Shown: in pieces, positions 1-64,000 of the stretch | How positions within the stretch are numbered: position 1 is the first letter of the stretch | Layout: each line of letters begins with the position of its first letter | NCBI RefSeq assembly: GCF_963921235.1 | Contig: NC_086097.1 | Location: 13,950,001-14,014,000 of the forward strand | Reading direction: 5' to 3' | DNA length: 64,000 bases | DNA from: Mobula hypostoma | Taxonomy: Eukaryota | The notes under the pieces: model-generated | What the model saw: only the letters and a program-made list of their open reading frames with translations | What the model was told of the DNA's origin: nothing | Databases searched by the model: none | Made by a program: the position numbers and the translations under genes

Positions 1-1156
1 ATCAGGTGCAGCAGGGATCTTCACAGCTGTAGTTGTGTTCTTCCTTTCAAAGCGGGCATAGGAAGTGTTGCGTTCATCTGGTAGTGAAGCATCGCTGCCA
101 TTCATGCTATTGGGTTTCACTGTTTAGGAAGTAATGTCTTGCAAGTCCTGCCAGAGTTGTTGGGCATCTGATGTCGCCTCCAACCTCATTTGAAATTGTC
201 TATTCACCCTTGAAATAGCCCTTCGCAAATCACACCTGGTTTTCTGGTACAGGTCTGGATCGCCAGACTTGAATGCCACAGATCTAGCCTTCAGCAGACG
301 ATGTACCTCCTGGTTCATCCACGGCTTTTGATTTGGGAATGTACAGTAAGTCTTTGTAGGCTCACACTCGTCCACACAGGTTTTAATGAAATTGGTAAAA
401 ACTGCAGCATACTCATCCGGGTTTGAAGATGATCCCTGAATTCAGTCCAGTTCAACGATTCAAAGCAGTCCTGTAGGCGCTCCTGTGCTTCCCTTGTCAG
501 CAGAATCTGCCTATACTGAGAGAGTTGAAGTACAGCCAGGTGATCAGACCTCCCGAAGTGAGGGTGTGGAATAGCACGATAGGCATTCTTGATGGTGTAG
601 CAATGGTCCAGTGACAAGTGATCTGTTGATGGTAATTACTTGGTGATTTTTTCAAAGAGGCCTGGTTAAAGTCTCCCAAAACGATGGTAAAGGCGTTAGG
701 ATGCGATGTTTCATGCAGGTTGATCCCATTGCTCAGATCATCTAAAGCCTGCTTGACATTGGCCTGAGGTGGAATATACATTGCTACCAAAAAGATCCAT
801 GAGAACTCCCATGGTTGGTAAAAAGGGCAGCACTTAACTACTAGATATTCTAGGTCTGGTGAGCAGAATTGGGACAGCACTGATATATTTGTGCACCAAG
901 AAGAGTTGATCATGAGGCATACTCCTCCACCTCTACTTTTGAGAGACTCTAGATCTATCCTGATGGTGTATAGTAAACCCGTCGATCTGAATCGCTGCAT
1001 CTGGTACAGAAGGGGTTAACCAGGATTCTGTGAAACAAAGGACACACGCGGTCCTAATGTCCTCTGATTCAGCACCCTTGCTCTGACATCATCGATTTTA
1101 TTCACCAGAGACTGTACTTTTGCCAACGAGATAGTCGGTATTGGGAGTTTAAAACC
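1..1156 (-). mobile_element. Rex1/Babar-type LINE ORF2 fragment (AP-endonuclease domain and linker), frameshifted
   Basis: Minus-strand peptides GGGVCLMINSSWC, CSPDLEYL, YIPPQAN, LGDFNQA, LDHCYT, HFGRSDHLAV, FPNQKPWMN are typical Rex1 APE-domain motifs, split over several frames. Confidence 0.9.
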
Positions 1157-1159
1157 TGT

Positions 1160-2891
1160 AATCAACTCCTGCCTCAACGAGAACCTGGACCCACTGCAAT
1201 TTGCCTATCACCACAATAAGTCTGTGGCAGATGCATCTCAATGGCTCTTCACACAGCCTTGGATCACCTGGACAATATAAACAGCCATGTCAGGATGCTG
1301 TTCATTGACTATAGTTCAGTGTTTAACACCTTCATTCCACAGTACTGATCAATAAGCTATGGAACCTGGTTCTCTGTACCTCCCTCTGCAAATGGATTCT
1401 TGACTTCCTAACTGGAAACCACAATCTGTGCGGATTGGTGATAGTGACTTCTCCTCACTGACAATCAACTTGGGGATGTGTGCTTAGCCTACTGCTCTAC
1501 TCTCTATATACCCATGACTGTGTGGCTAGGCAGAACTTAAATGCCATCTATAAATTTGCTGATTATACAACTATTGTTGGCTAAATCCCCCAATTTGCGA
1601 TTGTTGGAGACGAGAGGGCATTAAGGAGCAGAATATACCAGCTAGTTGAGTGGTGTTGCAGCAGCAATTTTGTCCTTAACATCAGAAAGACCAAAGAGCT
1701 GGTTGTGGATTTCAGGAAGGGTAAGATGAAGGATCACAAACCAATCCTCATAGAGGGATCAGAAGTGGAGAGAATGAGCAATTTCAAGTTCCTGGGTGTC
1801 AAGATCTCTGAGGATCTAACCTGGTTCTAACTTATAAATATAGCTATAAAGAACATTACTTAAGAAGTAGGAGCAGGAGTAGGCCATCTAGCCCGTCGGG
1901 CCTGCTCCGCCATTCAATAAGATCATGGCTGATCTGACCGTGGATTCATCTCCACCTACCTGACTTTCCCCTATAATCCTTGATTCCCCTACTGTGCAAA
2001 AATCTATCCAACCTTGTCTTAAACATATTTACTGGGGTAGCCTTCACTGCTTCATTGGGCAGATGATTCCACAGATTCACTACTCTTTGGGAAAAGCAGT
2101 TCCTCTTCATCTCTGTCCTATATTTACTCCCCTGAATCTTGAGGCTATGTCCCCTCTTTCTAGTCTCATCTACCAGTGGAAAGAACTTTCCTGCCTCTAC
2201 CTTATCTATCTCTTTCATAATTTTATACGTTTCTATAGATCTCCTCTCATTCTTCTGAATTCCGGCAAGTACAGTCCCAGGTGATTCAATCTCTCCTCAT
2301 AGTCTAACACCCTCATCTCTGGAATCAAACTGATCAACTTCAAGAAGGCATGACTGTGGTTATATTTCATTAGGAGTTTGAGGAGATTTGCTTTGTCATT
2401 TCGATACTCAAAAACTTTTAGATGTACCACGGAGATCATTCTGACAGGTTGCATCTATGTCTGGGATGGGGACAGTGGGGAGCGGGGGGGGGGCAGGCTA
2501 CTGCACAGGATTGAAAGAAGATACAGAGAGTTGTAAAATTAGTCAGTTCCATCTTGGGTACTAGCCTCCATAGTATCCAAGATATCCTCAAGGAGCAGTG
2601 CCTCAGAAAGGCAGCATCCATTATTAAGGTCCCCCATAACCCAGGACCAGCTCTTTTCTCATTGCTACCATCAAGAAGGAGGTTCAGAAGCCTGAAGGCA
2701 CACTGTCACCAATTCAAGAATAGCTTCTTCCCCTCTGGCATACAATTCCTAAATGGACATTGAACCCATGAACACTGCCTCACTTTTATTATTTCTGTTT
2801 TTGCACTATTTTTAATTGTACTGCTGCCATTAAGAACACATTTCAGAACAAATGCCAGTGATACTAAACCTGTTTCTGGTTCTGATTCTGA
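1160..2891 (+). mobile_element. Rex1/Babar-type LINE RT to 3' end, interrupted by a CR1 insertion at 1854-2341
   Basis: [62 protein letters not shown]...FKNSFFP; ends in a (TTCTGA)n-like tail at about 2872-2891. Confidence 0.9.
1854..2341 (-). mobile_element. CR1/HER1-type LINE 3' fragment nested in Rex1
   Basis: YEERLNHLGLYLPEFRRMRGDL, RGHSLKI, FSQRVVNLWNHLP; Rex1 sequence resumes at 2342 with a short AAGAA duplication. Confidence 0.9.
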
Positions 2892-2894
2892 GCA

Positions 2895-3278
2895 CAGGAG
2901 AATGAGTGGAGATTTGATAGAAATATGCAAAATTATGAGGGGTATTGATAGAGTAAATGCAAGCAGACTTTTTCCACTGTAGTTGGACGAGACTAGGTAA
3001 TAACTTAAGGGTGAAAGGTGAAATGTTTAAGAGGTAGATGAGGGGGAGCTTCTTCACTCAGATGGTAGTGCAATTGTGGATAAGCTGCCAGTGGAAGTGG
3101 TGGTTGTGGGTTCGATTTCAGCATTTAAGAGAAGTTTGGATAGCTACATGGGTGGGAGGGGTATGGAGGACTATGGTCTGTGTGCAGGTTAATGGGATTA
3201 GGCAGAATAACAGTTCAGCATGGTCTAATTGGCTGATTGACCTGTTTCTGTTCTGTAATGCTCTGTGGTTCTATGACG
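2895..3278 (+). mobile_element. CR1/HER1-type LINE 3' fragment
   Basis: RRMSGDLIEICKIMRGIDRV and MRGSFFTQMVVQLW motifs, followed by a CR1-type 3' tail. Confidence 0.8.
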
Positions 3279-3329
3279 CATTTTGGGAGATTACTATAGC
3301 TAAAATAAACACAATAAATAATTGGAATC

Positions 3330-4540
3330 TGGGAAATGCTAAGGAACAGAGGACCTCACTTTATATTTCCAGGCATCTCTGAAGGAGCAGCATTAGTAGC
3401 TGAAATGCTTAAGAATGCATACAGGATACTGTCCTTCATTAGCCAGGACGTAAAACTTAAAAGCAAGGAGGTTATGGTGCAACTTTATAAAGCATTACTT
3501 AGGCCACAACTGGAGTGTAGTTCAAAAGCAGAATCTGAATTATGTTTCTTATCACTGGCATGTGCTGTGAAATTTGTTGTGTTTTGGCAGTGGTACAGGA
3601 CGAGACATAAAACACTACTCTATCTTACAATGAAAGGAAATAATTAAATAGTCCAAAAGAGGGAAAGCAAGGTGGCGTTCATGGACTGTTCGGAAACCTA
3701 ATGTCAGAAGTGAGGATTGTGTTCCTGAAATGTTGAGTGTGGTTCCTGAGTCTGCTATGGTAGTAATGAAAAGAGGGCATGTTCAGGATGTTGAGGGTCC
3801 ATAATAATAGATGTTATGCTGCCTCACTGTGGCACTGCCTTTTGAAGATGTCCTCAATAATGGGAAGGCTAGTGCCTGTACTGGAGATGCTGAGTCTACA
3901 ACCCTTTGAAACTTCTTGATTCTGTGCGTTCGAGTCTCCATACAATGGTGATGCAACAAGGTACATCTGTAGAAATTTCTTAGAGTCTTTGGTGACATAG
4001 CAAAGCTCCTGAAACTCCTTATGAAGTTTCACTACCGTCGCGCATTGTTCATGATTGCATCAATACACTGGGCGCAGAATGGATGCACAGCAATGGAAAT
4101 GATAGAATGGATAAGATTGCAATGAAGAGGATCCAGCAGGATGATTTACCAGAGGACACGAGATCCAAAGTGTTGTCCCTGCGGGAAGAACCCTGAGGAG
4201 GTGGGACAAGACTGAGCTATACAAAACCTTGAAGAGCATAGCTAGGGTAGATGGTGAGAAACATTGACCTTTGGTGGAGACGTGTATAACAATAATACAT
4301 GGGTTTAAGGTATGGTAACAGAGACGTAGGTGGTGTTTGAGGAAAAGGAGAGTAGCTTGGAAATAGAATTTACTACCTGAGCGTGTGAAGAACAGAGATG
4401 CATTAACAACATTTAAGAATTATCTTGATAAGAATTTGAATTGCCCAGGTGTGGAATGATTCAGGCCAGCTGTTGGAAATGGGGATTAAAGCTCTTGACG
4501 GACACAATGCATTGAAGGGTAATTTTACATCCTTTATGAC
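3330..4540. mobile_element. Old CR1 fragment (+, about 3330-3520 and 4100-4540) split by a Rex1 3' fragment (-, about 3530-4090)
   Basis: KSKEVMVQLYKALLRPQLEC on +; MSPKTLRNFYRCT and LPIIEDIFKRQC on -. Confidence 0.7.
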
Positions 4541-5007
4541 TTTAAAAGTGTATAACTGTATTATTCTAAGATATGCTATTTAACTGCCAGGTCTTCCTTC
4601 TTACAAACTTGGTGCAAAAATCAAAATTCAGGCACAGCATTTTCTAAATACATATTAATGTTTTGATATAATCACGGTATATCTAATGCTAAGTATGAAG
4701 CCACTTAAAAGGGGAACGCAAGAAGACTTCCATGGTACTTCATGAGCTATGCCTCATGGACAAAGTCACAACAATAGAAAAGAAAACGACTTTATTGTCA
4801 TTGCTCAAGACAACGAGATCGTGGTCCTACTCCAGTCTGGGCAAAACAGATATTTACAATGCATGTTGTCCAGCTTAATTTTTAAAAGTTCCCATATTGT
4901 CATTCAAATAAGTGAGTTTGATACACTCAAAGGCCATGATGAGCCAGGGTGTAGAATTATTCAGCTGCACAACAGCCCTTGGGAAGAAGCTGACTTTAGT
5001 TTTACTG

Positions 5008-5151
5008 TAAGCACAAAATAATCTGCAGATGCTGGGGTCAAAGCAACACTCACAACACGCTGGAGGAACTCAGCAGGTCAGGTAGCATCCGTGGAAACAA
5101 TCAGTCAATGTTTCGGGCCAGAACTCTTTGTCGGGACTAACTAACCCTTTG
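5008..5151 (-). mobile_element. Penelope-like terminal repeat, single arm, with degenerate hammerhead motif
   Basis: Family sequence ATCTGCAGATGCTGG...GCTGGAGGAACTCAGCAGG...GTTTCGGGCC; perfect 12-bp TSD TTAGTTTTACTG at 4996-5007 and 5152-5163. Confidence 0.85.
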
Positions 5152-5509
5152 TTAGTTTTACTGCCTTGACCATTCCTTTTGGGGGTTGTGGCATACGTCC
5201 TTGCCTTTATTGACACTGCATTTCACTGCACACAGATGCTTTGCGACAGAGCTAAAATATTGCAAGATGATAGCAAGGTTTGGTGTGAAGCAATAAGTGC
5301 ATTTGATGGCAGGGAAGAGGTTAAAACTAGAGGATGTGTGGAAGTTATCAACACCTGGATGTGATGAATGTGTGGAAATTGTGCTTAGAGACTAGATGAA
5401 ATGCAGTTGAAGGTCACGCTCTTCTGCACAGGCTTCCCTTCCCAATTATGCACTTTAATTTCTCCTATCTCCAAAGACCTGTCTCCTATTTAACATCTAA
5501 AAATCTCCC

Positions 5510-5660
5510 CTCTTCAGCTGATTATGGCTCCCAGATGTACCTCACGACCAACTCCAGAAGACATTTCATTCCCTCTAGATTGGCAGGACATTTATCTGAC
5601 ATCCTACACTGCAGGAACATAAAAGTCTTCCAGTTTAACATTGGGAAGACAGAGCCAAGG
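5510..5660 (+). mobile_element. Ancient L2-type LINE RT relic
   Basis: ADYGSQMYLTT...SRLAGHLSDILHCRNIKVFQFNIGKTE resembles the L2 motif ADDTQLY...LSDI..WM..NFLQLNIGKTE. Confidence 0.6.
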
Positions 5661-6121
5661 GACCAGAGTGCCCTTTACCTAGCCTGTCACCCACATACAC
5701 ACACAATATCTTGCCCCAGTGTTCTGACGACTCTTGTTCACACCTGACCTCTGGTAATGTCTGTGTGGAACCTGAACATTCTCCCTCCGAGAGTATGATT
5801 TCATCTCAGTAGTTAAGTTCCCTTGCACACCCAAAGGACATACTGGGGCATTGTAAGTTGCCCCAGAGTAAGTGAGTGATAGAATCTGAGAGAAAAATGA
5901 AATTGATGTAGGAGGATGCCTAATGGGCTGATTGGCCTTTTTCTGTACTGTATGAATCTATAATTATTGGTATTGGTATTGTTATTAGTTTATTGTTCAA
6001 AATTTGAATCAGGTTTAATATCACCGGCATATGTTGTGAAATTTGTTGACTTTGTGGCGGCAGTAAAATGCCATGTATAATAATAGAAAAAACATGAAAT
6101 ACAGTATATATATATATATAT

Positions 6122-7228
6122 TAGAATCAGAATCAGGTTTATTATCACCATCATGTGACGTGAAACTTGTTAACTTAGCAGCAGCAGTTCAATGCAATAC
6201 ATAACATAGAAAAAAAAGAAATAATAAATAAATAAATAAATAAATAAATTACAATATACGTATATTGAATAAATTTTTAAAACGTGCAAAAACAGAAATA
6301 CTGTATCAAAAAAAGTGAGGTAGTGTCCAAGGATTCAATGTCCATTTAGGAATCGGATGGCAGAGGGGAAGAAGCTGTTCCTGAATCGCTGAGTGTGTGC
6401 CTTCAGGCTTCTGTATCTCCTACCTGATGGTAACAGTGAGAAAAGGGCATGCCCTGGGTGCTGGAAGTCCTTAATAATGGACGCTGCCCTTCTCAGACAC
6501 CACTCCTTGAAGATGTCTTGGGCGCTTTGTAGGCTAATACACAAGATGTAGCTGACAAGATTTAAAACCCTCTGCAGCTTCTTTCAGCCCTGTGCAGTAG
6601 CACCCCCTCCATAACAGACAATGATGCAGCCTGTCAGAATGCTCTCCATGGTACATCTATAGAGGTTTTTGAGTGTATTTGTTGACATGCTAAATCTCTT
6701 CAAGTTCCTAATCAAGTATAACCGCTGTCTTGTCTTCTTTATAACTGCATTGATATGTTAGGACCAGGTTAGGTCCTCAGAGATCTTGACACCCAGGAAC
6801 TTGAATCTGCTCACTCTCTCCACTTCTGATTTCTCTGTGAGGATTGGTATGTGTTCCTTTGTCTTACCCTTCCTGAAGTCCACAATCAGCTCTTTCGTAT
6901 TGCTGATGTTGAGTGCCAATTTGTTGCTGCAGCACCACTCCACTAGTTGGCATATCTCACTCCTGTACGCCCTCTCGTCACCACCTGAGATTCTACCAAC
7001 ATTGGTTGTATCATCAGCAAATTTATAGATGGTATTTGAACTATGCCTAGCCACACAGTCATGTGTATATAGAGAGTAGAGCAGTGGGCAACGCACACAC
7101 CCCTGAGGTGCTGATTATCGGCGAGGAGAACATGTTATCACCAATCGGCACAGATTGTGGTCTTCCAATTATGAAGTGAAGGATCCAATTGCAGAGGGAG
7201 GTACAGAGGCCCAGGTTCTGCAACTTCT
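6122..7228 (-). mobile_element. Rex1/Babar-type LINE RT to 3' end
   Basis: [52 protein letters not shown]; tail AGAATCAGAATCAGG at about 6123. Confidence 0.9.
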
Positions 7229-7269
7229 CTATTATATATATATGTGTGTTGCTTGAGTTAGTGTTCTTG

Positions 7270-7797
7270 ATTTCAGTGTCCATTCAGAGGTTGGATTGCA
7301 GAGGGGAAGCATCTGCTCCTGAATCAGTGAGTGCATTCCTTCAGGCTTCTGTACTGCCTTCCTGATGGTAGCAACGAGAACAAGGCATGATCTGGGTGAC
7401 GGGGGTCCTTAATGATGGATGCCATCGTTTTGAGAAATTTCTCCTTGAAGATGTTCTGAATACTACGCGCATGATGGAGCTGATTAAGTTTACAGCTCTC
7501 TGCAGCTTACTTTGATTCTGTGCAGTAGTCCTCCCCTCCCGCACCAGATGGTGATACAGCCAGTCTGAATGCTCTCCACGGTACATCTGTAGTAATTTTT
7601 GAGTGTTTCTGGTGACATACCAAATCTCCTCAAACTCCGAATGAAATATAGCTGCTGTTGTGCCTTTGAGGTAACTGCATCAATATGTTGGGTCCAGACT
7701 AGATCCTCAGGGATATTGACATCCAGAAACTTGAAATTGCTCAGCCTTTCCACTTCTGATCCCTCTATGAGGACTGCTGTTTGTTTCCTTGTCTTAT
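7270..7797 (-). mobile_element. Rex1/Babar-type LINE 3' fragment
   Basis: GSEVERLSNFKFLDV...KAQQQLYFIRSLRRFGMS...YRCTVESI. Confidence 0.85.
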
Positions 7798-8046
7798 CAG
7801 TTCTTTGGTCTAATGTCACATATACCAAGGTACAGTAAAAATCTTGTCTTGCACATTGTTCATACAGACCCAATCATTATACAGAGCATCGAGGTAGAAC
7901 AATGTAAAACAATATCAATGCAGAATAAAGAGTAAAAGCCGCAGAGAAAGTGCAGTGTAGGTAAACGATAAGGCACGAGATCATAACAAGATCGATTGTG
8001 AGGTCAAGAGTTCACCTTATCTTAAAAGAGGACCATTCTAGAATTT

Positions 8047-9535
8047 GGGGGTGGAGTAGTTGCATAGTGGTTAGCACAAAGTTTTACAGCACTAGTGACC
8101 TGGGCTCAATTCCCACCGCTGTCTGTAAGGTGATTGTACATTCCCGCCGTGACCATGTGTGTTCCTTTTCTTTTCAAATCATTTTATTATTATTATTATT
8201 ATTCAAAAAATAACATGAGTACATCGAAGTAAGCAACACTTACAATGTCTCAAGGAAAAAAAAAATTATTGTAAAGACTGAAAATTTTTTGTGATAATAA
8301 AAAAACCCTACTAAGCAGAAAAGTAGGAAAAAAAGCCCCATTAGGTGTACAACCCCGGAGTCATGCGTCATACAAAAAGCTTCTAAAGATAAACATCAAA
8401 CCGCCAGCAAGAAAAAAATATACCAGAAATTTACAATTAGATCGTGGAGAAAATCTATCAATTAACTCAAATGATAATAACGAGCAAATGAACCCCATCT
8501 TTTCTCAAAATCAAATAAAGGTTCAAAGGTTCGACTTCTAATTTTCTCCAAACTAAGACATAGCATCACTTGAGAGAACCATTGTGACAAAGTGGGAGCT
8601 GATGTATCCTTCCACTTCAACAAAATGGCCCTCCTGGCTATCAATGTAACAAATGCAATAATATGTTGGTCAGACACAGAGATACCATGGATATTTTGAG
8701 GAATTATTCCAAAAAGCACAGTTAATTTGTTAGGTTGTAAATTAATTTTAAGTGCTTTAGAAATCGTCGAAAAAACTGACTTCCAGAACTGTTCCAATAT
8801 AGAACAAGACCAAAAGATGTGTGTCAGTGTAGCTGTCTCAGTTTTACACCTATCACAATAACTATCAACATTAGGAAATATTTTAGACAGTCTCTCCTTC
8901 GTCAGATGGTAACGACGTACAATTTTAAATTGAATCAGTGAATGACTAGTACAGATTGAAGAAGAGTTAACCAGCTTCAGAATCCACGTCCAATCTTCTG
9001 TCATAAAAATTAAATTGAGTTTCTTTTCCCAATCTTGTTTAATCTTAAATAAAGGACGCTTATCCCATTGTAATAATAAATTATAAATTCTTCTAACAGA
9101 AACCTCATCGAAGGGTTCATACTCATAATGGTATCTAACAGGTCAGCCTCCAATATATAAGAAAAATTACTTAAATATCTTGTAAGAAATGTCTAACCTG
9201 AAGGTATTGTAAGAAGTGTGAGTATGAAAGAGAATATTTATCAAGTAATTGTTCAAAAGACATCAATCTATCTTCTTTAAATAAATCCAAAAAAGAATTA
9301 ATACCTTTATTTTTCCAAAGTAAAAAAATTGGATCACTCAAAGAAGGCTTACCATGTGCGTTTTCTCTGGGTGCTCTGGTTTCCTCTTACAGTCCAAAGA
9401 TGTACTGGTTGGTAGGTTATATGGTCATTGTTAATTGCCCTGTGACAGGGCTAGGATTAGATCTGGGGTTGCTGAGCAGAGCAGTTCAAAAGGCCAGAAG
9501 GGCCTTCTCTGTACTAAATCTCAATAAATTAATTA
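8047..9535 (+). mobile_element. tRNA-derived V-SINE (HE1-like) split by an L1 insertion; SINE parts at 8047-8163 and 9351-9535
   Basis: A-box-like TAGTGGTTAG and B-box-like GGCTCAATTCC; the V-domain (CCCGCCGTGACCATGTG|...GGGTGCTCTGGTTTCCTC) resumes after the insertion. Confidence 0.8.
8164..9350 (-). mobile_element. 5'-truncated L1/Tx1-clade LINE (ORF2 C-terminus and 3' UTR)
   Basis: ORF 8462-9004 contains LIQFKIVRRYHLT, the zinc knuckle CDRC-x7-HIFWSC and ARRAILLKWK; AATAAA plus A-rich end near 8166-8200; TSD ACCATGTG[T/C]GTT at 8152-8163 and 9351-9362. Confidence 0.9.
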
Positions 9536-9870
9536 ATAATAATGCTGGGTGTGAAGATGTCCTTGAGGCTGGTGGTATGTGCTTTCAGGCTCTTGTATCT
9601 TCTGCTTGATTGGAGAGGGGAGAAGAGAGAATGTCCCAATGTCCCAATGGGTGGAGTCTTTGATTATGCTGGCTACTTTACTGAGACAGCAAGAAGTATA
9701 GACACAATCTATAGAAGAGAGGCTGCTTCCTGTGAAGTGCTGGGGTGTGTCCACAGCTCTCAACGGTTTCTCGCAGTTCAGAGGCAAAGCAGTAATACTA
9801 TGGCCAAAAAAAAAGCACACCAGTATCTCCTACTTCCCAGAAAACTGAAGAAGTTCAACATGAAGAAGTT

Positions 9871-10430
9871 CAGTAAAACTCTGGTTAGGCCACACTTGGA
9901 GTATTGTGTCCAATTCTGGTCACCTCACTATAGGAAGGATGTGGAAGCATCGGAAAGAGTACAGAGGAGATTTACCAGGATGCTGCCTGGTTTAGAGAGT
10001 ATGCATTATGATCAGAGATTAAGGGAGCTAGGGCTTTACTCTTTGGAGAGAAGGAGGATGAGAGGAGACATGATAGAGGTGTACAAGATAATAAGAGGAA
10101 TAGATAGAGTGGATAGCCAGCGCCTCTTTCCCAGGGCACCACTGCTCAATACAAGAGGACATGGCTTTAAGGTAAAGGGTGGGAAGTTCAAGGGGGATAT
10201 TAGAGGAAGGTTTTTTACTCAGAGAGTGGTTGGTGCGTGGAATGCACTGCCTGAGTCAGTGGTGGAGGCAGATACACAAGTGAAGTTTAAGAGACTACTA
10301 GACAGGTATATAGAGGAATCTAAGGTGGGGGCTTATATGGGAGGCAGGGTTTGAGGGTCGGCACAACATTGTGGGCCGAAGGGCCTGTACTGTGCTATAC
10401 TATTCTATATTCTATGTTCTATGTTCTATG
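9871..10430 (+). mobile_element. Young CR1/HER1-type LINE 3' fragment
   Basis: Uninterrupted frame KTLVRPHLEYCVQFWSPHYRKD...RRMRGDMIEVYK...FFTQRVVGAWNALP; (TTCTATG)n tail. Confidence 0.92.
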
Positions 10431-10545
10431 TCCCCATTGTTCCTCATCAAGGAACTTAAAGTTGCTGACCCTCTCCATCTCTGATGCCCCAAAAAGCAGT
10501 GGCTCATGAACACCTGGTTTCCTCCTCCTGAAGTCAATAATCATT

Positions 10546-11384
10546 GTCATAGTCATAGTCATAGTCATACTTTATTGATCCCGAGGGAAATTCATTTTTG
10601 TTACAGTTGCGCCATAAATAATTAAATAGTAATAAAACCATAAATAGTTAAACAGTAATATGTAAATTATGCCAGGAAATAAGTCCAGGACCAGCCTATT
10701 GACTCAGGGTGTCTGACCCTCCAAGGGAGGAGTTGTAAAGTTTGATGGCCACAGGCAAGAATGACTTCCTATGACGCTCTGTGCTGCATCTCGGTGGAAT
10801 GAGTCTCTGGCTGAATGTACTCCTGTGCCCACCCAGTACATTATGTAGTGGATGGGAGACATTGTCCAAGATGGCATGCAACTTGGACAGCATCCTCTTC
10901 TCAGACACCACCGTGAGAGAGTCCAGTTCCATCCCCACAACATCACTGGCCTTACGAATGAATTTGTTGATTCTGTTGGTGTCTGCTACACTCAGCCTGC
11001 TGCCCCAGCACACAACAGCAAACATGATCGCACTGGCCACCACAGACTCATAGAACATCCTCAGCATCATCCGGCAGATGTTAAAGGACCTCAGTCTCCT
11101 CAGAAAATAGAGACGGCTCTGACCCTTCTTGTAGACAGCCTCAGTGTTCTTTGACCAGTCCAGTTTATTTTCAATTCGTATCCCCAGGTATTTGTAATCA
11201 TCCAACATGTCCACACTGACCCCCTGCATGGAAACAGGGGTCACCGGTGCCTTAGCTCTCCTCAGATCTACCACCAGCTCCTTAGTCTTGTTCACATTAA
11301 GCTGCAGATAATTGTGCTCACAACATGTGACAAAGTTTCCTACCGTAGCCCTGTACTCAGCCTCATCTCCCTTGCTGATGCATC
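10546..11384 (-). mobile_element. Young Rex1/Babar-type LINE, 5'-truncated
   Basis: Open frame LQLNVNKTKELVVDLRR...YKYLGIRI...KKGQSRLYFLRRLRSF...RKSFLPVAIKLYN; tail reads (GTCATA)n on +. Confidence 0.92.
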
Positions 11385-11705
11385 CTGCTGACATTGAGTG
11401 AGGGGTTGTTGTTGTGGCACAACTCGGCCAGATTTTCATTCTCCTTCCTATGTACAGATTCATCACCACCTTTGATTCAGCCAACGACAGTGGTGTTGTC
11501 AGTAAACTTGAATATGGCTCTGAATCTGTGTTTAGCTTCACAATCATAAATGTAAAGTGAGTAGAGCAGGGGGCCTTGTGGTGTACCTGTGCTGATGGAG
11601 ATCATGCAGCAGATGTTGTTACTATTCTGTACTGACTGGGGTCTGCAGGTGAGGAAATTACACATGGAGGCATGGAGGTATTGAGGTCAAGGTCTCAAAG
11701 CTTAT

Positions 11706-11889
11706 GCAAGGAAATCTGCAGATGCTGGAATTTCAAGCAACACACATAAAAGTTGCTGGTGAACGCAGCAGGCCACGCAGCATCTCTAGGAAGAGGTACA
11801 GTCGATGTTTCGGGCCGAGACCTTGACTGTACCACTTCCTAGAGATGCTGCCTGGCCTGCTGCGTTCACCAGCAACTTTTATGTGTGTT
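11706..11889. mobile_element. PLE-derived foldback (two inverted terminal-repeat arms)
   Basis: Arms ACACACATAAAAGTTGCTGGTGAACGCAGCAGGCCA... and ...TGGCCTGCTGCGTTCACCAGCAACTTTTATGTGTGT are reverse complements; perfect 13-bp TSD TCTCAAAGCTTAT at 11693-11705 and 11890-11902. Confidence 0.9.
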
Positions 11890-12764
11890 TCTCAAAGCTT
11901 ATTGATCAGTTTTGCGGAGACACTAGGGATGATAGCTGTGATCAATAAAGAGTAACAATGCAATCAGCATCCAAGAAATGCATCTATGGAATTCTGAAGA
12001 ACTACCCCTCTACATCTCATCCCTCATTACCTGAAAGTTGTATCTTCTACCATTCTTTTAGTACTTATGCTGTTTACTGCTGATTTTCAATGATAGCAAC
12101 AGTAACAGAATCCACACCACAAAAAGAGGCCATTCCACCCATGCTGTCTGTGCTGTTGATAGCCTTCCTGTCAAGATCTTTAGAGCATCTTACAGCATTA
12201 TATGTGCTTGTTGCTGAAACGAACAGAACTAATCAGCATGCAGAGGGATAATCATTAAGTATTTTTTTTAAATTTAAAACTCCAGTCCATAGCTGTGAGA
12301 TATTCAGTTGCCACAAACACGCATTAGATTGACTGGTTTAATGAAATGCTGTTGGACAGGTTTTGCTGGATTTTTCATCAAACCATTAAAAAAAAGCAGA
12401 TAAAACTTTTCAGTGGTCATTTCCTCTTCTAGCAGCTTTTGTTCACCTTTTGAGGGAAAAGATTATACTAGATAAACCTGACATTCCAAATGCACATTCA
12501 TCGAGAGCTGCAGGTCAGGCCCTTCTGCAGAGTTTCCTTACAAAGATTTTCTGTACAGATAATTTTTTATTGATGTCTTCTTTAATTCTTTTCACTCACC
12601 TTTCAAGTTATATCTCTGTAAAAAATTCCTTTTTCCGACTGAGCACAGGTTTGTGAACCTCATGTAAATCCAGAGAGGTATTTGTGTAAAAAAAACTTCA
12701 GTGTAAGACCTCAGGCTTAAATCTAGGCCTACTGGTACAAAAAGACAATAATGATTTATAATCA

Positions 12765-13215
12765 TCCCAGTGGGGTATATGGGGTGTCCAGGAAGGGGTA
12801 CCACCTCCAGTGAAGGGGCTTGCTATGTCCATTCTGGGGCAGCTCACTCACATTTGGCCCTCACTGGACACTCTGCTCTCAACTGTGGCTCCAAGTAGTT
12901 ATTTGTATGTGACAGTGACCATTTCAACAGGTGAAGCAGCCATAAGCCAGTGAAATCCAGTGAAATAGGGACATGCCTGTCCTAGCACATGAAGTCAGCC
13001 CCGATGGACTGGGTAGATGAGATTACAGTGAGATCTAACAGCTAAGGAGGCGGTACTTCAACGCCCCATGGGTAACGAAGGGCGTGACAATGCACAGAAG
13101 ACAAGGTAAGTTCAACCAAAGAAGATTCCAGTTTGTGATGATTGTTCAAACCACTGGATCAGAACTTCCGATGTTGAGAGAGTGGAACTGCCCCAGTGCA
13201 ACAGCTCTTCCATCA
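12765..13215 (+). mobile_element. Unclassified interspersed repeat, possibly RTE-related and non-autonomous
   Basis: Its 3' portion (about 13085-13210) recurs in reverse orientation at about 21440-21570. Confidence 0.5.
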
Positions 13216-13284
13216 GAGATGCGAGGAATTATTTTTATATAGGGAGTAATGACATTCTGGAGCTCTGTGGTTGTCAATGTGGAA

Positions 13285-13590
13285 GGAACAGAACGCTCAG
13301 CATCCAAGACATCTTCAAAAGGGTGATGACTCAGAAATGCAGCATCCGTCATTAAGAACCCCCATCTCCCAGGACATGGTTTCTGCTCATTGCTACCATC
13401 AGGAAGGAAATACAGGAGCCTAAAGGCACACACTCAATGATTCGGGAAAAGCTTCTTCCCTTCTGCCATCAAATTTCTAAAGGGCGATGGAACCCATGAA
13501 CTTTTTTTATTTCTATTTTTGACTAGTTATTTAATTTAACAACAAATTTCATGACATATGCCAGTGATACTAAATCTGATTCTGATTCTG
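13285..13590 (+). mobile_element. Rex1-type LINE 3' end
   Basis: LLPSGRKYRSLKAHTQ; (TTCTGA)n tail. Confidence 0.85.
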
Positions 13591-13844
13591 AAAGAAAACT
13601 GAAATTAAAATAACTTGCAAGATTCAAAAAGAAAAGACAGGGAAGTATACTAACAATATTGTTCCACAATAAACTAGTATGGATTCAATGGACCAAGTGG
13701 CCTCCTTTCTTGTACATAAATTCAGTACTTCTATGATGTTGTACGTAGGTGTCTTTATATACCACAGTTCAGTCTGAAGTGCCAAGTGACGAGTTATCTT
13801 GGCTTCCTCCTCAGATCCCCACCATCACACAAAACTGCACACAA

Positions 13845-14250
13845 GGCAAAGAGAAAATTTACGAGGATGTTTCCAGGACTTGAGGACCTGTGTTTTAGGG
13901 AAAGGTTGAATAGTTTAATGTTTTATTCCCTTTATTTTACTGTAGAGGCATGAGGGGAGATTTGATAGATGGGACTAGAATTAGAGATCATGGGTTAAGG
14001 GTGAAAGGTAAAACGTCGAAGGGAAATTGAGGGGGAATTTCTTCACTCAGCGTGTGGTGAGAGTGGAATGATCTGCCAGTGGATGTGGGTTTGATTTAAA
14101 AATTTGACAGATATTTGGATAGGTACATGGATGGGAGGGGTATAGAGAACTATAGTCTGGGCGCAGGTCAATGTGGCTAGGCAAACAAATATTGCAGTAT
14201 GGACTAGATGGGCCTGTTTCTGTGCTGTAGTGTTCTATGACTCTATGACT
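13845..14250 (+). mobile_element. CR1/HER1-type LINE 3' fragment
   Basis: RKFTRMFPGL, MRGDLI, FFTQRVVR; CTATGA-repeat tail. Confidence 0.8.
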
Positions 14251-14269
14251 GTCTTCGTCCAATTTCATT

Positions 14270-14530
14270 CACTCCACACGATGTCATGAAACAGCTGAGA
14301 GCGTTGGAATCAGTAAAGGCTATGGGCCAGACATCACCCAGATGTAATACTAGACGCCTGATTTCCAAAACGACCTTTGCTTCTGGCCAACCTGGTTTCC
14401 ATACTATTACAAAACAGGCTTATATGCATCCATGTGGAAAATTATCCATGTATGCCCTGTTTATAAAAAGCGATATCTTCTCTATTCTCAACCATCAATA
14501 AAATGTTACAAGGTGTCATTGACAGGATTC
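14270..14530 (+). mobile_element. Ancient CR1/L2-group LINE RT N-terminal relic
   Basis: KQLRALESVKAMG and YKTGLYASMWKIIHVCPVYKK resemble the KAxGPD...WKxAxVxPVHKK motifs. Confidence 0.6.
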
Positions 14531-16003
14531 GTAACTCAGCATGTCCATGATGACTGTGAAGTACTCACCTATACTAATCTTCCCAGAACTTTGTCGTTTG
14601 CCCTCTAGGTGTTGGCTGTCCAAGCATTCATCTAAATGCTGTTTGAACGTTATAGGAATATTTTCCTCCACTACCTTCTCAGGTAGTATGATGCAGACCT
14701 CAAATATCTTCGCTGTGAAAAAAGATTTCCTTCAGGTCCACTCTAATTCCATCGTTCCTCATCTACAACCTATGCCCTGTGATGATAGATACCTAAGGCG
14801 ATATGCTTCCGAGCACAGAAATTACAGAAGGATTTTCTGTAATCTCTTTTCACTGACAGAATCAAAGGTTTCTGTAAGGTCAAAAAAGCCCTTGGACTGT
14901 GGTTAATGCTTCATCCTGTGTTTTTCTGTGACAAAAATTTTGTAAACTTTACTGAACAGTATCTGCATTGTGCCTGTGCACTTTCACAGACTTTCAAACT
15001 AACGTCAGATCACATCTGCCGGTGCAGATGTGTTGGTATGGAAGACAAGAGTATAATGTACTTCTTGCATAATCAAAGCTGCTAACATTCAATCACTGGA
15101 ATCCCTGTTATTATTTTGATAATTTCAGTTTGCATAATCACCTTCAGAAAGCTCGCTGTTACCAATGGATTCTGGCAAGTGCAATAAAATTGGAAACAGA
15201 GACAGGAACACAAAATAAAATTAAGAAGTTTTTATATAACTATTTAATAAACCTTTTGTACAAAAAAAAGATGAACTCTTGACCTGACAATCTATCCTAG
15301 TTATGGCCTTGCACCCTTGCATCCTTGTGGATTCATTTTCACAAGAAAATTAATCTCACAGTTGTATAAGGTGACATATATGTACTTTGATAATAAATTT
15401 ACTTCGAACTTTATTGCCTGTCTGCACTTCACTTTTTCTGTAACTATAACACATAAGATCATAAGAGGCCATTTGACCCATCAAGTGTGCTCCACCATTC
15501 TATCATGTCTGATTTATTATCCCTCTCAATCCCATTCTGCTGCCTTCTTCCCATAACCTTTCATGCCCTGACTAATCAAGTACCTATCAAACTCCACTTT
15601 AAACATAGACTTTAAGACTATGAGACATAGGCCCAGTATTAGACTACGACATGTCGTTATTGCCTTTCCCTTGTAATGAAGTTGTGAAATGATCTGTATA
15701 GATGGCATGCAAAACAAATTTTTTTCACTGTGCCTCAGTACCTGTGACAATAATAACCAATTATCAGAAAGACCTGTGTGCTATAGTACTGTGACCACAG
15801 CTTCCTTTTCTTAAGTTCAGGTTTATGATAGTCCAAGTACCCAAATGTCCCCAGTACTTCCTGTTTTTCACTGACATCTTACAGGTTTTTGAAGCACGTT
15901 TTAATGAAGTAAAATCTGTAAGGAGTCCCCACTTTGAGAAAAATCAGATCTTCCTGCACACTCCTCAGGTTCCAAGAAGAAACATTGCTCTGTTTCATAC
16001 ATC

Positions 16004-16103
16004 ATCACACACACAAAATGCTGGAGGAACACAAAAGGTCAAGTAGCATCTATGGATGGGAATAAACCGTCAGTGCTTTGGGCCGAGACCCTTCCTCAGG
16101 ACA
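16004..16103 (-). mobile_element. PLE terminal repeat, single arm, degenerate hammerhead
   Basis: CACACAAAATGCTGGAGGAAC...GGGCCGAGACCCTTCCTCAGGAC. Confidence 0.75.
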
Positions 16104-16234
16104 TACGTTACTTTCATCTATTTTCTTGCAACATGGAAGGAGACTAATCAGCTTAGTGAATCTCCACCAACTCTCAGAGTATCTCCCAGCAGTCATATTC
16201 CTGTCTCTCACACACGTGTATTAGCTTGCCTTCT

Positions 16235-17280
16235 CCGCTGAGACCTCACCCAATGTGCTCCCTGTACAGTCTCCTCTGTACCAATGAGACTTGACATCGA
16301 TTGGGGGACCACCTCATCATAACATGAGTACATAAGAAGTAGGAACAGGCGTAGCCAATCTGGTCCATCGAGTCTGTTCCACCGTTCAATAAGATCATGG
16401 CTGATCTGGCCATGGACTCATCTCCACCTACCTGCCTTTTCCCCATAACCCTTAATTCCCCTACTATGCAAAAATACCATCGAGTACCCGCACTCTATAG
16501 GCCACAAAAGCCAGGCTTTCCCGACGGCCACCTATTTCAATTCTACTCCCCATTCCTATTCCAACATGTCGGTTCATGGCCTCCTCTAATTCCACAATGA
16601 GGTCACTCTCAAGCTGGAGGAGCAACATCTCATATTTCATCTGGGTAGCCTCCAACCTGATGGATGAACAATGATTTTTCTAACTTCTGGTAATTTTTCC
16701 TCCCACCCTCTTCTCCATTTGTCCATTCCCCATTCTGGCTCCCCTCATGTCTCTTCTCTTCTCCTTGCCTGCCCATCAACTCTCTTGGAGTCCCTCCTCC
16801 TCCTCTTTCTCTCATGGTCCACTCTACTTTCCTATCAGATTTCTTCTTCTTCAGCCCTTTACTTCTTCCACCTATCAGCTCCCAGCTTCTCACCTGATTC
16901 CCCCCAACTCATAGTCATATTCATACTTTATTGATCCAGGGGGAAATTGGTCAATAAAGTATGACTATGAGTTGGGGGGAATCAGGTGAGAAGCTAGGAG
17001 CTGATAGGTGGAAGAAGTAAAGGGCTGAAGAAGAAATCTGATAGGAAAGTAGAGTGGACCATGAGAGAAAGAGGAGGAGGAGGGACACCAAAAACTTCTA
17101 CCCACCTACCTTTCCCCTCACCTGGTCTCGCCTATCACCTGCTAACTTGTACTACTTCCCCTCCCCTCTCCTTCCTATTCTGGAGTCTTCTCTATTCCAT
17201 TCTCAGCCTGAAAATGTTGACTGTTTATCCCCCTCCATAAATGTTTCCTGACCTGCTGATTTCCTCCAGAATCCTGGATA
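16235..17280 (+). mobile_element. Penelope-like element 3' part (GIY-YIG endonuclease remnant, pyrimidine-rich UTR, terminal repeat); contains a CR1 tail insert at about 16320-16478 and an inverted duplication
   Basis: CSLYSLLCTNET*HRLGDH...ATYFNSTPHSYSNMSVHGLL*FHNEVTLKLEEQHLIFHLGSLQPDG matches the PLE GIY-YIG C-terminal region. Confidence 0.85.
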
Positions 17281-18324
17281 GACTGTTTATAGTGGAGGAT
17301 GTAAAGTGAGGGAAGCACCAACGTTTGTGAAGTGCAGGGATAAGGTGGGTTGAATGACAATTAAACTTGAACTTGAACTTGAGTTAAGTACTGAGAACTA
17401 GGATTGCAGGATTAGCATAGATGGGTAATTGATAGTTGATGGGCCAAATGGCCTGTTCCTGTGTTTTTGATTATATCACTCATTCAAAGAGACAACATAA
17501 GCTGAACTAAGTTGTATGATCCTGCAGTCTAACTTTCTAGATCTCTTTTCCAGACGATTGCTTGCCCAGCACCCCACCCTATCTCCTTCCCTGAAACAAA
17601 ACCTCTCTGTTCTCCAGGCTAATATATAATGAACCAGACAACACCTACATCTCCCTCCTTTTAATTACTGGCTTTTTTGATGTTTGCATTAACTGCCTGA
17701 TGATGGTATGTGTAACTCTTGCCTCATGATTTATATTAATGTTCAGAAATCATTCACATAATAAATCTTCCCTTTCAGGAGACTGCTGCTCCCTTTGGTT
17801 TTGATTTACTGAGAGAAGGAGAAAAAAAAAATAGTTGCAGGAATCTTGGAGTGTTGCCAGAGTGCCCATCGGGGAATAGTTATGTGATTAGTACACCCTG
17901 ACAGATTCAACAGTGTGACACCAAACAAGTGAAGTGCACTTCCTAGGTTTTCCTTCCCACCTAACAGATGGGTGCTTTGTTTCTCTTGAACAAATACCAG
18001 ACATGCACGGGAGCTGGTGTTGAATGTGCTATTGACAGATCTGTGCCAATAATGCAGAGCAGCGGAGATCCAGGTACAATCATCAACCTTCTGCCTCCTC
18101 TGCTGTCCCTGAGTTCCTCTTCTTTGGGCTGCCTGATGTTTGGCCCCTCTGTCATTTATGGCCTCAGCTGCAGGCTCGGGGACTGTTTCCCAAAACTCCC
18201 ACTCGGTCTCCTCCGACCAGATGGCCCTTTCACCCTATCTCCAACCGAGCTTTCGGCCATCTTCCTAGTTTGGTTTTAAATGTATTTATCTTTCAGAAAT
18301 TGGAGCAAGAAAAGGCATTTGTTA

Positions 18325-18550
18325 CACATCAACATGCACCAAATGTTGGAGGAACAAGGAAGTCAGGCATCATCTGAGGACAGGAGAAATCAGTCAACAT
18401 TTTGAGCCAAGACCCTTCAACGGATTGATAGAGGCTCGTGGCCTGACAAGTCAACTGATTATTTCCTCCATAGCTGCTGCCAGTCTTGTTGAGTTTCTCC
18501 CATATTTTGTGTGTGTTTCTCAAAATTTACAGCATCTGCAGAATCTCATG
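18325..18550. mobile_element. Old, degenerate PLE-derived foldback
   Basis: Antisense arm (AAATGTTGGAGGAAC...GACCCTTCA) followed by sense arm (...TTTTGTGTGTGTTTCT...CAGCATCTGCAGAATCTC). Confidence 0.7.
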
Positions 18551-18800
18551 TCATATGACTTGTTACCCATCCCTATTTACAAATCTACATCTGGCTTGCA
18601 GTTCCATTTTAAGGGTGTTTTCAGAATCAACAACCTGCAATTGGTATGGAGTCTTAGAATCATCCTGCACAGAAATGGTCTTACAGCCCAACTTGTCCAT
18701 GCTTACCAAGAATCCCGCCTAAATTCATCCACTTTGCCCATGTTTATCCCATATTCCTCTGACTTTTCCAATTCATAAACGTGTCCAAGTATCTTTAAAA

Positions 18801-19033
18801 CCCCAAACACGAGGAAATCTGCAGGTGCTGGAAATTCAAGCAACACACACAAAATGCTGGTGGAACACAGCAGGCCAGACAGCATCCATAGGAAGAAGTA
18901 CTGTCGACGTTTCGGGCCGAGATCCTTCGTCAGGACTAACTGGTGAAGGATCTCGGCCCAAAGCATCGACTGTGCTTCTTCCTATGGATGTTGTCTGGCC
19001 TGCTGCGTTCCACCAGCATTTTGTGTGTGTTGC
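18801..19033. mobile_element. Young PLE-derived foldback with hammerhead motifs on both arms
   Basis: About 95-bp near-perfect inverted arms centred near 18938; perfect 17-bp TSD TCCAAGTATCTTTAAAA at 18784-18800 and 19034-19050. Confidence 0.92.
18903..18937 (-). ncRNA. Minimal type-I hammerhead ribozyme motif, core intact
   Basis: Minus strand reads AGUC-CUGACGA-AGGAUCUCGGCCC-GAAA-CGUC^GAC: conserved boxes, GUC cleavage triplet, stem I GUC/GAC and palindromic ACGU stem III. Confidence 0.7.
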
Positions 19034-19764
19034 TCCAAGTATCTTTAAAATGTTTTCAAGCATCTGCAGAATCTCTTGTGTGTATCTTTAAAGTGTTGTT
19101 AGCACACCAGCCACAAAGAGTCATAGAAAAGCTCAGCACTGAAACTGGCCCCTTGGCCCATCTAGTACATGCCAAACCATTTAAACTGCCTACCCCTGTC
19201 GACCATAGCCTTCCATAGCCCTACCATCCACGTACCCACCCAAACTCTGTTAAGTGTTGAAATTGAGCTCACATTTACTGCTCCACACACCCATGACCCT
19301 AAGTGAAGAAATTTCCCCTCATATCTCCCCAAAGTATCTCACCTTTCACCCTTAACCCATGATTTCTCATTGAAGTCTCACCCAGCCTCAGTTTTCTGTC
19401 AGCTAATTCCATAAATTGAACTTCCTCTGGGGTGAACCCTCAAGTTCTATTAAATTTCAGCACCGCAACTTATATCTATGCCTTCCAGTATATTCAACAC
19501 AAATTACGTGAAGTTAAAAATAAGCCAGATGAAATAAGGAGAGTCAATTTCCTTTCAAGACCATATTTATTTTTATGACACACTGCTAGTTACTTTGGTG
19601 ATCTAGCTGATGAAAATTCCAATTTATAAACTGAATTTAAATCCCTCATATAGCTCAGAATTTGATCTCTGGATTATTACTGAGGCAATTAACCACAGTT
19701 CCCCAACATACACTAACGTGCATTGGTGTCAAAGTTTAGCTAACAATTCCTCTGTGAAGAATTC

Positions 19765-20430
19765 ATTGTTAATGGCAGGATTCTTAGCAGTGTGGAGGGA
19801 CAGAGGGATCTTGGGGTCCATGTTCCATATATCCCTCAAAGTTGCTGCGCAAAAGTTTAAGGTTGAGAAGAAAGCAAATGGTGTGTTGGCTCTCATCAGT
19901 CGGGAGAATGAGTTCAAGAGCCACGAGGTAACGCTGAAGCTGTACGAAATTTTGGTTCAACCGCACTGGGAGTATCGTGTTCATTTCTGATCGCCACATT
20001 ATTGGAATCATGAAAGTTTTAGGGAGAGTGCAAAGGAGATTTGTCAAGATGCTGCCTGCATTTGGGACAGTGCTATGATGAAAGGTTGAGCGAGCTAGGG
20101 CTTTACTCTTTGGAGGGAAGGAGGATGAGAGGTAAAGTAATAGAGGTATAGAAGATGATATGAGGGATAAATCAAGTGGACAGCCAGAACATTTCTTTTC
20201 TAGGATGAAAATGGCTATTACAAGGGACATAATTTTAAGAATACAAGGGGGACATAATGTTAAAGTGATTGGAGGAAAGTATAAGGGGACGTCAGAGGTA
20301 GGATTTTTACACGGAGTGTGGTGGGTACATGGAGCAACCTGTTGGCGTGCTTGTAGAACATTAGAGGCATTTAAGAGACACTAGACAGACACATAGAGAA
20401 AGAAAACAAGAGGGCCATATGGGAGGGAAA
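19765..20430 (+). mobile_element. CR1/HER1-type LINE RT to 3' fragment
   Basis: SLKVAAQ...KKANGVLALISR...LKLYEILVQPHWEYRVHF. Confidence 0.85.
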
Positions 20431-21028
20431 CATGTATGTGACACGTATGGTTGTGCACGGTGGTCAGGAGCGACATTGTTTCGTTTGGTTGTATATATGT
20501 CAGACGAATATAAACTTGAACTTGAACCATGAAGCATTTTTGGAGGCTAAAGGAAGACAGCATTATTGTTGCTATTGGGTTAAGCGAGAAAGATGTTCAT
20601 AGCCAAAGGCTTAAAATGATGAAATCTCGGGTTTAATGTTGAAATAGCAAAGAGATTAAATTACAACGTACTAACTGAATTGTGAAGCAATTTGTCATTG
20701 AGCTGGTTGTTTGCCACTCCCAGCAGATCACCAGGCTTTTTCCTGGAAGGGGGAGTGTTTGTAGCCACTCCGCTTCCAGAGGACCTGGCAGCACAGTGGA
20801 ATTTGCTGAATGGGCCAAAGGATGGCATTGCAGCCATCACCCATAAAGCGTCCCACAATGCACTTCTGAAGGGGCCAGTGTAGATGCCCGTGCAAACCTG
20901 AGCGGTAACAGATTACCTGCCGTTGAAGAAGGGCTGGTATCTCATGATACCGGCCCACCAGTGTTTTGTGATTCAGTCCAACATGTTGTGGATTGTGCAG
21001 AGCTCCTGATCAACAGAACAGTCTAAAC

Positions 21029-21097
21029 CAGGGGTTCCCAAACTTTGTTATGCCATGGACCCCTACCATTAACCAAGGGGTTAATCATGAAGCCCTG
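21029..21097 (+). mobile_element. hAT (Charlie-like) MITE
   Basis: Termini CAGGGGTTCCCAAACT...AGCCCTG; perfect 8-bp TSD GTCTAAAC at 21021-21028 and 21098-21105. Confidence 0.85.
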
Positions 21098-21619
21098 GTC
21101 TAAACTCCAAGTAGTCCTAGGGGTGCTGTAGGTAAATTACTGTTTCCCAGTTTAGATTCTTAAACTATGAATAGTATCTGCTATGGAGGGGCACAGGATT
21201 AGAGAAAAACTGCAGTGAAATTAAACCTGATTCTGCCACTGTATTTGGGAAATTTACTTACACTTGTTTAAATAGTTCATTGTTAATGGACGATATTGGC
21301 AATGGTGACACTGAAGCTCTCAGTCATCTGTCTTACAATTGGAATTGGAATTGGTTTATAATTGTCACATGTACCGAGGTACAGTGAAAAGCACTATGCA
21401 GTGCATTGAGATGGGTGGTGGGAGAGTTTTTAAGGTGGAAAAGACCTGGCACTTGGGTATTTCCACTCTCTTGACCTCAGATGTCCAGGTCAAGTGGTAG
21501 GAACAAACATCACAAACTGGGTCCTCCTTGGTTGCAATGGATGATCATGTCATCTTCTGTGCCTTGTCATTGTTTCCTTTACCTTAAGCTTCATAATCAC
21601 GTCCAGTTAATTACTCAAC

Positions 21620-21925
21620 ACCCAATCCCGAACAGCCTTTCCCCTAGCAGGCTCAACCACAAGCTGCTCTGAAAAGCTATTTCATCCTATTCTTACTCTC
21701 ACTGCCACATGGCACAGGCAGCAATCCAGAGATTACTACCTTGGAGGTCCTGCCTTTCAGCTTTCTACCTAACTCCCTAAATTCTCTCTTCAGCACCTCT
21801 TCCTTTCCTACCTATGTCATTGGTGCCAATATGTACCAAGACTTCTGGCTCCTCACCCTTCCCCTTTAGAATGCCATGGACGTGATCCAAGGAATCCCCG
21901 AGCTCCCGTACCTGGGAGGCAAAAA
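21620..21925 (-). mobile_element. CR1 LINE ORF1 (SGNH/GDSL esterase-like domain) relic
   Basis: Minus-strand LPG...KGEGEEPEVLVHIGTNDIGRK is the CR1 ORF1 esterase motif. Confidence 0.75.
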
Positions 21926-21971
21926 GCCTTCTTTCACCTAGTTGTCCATACCTCTCTTTTTAAGCCAACTG

Positions 21972-22155
21972 AAGCAACACACATCCAATGCTGGAGGAAC
22001 TCAGCAGGTCAGGCAGCAATAATGTAAATGAATAAACAGTCAACATTTTGGCCCGAGACCCTTCATCAGGTCTCATGGCTGACTTGCTGAATTCCTCCAG
22101 AATTTTGTGTGTGTGTTCTTCCGCATTTTCAGAATCTGCAGAATCCTTTGTATTT
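21972..22155. mobile_element. PLE-derived foldback
   Basis: Antisense arm ending GAGACCCTTCATCAGG (CUGAUGA box intact, GAAA box mutated), then sense arm GACTTGCTGAATTCCTCCAG...TCTGCAGAATC. Confidence 0.8.
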
Positions 22156-24955
22156 AGCATTAAAATGCTACTTGCTTTCATTCCCAACAGGAAGATTAGG
22201 TTCTTGGAGTGCTTTGATTCAAAGTGTAAATAAGATGATGTCAGCAAGAACAGTATACAATGAATGGTTAATATGGAAAGACCAATAGTCCATAAATGTG
22301 TGGCAATTTGACTGGAAAATCAGTTCTGTACTGATGTACCAGCTGCCTGTTCTCTGTCATTGTACTAGCCATATCCCATTCTGGCGATACTCAGGGAACA
22401 CCACAGTATACTTACTCCAAAGAGATTCAAATCAAATGCTTCCAGAGTGCTGGAAGTCTTGACTTCAAGACACTCAGGAATAAAATGACACATTGACAAT
22501 TTTTTCCCATCGCAGCCCTTTAACTCTGGAAGGTAAGATGGTGATAGTTTGACAGGTCACCGAGTGGTGGACAGTGCAGCAGTATGTTTTCATATACAAC
22601 CCTGAGATTCAGTTTCTTGAGTAAGCCATCAAGATAATGAATCTCAGGGTTGTACATGGTGACATATATGTACTTCAATAATAAACTCACTTTCAACTTT
22701 GGACTTTGAACAGATTGAGCACACCAAAGTTATGTGGAATCCAATTTCTAGACAATGTTGTCGATTTTGCATCAGTGACCACAGATCAAACCGTGACTCA
22801 TTTTTAGGGGCCTTGGGGTCACCCATTTTCCCCATTAATTGGATTTTTTCTTTAAAAATCCAATGGTGGAGTCAAGCCCTGACATTCTAACAAGCCCAGC
22901 GTCGATGATTAATTCTCTCTCAAATTTCAATGCCCAACCAATACCTTTCCTTGAGGACTCTTGTGACTTGTGCCTTGCTACCAAGTTACTCCCTGAAGCA
23001 ACACTGACAGTGGGGGTCAGAGAGCAGTTCATGGCCTCATCATCTTCCTTGGGGGGAGGGCAGGGGCTGGGTCAAAGCTGGGTGAGTAGAACTGAGGAAA
23101 GGTAAGGATGCGAAAGGTTGGGGTCAACAGTGATATGAGAGATCGAAACCCACACTGTAGCAATATGGAAATTCTTCATTGTGAAATATAGATAAAGCTT
23201 TAAACTCCAGCAAACACATGAAGAGATAAATTCCCTTTCTGTAGTATATGGGTACAGCAGTCTAGAAGTTGGGACCCAAGATGAGCACATATCTATTCAG
23301 TACAAGCTATGCAAGACAATACTTTGTGAATAGATTTAATGGTCTTTATTTCACGCTGAGGAAACCTCCACAGTGATCGGTTGTTATTTATAAAGTGGAT
23401 ATGATTATTAATTGTATCCTTAGAAATAACTACCACTGGATTTGTGAAAATCAGAGAATTGATATTTCTTAAGTAATTTTTCTATAAAGGGAGGGGGAAG
23501 GGTTTTGATGAAAAGTGGGGGAAGTATTGATAAGAAATGTGTTTCCAGTGTGCTTTACAAGCTCTTATGATGGTAGTACTCTGTTAAGCTTCATTGTCAT
23601 ACTGGAAAGCCAAGTAGTTTGCAGTAATGAGGGGCTGCCCTTTATAATCAAAAAACAAAGTTGGGAAAGATTCCTCATCTACATGTCACACAGAAGCTAT
23701 GTACAAGGTTGACATGTCATTGTTGTTTAAATTATTTCCCAACAGATCAATACTAATTTGTAAGGACCATATGGTAATGCTATATTTTGGTCTGGCAGTG
23801 ATCGTGTTACATGCACTGCATTATGTGGATGTGAAAGGGTTAATTGTTTCCTTAGGAAAGGACTCTGCACACAAAGGAAGGGCAGCCTGGGCTAGGGAAC
23901 AAGGTTGGCACTGAAGGCCAGGGTCAGTGACAGTAGCAAAGGTCTAGCACGGAGGCAGCAAACTGACAACCCAGACTTGACTTCCTGTTGACCTGCATCG
24001 GTTGAGAAGGATGTGGAGGGTCACGGTCAGGTCCACAGTGCTGCCATCTGAGCTCTGCACTTCCTGTTGTGATGGTAATCAGAACCACTCTGCCACTCCT
24101 CCCCAGCTCACTTCAGCTCCCAATAATCCACATCAGTAATACAAGCTACACTGCATGCCTGGATACTCAGAATCCTCGGCTCACAGCAGTAAAGCGGATC
24201 CAATTGATTTTTCGGCAAAGTGCTCCACCATCATTGCAATGTCCATTCTTATTAAGCGTGCAGCCTATTTACTGAGATGTGTGTACTAGGAATGTAGCAT
24301 TATCACTAATTCTCTTTTTTACGAAGAGCACTGCCTGTAAGAGCGAATCAATTCCAGTGAAGCGAACACCTGATAGAAATTAATACTTCCACTGAGTCAT
24401 TTTAAAACATAAATTCTGTGTCTAGTCATCGTAACCACTCTTGTTAACCAAATCACTTGAGCTGTAGCTTCTTGTTAAGCAAATGCGTATAGCCAACTTA
24501 CATATTTTTTTTCCCTATTATGAGCTGAAATGGTAAATATCTTTCAAGGCATTTATTAATCTGTCCTTCCTACCACGAGTTAAAGGAACAAACTGGAATG
24601 AAACTATTTATGTCCCAGATTACGCACTCAGACCTCTAGTCTGAATAAATTATAACTTACTTACCGTGATTCATTGGCGTCTAGAGAGCAAAATAAATAA
24701 CTTTTTGACTCTGCTCTTTATAGATCTGGGAAGAAACAAAATAAATCAAAGCAGATAAAGGAATGTGTTCAGCACTGAGCCGGGAGCAGGGAAAAAAAAT
24801 AAGGAAAGGGTCAGTTTTGAGATGGTGAGATAGGTCATGTTCTGGGGAAAGGACTCCTCATCTGTCTTACGACATTGCCCCATAAAAGTGTCAACAATTA
24901 GAACAATAGATCATAGGAACAAGTCTTTGGACCATGGTATCTAGTAAAAGATACA

Positions 24956-25184
24956 AGTAAACACACACAAAAAGCTGGTGGAACTCAGCAGGCCAGGCAG
25001 CATCTTTGGAAAAGAGCAAAAAGTCGAAGCTTCAGGCCGAGACCCTTTATCAGGACAGCGATCTCTGCCTAAAATGTCGACTGTTTGCTTTTTTGCACCG
25101 ATGCTGCCTCGCCTGCTGAATTCCTCCAGCATTTTGTGTATGTTGCTTTAATTTCCAGGATCTGCAGCTTCTCTTTTGTTTGTG
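24956..25184. mobile_element. PLE-derived foldback
   Basis: Inverted arms meeting at GACCCTTTATCAGGAC; TSD AAAAGATACA at 24946-24955 and 25185-25194. Confidence 0.85.
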
Positions 25185-25324
25185 AAAAGATACATGTCTT
25201 TGACTTCAGCACTGATGCACTGTGGTGCAGAGGTTCAAGGTTCAACATGCTTAATTCTTGATCTCTTCGTGTGATATAGACCAATTCACATAATGTTCGG
25301 GAGATGTATATGAAAACCTTGCAT

Positions 25325-25585
25325 GGTGCGGCATGATAGGGTAGTGGTTAGCACAACGCTTTACAGTACCGGCAACCCGGGTTCAATTCCCATCACAGCC
25401 TGTGAAGAGTTTGTACACTCTCCCCGTGACTGTGTGGGTTTCCTCTGGGTGCTCTGGTTTCCTCCCACAGTCTGAAGACATATCAGTTGGTAGTGTAAAT
25501 TGTCCCATTATTAGGCTAGGATTAAACCAGGAGTTGTTGGGCGGCACAGCTTGAAATTCCAGAAGGGCCTGTTCCACAGGGCATC

Positions 25586-25590
<5 letters not shown>
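25325..25590 (+). mobile_element. Full-length tRNA-derived V-SINE (HE1-like)
   Basis: Pol III A box TAGTGGTTAG, B box GGTTCAATTCC, V-domain TCTCCCCGTGACTGTGTGGGTTTCCTCTGGGTGCTCTGGTTTCCTCCCACA and a CR1-like tail. Confidence 0.85.
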
Positions 25591-25630
<40 letters not shown>

Positions 25631-25636
25631 AAATAA

Positions 25637-25676
<40 letters not shown>
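25587..25676 (+). repeat. Compound microsatellite (CAAT)n(AAAT)n(AT)n grown from the SINE tail
   Basis: Direct reading of the sequence. Confidence 0.95.
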
Positions 25677-25679
<3 letters not shown>

Positions 25680-25846
25680 TTTAAAAGCCATACCACTTGA
25701 GCATCCAGCTGCCTGCTGTGGGACTGTGCTCTTTAGTCATATTCTCTGTTTACAGAGTTGTCCCTTTAATTTCAAAACTGATCACTGTTTATAGTTTACA
25801 ATTGAACAGCTTTTTTTGAAGACTGGTTATCGTTTGTATCCATGTC

Positions 25847-26340
25847 TAGATAGATAGATAGATATACTTTATTAATCCCGAGGGAAATTTGGTTTCGTTA
25901 CAGCCGCACCAACCAAGAATAGAGCATAAATATAGCAATACAAAAACCACCAACAATCAAACAACAAAATGCAAATTATGCCAGATGGAAAATAAGTCCA
26001 GGACCAGTCTATTGGCTCAGGGTGTCTGACCCTCCACGGGAGGAGCTGCACGTTCGATGGCCACAGGCAGGAACGACCTCCCGTGACGCCAAGTGTTGTA
26101 TCATGGTGGAATGTGGCCGAAGTCCAACAGTAAAAAGTTCAATATCCAGTCTGCAAACACGTTCCTCAATCGTAATATGCCCCGGATTGCACCATCTGTT
26201 GTTAACCACATCAGTAAGCACCCAACTCCTTTTACGCTTACCGCTCTCAGTGCACTTCTGGTCAGCCGGAACGGTATTACCCACCGAACTCCTCTTCTCC
26301 ATAAATCTCTGTTGTCTCAACCCGGTCCTCTTTCCTTGAC
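25847..26340 (-). mobile_element. Internally deleted Rex1-type derivative
   Basis: Endonuclease-region peptide ADQKCTESGKRK...VNNRWCNPGHITIEERVCRLDIELFTVGLRP is joined directly to the GGSDTLSQ 3' end shared with the copies at 10546 and 35291; (GATA)n tail. Confidence 0.75.
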
Positions 26341-26709
26341 TTTGTGATCCTCCTCTGCATCCTCTGTGTGTTTTCCTCCAGATTTCAGCTTCTCTCTACT
26401 TCTCACATAACACAGGGACAGAATGGGAGGCGATTCACACCGAGAACAAAAAAGGCTATTACAAATGGACAATACAAAGAGCTCAACAGTAAAATTAAAA
26501 AGGAGTTTGAGCAAATATCTGAAAAAGTAAGAGCTTTGGAGAACAATGGAGAGCATTGGAACTAATGGGATGACTTTTGCATAGGCACAGCAGGGTTATG
26601 ATGAGCACTCTCCCACACTCATTACCAAATGATCTGATTGTTCTGTAGATAAGAGTAGCCCTTACTTTGAGACACCAATGTGCTTCAAATACTCAAAAAA
26701 CAAATGTTG

Positions 26710-27245
26710 ATAGAGTTATACAGCACAGGAACGAGCTCTTCAGCCCAGTTTAACCATGCTGACCATGATGGCTACCAAGCAATCCTGCAAATGGCCCATA
26801 TCCCTCAAAACCATGGGTTCCCAACCTGGAGTCCATGGATCCCTCAATTAATAGTAAGTCCACATGGCATAAAAAAGGTTAGAAACTCCTGCTCTAAACT
26901 ATAATCCAAATGTACTTTTAACGTTGTTAATATATCTGCCTCAACCATATCTCTGGCAGTTCACTCCATATACTTTTGGAACCTCTGAATGAGGAAGTTG
27001 TCACTCATTTCCCCTATAAATCTTTGATCTCTCACTTTAAACTTATGCCATCTAGTTCTTGGTTCTCCTTCCCTGAGAAAAAGATTGTGTGCATACACTC
27101 TATCTGTGCCTTCGTCTATAATCTTATACACCTCTACAAGGTCACCCCTCAATCACCTGTGCTTCAAGGCATAAAGCCATAGCCTACTCAACCTCCCCCT
27201 ATAGCTTAGGCACTCGAGATTTCGCAAATCATAAATCTTCTTTGA
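26710..27245 (-). mobile_element. CR1/HER1-type LINE 3' fragment containing a hAT MITE
   Basis: MRGDLVEVYKII...RWHKFKVR. Confidence 0.8.
26812..26891 (-). mobile_element. hAT MITE, same family as 21029-21097, opposite orientation
   Basis: Termini CATGGGTTCCCAACCT...AGGTTAGAAACTCCTG; 8-bp TSD CTC[A/T]AAAC at 26804-26811 and 26892-26899. Confidence 0.8.
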
Positions 27246-27264
27246 ACTCCAGTTTGCACAATTT

Positions 27265-27553
27265 ATTTTGCATGTGGGGTGTTGACGTTCTTGCTGCCGT
27301 TTGCATAATGCGTTCTTTTTCTGCATGGGGGGGGGGCTGATGCTCTTGACTCTGCGTGATGTGTTCTTTTGTGCATGGGGGGGATTGATGTTCTTGTTGC
27401 AGTTTGGGACTTTGTTCTTTTTGTGCATGGGAGGGGGTGGGAATGATATTTTCTTGAACGGTTTTCTTTGTTTCGTGGCTATCCGGAGAAGAATCATAGA
27501 GTTGTAAGCTGCAAACATACTTTGATAGTAAATGTACCTTCAACTTTGAACTC
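27265..27553 (+). repeat. Imperfect ~50-bp G-run tandem repeat followed by a LINE-type (TTGAAC) 3' tail
   Basis: Unit TTCTTTT(G/C)TGCATGGGGGGG..TGATG(T/C)TCTTG occurs 3-4 times; the tail family recurs at about 15345, 22635, 37345 (-) and 60930. Confidence 0.65.
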
Positions 27554-27974
27554 TCAGATGTTACCCTTCAGATTAAGTACATTAAGTCCCCCAGTACTAG
27601 CAGAACACAGTGTATTGTGTGCTAATAGTTCCCTCTGAAACTTTCTAAAGCCACAAAGATAGGGTCTCAGCCTGAAGCATCAACTGTACTTTTTGCCATA
27701 GATGCTGCCTGACTTACAGAGTTCCTCCAGCGTTTTGTGTGTATTGATAGGTGCAGTGTGACTGGTGCAGATGAAATAGATTAAGTTAATGGGCAAAACC
27801 ATAACAAATGGGAAACTGTCCACTAAAGACCCAAAAAGCTTAGAACAGAATATCAAATGTGACTATTAAGAACAAATGGATATATAAAGTGGTTTAAGTT
27901 GGATATGGAGTAAGTGTTGTGGTGGGTAATGGGTTGCGGAGAGGCTACAGGTAATGAAGAAATAAATTTACGTA

Positions 27975-28300
27975 CCTACCTCTGGTGCTCCTCTCCCTTC
28001 CCTTTCTTCCATGGTCTTCTGTCGTCTCCTGTCAGATTCTCTCTTCTCCAGCCCTTTATCTCCTTCGGCAATGGACTTCCCAGCTCTTTGTTTCACCCCT
28101 CCCTGTCTCCTGGTTTCACTGATCACCTGCCACCTTGTACTTCTTCCTCTCCTCTCGCCCCTAATTTCTCACTCTGACTTCTTCCCCTTTCCTTTTCAGT
28201 CCCGATGAAGGGTCCCGGCCCGAAACGTCGATCCTTCACTCTTTTCCATAGATGCTGCCAGGCCTGCTGAGTTCCTCCAGCATTTTGAGTGTGTTGCTCA
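27975..28300 (+). mobile_element. PLE 3' UTR and terminal repeat with a near-consensus hammerhead motif (28197-28235, U4>C)
   Basis: Pyrimidine-rich UTR, then CAGTC-CCGATGA-AGGGTCCCGGCCC-GAAA-CGTC-GA, then ATAGATGCTGCC...GAGTTCCTCCAGCATTTTG. Confidence 0.85.
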
Positions 28301-28369
28301 AGATTTTAAAAGACCTTGATTTCACAAGTTATGGTGGGGGGAGATAGTTTGTTTGGGTGCTTCCATATT

Positions 28370-28590
28370 GACCTGTAAGGAGTTTGTACGTTCTCCCTGT
28401 GACCATGTGGGTTTCCTCCAGGTGCTCCGATTTCCTCCTCCAATCCATACAAACATACTGTTTTGGTAGGTTATGGTAAATTGTCCTGTGATTCGGCAGG
28501 AATTAAATCGGATCATTGCAAGGCGGTATGGCTCGAAAGTGCCAGAAGGTCCTATTCTATGCTGTATCTCAATAAACAAGTAAATAAATA
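28370..28590 (+). mobile_element. V-SINE, 5'-truncated
   Basis: V-domain followed by tail CCTATTCTATGCTGTATCTCAATAAA. Confidence 0.8.
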
Positions 28591-29334
28591 ATTTAAAATA
28601 CTAACTGAATATTCTTGAATATGTTAGAGGACCAGGTAGATGTTACGTCTGGTCAGGCCTCCCCTGGAGCAGTTCTGGAGCACCACAGTTTAGGTTTAAG
28701 AGAGTGAAAAATGGTTTTACTAGAGTGATATATGGTTTAAAGTGACAGATTAACTGTGATTTCTATGGATGATGAAATAGGTTTGATAGAGTAAATACCC
28801 ACTTCCTGTACTGACTTTCCTCTTCATTGGATACGTTTGCATTTCCCTGAAATTTAACCTTTATTTTTCAGATTGCCGCGATGCACAACACTGTAGAGTG
28901 AATTTAAAAAAAGAGTATTCACAAGGACTCCGTGCAGAATGAAACCACTTGTGTCTCCAAATCTTTTCTGATTGAATTACCTCAGCATTCATTTCCTATT
29001 TTATTTTGTTCTGAATTTGATGCTGTGGATTCAGATAAATCACTGACATAGGGACAGCATTTACTTGGAATAATTGCCATTCCCCATTCCAATGTGTTAC
29101 GCACTACCATCTGAATAAACATGTATCACTTCATGCAGAACATGACACCTTAACATTCTCATTCACTTCTGTTGGACAGCGGTTCTTGTCCAACAATAGC
29201 ATTTTGCATTATGTCCATTATTCAGTTGTCTTTGCAACTTATTTTCCATTTAACCACTTCAAAGCTGGTATAGAATATTGCTTTACCACAAGCACTTGTT
29301 GAATTATTTGTGACACAGTAACATGGCTAATAGA

Positions 29335-29800
29335 GTGACTCCTGCCTGGTATGGGGGCCTGGGCTATTGCACAGGATCGAAGTAAGCTGCAGAAAGTTGT
29401 AAAGTCATGGGTACTAGCTTCCATAATACGCAAGACATCTTCAAGGAGCGGAGACTCAGAAAGGCAGCGTCCATTATTAAGAGGGCATGCCCTCTTCTCA
29501 TTGTTACCATCAGGAAGGCAGTACAGAAGCCTGATGGCACACACTCAGTGATTCAGGAACAGCTTCTTCCCCTCTGCTATATGATTTCTGAATGGACATT
29601 GAACCCATGAACACTACCTCATTACTTTTTTACTTTTGTTTTTGCATTACTTATTTAATTTAACATATATATATATATTTACTGTAATTCACTTTTTTTC
29701 TCTATATTTAGCATGCATTGTACTGCTGCTGCAAACATTAACAAATTTCATGACATATATGACATATGGCGGTGATATTAAAGCTGATTCTGATTCTGAA
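29335..29800 (+). mobile_element. Rex1-type LINE 3' end
   Basis: AQDRSKLQKVV, LFSLLPSGRQYRSL; (TTCTGA)n tail. Confidence 0.85.
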
Positions 29801-29984
29801 TCTGGCTTCATAGCCCCAGTGAACTGGGTTCAATCTGACCTCCGGTGCAGTCTGACTGGAGCTTGCACATTCTCCCTAAAGGCAAAATAAAGATTAGCCT
29901 TATTTGTCACATGCACATTGAAACATCAGAACATACAGTGAAATATGTCATTTACGTCAACATCCAAATACGTGCTGGGAGCAA

Positions 29985-30480
29985 AACCGGCGAGGCAAAA
30001 CAACCACTTCATAAACGGATGGCCCAACATAGGAGGGCTGACAGTTTGGTTAAGACTCGAATGTATATCTACATCTAAAGGACAAGAGACACAGATGATA
30101 ACAATGTGCACATTTTGGACAGGGAGGACAGGTGGTTTGAAAGAGGGGTTAAAGAGGCCATCTTTGTCAAACTGGAAAACCCATCCCTGAACAGAGGAGG
30201 TGGAGTACAAGATCACCTCTCAGCTACTTACAATGTAGTCCTAATATCTGTGCCCCGGTGTCTCCACAACTGTTCACACTTCCATTCATGTAAAGATAAG
30301 ACTAATGACCCTCTCATTACCTCTATGGCTCTTAATAACCCTCATGCAATTGCTATACCTTTAAACAACTCAGAGAGCTTATAAACTACCCACCATGGAT
30401 CAGAACTGAAGAAGTCTCTCAGATGAGTGGTGAAACGTCTGCCAGTCAACACAACAAGTCCAGTTACCCTGATTTATTAC
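29985..30480 (+). mobile_element. Second Penelope-like family: GIY-YIG C-terminal remnant and terminal repeat
   Basis: GEAKQPLHKRMAQHRRA and HILDREDRWFERGVKEAIFVKLENPSLNRGGG...LSATYN are hallmark PLE endonuclease motifs. Confidence 0.9.
30401..30445 (+). ncRNA. Hammerhead ribozyme motif in the second PLE family
   Basis: GAA-CUGAAGA-A-GUCUCUC-AGAU-GAGUGGU-GAAA-CGUC: both core boxes, a stem II hairpin and a GUC triplet are present; stem I is weak. Confidence 0.65.
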
Positions 30481-31039
30481 TGCTTGATATGAAGTTATAG
30501 AAAAGTGTTGCTGAGTTTGGGGCTGAGAAACTAGAAGTAATTTTTAATGAATTGTTAGTGAAATATATTATCTTAAAACATTTAAGTGAAGGTCATCCAA
30601 CCCAGTCAGAAGAATGGGTCTGTGCTAGTTTTGCCAGGTCTGGCTAGTGAGGAGTCAGGTAGGAAGTGTACCCAGCTGGGTTTCCATAGATAACACAGGC
30701 TGACACTAACGTCGTTGGTGTCAGCGAGGCAAGCCCCTTTGATGCCTTGCACATTATCAGCATGTAGATCAGCGTGTGCAATCTTCACAGCCTGCTCTTA
30801 CACTTTTCCAGCAGGAGAGAGTGAATCAATGGGATCAGGAGAAGGACGAGGATCTAAAGAGGCTGGAGTACATTACTGTCCAGTGAATGGACGTTTGTTT
30901 GGTCAAAGAGGCCACAAAGGGTCTCCAGGCTTTGGACTGGCACTCTTAGCATGCATTTGCCATGGAAGTTTCTAGAAGAGAGTGAGTGCACGATCTGCAA
31001 AGAAACACTGGTGTCCCCCTCACGCTCTCCTGTGCCCTG

Positions 31040-31270
31040 ATGGATAGTGAAAGAAGCCTTCTCTTCTCGATGCGGAATTTGTTTGGTGTCTCTAATACAG
31101 CTGTGCGCAGCGAAATGTGAGATGGGGCAGGGGTCAGCCACAGCAACCTGAAAGGTTCCTGAGGCTAGGAAGCTGAGAATGACTGTGACCCTGACCTCCG
31201 CAGGCAAAGAAGTCAAGGCACACATATGTGAGATGGCATCTGAGGTCATAGGAAGCCACAGGCATCAGCA
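31040..31270 (-). mobile_element. PIF/Harbinger transposase relic (N-terminal HTH region)
   Basis: SLPAEVRVTVILSFLASGTFQVAVADPCPISHFAAHSCIR resembles the HARBI1-like motif LP.E.KV..AL.F.ASGSFQ....D..GISQ..A..CI. Confidence 0.65.
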
Positions 31271-32401
31271 AGGGCAAACAATGCATCTTGAAAGTTTCAG
31301 GGAAATTTGGATCAGAATTAAACAGGGTCCTCATGAGCAAGTGAAAATAGTTGAAAATCTCACTGCAGGTGAACTTAACGTGTCACATCACCATCCATAG
31401 CATCCGGAGGTGTATTTTGTTGGCAAAAGGCATGACAGGACCAATGAAATTTGCCTTTGTGAAATTAGTTGAATTTCCTGTTAGAAACCGAGGAATTTAG
31501 AAATATTAACTAAATTTACAAAATATAAGTAAAAGAGAGGGCATATAATATTGCAAAATTTAACATGAAGCTGAAGGATTGGAAAGCTTTCAAAAACAAA
31601 CAGATGGCAACTAAAGAAACAAAAAGATAAAATAGAAGACTTTTTCCCAGGGTGGAAATGGTGAAAATGAGAGGCAAACTTTAAGGTGTTTGGAGAGAAG
31701 TAAAGGGGTAAGTCAGAGGTATTCTTTTACACAGAGAGTGGTAGGTGCATGTCAGGGATGGTGGGGGAAGCAGGTACTTTAGGGTTGTTTAGATAGGCAC
31801 ATGGATGAAAGAGAAATGGTGGAAGGAAGTGTTAGATTGATCTCAGAGTAGGTTGAAGTGGTAGCACAACGTCATGGGCCGAACAATCTGTACTGTGAGA
31901 CTGTGCAGCAGCTTTCTATGAAAGAAAGCTGGCTAATAATATAAAAGAGGTAAAAGATGTACTTGTTTTTAAACTGTTATTTATTTATTTATTAACTATT
32001 TTATTTTTAGCAATACAGTGTGGAGCAGACTGTTCCAGCTTTCGAGAAGCGCCAATCTTGCAATCCCAACCGCCCCAATTTAACCCTAAACTAATCACGG
32101 AACAATTTAAAATGACCAATAGATCAACTGTGCAATAACCAGAGGCTGGACAAACTTTAGGGTGTTTTCTCACAAGTGACTGAGGCTGAGGGGAGATCTG
32201 ATAGAGGTTAATAAGATTATTAGAGGCATAGATAGGGTAGACAGGCAGTGTCTTTTTCGCAAGGTTGAAATGTCTAATACCAGAGGGCATGCATTTAAGG
32301 TGAGGGGGTGGTAATTTCGAAGGAGATGTGAGAGGCAAGTTTTTTACAACAAAAATAGAGGGTACTATATATTCTAGGTTCTATTTATGTGCAGTGTTGA
32401 C

Positions 32402-32572
32402 AGGGACTAAAGCTTTCTCTAGCCTAATCTGACACATGCATTTGCTCAGTTGATTGCAGATCAGGAAGTCAACAGTATTTAACAATTAGTACACAGAGGT
32501 CTCTATGTGCGCACAGGTCTACCTTATGGTGTGAAGTCATCATTGAAGATATTTCAAGCAAGACTGGACAAG
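32402..32572 (+). mobile_element. Ty3/Gypsy LTR-retrotransposon RT relic
   Basis: With frameshifts: GTKAFSSL.LTHAFAQL...SQQYLTIST(H)RGLYVRTGLPYGVKSSLKIFQARLD, compared with the Gypsy motif FSKLDL..AY.Q...YLTINTHRGL...RLPFG..S.PAIFQ. Confidence 0.7.
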
Positions 32573-32741
32573 AAGCCACAGTTGAATGCAATCTTTTTGT
32601 GCAATACATGACCAAAAGCCACAAGTAAAGAGAAGAAAATCTTTGAATATTAGAACTGTTCAAGCAGTTGCCTAATCAAAATGCATAACTCAGAAGAAAC
32701 AAGTTCTGCCTTCTCACAGAAAACAGATGACCTTTTCTTAA

Positions 32742-32995
32742 TTTTTTTTATTCGGAGATACATTGCAGTAACAGACCCTTCTAACTAAATGAGCCACACT
32801 GTCCAAATACACCCAAGTGACCAATTGACCTACTAACTTGTACATCTTTGGGATGTAGGAGGAAACTGGAGCACCTGAAAGAAGCCCATGTGCTAATGGG
32901 AAGAACGTACAAACTCCTTATAAGCAGCGGCAGGAAATGAACCTGAATGCCTGGCACTGTAAAGTGGTGTGCTAAACGCAATGCTGCCATGCCCG
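32742..32995 (-). mobile_element. V-SINE
   Basis: Reverse-complement V-domain TGTAGGAGGAAACTGGAGCACC and a tRNA-like head near 32940-32990. Confidence 0.75.
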
Positions 32996-33272
32996 CCCAA
33001 AACTTAGACAAAAAGTAGAAGCAATTTGGTTGCAACCAGTCTGGGGAAAAAAAAGCACTAAAGCAATTGAGGAGGCAGGAAATCTGAAAAGATTCAAGAC
33101 TGCAGATCTAGAGACTCCTTTACAGAATTGAAAATGGCCAGCAAGATCTAAGCTTAATTGTGGAAAATGGAAGAGAAGCATTCTTTACAGAAGGAAAATT
33201 GTGATTCAAGCTGCACTGAAAAATAACTAAAATAATATTTGTGGAACATGGGAGGAAACCGGGTTCAATTCC

Positions 33273-33455
33273 AAAACATGCAAAATGCTGCAGTAACTCA
33301 GCAGGCCAGGCAGCATCTATGGAGAAGTGTAAACAGTTGATGTTTCAGGTCAAGCCCCTTCGTTTGCTTCCATAGATACTGCCTAGCCTGCTGAGTTCCT
33401 CTCGTGCTTTGTGTGTGTTGCCTTGGATTTCCAGCATCTGCAGATTTTCTTGTGT
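33273..33455. mobile_element. PLE-derived foldback inserted in the B box of a V-SINE (SINE continues at 33456-33685)
   Basis: Inverted arms; TSD CC[G/A]GGTTCAATTCC at 33259-33272 and 33456-33469. Confidence 0.85.
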
Positions 33456-34324
33456 CCAGGTTCAATTCCCACCACTACCTGTAAGGTGTTTGTACGTTCT
33501 CCGCGTGACCGTGTGGGTTTCCTCTGGGTGCTCTGGTTTCCTCCCACATTCCAAAGACGCGCCAGTTGGTAGGTTAATCGGTCATTGTCAATTGTCCTGT
33601 GATTAGGCTAGGGTTAAATTGGGGGTTGCTGGGCGACACGGCTCGAAGAGTCGGAAGGACCTATTCTGTGCTGTATCTCAATATTAAAAAGTTATGATTC
33701 TGCAGAAACAATACAAGCGGGGAAGTTCCTCTAGCCATGGAGTGGATACAATTTCAATGAAAAGACCAAAAGATTTAGAAGACCTGCAACAAGGTAAATT
33801 TGCAAATAGTTTGACTTTGTGAGTTACTCGATCTTTACAAAAAGGGGAAGACTATGCTTTTTGTATGCATGTGCATACATGGATGCATTGATGTTCTTAT
33901 AGAGTGTTTGAGCAGTTCTCCTTAGAAGTTCCTGTTATAACATACTATCAGCTTAAGAATCTAATTGAACATTTTCAACATTTAAGAGAAGTTTGGATAA
34001 GTACAGGGATGGGAGGGGTACGGAGGCCTATGGTGCAGGAGCAGGTCAATGGAAGGAGGCGTTTTGGCATGGAGGGCCTGCTTCTGGTCTGTAGTCATCT
34101 TTGACTCTATAAATCCATGCAGAGACTGCAAGAGGAGAAATATACATCTTCGTTTCTTTAGCATTTGGACATTGACTGAGATCATGAAAGGTGCTTTATA
34201 AACACATGCATTTATAATGCAAACTCGGTAACGGGAATTGTATCAAATTATATCCTATACTTGATTTTTCAGGTGTAAATTGGCATGCAGGGTGGTAATT
34301 GTGGTACAAGTCATAGACTGTGAC

Positions 34325-34845
34325 CTCAAAGGTTCACTTTATTGTCAAAGTATGCATGTAAAATACAACTCTGATATTTGTCTACTCCAGACAGCCATGA
34401 AATGCAGAAAGACCACTGAAGTTGTTGAACGACATTAACTCCCCCCGCCTCGCATGAAAAAGAAAAAGAAACAAAACTTGCAAACCCCAAAATCGCGCCG
34501 CCCACAGAAAAAACAGCAACAATAGCATGAATCCCCCACAGGAATAATAAGCAGCGACAATAACAATCCCCGACCCCCTTCACTCACAAAAAAGAACAGC
34601 GACGGTAACATCAAAACTTCCAACCCCCTTTCTCTCACCCAAAAAAACTCCCGCCAACTGGTCACAGGGTAACAAATGGCAAAAAAAACAATATAAAGTC
34701 CCATCCAAAAATCGCATTGATCTCAGAATATCGAACAGTTCTTTCATGACTCCGAACTCACGCCTGGTCTGAACACTGCTGACACAGATGGTGATTGCTG
34801 ACCCCTCCACAATCACCTTGGTGGCCTCCGTTGGGAGCATCCAAC
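34325..34845 (-). mobile_element. Unclassified non-autonomous LINE-tailed repeat with a G/T-rich body
   Basis: Its tail (reverse complement of ...CTTTGACAATAAAGTGAACCTTTGA) resembles the tail at 27490-27553; no coding motifs. Confidence 0.5.
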
Positions 34846-34849
34846 AGGG

Positions 34850-36150
34850 CCAAATAAAACTTCTGGTCTGTAGAGCCAGTCATCCTTCCTACATTACTGC
34901 ATGGAGCTGAATCATGGACCACCTACAGAAGAAATCTGAAAGCCCTGGAACAATAACTCCAAGGAAAGTTACAAAATATTTTGAGGATCATTTGGAGAGA
35001 CAGACAGACTAACACCAGTGTACTGAAGGAGGCCAACATGAACAGCATCTCCACCAGGATAAAAGAACACCAACCCAGATGGATAGGTCATGGCACCCAA
35101 ATGCTTAACTCATGTCTCCCCAGATAGATGGTTTGCTCCCAGTTGAGGGAAGTTCAGCAAGCCCCTGGTGGGCAGAGGAATCGCTTCAACGATAACTTCA
35201 AAATTAGCAAAAGAAATTCAATGTTACATCTAAAAGCTGGGAAGACATTGCACTCAATAGATACACTCTTCAAGAGGGAGCTGGGCTACATCATAGTCAT
35301 AGTCATACTTTATTGATCCTGGGGGAAATTGGTTTTCGTTACAGTTGCACCATAAATAATAAATAGTAATAGAACCATAATAATTAAATAGTAATATGTA
35401 AATTATGCCAGTAAATTATGAAATAAGTCCAGGACCAGCCTATTGGCTCAGGGTGTCTGACCCTCCAAGGGAGGAGTTGTAAAGTTTGATGGCCACAGGC
35501 AGGAATGACTTCCTATGACGCTCTGTGCTGCATCTCGGTGGAATGAGTCTCTGGCTGAATGTACTCCTGTGCCCAACCAGTACATTATGTAGTGGATGGG
35601 AGACATTGACCAAGATGGCATGCAACTTAGACAGCATCCTCTTTTCAGACACCACCGTCAGAGAGTCCAGTTCCATCCCCACAACATCACTGGCCTTACG
35701 GATGAGTTTGTTGATTCTGTTGGTGTCTGCTACCCTCAGCCTGCTGCCCCAGCACACAACAGCAAACATGATAGCACTGGCCACCACAGACTCGTAGAAC
35801 ATCCTCAGCATCGTCCAGCAGATGTTAAAGGACCTCAATCTCCTCAGGAAATAGAGACGGCTCTGACCCTTCTTGTAGACAGCCTCAGTGTTCTTTGACC
35901 AGTCCAGTTTATTGTCAATTCGTATCCCCAGGTATTTGTAATCCAGAGGACAAGCAGCAGCTGTGAAAAGAGGAGAGTGAACAGCCAAAAGACTCCAACC
36001 ACTGACTGCAGCCACCACTTACCCATGTCCACACTGCACCAGTGTATGTAGATGCTGGATCTGCCTCTGCAGTCACCTGAGGACCCCCCCCCCCCACCAC
36101 CATTAGATAACCCCTCGGGAGAACATCACACTGGACATGAGTGATCACAC
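34850..36150 (+). mobile_element. RTE-clade LINE 3' part, split by a Rex1 insertion (RTE at 34850-35290 and 35946-36150)
   Basis: ILPTLLHGAESWT, ILRIIWRDRQTNTSVLKEA, RWIGH, GGQRNRFND, SWEDIALNR, then the C-terminal YPCPHCTSVCRCWICLCSHLRT. Confidence 0.85.
35291..35945 (-). mobile_element. Young Rex1/Babar-type LINE, 5'-truncated
   Basis: Open frame DYKYLGIRIDNKLDWSKN...GGSDTLSQ; nearly identical to 10546-11200. Confidence 0.92.
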
Positions 36151-36654
36151 CTCTACTGCTACTACAAGTCATAAGCGGATGGATTTGTTAGCCGGACTGC
36201 AAAGCTTCCATAATCCATGGCAATAAGTTTTCAAAGCATTACTGCTCCCAAACCAGGAGATTGTCATCTATTCTAGTTCAGCTTAGAATGTTCAGCCTTT
36301 GACACTTTCAGAGTGCACTCAGTGAACAACCACGTATGCTACAGGTATTTAAAATGTGTCTCACTGATCCAAGGGCTAAGTCGCATAGAACATGTTCCCT
36401 AAATAAAAGACAGCAGGAAATCACCAAATCCAGTACCTCTCTAATAGCTCCAGAAGTGCAGTGAAATTAGCAATTTCCTTTGTTCCTAAGAATACAAGTG
36501 TAGACAGGCTTAGTCAATTCCATTTAAGCAAATGATGCAGAGTAGTTTTATGCTGAATAGATGTAAAGATATAACCTCCAAATGTTCTGTTTTCATTCTT
36601 TCCTCTTGGTCTTCGTAAGTGTATTACAAATTTCAGATATTTTATCCAAAGGAT

Positions 36655-36974
36655 TTCCCACTCTATCCTCTTTCCTCTTCTCAGCTGCCTATCACATCCC
36701 CCTGGGTCCCCTCCTCTTTCCCTTTCTCTTGTGGTCCACTCTCCTCTCCTATCAGATTTCTTCCTCTCCACCCCTTTATTTTTCCAACCCACCAGCCTTC
36801 ACGAGCACCTTCTAACTATCCTCCTTCTCCTCCCCCCACCTTGTTATTCTGACATCTTACTCTTTCCATTCCAGTCCTTAAAAAGGGCCTCGGCCTGGAA
36901 CAATAGTCTGTTTATTAATTTCCAAAAATGCTACCTGACTTGCTGAGTTCCTCTAGCATTTTCTGTGTATTGCC
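36655..36974 (+). mobile_element. PLE 3' UTR and terminal repeat
   Basis: Family UTR (GGTCCACTCTCCTCTCCTATCAGATT) and terminal repeat; perfect 12-bp TSD TATCCAAAGGAT at 36643-36654 and 36975-36986. Confidence 0.85.
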
Positions 36975-37339
36975 TATCCAAAGGATGATTTGTACAGATT
37001 AGAAATTCAACATTCTGTGAAACGGCTGAAAGTGTTCCTCAGAAACCTACTCGAAGAGCTCAGCTGTGCGATTGGGCTAACTGTATAGAAGGTGAGTGGA
37101 TGTTATCCTAAAGAATCACCAGCAGACTGCAGTATGTGTTTCAGGCCAGTTCTATGCCCGCGCTCTGCAACACAGAAACACCTTATGCCCTTGAGTTCAG
37201 AAGCAGGTGCACCCTATCTTAAGCTCGGTCAAGAGATATTAACAAATCTCTTTAAATTACTGCCAGTTTCTCAGTCCTGATACAGGGCCTAGATACAAAA
37301 CATAGATCATTTCTTTCAGCGCATGCACGAACCACTGAG

Positions 37340-37775
37340 TTCAAAGTACAAAGTTCACAGTGCAAATTAAATTTACTAACAAAGTACATAAGTGTCACCA
37401 TATACCATTCTGAGATTAATTTTCTTGCGGGCATTCACAGTAGAACAATGAAATACGATAGAATCAATAAAAACTGCACAAAAGGTCTGGCAAACAACCA
37501 ATGTGCAAAAAAAAAACCCAACAGATAATAAATAAATAAATAATACCGAGAACAAGGGTTGTCGACCCCTTGAAATTGAGCCTATAGGTTGTGGAATCAG
37601 TTCAGTTCTGAGGTGAGTGAAGTTATCCATGCTGGTTCAGAGCCTGAAAAGGGTAATAACTGTTCCTGAACCTGGTAGCGTGGGACCTAATGCTCCTGTA
37701 GCTCGTGCCCTATGGTAGCAGCAAGTAAAGAGCAGGTCCTGGATGGTGGAGGTCCTTGGTGATGAGTTCCTCCTG
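37340..37775 (-). mobile_element. Rex1-type LINE 3' end, (TTGAAC)-tail subfamily
   Basis: Reverse complement of ...ACCAGGTTCAGGAACAGTTATTACCC and of the AAGAAAATTAATCTCAGAATGGTATATGGTGAC tail. Confidence 0.7.
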
Positions 37776-39397
37776 CAGACCAAAGTTCTAAATTCAAAGT
37801 CCAAAGGACATTTATTATCCAACTATGTGTACATTGGACAACCTTGAGAGCCACAAAACAAAGAAAACTAAAAAAAAACACACTAAGAAAAGAAGACCAT
37901 CGAACACCTAATGTACAGAGAGATAAAAAACAAGTCATGCAAACAATAGCTGCAAGGAGATAGCATTCTGAACTGAAGTCCACCAGGAGAGTCTGAGATC
38001 TATAGTTCGACACTGAGCTGAGTAAATGTCGTGGAGCAGCAAAATGAACCAGCCTGATCCTTCCATGTACACTCTCTCCATTCTGTTTGCTTTTCTGTAA
38101 TATGGATTGCACTCCATTGCTGCTGCAAAACAACAACTTTCATGATGTACGGCAGCGATATTAAACCTGATTCTGGCCCACTCCACCATTCAATAAGTTC
38201 ATGTCCAAGCTTCTAACTCAATGCCATTCTCCTGCACTAATTTTGACTTGGACTTGCTCAACAACAGAACTTCCACATCTCTCTCAGGCAGAGAATCTGA
38301 ATGACTCACTGCTTTCTGGATGAAAACATTTCTGTCCTAAATGACTGACCCCTTCCTTTGAGATTGTGACCCCAACACACACTGGCCAGGGAAAACATAA
38401 TCCCTCTCTCTCTGCTTCAAAACCCATAAAATTTATACAAACACACAAACATATAAATTAGGATCACAAGAATGTCCCTCATATCTGCTCTGTCATTTAA
38501 TAATTGTGGCTAATTTGATTTTAATTTCAGCTGTTTCCTCCCAACCTTGAAGCTGTTTATTTTGCTTGTTCCAGTACTTCATATTAAAAGCTTCAGAAGA
38601 ATGTGCATCCACTGACCATTGAGGAAGAGAGTTCCAAACACTCACTAACTTCTGACAGGGAAAAATGCTACTCAGTGATACTTTGCTTCACAAATGGAAT
38701 CTGAAAGCTTGCCGGACTGAATGAGATTCATTTGTGCCAAGTTCATTTTGCAGATTTACAATCACTTCAGCCTTGATATGAACCAAGCCAACAGCTTCGA
38801 TAAGGCTTGCTTCGTACCTTTGAACTCAAGCGTAAACACCTTAAAAACTCTGAAGTCCGATCGGCTGTGTGTGAGAATCTGGCTCTTGAGAGTCGCCTCA
38901 CTGATCTGAAGCAAATATCTAAATGCTGGTTTGAAATCGCAGAAATGTTGTCGACGGCAATGTCCCTGAAGCTTGTCCCTGCCAGACCGCAAAGAGGACA
39001 CCATTTTGCACATTCAGTGTTGAGGGAAATTGTGCAGCAGCAGGAAATATAGGAATAAATAGGTGGTAACAACAAATTAAAAATAGAACAAGAAGGCAGT
39101 GTGGTGGCTCGAGAGGTTGAATGCTCAATTCCCAACCAGATGGTCCTGTGACTGAATCCCAGGGGCACCTGTCACTCAAACTCTGTTGCCTCAGTTGGGT
39201 GAGTTTTTGTCAGTTCTCAGCTGGGTCACTTGGTACGGTGCCAGTCGATAACAAGGCATTGCTTCAGAGGAAAGGGTGGGTGGAGGTTTGGAGGCAGGAA
39301 AGCTGCAGACTGGCATCACGCTGCTCGGCTCGGTTTGCATTGCTCTCCTCTTTCCAGCCGGTTGTTACGGAATGCCAGGAAGAGCGAGCTGGTCTTA

Positions 39398-39718
39398 TTT
39401 ATTTTATTTTAATCTTTATTTAGAGATACAATGCAGAATAGGCCCTTCCGCCTCAGCAACCTGCCCCCACACCCCCCATGCCCACAACCTTGACTGAACC
39501 CTAACCTAGTCATGGACCAACATACAATGAGCAATAGACCTACCAGCTACGTCTTCGGACTGTGGGAGGAAAGCAGAGCACCCGGGGAAAAACCCAAGCA
39601 TTACACGGTGAGGGCGTACAGAGACTCCTTACAGAGAATGCCAGCACTGAACTTTGAACTCCGGAACACCCCAAGCTGCAGTAGTGTCACGCTAACCCCT
39701 ACACATACCATGGCGCCG
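39398..39718 (-). mobile_element. V-SINE
   Basis: T-rich tail, AATAGGCCCTTC and GGACTGTGGGAGGAAA.CAGAGCACCCGG. Confidence 0.75.
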
Positions 39719-40309
39719 TCATCCTCCCAGCCGGAGGCTAGGGAAGATCCAGTGAAGAACGGAGGGAAGGGAGACTGAAGATGGAGGAGGGGGACAGGGG
39801 AGTGGTCTACACTTCAGGCATCCCAGCTGCTCTGAAACGCTGTACAGAGCTAATGGTACTGACAAAAGGAATGCACTCTGCAAAAGGCTGCGACACTTGT
39901 TCATCCGTCGATCGATGGTGGTTCCTGGCTGCTGTACTTGAGCTCATGACAAAGGATTCATGACATAACTGCCAGGAAATCAATAGGGTGATAGATACTG
40001 CACTTGGCAAACCCCAACTACATCACTTTGTTGTGCATCTGTTGTGACATATATTACTCCAGCAATAAATCCCCCTCTGTAAAATAACAAATCGGAGCGT
40101 CGCAAATTCATTACCCTGGCATTAATTAAGTGAATGAAAGGAGAAGGAGGGCAAATTGAGCTGGATGACAGGGTGAGAAGTGTCTTCTCTCTTCTACATG
40201 GAATGAACCAGAAACCACTGCTGAATTCAGTGACAGTGCAGCCAAGCAGAGTAAGTTAGCACATCAGTGCAGTCTCCTTCCAGACTGAACACAAGCTGAT
40301 TGAAAAGAG

Positions 40310-40885
40310 CATAAGGCACAGGAGCAGAATTAGGCCATTTGGTCCATCAGATCTATTCCATCATTTCATCATGGCTGATTTATTGTCTCCCTCAACCCCA
40401 TTCACCTGTCTTATCCCTGTAACCTTTGACTCCCTGGCTAATTAAGAACCTATCAGCCTCTGCTTTAAATACACCCAATGACTTGGCCTCCACAGCTGTC
40501 TGTTGCAATGATTCATTCACACACTCTGACTCAAGTAATTCCTCCTCATTTCTGTTCCAAGTGGGCTTCCTTCTTTTCTGAGGCTGTGCCCTCTGCTACT
40601 AGACCCCTCCCCCCGCTGTAGGAAGCATCCTCTCCACATCCACTCGATCTAGGCTTTTTATTATTCAATAGGCTTCAATAATAGCCCCTCCCCTGTTCTT
40701 CTAAACTCCAATGAATACAGGCCCAGAGCCTTCAAATGTTCCTCATGCATTAAACTTTTTGTTTCTGGAATCATTCTCGTAAACCTAGACCCTCTTCAAT
40801 GGCAGCACGTCTTTTCTTAGGTAATGGGCCCAAAGCTGCTCGTGATACCTCAGATGTAGCCCTACCATTGCCTCAGCACTACATC
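40310..40885 (-). mobile_element. CR1/HER1-type LINE 3' fragment
   Basis: Tail ATAAGGCACAGGAGCAGAATTAGGCCATT and reverse-complement LGLYSLEFRR. Confidence 0.8.
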
Positions 40886-41404
40886 ATTGCACTTTGCCAA
40901 GGTGAGCCCGACCAGTCTACAGGTACCATTCATCTTTGTTTTTCTCCTCTTTAACAGAGTGCCACACCTAGTTCTTCTCCACAGCTGAGTTTAATAAATC
41001 TCTTCTCCACAGTTGTCCATCTGAATCAGTGACCCCACTTGACCTGCAGAATGAAGGTTGACTTCTCTCCCTCAAATAGCATTTTTCTGAGCCGCTGTCT
41101 ATATGTCTCCACACACATGACACTCCCTCCACACCAACCAGTGACGATCCATACTCCTAACTCAGCATGACAAGCTTCAGGATCATGCCAGTGGCTATTT
41201 GCTGCTGGGGACCTGGGTGGGTTGATACTTTCCAGTCAGGCACTCTTAACACAGTTACTCACAGAAACTGCTGTTATCTGTCCTGACATTCATTAACAAC
41301 TTTAGCTAGTACCTGGTCTTCTTGTCACAGCATCTGTGCATGCTACCTCTGGAGGAAAAAAAACTCCTGCTCCATCCCACTGTCTTAGCAGCACACACCA
41401 ACCT

Positions 41405-41745
41405 CAGAATGGGGAAAAATGTGATCTAAGTGACTTTGACCATGGTGCCAAACAGGGTGGTTTGAGTACATTAAAACTGCTCATCTCCTGGGATTTTCAC
41501 GCATAACAGTCTCTAGAGTTTACAGAGAATAGTGAAAAAGTAAGACCATCCATTAAGTCGCAGATCTGTTGGCAAAAAAGCCTTGTTAACGAGAGAGATC
41601 AGAGGAGAATGGCCAGACTGGTTCATGTGGACAGGAAGATGACAGTAACTCAAATAACCACACGTAACAACAGTGGTGTGCAGAAGAGCATCTCTGAATG
41701 CAAAACATTTGAACCTCGAAGAGCGCTTCAACAGCAGACTACCTT
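41405..41745 (+). mobile_element. Tc1/mariner transposase N-terminal relic
   Basis: MG..CDLSDFD, LLGFSRITVSRVYRE, LVNERDQRRMARLVHVDRKMTVTQITTR..SGVQKSISE. Confidence 0.85.
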
Positions 41746-42302
41746 GAAAATATAAAAGTACACCCAGTACACTTTATTTTATATACAGTACATACCCATA
41801 ATATCCAATACTTATGTTTCCTGATGTGTGAGAGGACAGTAACAGAATAATCCAGCTATTTTTGATGGAGCTTGGGAAGTCTGATCCATCTGATTTCAAT
41901 GAAATTGTTACTGTGATAATTATGGACATGTTGACATTATGGTTAAATTACTGGGTTAGTAACCGAAGGCCTGGATCATTGATCGGTAAATATTAGCTCA
42001 AATTCCATCATGATGGCTCAAGCTGAAGGAATTAAAAATAAATCTAGAATTCAGAACAAAATTAGTAGAATTAGTGGTATCTCCAAAACTAATGCTTCAC
42101 TAAAATCTTTATGAGCCCTATTTACTCACAACCATGCTAATCATTAAAATTATAGTCAGGATCAGAATCAGGATTAATATCACCAGCATATGTCATGTAA
42201 TTTGTTGTCTTTGTGGCAGCAGTACAATGTAATACATAATAATAGAGTAAAAAACATGTGAATTATAGTAAGTATATAAGAAGAGAAGGGAGAAGGGAAG
42301 AT

Positions 42303-44510
42303 GAACAAAGGGGGACTATGGACCCATGAGGGAGGAGCTGGCCAAAGTCGACTGGAAAGATACCCTAGCAGGGACGACAGTGGAACAACAATGGCAGGTA
42401 TTTCTGGGAATAATACAGAAGGTGCAGGATCAGTTCGTTCCAAAGAGGAAGAAAGATTCTAAAGGGGAGAAAAGGGTGACCGTGGATGACAAGGGAAGTC
42501 AAGGACAGTATAAAAATAGAAGAGAGGAAGTATAGTATAGCAAGGATGAGCGGGAAGCCAGAGGATTGGGAGACTTTTGAGGAGCAACAGAAGATAACTA
42601 AAAAGGCAATACGGAGGGAAAAGATGGGGTACGAAGGGAAGCTAACCAAGAATATAAAGGAGGATAGTAAAAGCTTCTTTCGGTATGTGAAGAGGAAAAA
42701 TTAGTTAAGACCAAAGTTGGGCCCTTGAAGATAGAAACGGGTGAAATTATTGTGGGGAGCAAGGAAATGGCAGACGAGCTGAACAGGTACTTTGGATCTG
42801 TCTTCACGAGGGAAGACACAAACAATCTCCCAGATGTAATAGTGGCTAGAGGACCTAGGGTAACAGAGGAACTGAAGGAAATTCGCATCAGGCAGAAAAT
42901 GGTGTTGGATAGACTGATGGGACTGAAGGCTGATAAATCCCCAGGGCCTGATGGTCTGCATTCCAGGGTACTTACGGAGGTGGGTCCAGAAATCGTGGAC
43001 ACATTGGTAATCATTTTCCAATGTTCTAATAGATTCAGGATCAGTTCCTGCGGATTGGAGACTAGCTAATGTTATCCCACTTTTTAAGAAAGGAGGGAGA
43101 GAGAAAACAGGCAATTATAAACCACTTAGTCTGACAACAGTGGTGGGGAAGATGCTGGAATCAATTATAAAAGATGAAATAGCGGCATATTTAAATAGCA
43201 GTAGCAGGATAGGTCCGAGTCAGCATGGATTTACGAAGGGGAAATCATGCTTGACTAATCTTCTGGAATTTTTTGAGAATGTAACTATGAAAATGGACAT
43301 GGGAAAGCCAGTGGATGTAGTGTACCTGGACTTTCAGAAAACCTTTGATAAGGTCCCACATAGGAGGTTAGTGGGCAAAATTAGAGCAAATGGTATTGGG
43401 GGTAGGGTACTAACATGGATAGAAAATTGGTTGGCAGATAGGAAACAAAGAGTAGGGATTAATGGGTCCTTCTCAGAATGGCAGGCAGTGACTAGTTGGG
43501 TACCACAAGGCTCGGTGCTGGGACCGCAGCTATTTACAATATACAGTAATGATTTAGATGAAGGGATTAAAAGTAACATTAGCAAATCTGAAGATGACAC
43601 AAAGCTGTGTGGCAGTGAGGAGGATGTTATGAGAATGCAGGATGACTTGGACAGGTTGGGTGAGTGGGCAGATGCAGTTTAATGAGGATAAATGTGAGGT
43701 TACCCACTTTATGGCAAGAACAGGAAGGCAGATTACTATCTGAATGGTGTCAAGTTATGAAAAGGGGAAGTACAACGAGATCTAGGTGTCTTTGTTCATC
43801 AGCCACTGAAAGTAATCATGCAGGTACAGCAGGCAGTGAAGAAAGCTAATGGCATGTTGGCCTTCAGAACAAGGGGAGTTGAGTATAGGAGCAAGGAGGT
43901 CCTTCTGCAGTTGTATAGGGCCCTGGTGAGACCACACCAGTATTGTGTACAGTTTTGGTCTCCAAATTTGAGGAGGAACTTTCTAGCTATTGAACGAGTG
44001 CAGCATAGGTTCACAAGGTTAATTTCGGGATGGTGGGACTGTCATATGTTGAAAGATTGGAGCAACTGGGCTTGTATACACTGGAATTTAGAAGGATAAG
44101 AGGGGATCTGATTGAAACATATAAGATTATTAAGGAATTGGACACTCTAGAGGCAGGAAACATGTTCCCGATGTTTGGGGAGTCCAGAGCCAGAGGCCAC
44201 AGTTTAAGAATAAGGGGTAGACAATTTAGAATGGAGTTGAGGAAAAACTTTTTCACACAGGGGGTTGTGATTCTATGGAATGCTCTGCCTCAGAAGGCAG
44301 TGGAGGCCAATTCACTGGATTCTTTCAAGAAAGAGTTAGATAGAGCTCTTAAAAATAGCAGAGTCAAGGGATATGAGGAGAAGGCAGGAAAAGGGTACTG
44401 ATTGTGAATGATCAGCCCATGATCACAGTGAATGGCGGTGCTGGCTCGAAGGGCTGAATGGCCTACTCCTGCACCTATTGTCTATTGTCTACTGTCTATT
44501 GTCTATTGTA
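42303..44510 (+). mobile_element. CR1/HER1-type LINE, ~2.2 kb of ORF2 including the RT domain, several frameshifts; nested in a Rex1 3' end
   Basis: KSPGPDGLH, NYKPLSLT, QHGFTKGKSCLTNLLEFFE, YLDFQKTFDKVPH, VPQGSVLGPQLF, DDTKL, FFTQGVVILWNALP; (TCTATTG)n tail. Confidence 0.95.
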
Positions 44511-44514
44511 TGTA

Positions 44515-45090
44515 TATATTAAATAGTTAAATTATATCGTGCAAAAATAGAAGAAAGTAATGAGATAGTAATGAGATAGAGTTCATGGGTTCAATGTCCA
44601 TTTATAAATTGAATGGCAAAGGGAAGAAGCTGTTCCTAAATCATTGAGTGTGTGTCTTCAGTCTTCCGTACCTTCTTCCTGATGGTAGCAATGCGAACAA
44701 GGCATGACCTAGGCGATGGGCATCCTTAATGATGGACGCCGCCTTTTTGAGGCATCGCTCCTTGAAAGTGTCCTGAATACCACGGAGGCTATTGCCTATG
44801 ATGCAGCTGACTAGGTTGACAACTCTCTGCAGTTTTTTCTGATCCTGTGCAGTACCTCCTGCTCCCCACGCCAGACAGTGATGCAGCCAGTTAGATTGCT
44901 CTCCACAGTACATCTGTAGAAATTTGTGAGTGTATTTGGTATCATACCAAACCCCCTCACACTCCAAATTAAATATAGTTGCTGTCATGTCTCCTTTGTA
45001 GCTGCATCGACGTGTTGGCCCAGGATAGATCCTCGAAGATGTTGACACCTAGGAACTTGAAATTGCTCACTCTTTCCACTTCTGATCCCA
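44515..45090 (-). mobile_element. Rex1-type LINE 3' fragment (its tail lies at about 42160-42278)
   Basis: TAQDQKKLQRVV...ALLPSGRRYGRLKTHTQ. Confidence 0.85.
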
Positions 45091-45849
45091 AAAGACATTC
45101 AGCCTGTTGAATCTGTGTGAACCATCAAATATCCATTTACACTAATCTCCCCACACTGACTCTACCCACTCACCTACATGCTAGGGGCAATCTACAACTG
45201 TCAATTAATCTGGCAACATCTCTATAGGATGTGGAAGAAAACTGGAGCACCCAAAGAAAAGCTACAAGGTCAGAGGTGAATGTTCAAGCTTTGCACAGGC
45301 AACACCTAGCACAGGTTTGAACCCGGTCACTGGAGATGTGGCATAGCAGTTGCCATATTGTTGCCACTGTGTGCCCAGTAACTGGGATGGCTAATCCACT
45401 CCAAGAGATAATGAAGCTCAAAAAATAAATGTTGTTCATTCCAGCAATGAGCAGGGTCCATGAGTGAACTTGGCAACAGATTGTCCGAACCATCTACTGC
45501 TGGGTGTGGCGGAATAGTTGGTGTAAAAAAACAGCAAAAACTGCAGATATTGGAAATATGGGATGAAAGCAGAAAATACTGAAAACTCAGCAGGTCTGGC
45601 AGCATCTGCAGAGAGAAAAACAGAGTTAAATGTTACAGGTCTGTTATAAAAGTAAGTTATAAAATTACTTTAAATACTAATTACTGATAAATAAATTACT
45701 TTTATAGCTAACTTTCTATGTCCAAAGCAGAAAAAAAGTTATGAAAGATAATTTTAGGTTACAGAGAAGGTGACAGGACAAAGGGGAATTGATAAATTGG
45801 TGAATTCAAAGTTCAAGGTAAATTCAAAGAAAATTTTATTATCAAAGCA

Positions 45850-46315
45850 CATTCCGGGATTGAATTGTTTGTCATATGAAGTGCATTCGATGGCCCTGGG
45901 CCTGTATTCGCTAGAATTCAGAAAAATGAGGGGTGACCTCAATAACACCTATTGAATGGTGAAAGGCCTTGATGGGGTGGGTATGGAGAGAATATTTCCT
46001 GTGCTGGGAGAGTCTCAGAACAGAGGAAACAGCGTCAGAATAGAGGGGCATACTTTTAAAATGGAGATGAGGAGGAATTTCTTTAACCAGAGAGTGGTGA
46101 ATCTGTGGAGTTCTTTGCCACAGGCAGCTGTGGAGGCCAAGTCTTTATATACAGTATACTTAAGGCAGAGTTTGATAGATTCTTGGTTGGTCAGAGCATG
46201 AAAGAATACAGAGAGAAGGCAGGAGATTGGAGCTGAGAGGAAAATTGGACCAGCCATGTTGATGCAGACACATTGGGCCAAATGGTCTAATTCTGCACCT
46301 ATATCTAATGGTCTT
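45850..46315 (+). mobile_element. CR1/HER1-type LINE 3' fragment
   Basis: LGLYSLEFRKMRGDL, RRNFFNQRVVNLWSSLPQ. Confidence 0.85.
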
Positions 46316-46317
46316 GT

Positions 46318-47062
46318 ATGGCACCAAGTGGCTGCCTCTTCGAGCTCATTTCCAGAAATGGTTTAAATTCCTCTCTTTACTGTTGCTTTTTCACTTTTGA
46401 AGACGACTGGCGTTCTATTGAGATCCCTAATCTGCAGCACCACTTAAACTGCATTTTTTTTCACGGTGATGAAATCCCATTTTTGGAGCTCATTGACCAA
46501 CCAGCTGTTTTCCGACATTCTTCTGGCATGGCATGGAAGACACTGGGGAATGGCTCTGCGTGGACCTGTGGACAACTGATTCCAAGTTGGTGCCGCCGAC
46601 TGAGGTACCTTGGGAGAAGGAACATCAGGATTTTGTGGCAGCGGATTCTGTGGGCAGACGTCTTTGTACTTGAAAAGTTGCTCCCTCTCTCTCTTTCTCC
46701 TGATGGTGGGGAGAGTTTGCTGCCGACTCTCAAGTTGGAGGATCTCAGAAAAAAAAAGCAACACAACAGACTGTAATGTCGGAACAGCGACTGCTAGTCT
46801 CCCTTTTGCTGTGAAATGGGTAACACCTCCCTGTCCCTTGTTAGTGAGAGAATAAGCCTGTGGTATGACGAGCTGTTGGGTAATCAGTAGTTTTTGCTGA
46901 CTGCAGATCATGGTCTCTCATTGGGGGGCTTTGCTGTTGCTTGGTGGGTGTTCGACGCTGGCGGTTTTTGCTGAAGTGGGTGGGGTGGGGTGGGAGAACT
47001 TTGTTGCTTTGCTGCTGCTTGCACAGGGGAGGGGGAGAGAGGGTGCTTTGGGGTTCTAATGT
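46318..47062 (+). mobile_element. Unclassified probable non-autonomous retroelement with a G-rich 3' body
   Basis: The G/T-rich segment at 46900-47060 is similar to the reverse complement of about 63680-63830; no coding motifs. Confidence 0.45.
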
Positions 47063-47063
47063 T

Positions 47064-47150
47064 TTCAGTCCTGCCGAAGGATTTCGGCCCGAAATGTCAA
47101 CTGTACTCTTTTCCTAGATGCTGCCGGGCCTCCAGCACTTTGTGTGTGTG
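47064..47150 (+). mobile_element. PLE terminal repeat with hammerhead motif (47066-47103, A6>C)
   Basis: CAGTC-CTGCCGA-AGGATTTCGGCCC-GAAA-TGTC-AACTG. Confidence 0.8.
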
Positions 47151-49321
47151 GCCGTTGGTTGTGGGAACACCTCAATGGTGGGACGAGTGATGTTGAGTGA
47201 AGTTATCCCCTTTGTTCAAGACCCTGATGGTTGAGGGATAGGAACAGTTCCTGAACCTGGTTTTGTCAGTTCTGAAGCTCTGTGAGAAGAGAACGTGTCC
47301 TGGACGTGGGGTCCCTAATGATCAATGTTTGGGATAGCTTTACCCATGGTGGACAAATTGAGTTATTACTAAATTTATTAGTAAGTTGATTCATTATGAA
47401 CAAATGTTATAAGATACAGTGAAAAGCTTGTCCTGCATCCTGTTCATACAGATTAATTCATTACAGCAATGCATTGAAATAGGACAAGGTAACACAATTA
47501 CAGAGTGCAGGATAAAGGGTTATGGGTACAGAGATAGGATTTGATAGGATGAAACTAGTTCTGTTGGATTAATGGAAAAGTTACATAGCTTCACTGTGTG
47601 TGTTACATATTGTTAAATAGTTGACATTTTGGTGCTGATGAAAGTTTTCAGCCTGAAGCGTTAACAGTTTACTCTTTTCATAGATACCTCCTAGCCTGCT
47701 GAGTTCTTCCAGCATTTTGTGTGTGTTGCTAAGATATGATCATGTTTGGTCAAAGATCCAATGGGTACAGACCATGGACAAAGTCTCACAGAAGTAAACT
47801 TAAGAACTGAACACGGTCTTACTCAGAAAACATGTTCTGACACAGTCATTGGAAATCTGACCACAAATCAAGCAGGAGGAATGGCTATTCATTGAGAAAT
47901 GTTCTCTGTAGAGCAAAGAATCTTACAGTGAGATACAATGGACTTAGTCAAAGTTATGAAGAGTTTATAGAGAATAATAAGCAACAGAGTTAATTACCAA
48001 AGGAGAATTCTAGATTAAGACTATATAGCAGATCGGAAATTCTTCTGCCTGAAAACTTGGTGCAACCAGATTCAATAGTAGTATTGAAAGGGGAATTGCT
48101 TAAGGGACCGACGTCAATGCATGGGACTCGTGGCTCTACAATGGCTCTCTGCCTCTCAGGTTTATGGAGCTCTCCCATCTCTCTCGCCTGCTGAGGGCTG
48201 GTGTGCTTGTTTCTACGGTCACCCCGCTCTCTCAGGCCCTCTCGCTGCACTGCCACCCCGGTGAGGCCCGCACCCTCACCACTCCATGAGGGCTGAATAT
48301 TGTGAGAGTGCTGAGGAGTGAGCTGGCACAGACATAAAGGCTTCGTCCTGTGCTGTGTCACTCTGGTGAGTCGAAATGTACTGCAAACCTCAGAGCAGCA
48401 AATGAATGCTGCTTTGAGAGGAGGTCTTGCAAGAACATGAGATCAAACTGTACAAATAACATTCTAACCAATACACTTCATGTGGCCTGTACACACAGTG
48501 TGAATATGCTTGTGTCTACAATGACGTCCAATTATGTGGAAACTCATTTTCTATAATTTGTGTATACATATCATTTGTATACAGTTTTAAAAACAAACTG
48601 CAGATTAAGAATATTGCACTAGAAAAACTAATTTATTTAGAAACCATTTTCTATTTACGAAAACAGGGTAGTTTATTGGAGCTTAAGAGGCTTACTGGCT
48701 GATATTTACACTGGATCTATTCTAGTAGGTTCATGAATAATTAACAGAATAACATTTACTACAGCGAAAATGGGACTGGAGAATAGAACACTAAACTTCA
48801 GGAAAATTACTCTCATTTAGGAGAACTGGTTTGTAAACTGGTGATAAAACAGAAGATGTTTAACTCTGATTCCACAACAAGGCATTGTCAATAAGGATCA
48901 ATGGTACAGGGACGGAGAGTTCAAAAATAGCAGAAGTGAACAGCTGCAGACTCAGCCCTTTGACTTTTTACACACAGGTGAACCTGTAGATCAGGCGCTT
49001 TACCTGCCTTCACTTTCACTCCATAACCCCGATGTATGAACGTCTGCTCACTGGGCAAGTCTGAGAGGACTGCCCACTGCCTCTTATCAACTGTGGGTCA
49101 TGCTTTGTACCATTCATTCGGAGGTTCAGCATTCGGCTTTGAATACCAGAGACTTGACCACAAAATTGAACAAGTGCATTCTCTAAGTACTTTTACAACC
49201 AATTGGAGGTTTGATTGAGGAAATGTGTGTGTGTGTGTGTTTTTTCCCCTCCAATACAGAGTTTTCCCAGGTTATGAAGGAACTGACTTATGGAAATCCT
49301 TTATAATGCAAAGTCCCCTAT

Positions 49322-49384
49322 ATTTTAAAAGAATTTTCCAATATAGTATTTCTTTCATACTATATTGGAAAATTCTTTTAAAAT
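49322..49384. repeat. Perfect 28-bp inverted repeat with a 7-nt spacer
   Basis: ATTTTAAAAGAATTTTCCAATATAGTAT-ttctttc-ATACTATATTGGAAAATTCTTTTAAAAT. Confidence 0.95.
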
Positions 49385-49404
49385 GTTGTGTGCCATGCTG
49401 TATG

Positions 49405-49757
49405 TCATAAGTGATCATGGTCTTCCATCTGTCGACCATGATTGTTCTTGGCAAATTTTAGAACAGAGGCCAATTTTAGAAGGCCATTGCCTTCTGCTGG
49501 GCAGTGACTACCAGATGAGTGACCCCAGTCATTATCAATACCTTTCAGAGATTGTCTGCCTGGCTTCAGTGGTTGCATAACCAGGACTTGTGATATGCAC
49601 CAGCTGCTCAATCGAGCATCCACCAACTGCTCCCATCGCTTCACGGGACCCTGACTGGGGTGTGCTACACCTTGCCCAAGGTTGACCTGCAGGCTGGCAG
49701 AGGGAAAGAGCTCCTTACACCTCCTTTGGTAGAGACGTATCTGCACCCTGCCACCCA
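49405..49757 (-). mobile_element. Probable RTE/BovB-related SINE
   Basis: Contains CCATTGCCTTCT and CTTGCCCAAGG, motifs seen in BovB/RTE-partnered SINEs. Confidence 0.5.
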
Positions 49758-49874
49758 TAGTAGTAATAATTGTAAAATAATTTGTAGCATTAATTAATAA
49801 ATGGAATAAGTATATAATCTATTAGTTTAATTGTGTGTAGGTTGAGGTGAACACTCAATGAAATGGAAGCAAAA

Positions 49875-50716
49875 CTGGGCTGAGAAGTGGCAGATGGAGT
49901 TCAACCCAGATAACTATGAGGTGGTTCATTTTGGTAGGTCAAATATGATAGCAGGGTGGAGTATTAATGGTTAGACTCTTGGCAGTGTGGAGGATCAGAG
50001 GGATCTTGGGGTCCGAGTCCATAGGACACTCAAAACTGCTGCGCAGGTTGACTCTGTGGTTAAGAAGGTATATGGTGCATTGGCCTTCATTAACCATGGG
50101 ATTGAGTTTAAGAGCTGAGAGGTAATATTACAGCTACGTAGGACTTTGGTCAGACCCTACCTGGAGTACTGTGGTCATTTCCGGTCTCCTCACTGCAGGA
50201 AGGATGTGGATAGTACAGAAAGGGTGCAGAGGAGATTTACAAGGATGTTGCCTGGATTGGGGAGCATGTCTTATGAGAATAGGTTGAGTGAACTCAGCCT
50301 TTTCTCCTTGGAGTGGCGGAGAATGAGAAGTGACCTGATAGAGGTGTAGAAGATGATGAGAGGCATTGATCGTGTGGATAGTCAGAGGCTTTTTCCCAGG
50401 GCTGAAATGGCTAACATGAGGGGCCACAATTTTAAGGTGCTTGGAAGCAGGTACAGAGGAGGTATGAGGGGTAAGTTTTTTTACACAGAGAGTGGTGAGT
50501 GCATGGAATGGGCTGCTGGTAGCAGTGGTGGAGGCAGGTACAATAGGTTCTTTTAAGAAACTCATGGATAGGTAAATGGAGCTTAGAAAAATAGAGGGCT
50601 ATGGATAAACCTAGGTAATTTCTAAAGTAAGTACATGTTCAGCACAGCATTGTGGGCCAAAGGGCCTGTATTATGCTGTAGGTTTTCAATGTTTATATGT
50701 TTCTATGTTTCTATGC
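49875..50716 (+). mobile_element. CR1/HER1-type LINE RT to 3' end
   Basis: WAEKWQMEFNP, LVRPYLEYC, ERVQRRFTRMLPGL; (TTTCTATG)n tail. Confidence 0.9.
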
Positions 50717-51194
50717 ATGCAGAGTGAAACAATGAAAAAAAAGATTAATTTTAGACCTACAGGAAAATGGGCTTATGGACTTTTCTCAGGAACTTAACCC
50801 TACTTAACCCAGGGAGTAGCAAATCAAAACATAAGAGATTCTGCAGATGATGGAAATCCAGGGCAAAAAACAGAAAAATCTGGACGAATTCAGCAGCGTC
50901 TATGGAAATAAACAGTCAACATTTCGAGCCGACACCCTTCATCATGACTGGAAAAGAAGGGTAAGATGCCCATATGCTGTGACAGAAAACATTAACAGCC
51001 TCAGACATAAAATCAATCTAGGCATATAAGCTATTTTATGTATTTATTTTGATTGTGCTTTGTTATTATGGTGCTCTTTATCATATTGTAGGTTCTTCGA
51101 CTGCTTTGGATCCAGAGGAACAATTATTTTGTTCTCCTTTAAACTTGTGCACTGGAAATGACATTGAACAGTCTTGAATCTTGAACCTTGAAGG

Positions 51195-53050
51195 TTCAAA
51201 GTATTAAGGAAGCCACTATGAGGAAAGATTGCAGCCAAGGATTTTAAAGGAAGTGGGTACAGAAGGATTGGAACCATCAATTGAATCCCCCCCCCCAAAA
51301 AAAAAGCTCACTGAATTCCAGGAGACTGGAAAACTGTAAATGTGTCTCTCTTGTTCAGAGAGGAAGGGAGATCGTGTGGGAAATTGTGGACCAGTTAGCT
51401 TAACATCTGTCATTGGCAAAATGCTGGGAGTCAATTATCAAGGTGTTAGAGTTTATAATTAAGTGAGAAATAACCAGTCATTTAGTGCAATCAGAGAAAG
51501 TCAACATGTTTTAAGAAAGGTGAATGGTATTTGATAAATTTGTGACAGATCATTAAGGATGTTACAAGATGAGTCAATAGAGAGGAATCTGCAAAATTAT
51601 CTTGTTTGGATTCCCAGAAGGCAATAACAAAAATCCACATAGTAGATTTGCACGCAAAATAAAGATTTGCAGTATTGGGGGAAATGTGTTAGCATGGACT
51701 GGAGGCAAGTTATCACATAAAAGATAGTGTGGAAAAATAAATAGCCTTTTGCAGGCTGGACAAATTAGTGAACTGTCCTAAGAATTAGTCCCTGTTGCTC
51801 AATTTCTTAATATCTGTATTAATGACTGGAGAAGGGCAGAGTGCAAGCCAATGATATGATTAGTGGGGGGATATCTTACATTAAGGATGCTTGGATTCTT
51901 AGAAGAGATAGAGATGGGATGAGTGAGTAGGAAAGAAACTTGACAAGTGTACAGTGGATTGTTCAAAAGTGCAGTGGTGAAAGAGGACTTGAATCAAGAA
52001 GAATCAAAAGAAAAACTATTATGTAAATAGAGGAAGACTGCAGATGAGTGGGGTGCTGAAGGATCTGGGTGTATAGGACATATGTAAATCCCAAAAAGTT
52101 AGGTGACAGAGGTAACAACTAGTTAGGAAAGCAATTTGATATTGAATGCTAATCCCAAGGAGTTTAAACGTAAAATAGAGAAGTGTTGTTACATAGACAC
52201 AAGATATACTGCAGATCCTGGAAATCTAGACCAATGCATACAATGTGCTGGAGGAGATCAGCAGATCAGGCAGCATCCATGGATGGGAACGAACAGTCAC
52301 CAGCTCAGGTTAAGACCCTTCATCAGGACTGCAAAGGAAGGGTGAAAAGCTCAGAACAAGAAGGTGGGGCGAAAGGAAAAAGCACTATAAGGTGGTAGGT
52401 GATAGGTGAAACCGAGAGAGAAGTAAAAAGCTGAAAGTTAAATGGTAGAAGAAATAAAGGGCTGGAAAAGGGGGAATCTGATAGGAGAGGACAGACAGAA
52501 GGCCATGGAAGAAAGGAAAGGGGGAAGAACAGCAGAGGGAGACGATGGGCAGGTTGGAAGAGAAGGTGTGAGAGGGAAACAAGAATAGAGAATGGTGAAG
52601 GAGAGGAGGAGAGTAAGTATTGTTACAATTGTACAGGCTGCAAGTGAGTTAACTTCCATGGTAATGGGGACAGATTTGTTCCCCTTATTTAAGGAAAATT
52701 ACATAGAAGCATTGGAGGTAGTCCAGAAGAGGTTCACTGTGCTAATTCCTGGGAAGAGAGGCCGGTCCTATCGCGAGCAGCTAAAGAAACTGGAATTGTA
52801 TTGCGGTGAATCTCTGGAATTTGTTTTGTGGCGAATCTCTGGACCTGCAAAAAGTTGTAGAGACTTACTTAGATTGCTGTGGGTATTCAAAGAAGTGGGG
52901 GATACATTTTTGAAACTGGGGAGTGGTGTACTGTAGTGAATTGGAACAGAAGAAGAAATGAGGAATGGGGTAGACGAGCCATGATCATGTGGAATGGTGA
53001 GGCAGGCTTGCAGGACCAGGTGACTCTCTCCTGCTCCTATTTTCTCCTGT
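51195..53050 (+). mobile_element. Old, highly decayed CR1 LINE split by a PLE at 52194-52614
   Basis: PGDWKTVNV, NCGPVSLTSVIGKML, LDSQKA, ALEVVQKRFTVLIPG. Confidence 0.75.
52194..52614 (-). mobile_element. PLE 3' UTR and terminal repeat
   Basis: GACCCTTCATCAGGACTG (reverse complement of CAGTC-CTGATGA) and a purine-rich UTR; TSD AAGT[G/A]TTGTTACA at 52181-52193 and 52615-52627. Confidence 0.85.
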
Positions 53051-55143
53051 TGCTATGTCCTCCTTCAACAAGTGATTACAGTTATAAGACTTACTTCTTA
53101 AGCATTTTCTTTTCAATTGCAAACATTTCTGGTGGTAAACCAGTGACTGTATTGCTGAGTACTGGAATTTTGTAATGTAAATCCTATCAGTATCATTTGG
53201 TGATTTCATTGCATGGAAAATACAACTTTGCAAAATGTGCCTTTGAAAAGTTATGGCTGAAACAAATAATTTATGTGTATTTGTGAGGCTTGAAATCCAG
53301 AACATATGCTACGTTAATTTGCAAATGAAGTCAAGATCTCTGAAATAAGAGAGGGCCACAGGCATTGCTGAAAGCTCTATAGCAAGTACACCATGGGGAG
53401 CCTATGGTTTAAGACTATAAGACCATAAGATATAGGAGCAGAATTAGGCCATTTGGCCCATCAAGTCTTCTCCGACATTTCATCTTGGGTGATCCATTTT
53501 CCCACTCAGCCCCAATCTCTTGCCTCCTCCCCATATCCCTTCATGCCCTGACCAAACAAGAATTTTTCAACCTCTGCCTTAAATATACCCACTGACTTGG
53601 CCTCTACAGCCACCTGCAAAGAATTCCACAGATTCACCACTCTCTGGCTAAAGAAATCCCTGCTTATCACCATCCTAAACAGAAGAATGGCTAGTGCAAT
53701 GCTTTACCGTACCAGCGACCCATGTTCAATTCCCGCTGCTGCCTGCAAGGAGTTAGTGCGTTTTCCCCGTGACCGCGTGGGTTGCCTCCCAGTGCTCCAG
53801 TTTCCTCCCACAGTCCGGTTAATAAGTTATTTGGTCACTGTCAATTGTCCCATGATTAGCAAAGGTTAAATCGAGGGTTGCCGGGCGGCAAGGCTCAAAG
53901 GACTAGAAGAGCCTTTTCCAAGCCGTATCTCAATAACTAAATCAATAAATATTCTGAGGCTCATGTGGAAACTCCAGAAAGAAATGTGAAAACAGGGTTC
54001 AGGCCTAAGGAAGAACAGAAGTGCACAAGCTCAATTAAATGTGAGTAGGAGTATAGCCCCTCAAGCCTATCCCAGCATTTAATATCCATCGTGGGTTATC
54101 TTCTCCTGGTCCACATAGCCATTGATTCCTTGATCTTCAAAAATTTATTGTTCTCCTCTTTTCTTGTCTCTAACTATCTTACTTCCACAACTTTCTGCAG
54201 TAGGAACTCACACAAGGCTCAACAGGAGAGATGCAAAGTGGAGGTTTGGCCTAGCTGAGGAACCTAAAACTAAAGGCCTCAGTCTCAAAATAAGGGGTAA
54301 GCTACCTGGGACTCAAATTAGGAAAAAAAACTCATCACTCAGGAGAGCGATAAATCTTTCATTTTTTTATTCCTGGCTGCCTTGACACTCAGTTATTGAC
54401 TTAATTATAACAGAGATTGATAGATTTCTGCATATTGGACAAATAATGGAATAATTAAGTCGGCAGGTTTAATGTCATGTGTATAAATACAGAGAGGTGT
54501 ACATACAGTGAGAATCTTTCTTGCAGCAGTGTCATGGGCATATAGATTCAAACTACACATAAAACATAAATTATACGAGACAGTGCAGAGCAAAATAAAA
54601 GCACTGAGCAAAAACAAGACTTTAGTGCAAAAAGGAAACAAAATAAAATATAGGGATAAAGCAAGGAAAAGAGGAAATGACATCTGAATCAGGTTTAATA
54701 TCACAGGTGTATGTCATGAAGTTTGTTGCTATGTGAAGCAGTACATTGCAATAAATAATAATAAAAACTGTATATTACAGTAAGTATATGCCTGCGCAAA
54801 TGGTGCGTGCGGGCTCGATTTCAATGGTTAAGATAAGTTTGGATAGGAACATGGATGGTAGGGGAATGGAGGGCTATGGTTCCGGTGCATGCAGATGGGG
54901 GTATGCAGTTTAAATGAATCAGCATGGACTTGATAGGCCAAAATGCATGTTTCTGTGCTATACTCTGTGACTCTATATTGAAAAGATTAAATTAAGTAGT
55001 GCAAAAAGAGAACAAAGATGTTGTGAGGTAGCATTCACGTGTTCAACGTCCATTCAGAAATTAGATGGCAGAGAGGAAGAAACTATTCCCAAAATGTTTT
55101 TTGAGATAGAATCTCTCTGAGCTCATTGAGATAGAAGTTCAGA

Positions 55144-55929
55144 CATAACCTTGTTTAATGTCCGAGTGGGCTTAAAGAGCGGAGTGGCCTATTCCTGTAA
55201 TTATTTCTGATACCCTCATGTTCTGGATGCCTTTACCTACAGTAGCTCTACGTTCAATTCATCTGTAAGTTCCAGGAAGTGTTCTGGGGCTATGTGAACC
55301 CAGTTCTTTCCACATAAATTCTTTGCATTAAGGGATCACTGCATAATAATTAGACCATAGGAAAATGACATTTGGCCCATCAAGTCTGTTCTGCCATTCC
55401 ATCATGGTTGATTTATTATCCCTCTGAACTCCACTCCCCTCCTTCTCCTCATAAACTTTGGCACACTTACAAAACAAGAATCTCTATTGATCTATCAACC
55501 AATCAACCTATCAAACTACATAGATTCACCACCTTCTAGCTAAAGAAATTTTTCCTGATCTCTGTCCAAAAGTGATGTCCTTCAATTTTGTGGCTGTGTC
55601 CACTGCTCCTGGACTCTCCCCCCCCCCCCAATTGAAAACATCCTCTCCAAGTCCACTCTAAACAGGCCTTTCAATATTTGATCTGTTTCAATGAGATCAT
55701 CTCCTCATTCCTCTAAACTCTGGCAGGTACAGGCCCAGAGTCGTCAATCACTCTTTATCATTAACTCTTCATTGTCCATTCTCCTAATCTGTCTAAGTTC
55801 TTCTGCAGACCCACTGAACTTACGGATAAATTGAACGTAGAGGAATCAAGATCACGAGGGTATCAGAAATAATTACAGGAATAGGCCACTCAGCTCTTTA
55901 AGTCCACTCGGACATTAAACAAGATTATG
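55144..55929. repeat. Inverted duplication (55144-55272 versus 55816-55929) around a CR1 fragment
   Basis: CATAACCTTGTTTAATGTCCGAGTGG...CTCTACGTTCAATTCATCTGTAAGTTC matches the reverse complement of 55816-55929 with a few substitutions and one indel. Confidence 0.9.
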
Positions 55930-57029
55930 CCTTCCACAACACTTACTGCTCCTCCACTTATCAGTAAAACAAGTTGGTGGCAACCAATAGTGAAGAGAAA
56001 ACTGATGTATTTCTTTCTCAACATGAAACTTTGCCAACTGCTGTCTTCAAAACATGTTCAATCCTGCTACTTCTGGAATCATGTAACTTTCGGCCATGTT
56101 AGAATAACACATTAACCATCACAGGACCTTGCTGTAAAAGTGTCCAATTAATCTGCACTCATTTATTTTCTGACTGCAAAGCTCGTTCCTCATTAAATGA
56201 TTATTGCTATCATAGAGTCTTTATAGTGATTACTGATATATTATAGATGAAGATTATATTATTATATATATTATTGTACATTATATATTATTTAAGACTT
56301 TGTCCATAAAATAAAGGAGCAGAATTAGGTCATTTGGCCCATCAAGTCTGTTCTGCCATTTCATCATAGCTGATCCATTTTCCCTCTCAGTCCCAATCTC
56401 CTGCCTCCCCGTGCCCCATATCCCCTCATACCCTGACTAATCAAGAATCTATCAATCTCAGCCTTAAATGTACATAAAGACTTGGCCTCCACAGCTGCCT
56501 GTGACAAAGAATTCCACAGATTCACCACTTTCTGACTAAAGAGATTCCTCCACATCTTCATTCTAAAAGGATACCCTCTGTTCTGAGGCTGTGTCCTCTG
56601 GTCTTAGATTCCCCCGGCATCCTCGTCATGTCCACTCTAGCAAGGTCTTTCACCATTCGATTGGTATAATATTATATGATATGTTATTATTATATATAAT
56701 GATTATTTCTATGACTAGAAACATACAGAGTGCCTCTATAGAGCAGTTGGTGGATATGGGTTGCACAAAAGCTTTGATAAGGCAACTTGCCAAAGGATGA
56801 TTAATTTTCAGGGTTGTAGATAATAAAACCAGAGTGTAGAAAACTCTTTCAACACGAAACAGTGTCTGCACCACAGGCTGAATGGCTCATATCAGTGTAG
56901 CAACATCTTTCTATGATAACAAAGCAGATCAGTTAAGTAACAGCAGATGTTAACTGAGTACTTGGTTGTAGGTAGAGTTTGAATATTAAAGATAGAGAGG
57001 ATTCAGATTCACTTATTTATTTTTATCTG

Positions 57030-57320
57030 AATTATTTTTATTTATTGACCTACAGCATGGAATAGGACCTTCTGGCTCTCTGAGCCACGCCGCTCAGCAA
57101 TCCGAAGAGTTAACCCTAGCATAATCACTGGACAGCTTACAACGATCAATTAACCTACCAATCGGTACATCTTTGGACTGTGGGTGGAAACTGAAACATC
57201 TGGAGAAAACCCATGCAGACACGGGGAGAGCGTACAAACTCCTTACAGGCAGCGGCAGGAGTTGAACCTGAGTCGCTAGTACTGGAAGGCATTGTGCTAA
57301 CCTCTATGCTACCGTGCCGC
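57030..57320 (-). mobile_element. Near full-length V-SINE
   Basis: Tail, V-domain and tRNA-like head (GTGCTAACCTCTATGCTACCGTGCCGC) in reverse orientation. Confidence 0.8.
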
Positions 57321-57351
57321 TCCATGTACATGAATACTGATGTACACGAGT

Positions 57352-57892
57352 ACAGGATACTGAAGGACTTTTACCGCTGTACCATTGAGAGCATACTCAC
57401 CAACTGCATCTCAGTGTGGTATGGCAATTGTCCCGTATCGGACCGTGAAGCACTCCAGCATGTGGTGAAAACTGCCCAGTGGATTATCGGCACCCAATTG
57501 CCCACCATTGAGATCATCTTCCATAAACGCTGCCTGGGCAGGGCGAAAAACATTATCAGGGATGCATCTCATCCTAACCATGGACTCTTTGCTCTCCTCC
57601 CATCCGGTAGGCGCTACAGGAGCCTCCACTCCCACACCAGCAGACACAGGAAGAGCTTCTTCCTGAGGCTGTGACCCTGCTGAACCTCTCATCACAGCGC
57701 TAAGCAGTATTGCATCCGTATTGTACTGTCTCAGTACTTTTATATTTGTGTGCTGTAGCACTTTTTTTATTCACAGTTATTTTGTAAATAACACTATTCT
57801 TTGCATTTCTGGTCAGATGCTAAATGCATTTCATTGGATTTGTATCTGTACTCAGCACAATGACAATAAAGTTGAATCTAATCTAATCTAAT
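57352..57892 (+). mobile_element. Rex1-type LINE 3' end
   Basis: FYRCTIESILTNCISVWYGNC...LLPSGRRYRSL; (AATCT)n tail. Confidence 0.9.
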
Positions 57893-58092
57893 GAAAGCTG
57901 GAGTGAGATGTGTCATTTGCGCCAGTGACCAAAACAACCTGGGGATGTGCTGGGGGCTGCCCGCAAGTGTCACCACACATTCCGGCGCCAATGTAGCATG
58001 CCCACCGTGTTCGCAGAACACACAAGCAACAACAGCAAAACCAGCCCCTTACCTCCCAATCATCCACCCACCCATCAGTGCGCGTGTGCGCG

Positions 58093-58115
58093 CACACACA
58101 CACACACACACACAC
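58093..58115 (+). repeat. (CA)n microsatellite
   Basis: Direct reading of the sequence. Confidence 0.9.
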
Positions 58116-58675
58116 GCAGACACACAAAAGACAGAGATGTATGAACAAGGCAAAGTGAAGGGCAATGATCAGGTCATTAAAGATAACAAGGTTATATTCT
58201 GTATTTTTCCCCCTGTCATACTTGATGTTGCTGCCTTTCACCTTGGTAAATATTACACACATCCACAAGTAAGACATTCCCTTGGCTTTAGAAGATTAGA
58301 TCTTTCATGCTCTCATCTCGTGTTTGACTGGCAGTTGCCAGAATTGATGTGAGCACACACCACCAGTGCTCAGCCATGCAGCTAAATGCTCTGTAGTTTA
58401 TTACTGCCTCACAGGGTGCAGGGCACTAGAGGGGCTTCCTTATAATTTTGTTTTGCCCTGCAGGCGAATGGATACTGGCTGTGCACTCACAAAACGGTGA
58501 CGGAATCCATGCTGAGAGTATGTGTCTGTTTCTCAGCCTTCCAATGGAAGCTGCTGTAAAGACAAGGGCACCTCTGCCCTTCAATCCAACCGTCTCTCTT
58601 GCTGCCTTTTAAAGGTACAGGAACCAACTGGTTGCATACATCGATTGCAAAGAAAGAAGGTAGAACTAAAGAGAA

Positions 58676-59345
58676 GCACAGGAGATTTTGCAGACGCTGG
58701 GAAATCCGGAGTAACACACACAGAGTGCTGGAGGAACTCAGCAGGTCAGGCAAAGTAAACAGTCGATGTTTCGGTCCGAGACACTTCTTCAGGACTGGAA
58801 AGTAAGGAGAAGATGTCAGAATGTTTGGGGAGGTGAAGGAGGCTAACTAGAAGGTGATAGGTGAAGACAGGTGGGTGGAAAAGGCAAAGAGCTGGAGAGG
58901 AAGGAATCTGATAGGAGAGGAGAGTGGACCATGGGAGAAAAGGAAGGAGGAGAAGCAGCAGGGGAGGTAACCGGCAGGTAAGGAGAGGCCAGAGTGGGGA
59001 ATATAAGAAGAGAAAATGGGTAGAGGAAAAGAAAAAAAGAGAAAAAAAATTACCAAGAAAATCAATACTCATGCCATCAGGTTGGAGGCTACCTAGACGA
59101 AGTGTGAGGTGTGGCTCCTCCAACGTTAGCCACATCATGATAGAAGAGGAGGTCATGGACCTACATCTCAGAACAGGAATGGGGATATGAGTTAAAATGG
59201 TTGACCACTGGGAAATTCTACTTTTGGCAGATGGAGTGAAGGTGCTCGACAAAACAGTCCCAAATTTATACTGGATGTTACCAATGTAGAGGAGGCTACA
59301 TCAGGAACTCTGGATATGACCCCTACAGATTCACAGGAAAAGTGA
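58676..59345 (-). mobile_element. PLE 3' part: GIY-YIG remnant, UTR and terminal repeat
   Basis: Minus-strand CESVGVI...CSLLYIG...LEEPHLTLRLGSLQPDGMSIDF, then the UTR and the hammerhead-bearing repeat. Confidence 0.9.
58760..58797 (-). ncRNA. Minimal type-I hammerhead ribozyme motif, core and stem I intact
   Basis: CAGUC-CUGAAGA-AGUGUCUCGGACC-GAAA-CAUC^GACUG; 5-bp stem I CAGUC/GACUG and an AUC (NUH) triplet. Confidence 0.7.
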
Positions 59346-61317
59346 AAACTAATTCCTTTGGCATCTCACATTCGTGTGTCTGTGTGCATATATGCAAACA
59401 GATTTTGCTCGATGGTAAGCAATGGTCTGTATGCAACGTCTACTCACATTAAAAGATACCATGCACAGGGATTTCCAACACCACAATAAGAACTTCAGGA
59501 CCTAGAATTCCAAGACCTTCACGGACAATTCCAGCTCAGATAGATCTGAGTGCCTCTCAATCATCAAAGCTCAAGAAACCCAGGCTCTTTGATATTTGAC
59601 ATCACTGCACTGAAGGAGATAATTTGGGTGGGAGATGGCCAGTTTAAACACAAGTCAGTGAGTATGCCTTCTTCTGGAAAGCAAACCAGAACAAGCACAC
59701 AGCAAAATGGTCATATCAAGCTACCCGTGCAAATGCATTGTCAGCCATCTGTGACCCCATCTATGGAAGCGACCACAGTTCCCGCACAGACATATCAGCA
59801 CAGACAAAACCAGAGTCAACCATAGTGTGTGTGTCTGAGTGAGTGTGTGTTTCAGCATACAATGATATTTTAGGATAAGGTTTCAAAATGCCCATTTAAT
59901 AATCAATTTTATGGACTTCAAAATTTGCCTGTAGCTCCTCAACATTGAAAATCCAATAATCATAGCCTCGGATATAAAAGTACTTTTCAAGAGTTCTTAA
60001 CAGTGAACTGAAAACACACACATACAATTGGCATCCACTAGCTATTTAAGATGACTACAAAGGAAGTGCCCTTATGTTAAATTCTCAGTCATTTTAAAAT
60101 CCCTCGATTGTCTCTCCTTTTCCTATTTCTGCTGTCTCTTTCAGCCTTACCACCCTCCTCCATTCCTCCAATTCTGATTTTGCCATAGGTTTCCATGCCT
60201 TCAGCTGCAAAACCTGGGTATGGAGGGCTCTAGTCCATGTCTGGGCTATGGGACTAGACACATTAATAGTTTGGCATGGACTAGATGGGGCAAAGGGCCT
60301 ATTTCTGTGCTGTAGTGTTCTATGACTCTATAACCACACATTCTGGAATTCCCTCTCTAAACCTCGCCAGCTTGTGACTTTTACCCTCTCGTCTAACTTT
60401 TTCCTTAAAACTTGTGCCTTTGGTTAATCTTCTGGTTGCTTGCAATATCATTTCCTTATGTGTTGTACTTGGTTTGCTAACTATTCTGTTGGATATTCGA
60501 GGAGGTAATGTCATTATTGCATAAAAAACATCAAAATTACGCTGCTCTTGTAAAGATAAGAACTCTGTCTTCAATATCGTGGAACACTAAAGCAGAACTC
60601 GTCAAAGATGGTAATGCTGAAAGCTTTAAACATGAGAGATTCTGCAGATGCTGGATGGTGGGTGTCCTGATGAAGGGTCTAGGCCTGAATACTACCCCTC
60701 AACCATCAGGCTCTTGAATAAAAGGGGATAACGACACTCACCTGCCCCATTATTGAAATGTTCCTGCAACCAACTATCTCACTTTAAAGACTCTTCATCT
60801 CACGTTTTCGTTTTTTATTGTTCTTTATTTACATTGATATTTACATGTTTGTTGTCTTCTGCACTCTGGTTGATCTTTCATTGATCCTGTTATACTTAAC
60901 TTTCTATAGATTTTCTGTGCATGCCCACAAGAAAATGAATTTCAGGGCTGTATATGGTGACATATGTATATATACTTTGATAATAAAATTTACATATAAA
61001 TTTGAACTTTGAATCTATTCCCCTCCATAGACACTGCCTGATCTGCTGAGTTCCTGCAGCATTTTGTGTCAGATGTTGCAAGCTTTAAAGTGTTGGTTAC
61101 ACTTACAAGTTCTTGCTTACCATCCACTTTCACTTGATTCACAAGGTCATTTGGTAAATCCTCTGCTGGCTGTGGTACAGAGTAATACTGATGAACAAGG
61201 TCCATGCTGGGGCTGCCAGTTTCATTAATGCACACATCTCAGGGGTGAGCAAAGCTGACTCAGGGACAAGAGTGTACCAGATGAATCGTTGGTGACATCA
61301 GGGTATTCTGTAATAAG

Positions 61318-61960
61318 ATGGCGTGTGGTCGCAAAGTGGTTAATCTACTGGACCTGCATCCAGAGGCCAGATCCATCGTTCCAAGTATGGGTTCCAATCC
61401 CACTTATGGTAAATCTGGAATGAAAATTCCAGTGCCAGTAGCAATGTCCAATAAGTTATTGTTACTGCCACTGACATGTCTAATACCAGAAGGGGGCAAT
61501 TTCAAAGGAGATGTGAGAGGCAATTTTTTTTTACACAGAAGGTGGTGGAATACACTGCCTGGGCTGGTGGTCAAAGCAGATACATTAGAGACTTCAAGAG
61601 ATGTTTAGGTAGACACATAAATGTGAGGAAAACAGAAGGAAATGTACAACGTTTGTACAAACGTACATTGTGTAGGCAGAAGAGATTAGTTTAGCTGGTC
61701 TTTTGATTACTAATTTAATTTGTTTGGCAGAGCATTGTGAGCAGACAGGCCTGTTCCTGTGCTGTAATGGTCCATGTTCTATGTTCTAAGGAACAGATTT
61801 CGAGAAAGAAAAATCTGATCCACCAACAGAACCCTGGCACCCTTATCTGGTCTGGCGCAAATGTGACTTCAGATCCGTAAATGCGGTTGAATCTCAACTG
61901 TTGCTTCCTCTATTAAGAGGATGACAACAAGTGACAGTGTTGCCTACATCCAGTGAATGG
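61318..61960 (+). mobile_element. Old tRNA-derived SINE (SacSINE1-like) split by a CR1 3' fragment at about 61475-61788
   Basis: Head AGTGGTTAATCTACTGGAC...GGTTCCAATCCCAC; body CCTTATCTGGTCTGGC..ATGTGACTTCAGA; a related head occurs at about 41935-42050. Confidence 0.55.
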
Positions 61961-61973
61961 CAAATATATTTAT

Positions 61974-62450
61974 TCAGTGGCCACGTTATTAGGTATCCCT
62001 GTACACCTGCTCGGTAGAGCAAATATTTAATCAGCCAGTCCTATGGCAGCTACTCAAAGCATAAAAGCATGTAGACATGGTCATGAGGTTCAGTAGTTGT
62101 TCAGACCAAACATCAGAATGGGGAATGATTGTGGAATGATTGCTGGTGCCAGATGGGGTAGTTTGAGTATCTGGGGTTTCTGGGATTTTCACACACACCC
62201 TTCTCTAGAGTTTAGATAGAATGGTTCAAGAAACAAAACAAATTTAGTGCGTGGCAGTTCAGTGGGTAAGAGTGTCTTGTTAATGAGAGAAATCAAAGGA
62301 GAATGGTCAGACTGGTTTGAGCTTACAGGAAGGCCATAGTAACTCAGATAATGATGCGTTACCACAGTGGTATGCAGAAGAGCATCTCTGAATCCACAGC
62401 ATGGCAGGCCTTGAAGTGAATGGGCTGCAACAGCAGAAGACCACAAACAT
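61974..62450 (+). mobile_element. Tc1/mariner non-autonomous derivative
   Basis: TIR-like CAGTGGCCACGTTATTAGGTA and a transposase N-terminus homologous to 41405-41745. Confidence 0.85.
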
Positions 62451-62677
62451 CTGAGGTGCTTTCTTCATAACTGCATCAATATGTTGGGCCCAGAACAGGT
62501 GCTGATTGTTGGGGAAAGATAAAAAAGAATGCTTTGATTATTGCAATGGGAATTGAATACAAAGGAATGGAGTTTATACTTCAGTTATATAGGACATCTA
62601 GTATAACGTTGGTCTCCTTAGTTAAGGAAGAATGGGAGCAGTTCAGAGAACGCTAACCAGACCCACACTGAATGGGC

Positions 62678-63160
62678 AATGCACAAAGTGCTGGAAGATC
62701 AGGAACCATCTGTCAAAGGAAATGGAGTCAAATCTTCACATCAAGACCCTTTATATGAGTCCAGAACCTAGACTGTCCATTTCCTCCACAGATTAATTAC
62801 TTGTTTATTTATTGGGATACAGCATGGAATAGGCCCTTCCAACCCTTGGAGCACACCATACAGCAATCCCCCAGTTTAACCCCAGTCTAATCACAGCACA
62901 ATTTACACTGACCAATTAACCTACCAACCAGTATGTCTTTGGACTGTGGGAGGAAACAGGAGCACCAAAAGGAAACCCAGATAATCACAGGAAGAAAGTA
63001 TAGACTCCTTAAAGGCAATGACAGGAATTAAACTGGTGTTGTAAAGTGATGTGCTAACCACTACGCCACCATACCACTGCAGATTATGCCTGACCTGTTG
63101 AATTTCTCCAGCCTTTTTTGTATTGCTCCAGACTCCAGCATCTGTGGTATTTTATGTCAT
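62678..63160. mobile_element. Old PLE-derived foldback split by a V-SINE (-, about 62795-63076)
   Basis: Arms GCACAAAGTGCTGGAAG...CAAGACCCTT and ...GCCTGACCTGTTGAATTTCTCCAGC...CCAGCATCTG flank the SINE. Confidence 0.65.
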
Positions 63161-64000
63161 CTGGAACAGGCAAGTTGCCTTAGGCAGAAAGGCTGTATAA
63201 GCTGGTGGTTACATCCAAAACCACTCAAGTGGCAAGAAAAGTCTTGATGAAAAGTGTTGATGGAGTGGATGCCTTCTCTTATGGGAGAACCTAGAACTAG
63301 GAATCATTGTTTAAAAATATGGGTTAGCATCAATGATGCAAAATAACTTTTCTCCCAAAGGCCAGTAGAGGCAAAACCTTTTAATGATTTTTGAAAACCA
63401 AGAACCAAGAGGTTGCCAGAGATTGACGTGAGTGTGGATTTGAGGTTATAAAACATATCATACATGATCACAGTAAATGGTGGAGCAGGCTTGAGAAGCC
63501 TCGTGGGTTAATCCTGCTAATCCATTTGTTCAGGTGTAGATTAATAGAGACATAGTACAAAGGTTCAACGGTTCAATTTAATATTAGAGAACATATACTG
63601 TATACAACCTGAAACTCTTACACTTCACAGATATCCGTCAATCTGAAGGAAATCCCCAAAGAATGAGTGACAGAAAAATAGTAAGAACCCTGCCCTCCTC
63701 CCACATGCATGCAGCATCAATTATCCCACCTCCCCTCCCCCCACTCATTCTAGCATAAAGCATCAACTTTCTTACCACCCACCATGCCAGCAACAGCAAA
63801 GACTCCAAAGGGAGACTATGGTCCATAGTACATCAAAATGTAACTGTTCCTTCCATTTCGGCATCCCCAGGCTCTATCTCTCAGTACAGCACAGATGCAG
63901 GCTCTTCAGTCAATGCCAAATCATTTAAGCTGCCTACTCCCATTGACCTGCCCCTGGACCATATCCCTCCATACCACAACCATCCATGTACCCATCCAAA

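Follow-up and report, generated by a model that had tools for sequence, protein, structure and literature searches.

Why does one short repeat recur so often in a 64-kb stretch of the Mobula hypostoma genome, and does the hammerhead-like motif that it carries act as a ribozyme? A sequence-only reading of this stretch (hereafter the window) had described an abundant dispersed repeat, and a profile built from the window copies bears this out: 28 repeat arms are found, at 22 loci since 12 of the arms sit in 6 head-to-head inverted pairs, and the repeat is present at all eight places that the reading had cited, each time on the strand given. Most copies are only 100-170 nt long, and no host gene was identified within the 64-kb window. 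Taking the majority base at each position of the 16 window motifs above an ungapped threshold recovers the proposed hammerhead consensus. The count of about 20 copies carrying the hammerhead is not confirmed: at least 28 of the 38 hammerhead positions are matched by 12 of the 28 arms, CUGANGA and GAAA are both retained in two, and the whole core with ACGU occurs in one. That single motif (18901-18938, minus strand) forms three of the four stem II pairs and four of the five stem I pairs. With a whole core in just one arm, the view of the window copies as working ribozymes is not supported, and dispersed single or inverted copies of this sort are almost certainly inert passengers.

Judged by its sequence, the window repeat comes from a Neptune-type Penelope-like element (PLE) with an endonuclease, of which it forms the 3' end or pseudo-LTR. 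Searches with tblastn locate GIY-YIG remnants upstream of the repeat at 16482-16679 on the plus strand (E 5e-21) and at 59058-59315 on the minus strand (E 1e-10). The repeat does lie downstream of coding remnants at both loci, as had been claimed, but the hammerhead core is deleted at the one described at 16235-17280. An ORF remnant at 30079-30381 has neither a Pfam match nor a phmmer match among 120 fetched homologues. Individual copies are listed in Table 1.

Table 1. Copies of the PLE end and associated remnants along the window
Feature	Position	Strand	Remarks
5'-truncated PLE end	5018..5144	-	hammerhead relic 5102-5139, first core box broken
Inverted pair of PLE ends	11708..11900	both	+ arm starts at predicted cut site; junction within stem I, first core box absent
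PLE end	16002..16106	-	relic 16067-16104, broken GAAA box
GIY-YIG remnant (16482-16679), 3' UTR, PLE end	16482..17293	+	hammerhead core deleted; 3' UTR pyrimidine-rich, with internal inverted duplication
Inverted pair of PLE ends	18325..18547	both	two relics, each broken
Inverted pair of PLE ends, young subfamily	18806..19077	both	
Sole whole-core motif of the family in the window	18901..18938	-	CUGACGA, extra A, GAAA, ACGU, UH
Inverted pair	21967..22117	both	G12 lost in relic 22037-22074 (-)
Inverted pair	24952..25179	both	each relic broken
PLE end	27654..27749	+	broken relic
PLE end and part of 3' UTR	27975..28308	+	relic 28197-28234, U4 changed
Inverted pair	33268..33475	both	relics absent or broken
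PLE end	36851..36975	+	broken relic
Diverged PLE end	45567..45642	-	without recognisable core
PLE end	47064..47159	+	relic 47066-47103, A6 changed
PLE end	47630..47735	+	broken second core box
PLE end	50830..50960	-	relic 50913-50950, C3 changed
PLE end	52201..52346	-	relic 52294-52331, broken second core box
GIY-YIG remnant (59058-59315), 3' UTR, PLE end	58683..59351	-	motif 58760-58797 (-) keeps both boxes; stem II 2/4 pairs; ACGU palindrome gone
Short hammerhead fragment	60662..60691	+	
PLE end, part downstream of motif only	61010..61085	+	
Diverged PLE end	62678..62762	-	
PLE end, part downstream of motif only	63075..63136	+	

The earlier reading had already called the sequence a PLE terminal repeat with a minimal hammerhead. 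This is supported: the hammerhead is of type I and of a published kind, and an intact genomic copy, L085, shows the whole element. In this copy a first motif at 597 is followed by an ORF (763-3810) and by a second motif at 4110, the motif-to-motif distance being 3513 nt. The ORF encodes 1016 aa, with a reverse transcriptase (RT) followed by a GIY-YIG domain; the protein contains DKG and YIDD, a CX4CX2C linker at residue 883, and a GIY-YIG domain with a CCHH motif (CxxC between the GIY and YIG boxes, two His downstream). Sibling copies match Pfam RVT_1 (E 5e-5) and GIY-YIG (E 6e-5 to 1.5e-4), mostly just under the curated cut-offs, and open frames of 1043 codons occur in five of the 139 scored copies. 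Partial tandems with pseudo-LTRs are seen in L085 and L084, the latter with contig loose ends at 3922 and 3958, on either side of the motif. Each pseudo-LTR of the intact partial tandems carries a 38-nt minimal type I hammerhead; the upstream one precedes the start codon by 138 nt, and the downstream one follows the stop codon by about 325 nt. By its single ORF with RT and C-terminal GIY-YIG, its pseudo-LTRs and its truncation pattern, the element is an EN+ PLE; its Neptune type is assigned by the linker and CCHH motifs rather than by an RT tree. Since the genome has intact source-like elements, ribozyme assays can use the motif in its natural setting. Matching reads were also seen in two raw DNA runs from other organisms (5 and 1 reads).

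The expectation of very many motifs in the genome was borne out: 101,640 core-intact motifs were counted genome-wide against 389 in the control, a density of about 29 per Mb. Two exact 28-nt forms account for 9,516 and 46,653 genome copies, with 0 for the reversed controls. The more amplified of the two has G10.1·U11.1, while G10.1-C11.1 characterises the older forms (the 9,516 exact copies) and the majority of unselected motifs. Among the 37 motifs of protein-selected loci, 29 keep both boxes and UH. The extra A after A9, present in 51 of 53 unselected motifs, had been noted correctly; the viroid analogy offered for it is superfluous, because this A is a conserved trait of PLE minimal hammerheads in the available text of Cervera and De la Pena 2014 (PMC4209133). 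Positions 15.2-16.2 are CG in the majority of unselected motifs; within the core, variation is greatest at N7. Between the majority sequences of an old and a young subfamily, the motif is identical at 33 of 38 positions and the 3' UTR at 140 of 311, and the changes preserve pairing (stem I C-G to U·G, stem II G-C to G·U). Other families of the genome, compared by eye, have the same core with different self-complementary stem II sequences.

Two checks that the earlier reading had proposed gave no positive result. The 53 unselected motifs of the family display no compensatory covariation beyond one-sided changes, their observed pairing being attained in 176 of 1000 shuffles; with all 90 motifs the figure is 13 of 1000, in a set dominated by near-identical young copies. 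Decay is neutral-like, with 425 of 477 non-CpG core sites, 765 of 901 stem and loop sites and 354 of 530 CpG sites kept, and the unselected copies exhibit no excess conservation or pairing. Rfam covariance models return no hammerhead at E<=10, either in the window or on the intact motif (L085 560-680), a null that we put down to limits of the models and do not count against the motif. From its sequence features, we have very little doubt that the motif belongs to the PLE minimal hammerheads.

Copy ends provide a view of how the family spreads. The 3' ends fall into two modes downstream of the cut site, at 60-79 and at 100-119 nt, separated by about 35 nt and together holding most of the 69 motifs (28 and 34), a pattern resembling the PLE tail and the two RT start sites of the Poseidon element PAc. 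Every one of the 30 exact-core loci is truncated at its 5' end, an adjacent inverted arm is present in 15 of 30 rows, and the 5' ends span -28 to -1407, running continuously into the 3' UTR and ORF. Ten of the 30 fall between -28 and -64, a clustering of template switches within the motif and immediately before it that the hairpin may promote. A junction at the cut site is found in only 235 of 96,352 copies, compared with 83 two bases downstream; given that the pattern is estimated to detect some 18% of junctions placed at random, the share of copies starting at the cut site is no more than about 1.4%. Over half of the first 100 junction matches listed have CAG upstream (by eye), marking them as fold-backs on the repeat of stem I itself, and 14 hand-picked junctions (11 non-CAG, 3 CAG) comprise 11 inversion junctions and 3 direct joins to other DNA. 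On these counts and types, 5' ends at the cut site were rejected as evidence of cleavage, a modest excess being possible. Ends downstream of the cut site, together with few starts at it, imply templates that were uncleaved or re-ligated.

The explanation that we regard as the best overall, and as probable, combines the PLE identity with the following steps. Two cuts in a tandem would release a 3513-nt unit. The protein of the element would begin reverse transcription inside the RNA, at the two 3'-end points, and would then copy back across a hammerhead left uncut or joined again after cleavage. Most events would halt early, scattering hundreds of thousands of short motif-bearing ends that would then decay neutrally, fastest at CpG, and selection would maintain the motif in source elements only. 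There the motif probably cleaves weakly, either as a dimer through the ACGU palindrome or aided by the element's protein, its putative role being to trim or circularise tandem transcripts. We lean slightly towards such conditional cleavage in source-element RNA, which stays a putative activity.

A motif that is no longer catalytic, and that serves as a promoter, protein-binding or RT-initiation signal or hitch-hikes beside one, is the next reading to be weighed; we hold it to be a real possibility of lesser probability. The most amplified subfamily has G10.1·U11.1, and the predicted folds are inactive: in the monomer, G5-G8 pair with C15.2-C17 (-11.0 vs -7.0 kcal/mol for the active form), in 230 nt of context the probability of stems I and II is near 0, and the predicted minimum of the dimer is a plain duplex. 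For the U11.1 form, a register shift placing an A-U pair first in stem II was considered and rejected, with a predicted probability of 0.02. The sequence downstream of the hammerhead is conserved too, 52 of the 70 nt located 30 to 100 nt after the motif being kept between subfamilies, so protein binding or a promoter could account for the conservation. The cut site shows no accumulation of 5' ends. For PAc, the Poseidon element of Anolis carolinensis, the accessible text of Frangieh et al. 2024 (PMC11167929) reports ribozyme mutants without effect on insertion in vitro and no RNA reads ending at the cut site. Against loss of catalysis, no change is seen in either core box, the extra A or the palindrome across subfamilies whose 3' UTRs align at 45%, the core recurs with unrelated stems in other families, and the PAc motif is described as cleaving upon protein addition (PMC11167929).

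Rather improbable, in our estimate, is a stronger role for cleavage than the conditional one that we prefer, in which double cleavage and ligation would yield a 3513-nt circular RNA as obligatory template of full-length and more-than-unit copies, linear uncut RNA giving mainly short 3'-end fragments. A cleaved unit would have the putative RT start points only 60-119 nt in from its 5' end, so as a linear molecule it would presumably be unable to template the ORF. L085 is longer than one unit, and its two repeats are 99.0% identical and share two variants found in 0/30 and 1/30 other copies. Such a model is also put forward in the available text of PMC4209133. However, read-through of a tandem donor or a template jump leaves the identical DNA structure, uncleaved RNA is given as the dominant PAc substrate in vitro (PMC11167929, as far as available), and the argument rests on one element.

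Cleavage of host transcripts by the scattered intact motifs, a possibility raised by the earlier reading, is very unlikely to reach a biologically meaningful rate, whether in cis or trans. With 101,640 core-intact motifs many must presumably be intronic, given about 29 per Mb, and trans-dimers through ACGU are conceivable; against this, the only whole core among the 28 window arms lies inside an inverted pair that would fold as a long hairpin, single minimal motifs are reported not to cleave in vitro (PMC4209133, available text), and unselected copies lack excess conservation or pairing. An independent non-autonomous family, a SINE or non-LTR retrozyme spreading as a small ribozyme circle, is scarcely credible and already largely refuted: it would suit the 100-170 nt of most window copies and the derivation of retrozymes from PLE pseudo-LTRs, with one chondrichthyan genome reported to hold them (PMC7229834 and bioRxiv 10.64898/2026.07.22.740005, in their accessible parts), but the variable 5' ends run on into the 3' UTR and ORF, head-to-tail short arrays were not seen within the window, and the sequence is common to intact autonomous elements.

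As the kind is already published, the identification itself is ordinary; what is new is an unusually abundant PLE hammerhead family. We found no earlier description in cartilaginous fishes, and the supplements of PMC4209133 and of the retrozyme preprint may list the family. Its density of core-intact motifs is the highest among the published densities compared, with differing descriptors. That insertions were copied from RNA either uncleaved or re-ligated is relevant to the question of whether the hammerheads of PLEs aid transposition or ride along, as is the weaker G·U at a conserved position in the most successful subfamily. If the obligatory circle were true, the family would offer a vertebrate system for testing the in vivo role of PLE hammerheads directly.

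The published systems compared here are described from the accessible portions of the sources cited. Like this family, animal non-LTR retrozymes have a type I hammerhead, a relation to PLEs and very high copy numbers (PMC7229834), reaching 126,247 motifs in the axolotl (PMC7229834; bioRxiv 10.64898/2026.07.22.740005). Unlike retrozymes, the present copies lie scattered and represent ends of an autonomous element, truncated to varying extents; fixed-unit noncoding tandem repeats each with a hammerhead, a retrozyme trait, were not seen in the window. The extra A and the palindromic stem III are shared with the PLE minimal hammerheads of PMC4209133, which differ in having 7-8 bp in stem II of the schistosome families, against 4 here, and a conserved G-C at position 10.1/11.1, where the dominant form here has G·U. 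About 9,000 motifs are given there for Xenopus and about 4,000 for coelacanth, against about 100,000 here with different descriptors; no cartilaginous fish is named in the available text. PAc also has its hammerhead in a pseudo-LTR and a tail defined by two downstream 3' end points, whereas its cut site lies 26 nt inside the ORF, against 138 nt before the start codon here, and its RT start sites fall within the ORF, against both end points in the 5' leader here (PMC11167929). Poseidon lacks the linker zinc finger that the present element has; Nematis likewise has one (PMC8557442). No structural difference from the Neptune clade was found in the available description (Craig et al. 2021, PMC8557442). 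The likeness extends to a single ORF with RT then GIY-YIG, DKG, the CX2-5CxxC linker and the CCHH motif, and to the partial tandem, the inverted 5'-truncated arm and the optional tail of 30-40 bp.

A search of the 3.48-Gb assembly (200 contigs, the window lying in C1) bears out the expectation of the sequence-only reading that the genome holds a very large number of ribozyme motifs: a core pattern independent of family matches at 101,640 places and its reversed control at 389, and all of the first 100 listed, at the start of C1, belong to the Penelope-like element (PLE) repeat family. The exact 28-nt form occurs 9,516 times with a G10.1-C11.1 pair in stem II and 46,653 times with G10.1·U11.1, each with a control count of 0. 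For comparison, excerpts of the published record give about 9,000 minimal motifs in Xenopus and 4,000 in coelacanth (PMC4209133), and 126,247 canonical hammerhead motifs in axolotl. The density of core-intact motifs is about 29 per Mb, so that a 64-kb stretch would hold 1.9 on average; two core-pattern matches fall in the window, one from another family. A 25-nt motif downstream of the hammerhead, allowing up to 3 mismatches, has 440,469 genomic copies and 15 in the window, which is thus about twice as rich as average.

An iterated nucleotide profile delineates 28 repeat arms at 22 loci in the window, as 12 of the arms are joined head to head in six inverted pairs. The consensus first drawn by eye is identical to the majority sequence of the 16 window motifs above the ungapped threshold, but the estimate of about 20 hammerhead-bearing copies is not confirmed: scored singly, 12 of the 28 arms match at least 28 of 38 positions, two have both core boxes intact, and one has an entire core together with the ACGU palindrome. 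Rfam models did not detect the motif. GIY-YIG remnants do precede the repeat at both places where they had been noted, although at one the hammerhead core is gone. The 3' UTR of the first of these PLE remnants has an internal inverted duplication (16840-17120), whose purine-rich arm yields chance CTGAAGA...GAAA matches.

Features in the window and in L085, a complete element retrieved from the genome (coordinates within the window or the locus, respectively)
Feature	Coordinates	Strand	Remarks
Whole-core motif	18901-18938	minus	stem II pairs 3/4, stem I pairs 4/5
GIY-YIG remnant preceding repeat	16482-16679		hammerhead core of adjoining repeat deleted
GIY-YIG remnant preceding repeat	59058-59315		
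Inverted duplication in 3' UTR of PLE remnant	16840-17120		
Second hammerhead-bearing repeat	30079-30440	plus	
Minimal motif of second repeat	30406-30439	plus	core intact, 18-nt stem-loop II
Dispersed family with tRNA-like start	8065-8163, 25342-25498, 33421-33625, 53685-53841, 57086-57326, 62852-63041		presumably a SINE
LINE 3' coding region	10676-10975, 35420-35719		Pfam ALKBH8_N match
Near-perfect hairpins	22569-22678, 49323-49383		about 110 and 60 nt
L085 first motif	597-624		
L085 start codon	763		
L085 ORF end	3810		1016 aa
L085 second motif	4110-4137		

The proposed identity of the repeat as a PLE terminal repeat holds, since coding sequence for RT and GIY-YIG lies upstream of the motif in exact-core loci and L085 is a complete partial tandem, its cut sites 3513 nt apart. 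L085 contains one of five open frames of 1043 codons among 139 candidates scored in a protein search; its protein carries DKG, YIDD, a CX4CX2C linker and a GIY-YIG domain with CCHH, an order matching the Neptune-type layout in excerpts of PMC8557442, the clade being placed by motifs and not by tree. The closest named homologue is from the shark Chiloscyllium punctatum (72% identity across 76% of the query), which makes a cartilaginous fish the most likely host. Several long-ORF copies (among them L084, at about 3120, L065, L079 and L063) are shifted in frame at one and the same C-run, which lies between RT thumb and linker; as the query itself is shifted there, this may reflect selection of homopolymer slips. 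Contig depth in a DNA run climbs about 55-fold from ORF start to 3' end, depth not being copy number. Truncation at the 5' end affects all 30 exact-core loci and lies no more than 1407 nt from the cut site, at -28 to -64 in ten of them; 15 of 30 rows (two rows being one locus) have an adjacent inverted arm. Among 69 motifs, 3' ends fall at +60-79 (28) or +100-119 (34), which corresponds to the optional tail typical of PLEs.

Because the 3' ends of copies lie beyond the cut site, reverse transcription must begin downstream of it and traverse it, so that motif-bearing insertions would have been copied from uncut or re-ligated RNA. Consistent with this, of 96,352 young copies only 235 have a junction at the cut site, the corresponding number for a control position being 83; of 14 hand-picked junctions, 11 are inversions, many with the stem I repeat as microhomology. 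Three loci (L092, L094 and L096) have insertions of about 100 nt starting at the predicted cut site and joined directly to unrelated DNA, and are candidate copies of cleaved RNA, their excess over background not being clear. Copying from uncut RNA agrees with Poseidon of Anolis carolinensis, for which excerpts of PMC11167929 describe internal initiation at two sites, uncut RNA as the main substrate, and hammerhead cleavage only with protein. The circle model proposed in PMC4209133 (excerpts) fits the geometry of these elements; the two repeats of L085 are 99.0% identical and have two rare variants in common, yet tandem read-through accounts equally well for this.

The monomer is predicted to fold into an inactive rod, and both stems to be lost in context. 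The dominant U11.1 change sits at a CpG at a predicted cost of about 1.9 kcal/mol, and hammerheads are slower with a G·U pair there. The predicted folds are in line with the weak activity of minimal motifs, and inactivity of single ones, in excerpts of PMC4209133. We conclude that dispersed copies are very probably passengers; cleavage, if any, would be conditional and confined to source-element RNA.

Majority sequences of old (15) and young (29) loci are identical at 33/38 motif positions, against 140/311 in the 3' UTR and 52/70 in the region 30-100 nt downstream of the motif. Loose contig ends flank the motif in two runs (L084, 3922 and 3958). Changes between subfamilies are one-sided and preserve pairing, and N7 varies freely. 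Against selection on the motif, stem covariation, proposed as a check on it, is absent within the family: 53 motifs unselected for core show neither compensatory change nor excess pairing, and decay at like rates in core (425/477 kept) and stems (765/901), with 354/530 at CpG sites. The simplest reading is that source elements are constrained and copies decay neutrally after insertion.

The second hammerhead-bearing repeat, an ORF remnant (no Pfam match) followed by its motif, probably represents another PLE clade, which we take to resemble Poseidon. A longer-stem-II pattern has 101 genomic matches, against 16 in the control; of the 100 listed, about 69 belong to this family and 19 to another by eye, both with their own self-complementary stem II around the shared core, which speaks for selection on the motif. 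At least two further low-copy families with distinct stem II occur among the matches listed (e.g. C59:23105454, C66:29927607, C80:5876476). The two LINE copies are 97% identical, suggesting a young family; the hairpins, with sub-threshold Rfam microRNA matches only, are possibly MITE-like. No host gene was identified in the window, the long frames matching Pfam being retroelement remnants.

The cartilaginous-fish literature covered, repeat databases and some supplements lying outside it, contains no description of this PLE family, and one retrozyme preprint (bioRxiv 10.64898/2026.07.22.740005, in excerpt) included a chondrichthyan. Within that literature the repeat is a previously undescribed family of a known type: set against published accounts, in excerpt, of the PLE minimal hammerhead and Neptune-type elements, it shares all tested features except the 4-bp stem II and the dominant G10.1·U11.1, which stands in place of a pair given as conserved in PMC4209133.

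What the first reader, a model, noticed from the sequence alone, without database searches (positions are those of the whole stretch)
18784..19050. Protein-free foldback retroelement: two inverted PLE repeats meeting at the ribozyme, 17-bp TSD
Seen in sequence: a 233-bp insert with about 95-bp near-perfect inverted arms. The apex lies at the 5' side of the hammerhead, so each strand carries a hammerhead motif (intact on -, decayed on +). Both arms share the same variant (GGATCTCGG instead of GGGTCTCGG), suggesting one was templated from the other. One arm carries the terminal TTCCAGCA..CTGCAGA extension and the other stops at GTGTGTTGC. Related foldbacks occur at 11706, 18325, 21972, 24956, 33273 and 62678, most with the same long-arm/short-arm asymmetry. 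Established: PLE insertions often carry an inverted terminal repeat at the 5' end. Inference: this is the minimal version, a MITE-looking but RNA-mobilised, ribozyme-centred unit. It may be a self-propagating non-autonomous family or may be re-created at each insertion; either way it would seed dsRNA hairpins in host transcripts.
Basis: partly seen in the sequence, partly recalled or inferred. Interest (0 to 1): 0.8.

Follow-up and report, generated by a model that had tools for sequence, protein, structure and literature searches.

The report
Minimal Penelope-like foldback insertion
This 233-base hairpin-shaped insert is a dead by-product of a Penelope-like retrotransposon, which pasted in two short copies of its own start region head to head, a known habit of these elements seen here in its smallest form.

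Summary
Window 18801-19033 is a 233-bp insert between exact 17-bp target-site duplications. It has 95-nt inverted arms (91% complementary) that meet at the 5' edge of a hammerhead motif.

It is not a self-propagating element. The arms are copies of the hammerhead-to-"tail" module at the start of an autonomous Penelope-like element (PLE) in the same genome, with an RT open frame downstream and a GIY-YIG endonuclease upstream.

Evidence from 41 foldbacks in 351 kb of this genome:
- Each has its own variable flanking repeat (9-19 bp in 34 of 41).
- Among the 39 foldbacks with one long and one short tail, 38 apex configurations are distinct.
- Their nearest relatives are single copies, including a full-length PLE.

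So foldbacks are re-made at each insertion.

One arm ends at the distal RT start site (with the 39-nt tail) and the other at the proximal one, in 13 of 13 unbiased and 26 of 27 search-selected loci. Single copies split 27:27. This fits published biochemistry, in which a PLE protein extends both DNA strands from two adjacent internal start sites.

This copy is old and both of its ribozyme motifs are damaged. Head-to-head repeats with a one-sided tail are a published PLE hallmark, so novelty is modest. The strict pairing of the two start sites is the new detail.

The parts
18784..18800 (.). Left copy of the 17-bp target-site duplication (TCCAAGTATCTTTAAAA).
   Evidence: D3, 100% identical to 19034-19050.
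18801..18839 (-). 39-nt 'tail' of the long arm. This is the stretch between the proximal and distal reverse-transcription start sites. Its outer end is the distal start.
   Evidence: arm HMM positions 101-137. Homologous to L040:7605-7640, which runs on into the PLE open frame. Tail concept from PMC11167929.
18840..18939 (-). Body of the long arm (arm positions 1-100). The hammerhead motif is at 18901-18938 and the predicted cleavage site lies between 18906 and 18905. The core is intact; helix I and helix II each carry one mismatch.
18934..18939 (.). 6-nt apex spacer (GACTAA on the + strand). These are the extra 5' nucleotides of the long arm that the short arm lacks.
   Evidence: I1: 6 nt between arms.
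18940..19033 (+). Short arm (arm positions 7-100), ending at the proximal start site without a tail. Its hammerhead core is destroyed (A6>G, G12>A, A15.1>G).
19034..19050 (.). Right copy of the 17-bp target-site duplication.
   Evidence: D3.
19055..19081 (+). 27-nt tail-only PLE fragment between 16-nt direct repeats (19039-19054 / 19082-19097). Most likely a separate, extremely 5'-truncated insertion into the same site. The order of the two events is unresolved.
   Evidence: In one search nhmmer runs the right arm on to 19082 across an insertion.. The fragment differs from the foldback's own tail at 6 of 28 aligned nt (read).

Best explanation
The insert is one dead, ORF-less integration event made by the RT/endonuclease of a Penelope-like element (PLE).

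Template: the first ~100-140 nt of the PLE transcript. In order these are the hammerhead motif, a ~65-nt body, the proximal RT start site, a 39-nt tail, and the distal RT start site.

Proposed mechanism:
1. The endonuclease made a staggered double-strand break 17 bp wide.
2. Both 3' ends primed reverse transcription, one at the distal start (long arm with tail) and one at the proximal start (short arm).
3. [quoted passage not shown]
4. They were joined end to end there, giving a head-to-head inverted repeat with the RT start sites facing outward.

The foldback is therefore re-created at each insertion. It lacks a promoter and does not propagate as a foldback.

Shown: the anatomy, the duplications, the homology to an RT/GIY-YIG element, the locus-specific apices, and the one-long/one-short rule.
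Inferred: priming on both strands in vivo, one RNA or one RNP serving both primers, and the end-to-end joining.
For: Link to an autonomous PLE:
- In L040 a partial pLTR is followed by the hammerhead at 7505 and the tail ending at 7640. The sequence then runs into an 802-codon open frame reaching the locus end. That frame has an RVT_1 match and a YIDD motif.
- In L034 a GIY-YIG domain (25.6 bits, cut-off 22.6) ends about 290 nt upstream of the same hammerhead module.

Foldbacks in 351,054 held bases:
- 139 arm hits, forming 41 foldbacks.
- 34 of 41 have a flanking repeat of 9-19 bp (median 13).
- 38 distinct apex configurations among the 39 foldbacks with one long and one short tail.
- One arm can extend into the pLTR, by 20 nt in L027 and 174 nt in L033.

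Tail pairing:
- 13 of 13 unbiased and 26 of 27 search-selected foldbacks pair one long with one short tail.
- Singles are 27 long and 27 short.
- P = 1.2e-4 for 13 of 13 if the arms were independent.

No separate foldback lineage:
- The nearest non-partner relative of an unbiased foldback arm is a single copy in 18 of 23 cases.
- The youngest foldback (L017:999-1221, arms 91/92 identical) is 97.8-98.9% identical to the full-length copy in L040.

Chance: adjacency of two arms is expected for about 1.6% of arms, against 26 of 83 observed.

Published biochemistry (PMC11167929, main text read): the Anolis PLE protein cleaves and extends both strands. Reverse transcription starts at two adjacent internal sites, and the tail is the stretch between them.
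Against: - No direct evidence that both strands prime in vivo.
- Both arms copy the same RNA stretch. So one RNA would have to be copied twice, or two RNAs used. In the second case the strict long/short pairing has no ready explanation.
- The in vitro study saw no difference in start site between the strands.
- For this locus alone, the long arm is also the longer one at the apex. Snap-back copying with a stop at the proximal site is therefore not excluded here.
- The RVT_1 match in L040 is below Pfam's cut-off (24.3 against 29.6 bits). RT and endonuclease were seen on different copies.
- Three of the 41 short arms end inside the body (positions 64, 82 and 96) rather than at the proximal site.
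- The unbiased sample is small (13-14 foldbacks).
Confidence: 0.72

Rival explanations
1. Snap-back self-priming. A single cDNA reaches the template's 5' end, folds back and copies itself, so that one arm is templated from the other.
For: - Arms within a locus share subfamily variants. Here that applies to positions 17, 53 and 61.
- Small palindromes and loops occur at many apices.
- At this locus the tail-bearing arm is also the one that extends further at the apex.
- PMC3846280 (passages) infers self-priming from palindromes at inverted junctions.
Against: - In 6 loci the tail-bearing arm starts 10 nt or more later than its tail-less partner. In 20 of 39 it starts later by any margin. A tail cannot be copied from an arm that has none.
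- The model needs copying to stop at the proximal site every time.
- It predicts short/short foldbacks from proximal-primed cDNAs. None was seen in 13 unbiased loci.
Confidence: 0.15
2. A self-propagating non-autonomous foldback family. A master hairpin element is transcribed and copied whole by PLE RT.
For: The own-genome search returned 80 matches among the 40 candidates scored, the foldbacks they represent being 80-91% identical over nearly the whole 233 bp. There were 6552 first-look candidates. L001, L023 and L027 share a similar GGACTAACTG apex.
Against: - That search was biased towards full-length look-alikes.
- Apices differ in 38 of 39 loci.
- L023 belongs to a different subfamily from L001 despite the similar apex. 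The L027 apex is in fact a 20-nt run-on into the pLTR.
- Both outer ends sit at RT start sites directly against the duplications. There is no 5' transduction and no outer-end truncation.
- Foldback arms do not cluster apart from singles (18 of 23 nearest neighbours are singles).
- Foldbacks occur in several subfamilies.
Confidence: 0.06
3. Two independent PLE fragments that inserted next to each other in opposite orientation.
For: PLE copies are dense (139 arm hits in 351 kb). The family appears to hit the same sites repeatedly: there is a tail-only fragment at 19055-19081, and 6 of 27 selected loci have a second foldback within 1.5 kb.
Against: - One 17-bp duplication flanks the pair as a whole.
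- The arms share a rare variant (10 of 116 copies).
- Chance adjacency is about 1.6% per arm, against 31% observed.
- The strict long/short pairing is unexplained by this model.
Confidence: 0.04
4. A MITE-type DNA transposon with terminal inverted repeats.
For: Hairpin shape, small size and flanking direct repeats.
Against: - Flanking repeat length varies from 9 to 19 bp.
- The arms are homologous to the 5' module of an RT/GIY-YIG retroelement.
- The termini are asymmetric (a tail on one side only).
- The inner ends vary between loci.
Confidence: 0.01

Closest known systems
Canonical EN+ Penelope-like element insertions with inverted pLTRs and a one-sided 'tail'. Sources: Arkhipova et al. 2013, PMC3846280 (passages read); Craig et al. 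2021, PMC8557442 (passages read).
   Same: - Head-to-head inverted 5'-truncated copy.
- A 30-40 bp tail at only one end.
- Variable-length target-site duplication.
- Hammerhead at the pLTR-ORF junction.
- RT plus GIY-YIG partner element.
   Different: There is no ORF and no direct pLTR between the inverted parts. Only the ~100/139-nt 5' module is present on each side. The form is very abundant here: about 20% of the family's insertion events in the unbiased sample, which suggests tens of thousands genome-wide by rough extrapolation.
In vitro behaviour of the Anolis Poseidon PLE protein (Frangieh et al. 2024, PMC11167929; main text read).
   Same: - Two adjacent internal RT start sites, with the tail between them.
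- Both DNA strands are cleaved and extended.
- The hammerhead is dispensable for insertion.
- AT-leaning targets (duplications here are 66% A+T against a 57% background).
   Different: - In vitro the start site did not differ between strands. In these genomic foldbacks each site is used once.
- In L040 the first in-frame ATG lies at the proximal start site, so the tail covers the first codons of the frame. In the Anolis element the start sites lie about 111-118 nt into the ORF.
LINE-1 twin-priming inversions
   Same: The second DNA end primes reverse transcription at an internal site of the RNA, giving an inverted segment within one duplication-flanked insertion.
   Different: L1 twin priming inverts adjacent, non-duplicated segments and uses homology-guided annealing. 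Here both arms duplicate the same RNA stretch, and the internal site is a dedicated start site in 38 of 41 loci.
Animal non-LTR retrozymes. Sources: bioRxiv 10.64898/2026.07.22.740005 (abstract and passages read); Cervera and de la Pena 2014, PMC4209133 (passages read).
   Same: Short ORF-less hammerhead-bearing PLE derivatives. The 2014 paper mentions pairs of minimal hammerheads 100-700 bp apart on opposite strands.
   Different: Retrozymes are tandem, head-to-tail, and thought to move through circular RNA. This unit is inverted, is not tandem, and shows no sign of autonomous propagation.

Membership tests
EN+ Penelope-like element (insertion product) | Partner element encoding RT plus a GIY-YIG endonuclease | tested here: met
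   GIY-YIG scores 25.6 bits against a cut-off of 22.6 in L034:8111-8497, about 290 nt upstream of the same hammerhead module. The 802-codon open frame after the module in L040 has an RVT_1 match at E = 3e-5, which at 24.3 bits is below the 29.6 cut-off, and a YIDD motif. RT and EN were seen on different copies, linked by 86-90% identical pLTR/hammerhead sequence. Atlas look-alikes are RT clusters of rotifers, chordates and arthropods; this is a lead only.
EN+ Penelope-like element (insertion product) | 30-40 bp tail present at one end only | tested here: met
   A 39-nt tail sits on the - strand arm only. The same holds in 13 of 13 unbiased and 26 of 27 selected foldbacks.
EN+ Penelope-like element (insertion product) | Head-to-head inverted 5'-truncated copy inside one target-site duplication of variable length | tested here: met
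   17-bp duplication here. Flanking repeats of 9-19 bp in 34 of 41 foldbacks.
EN+ Penelope-like element (insertion product) | pLTR / partial tandem organisation | tested here: not met
   This locus has no direct repeat or pLTR body. The family does show them elsewhere: a partial pLTR before the ORF in L040, and hammerhead units about 410-440 bp and about 1 kb apart in L008, L026 and L015.
Hammerhead ribozyme, type I, PLE variety | [quoted passage not shown] | tested here: met
   The family majority and the - strand arm match every listed position. Criteria are from PMC4209133. The + strand arm fails at A6, G12 and A15.1.
Hammerhead ribozyme, type I, PLE variety | Match to a curated covariance model (Rfam hammerhead families) | tested here: not met
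   No hammerhead hit at gathering score in the window. None at E <= 10 in 18700-19150 or in the young copy L040:7420-7700.
Hammerhead ribozyme, type I, PLE variety | Covariation supporting helices I and II; self-cleavage | tested here: inconclusive
   Paired fractions equal what independent columns would give, for example 102/110 observed against 100.8 expected. The copies are neutral relics. Self-cleavage is not testable with these tools.
MITE / DNA transposon | Fixed-length target-site duplication and symmetric terminal inverted repeats | tested here: not met
   Flanking repeat lengths range from 9 to 19 bp. The termini are asymmetric.
Animal non-LTR retrozyme | Head-to-tail tandem hammerhead repeats yielding circular RNA | tested here: not met
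   The arms are inverted, not tandem. Circular RNA is not testable here.

The most novel reading that the evidence does not exclude
The strict pairing of one distal-start arm with one proximal-start arm may be a footprint of the PLE integration complex. A single RNP, possibly a dimer on one RNA, would offer its two adjacent start sites to the two ends of the staggered break, one each. The mini-foldbacks would then be in vivo records of obligately asymmetric priming on both strands. As a by-product, this genome would have been seeded with tens of thousands of initially perfect ~95-bp hairpins that could feed dsRNA, small-RNA or editing pathways.
Probability: 0.35. Interest if true: 0.6.

Novelty: new member of a known kind. 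Interest (0 to 1): 0.38.

Why it matters
PLE integration is still poorly understood. Why PLE insertions carry inverted repeats and a one-sided tail has been an open question since their discovery, and the first in vitro system dates only from 2024.

These abundant ORF-less foldbacks are the simplest natural products of that reaction. Each one records two start sites, two cDNA ends and one target-site duplication in about 230 bp. That makes three models countable from genome sequence alone: priming on both strands, snap-back, and master-copy propagation.

For genome annotation, the result means these MITE-like hairpins should be filed as PLE debris and not as a separate transposon family. Any role as a source of hairpin RNA remains untested.

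Tried and rejected
- **Rfam.** No hammerhead hit at gathering score or at E <= 10. There were only sub-threshold miRNA-hairpin hits caused by the palindrome, and an insignificant UnaL2 match to the tail stem-loop (E = 2.7).
- **Public runs**. No run held more than 0.11 of the sampled words. Contigs from four runs covered only the repeat (18785-19084) and another repeat at 19110-19260, not the unique flanks. Their kind was a guess ("RNA?"). So there is no locus-specific evidence on expression, editing or empty sites.
- **The search of earlier findings**. It held nothing for this genome.
- **More genome DNA.** The autonomous element's endonuclease end and a larger census were therefore not obtained.
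- **Which arm is more truncated.** I tested whether the short-tail arm is systematically the more 5'-complete one. It is not significant (8 against 4 unbiased, Wilcoxon p = 0.10; 20 against 16 overall, p = 0.37).
- **Hammerhead cleavage as the apex.** Rejected. The cleavage site is at arm position 34|35, and only about 2 of 82 foldback arms start at positions 33-37.
- **RNA fold of the single unit.** L040:7498-7650 is not more stable than shuffles (z = -0.29).
- **Partner arm as nearest relative.** True in only 3 of 41 loci. This is uninformative, because younger copies elsewhere sit closer to the source.
- **Literature.** Searches listed no paper that describes ORF-less PLE mini-foldbacks as such. 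The listings and the passages cited are all that I saw.

Full report
**1. The observation**

Window 18801-19033 is a 233-bp insert. It lies between exact 17-nt direct repeats, TCCAAGTATCTTTAAAA, at 18784-18800 and 19034-19050. It consists of two inverted arms, 18839-18933 and 18940-19034. These are 95 nt long, 91% complementary and 6 nt apart.

As RNA the insert folds into a single hairpin of -178.7 kcal/mol. The z-score is -23.7, and 0 of 200 shuffles fold as well.

Read on the - strand, the left arm is a 139-nt unit with these parts, in order:
- a hammerhead-like motif;
- about 65 nt of body ending in GTGTGTTGC;
- a 39-nt terminal extension.

The right arm starts at the CTG of the motif and stops at GTGTGTTGC.

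Both arms carry A at arm position 17, a variant seen in 10 of 116 copies. They differ at 9 of 94 compared positions, and four of those differences are CpG-type transitions.

The one at 62678 is not: it gives one weak hit and no inverted repeat.

**2. The hammerhead**

The family majority and the - strand arm match the PLE-type type I hammerhead at these features (criteria from passages of PMC4209133):
- CUGANGA;
- one extra A before helix II;
- a 4-bp helix II starting with G-C;
- GAA;
- a palindromic ACGU in place of helix III;
- C17;
- a 5-bp helix I.

No Rfam hammerhead model matches, even at E <= 10, either here or in a young copy. Pairing in the family alignment is no better than independent columns would give. 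The assignment therefore rests on the motif match and on context.

In this copy the - strand motif has one mismatch in helix II and one in helix I. The + strand motif has lost A6, G12 and A15.1. Neither is likely to be active.

The predicted cleavage site lies 28-34 nt inside each arm, not at the apex.

**3. Where the arms come from**

The window holds about 30 arm hits. The own-genome search gave 6552 first-look candidates, and the top places are all full foldbacks, 80-91% identical.

Many single copies run on upstream of the hammerhead into a pyrimidine-rich sequence of two types.

Two loci tie the module to an autonomous element:
- **L040.** This upstream sequence, the hammerhead (7505) and the tail (ending at 7640) continue into an 802-codon open frame that reaches the end of the locus. 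The frame has an RVT_1 match (E = 3e-5, below Pfam's cut-off) and a YIDD motif.
- **L034 and L042.** An open frame with a GIY-YIG domain (25.6 bits against a cut-off of 22.6) ends about 290 nt upstream of the same module.

An RT joined to a GIY-YIG endonuclease is the signature of endonuclease-bearing Penelope-like elements (established knowledge; PMC8557442, PMC3846280). The arms are therefore the 5' hammerhead-to-tail module of an autonomous PLE family in this genome.

**4. Master copy or re-made each time**

I held 351,054 bases:
- the window;
- 27 loci selected by likeness to the foldback;
- 20 arbitrary 10-kb stretches.

A profile of the arm found 139 hits. Adjacent (-)(+) pairs gave 41 foldbacks: 1 is the finding itself, 27 were selected by the search, and 13 were incidental and so unbiased.

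Results:
- **(a) Flanking repeats.** 34 of 41 foldbacks have their own flanking repeat of 9-19 bp, median 13. The other 7 gave only 4-7 nt matches by my automatic search.
- **(b) Outer ends.** These sit at two places only: the end of the tail or the end of the body. The exceptions are three short arms ending at positions 64, 82 and 96.
- **(c) Inner ends.** These vary. There are 38 distinct combinations among the 39 foldbacks with one long and one short tail. In L027 and L033 one arm runs 20 and 174 nt into the upstream sequence.
- **(d) No separate lineage.** Foldback arms do not form their own lineage. The nearest non-partner relative of an unbiased foldback arm is a single copy in 18 of 23 cases, while singles make up about 70% of the candidates.
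- **(e) The youngest foldback.** L017:999-1221 has arms 91/92 identical and a 13-bp duplication. Each arm is 97.8-98.9% identical to the full-length copy in L040.
- **(f) Chance adjacency.** About 1.6% of arms would sit next to another arm by chance. In the unbiased set 26 of 83 do.

Together these results argue against a propagating master foldback, against two independent insertions, and against a DNA transposon.

**5. The long/short rule**

Among single copies the outer end is at the tail end in 27 and at the body end in 27.

Among foldbacks, 13 of 13 unbiased and 26 of 27 selected loci pair one of each. If the arms were independent, P = 1.2e-4 for the unbiased set. For the selected set P = 2.6e-4, after allowing for the search's bias against short/short pairs.

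The two loci scored long/long are L023, where the apparent tail is a weak match beyond the duplication, and the finding itself (see section 6).

A foldback with a 176-nt gap in L033 also pairs long with short.

Passages of PMC3846280 and PMC8557442 already state that the tail is present at one end only. The strictness of the pairing, set against a 1:1 ratio in singles, is what this analysis adds.

**6. The extra tail fragment**

nhmmer carried the right arm across a 20-nt insertion to 19082.

The stretch 19055-19081 is a 27-nt tail-only fragment lying between 16-nt direct repeats (19039-19054 / 19082-19097, one mismatch). As a result GTATCTTTAAA occurs three times, at 18789, 19039 and 19082.

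The fragment differs from the foldback's own tail at 6 of 28 aligned positions, whereas the arms differ by about 10%. It also resembles the tail variant of the other upstream type.

I read it as a second, extremely truncated insertion into the same site. The order of the two events is unresolved, and a single complex event is not excluded.

It fits the report, cited in PMC11167929, that the endonuclease recognises tail-containing DNA. It also fits the clustering I saw: 6 of 27 selected loci have a second foldback within 1.5 kb, against 2 per 200 kb in the arbitrary stretches.

**7. Mechanism**

PMC11167929 (main text read) shows the following for an Anolis PLE protein:
- it cleaves and extends both strands;
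- it starts reverse transcription at two adjacent internal sites that are not homologous to the target;
- the tail is the stretch between those sites;
- the hammerhead is not needed for insertion.

The foldbacks are what that chemistry predicts when both ends of one staggered break prime on the 5'-proximal module: two converging cDNAs, start sites facing outward, joined near the template's 5' end.

Snap-back copying of one arm from the other cannot be the general route. In 6 loci the tail-bearing arm starts 10 nt or more later than its tail-less partner, and in 20 of 39 it starts later by any margin. A tail cannot be copied from an arm that lacks one. For this particular locus snap-back is not excluded.

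Why each start site is used exactly once is inferred, not shown. A single RNP or a single RNA serving both primers would do it, but the same RNA stretch would then have to be copied twice.

**8. What sets the apex**

Arm inner ends pile up within about 6 nt of (C/T)(C/T)AGTCC, at the 5' edge of helix I. So do the 5' ends of 11 single copies that do not run on upstream. By comparison, 17 single-copy ends are spread over the next 92 nt.

This hot spot is not the hammerhead cleavage site.

The motif fits the initiator consensus YYANWYY. That consensus is recalled, not taken from a call. PMC3846280 notes initiator-like motifs in pLTRs.

A transcription start there is my guess and is untested. Some copies carry 10-13 extra nucleotides at this end.

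**9. Comparison and novelty**

The structure is the smallest form of a published PLE hallmark: head-to-head inverted pLTRs with a tail on one of them. It is not a retrozyme, because it is inverted and not tandem. It is not a MITE.

Four literature searches listed no description of ORF-less PLE mini-foldbacks as a class.

A rough extrapolation from 2-3 foldbacks and 32 arm hits in 200 kb of arbitrary sequence gives on the order of 10^4-10^5 foldbacks and about 5 x 10^5 arms genome-wide. The Poisson range is wide.

**10. Limits**

- The unbiased sample is small.
- No relatives, no usable RNA data and no further genome DNA could be examined.
- Whether the locus lies in a transcribed gene was not determined.
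- RT and endonuclease were seen on different copies.
- Supplements of the cited papers were not opened.

Noticed in passing
window 19055-19081 (direct repeats 19039-19054 / 19082-19097): A 27-nt tail-only PLE fragment with its own 16-nt flanking repeat sits directly after the foldback's right duplication. The same target motif GTATCTTTAAA is present three times.
   Followed up: partly
window 18328-18550: An older foldback of the same family lies 250 bp upstream. Its arms are 57/89 identical and it pairs a short with a long tail. Six of 27 selected loci likewise have a second foldback within 1.5 kb, which suggests clustering or homing.
   Followed up: partly
L040:7250-10000 (G000:C18:40000001-40010000): A PLE copy in which a partial pLTR, the hammerhead and the tail run into an 802-codon open frame reaching the locus end. 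The first in-frame ATG lies inside the GTATGTTGC proximal start site.
   Followed up: partly
L008, L026 and L015 (offsets): Hammerhead units repeat head to tail, about 410-440 bp apart in L008 and L026 and about 1 kb apart in L015. These are retrozyme-like or partial-tandem arrays of the same family.
   Followed up: no
Upstream of the hammerhead in many copies, e.g. window 28140-28200 and L040:7470-7500: The pLTR ends in a long pyrimidine run followed by CAG. This looks like a 3' splice acceptor, and the (C/T)(C/T)AGTCC that follows fits an initiator motif. Passages of PMC4209133 note that an intron end maps to helix I in the Drosophila virilis Penelope.
   Followed up: no
L040:7583-7636: The tail region gives a weak, insignificant Rfam match (E = 2.7) to the UnaL2 LINE 3' stem-loop. 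A small stem-loop may sit between the two RT start sites.
   Followed up: no
window 19110-19260: An unrelated high-copy repeat. Contigs from four other runs pile up here as well as on the foldback.
   Followed up: no
window 43011-43679, 8465-9142 and 10699-11601: Open frames with RVT_1, zf-RVT and ALKBH8_N matches. The window is rich in other retroelement remains.
   Followed up: no
Loose ends at 18804: In contigs from other runs, the sequence outside the distal (tail) end of family copies is strongly A/T-rich. This is in line with an AT-leaning target preference.
   Followed up: no
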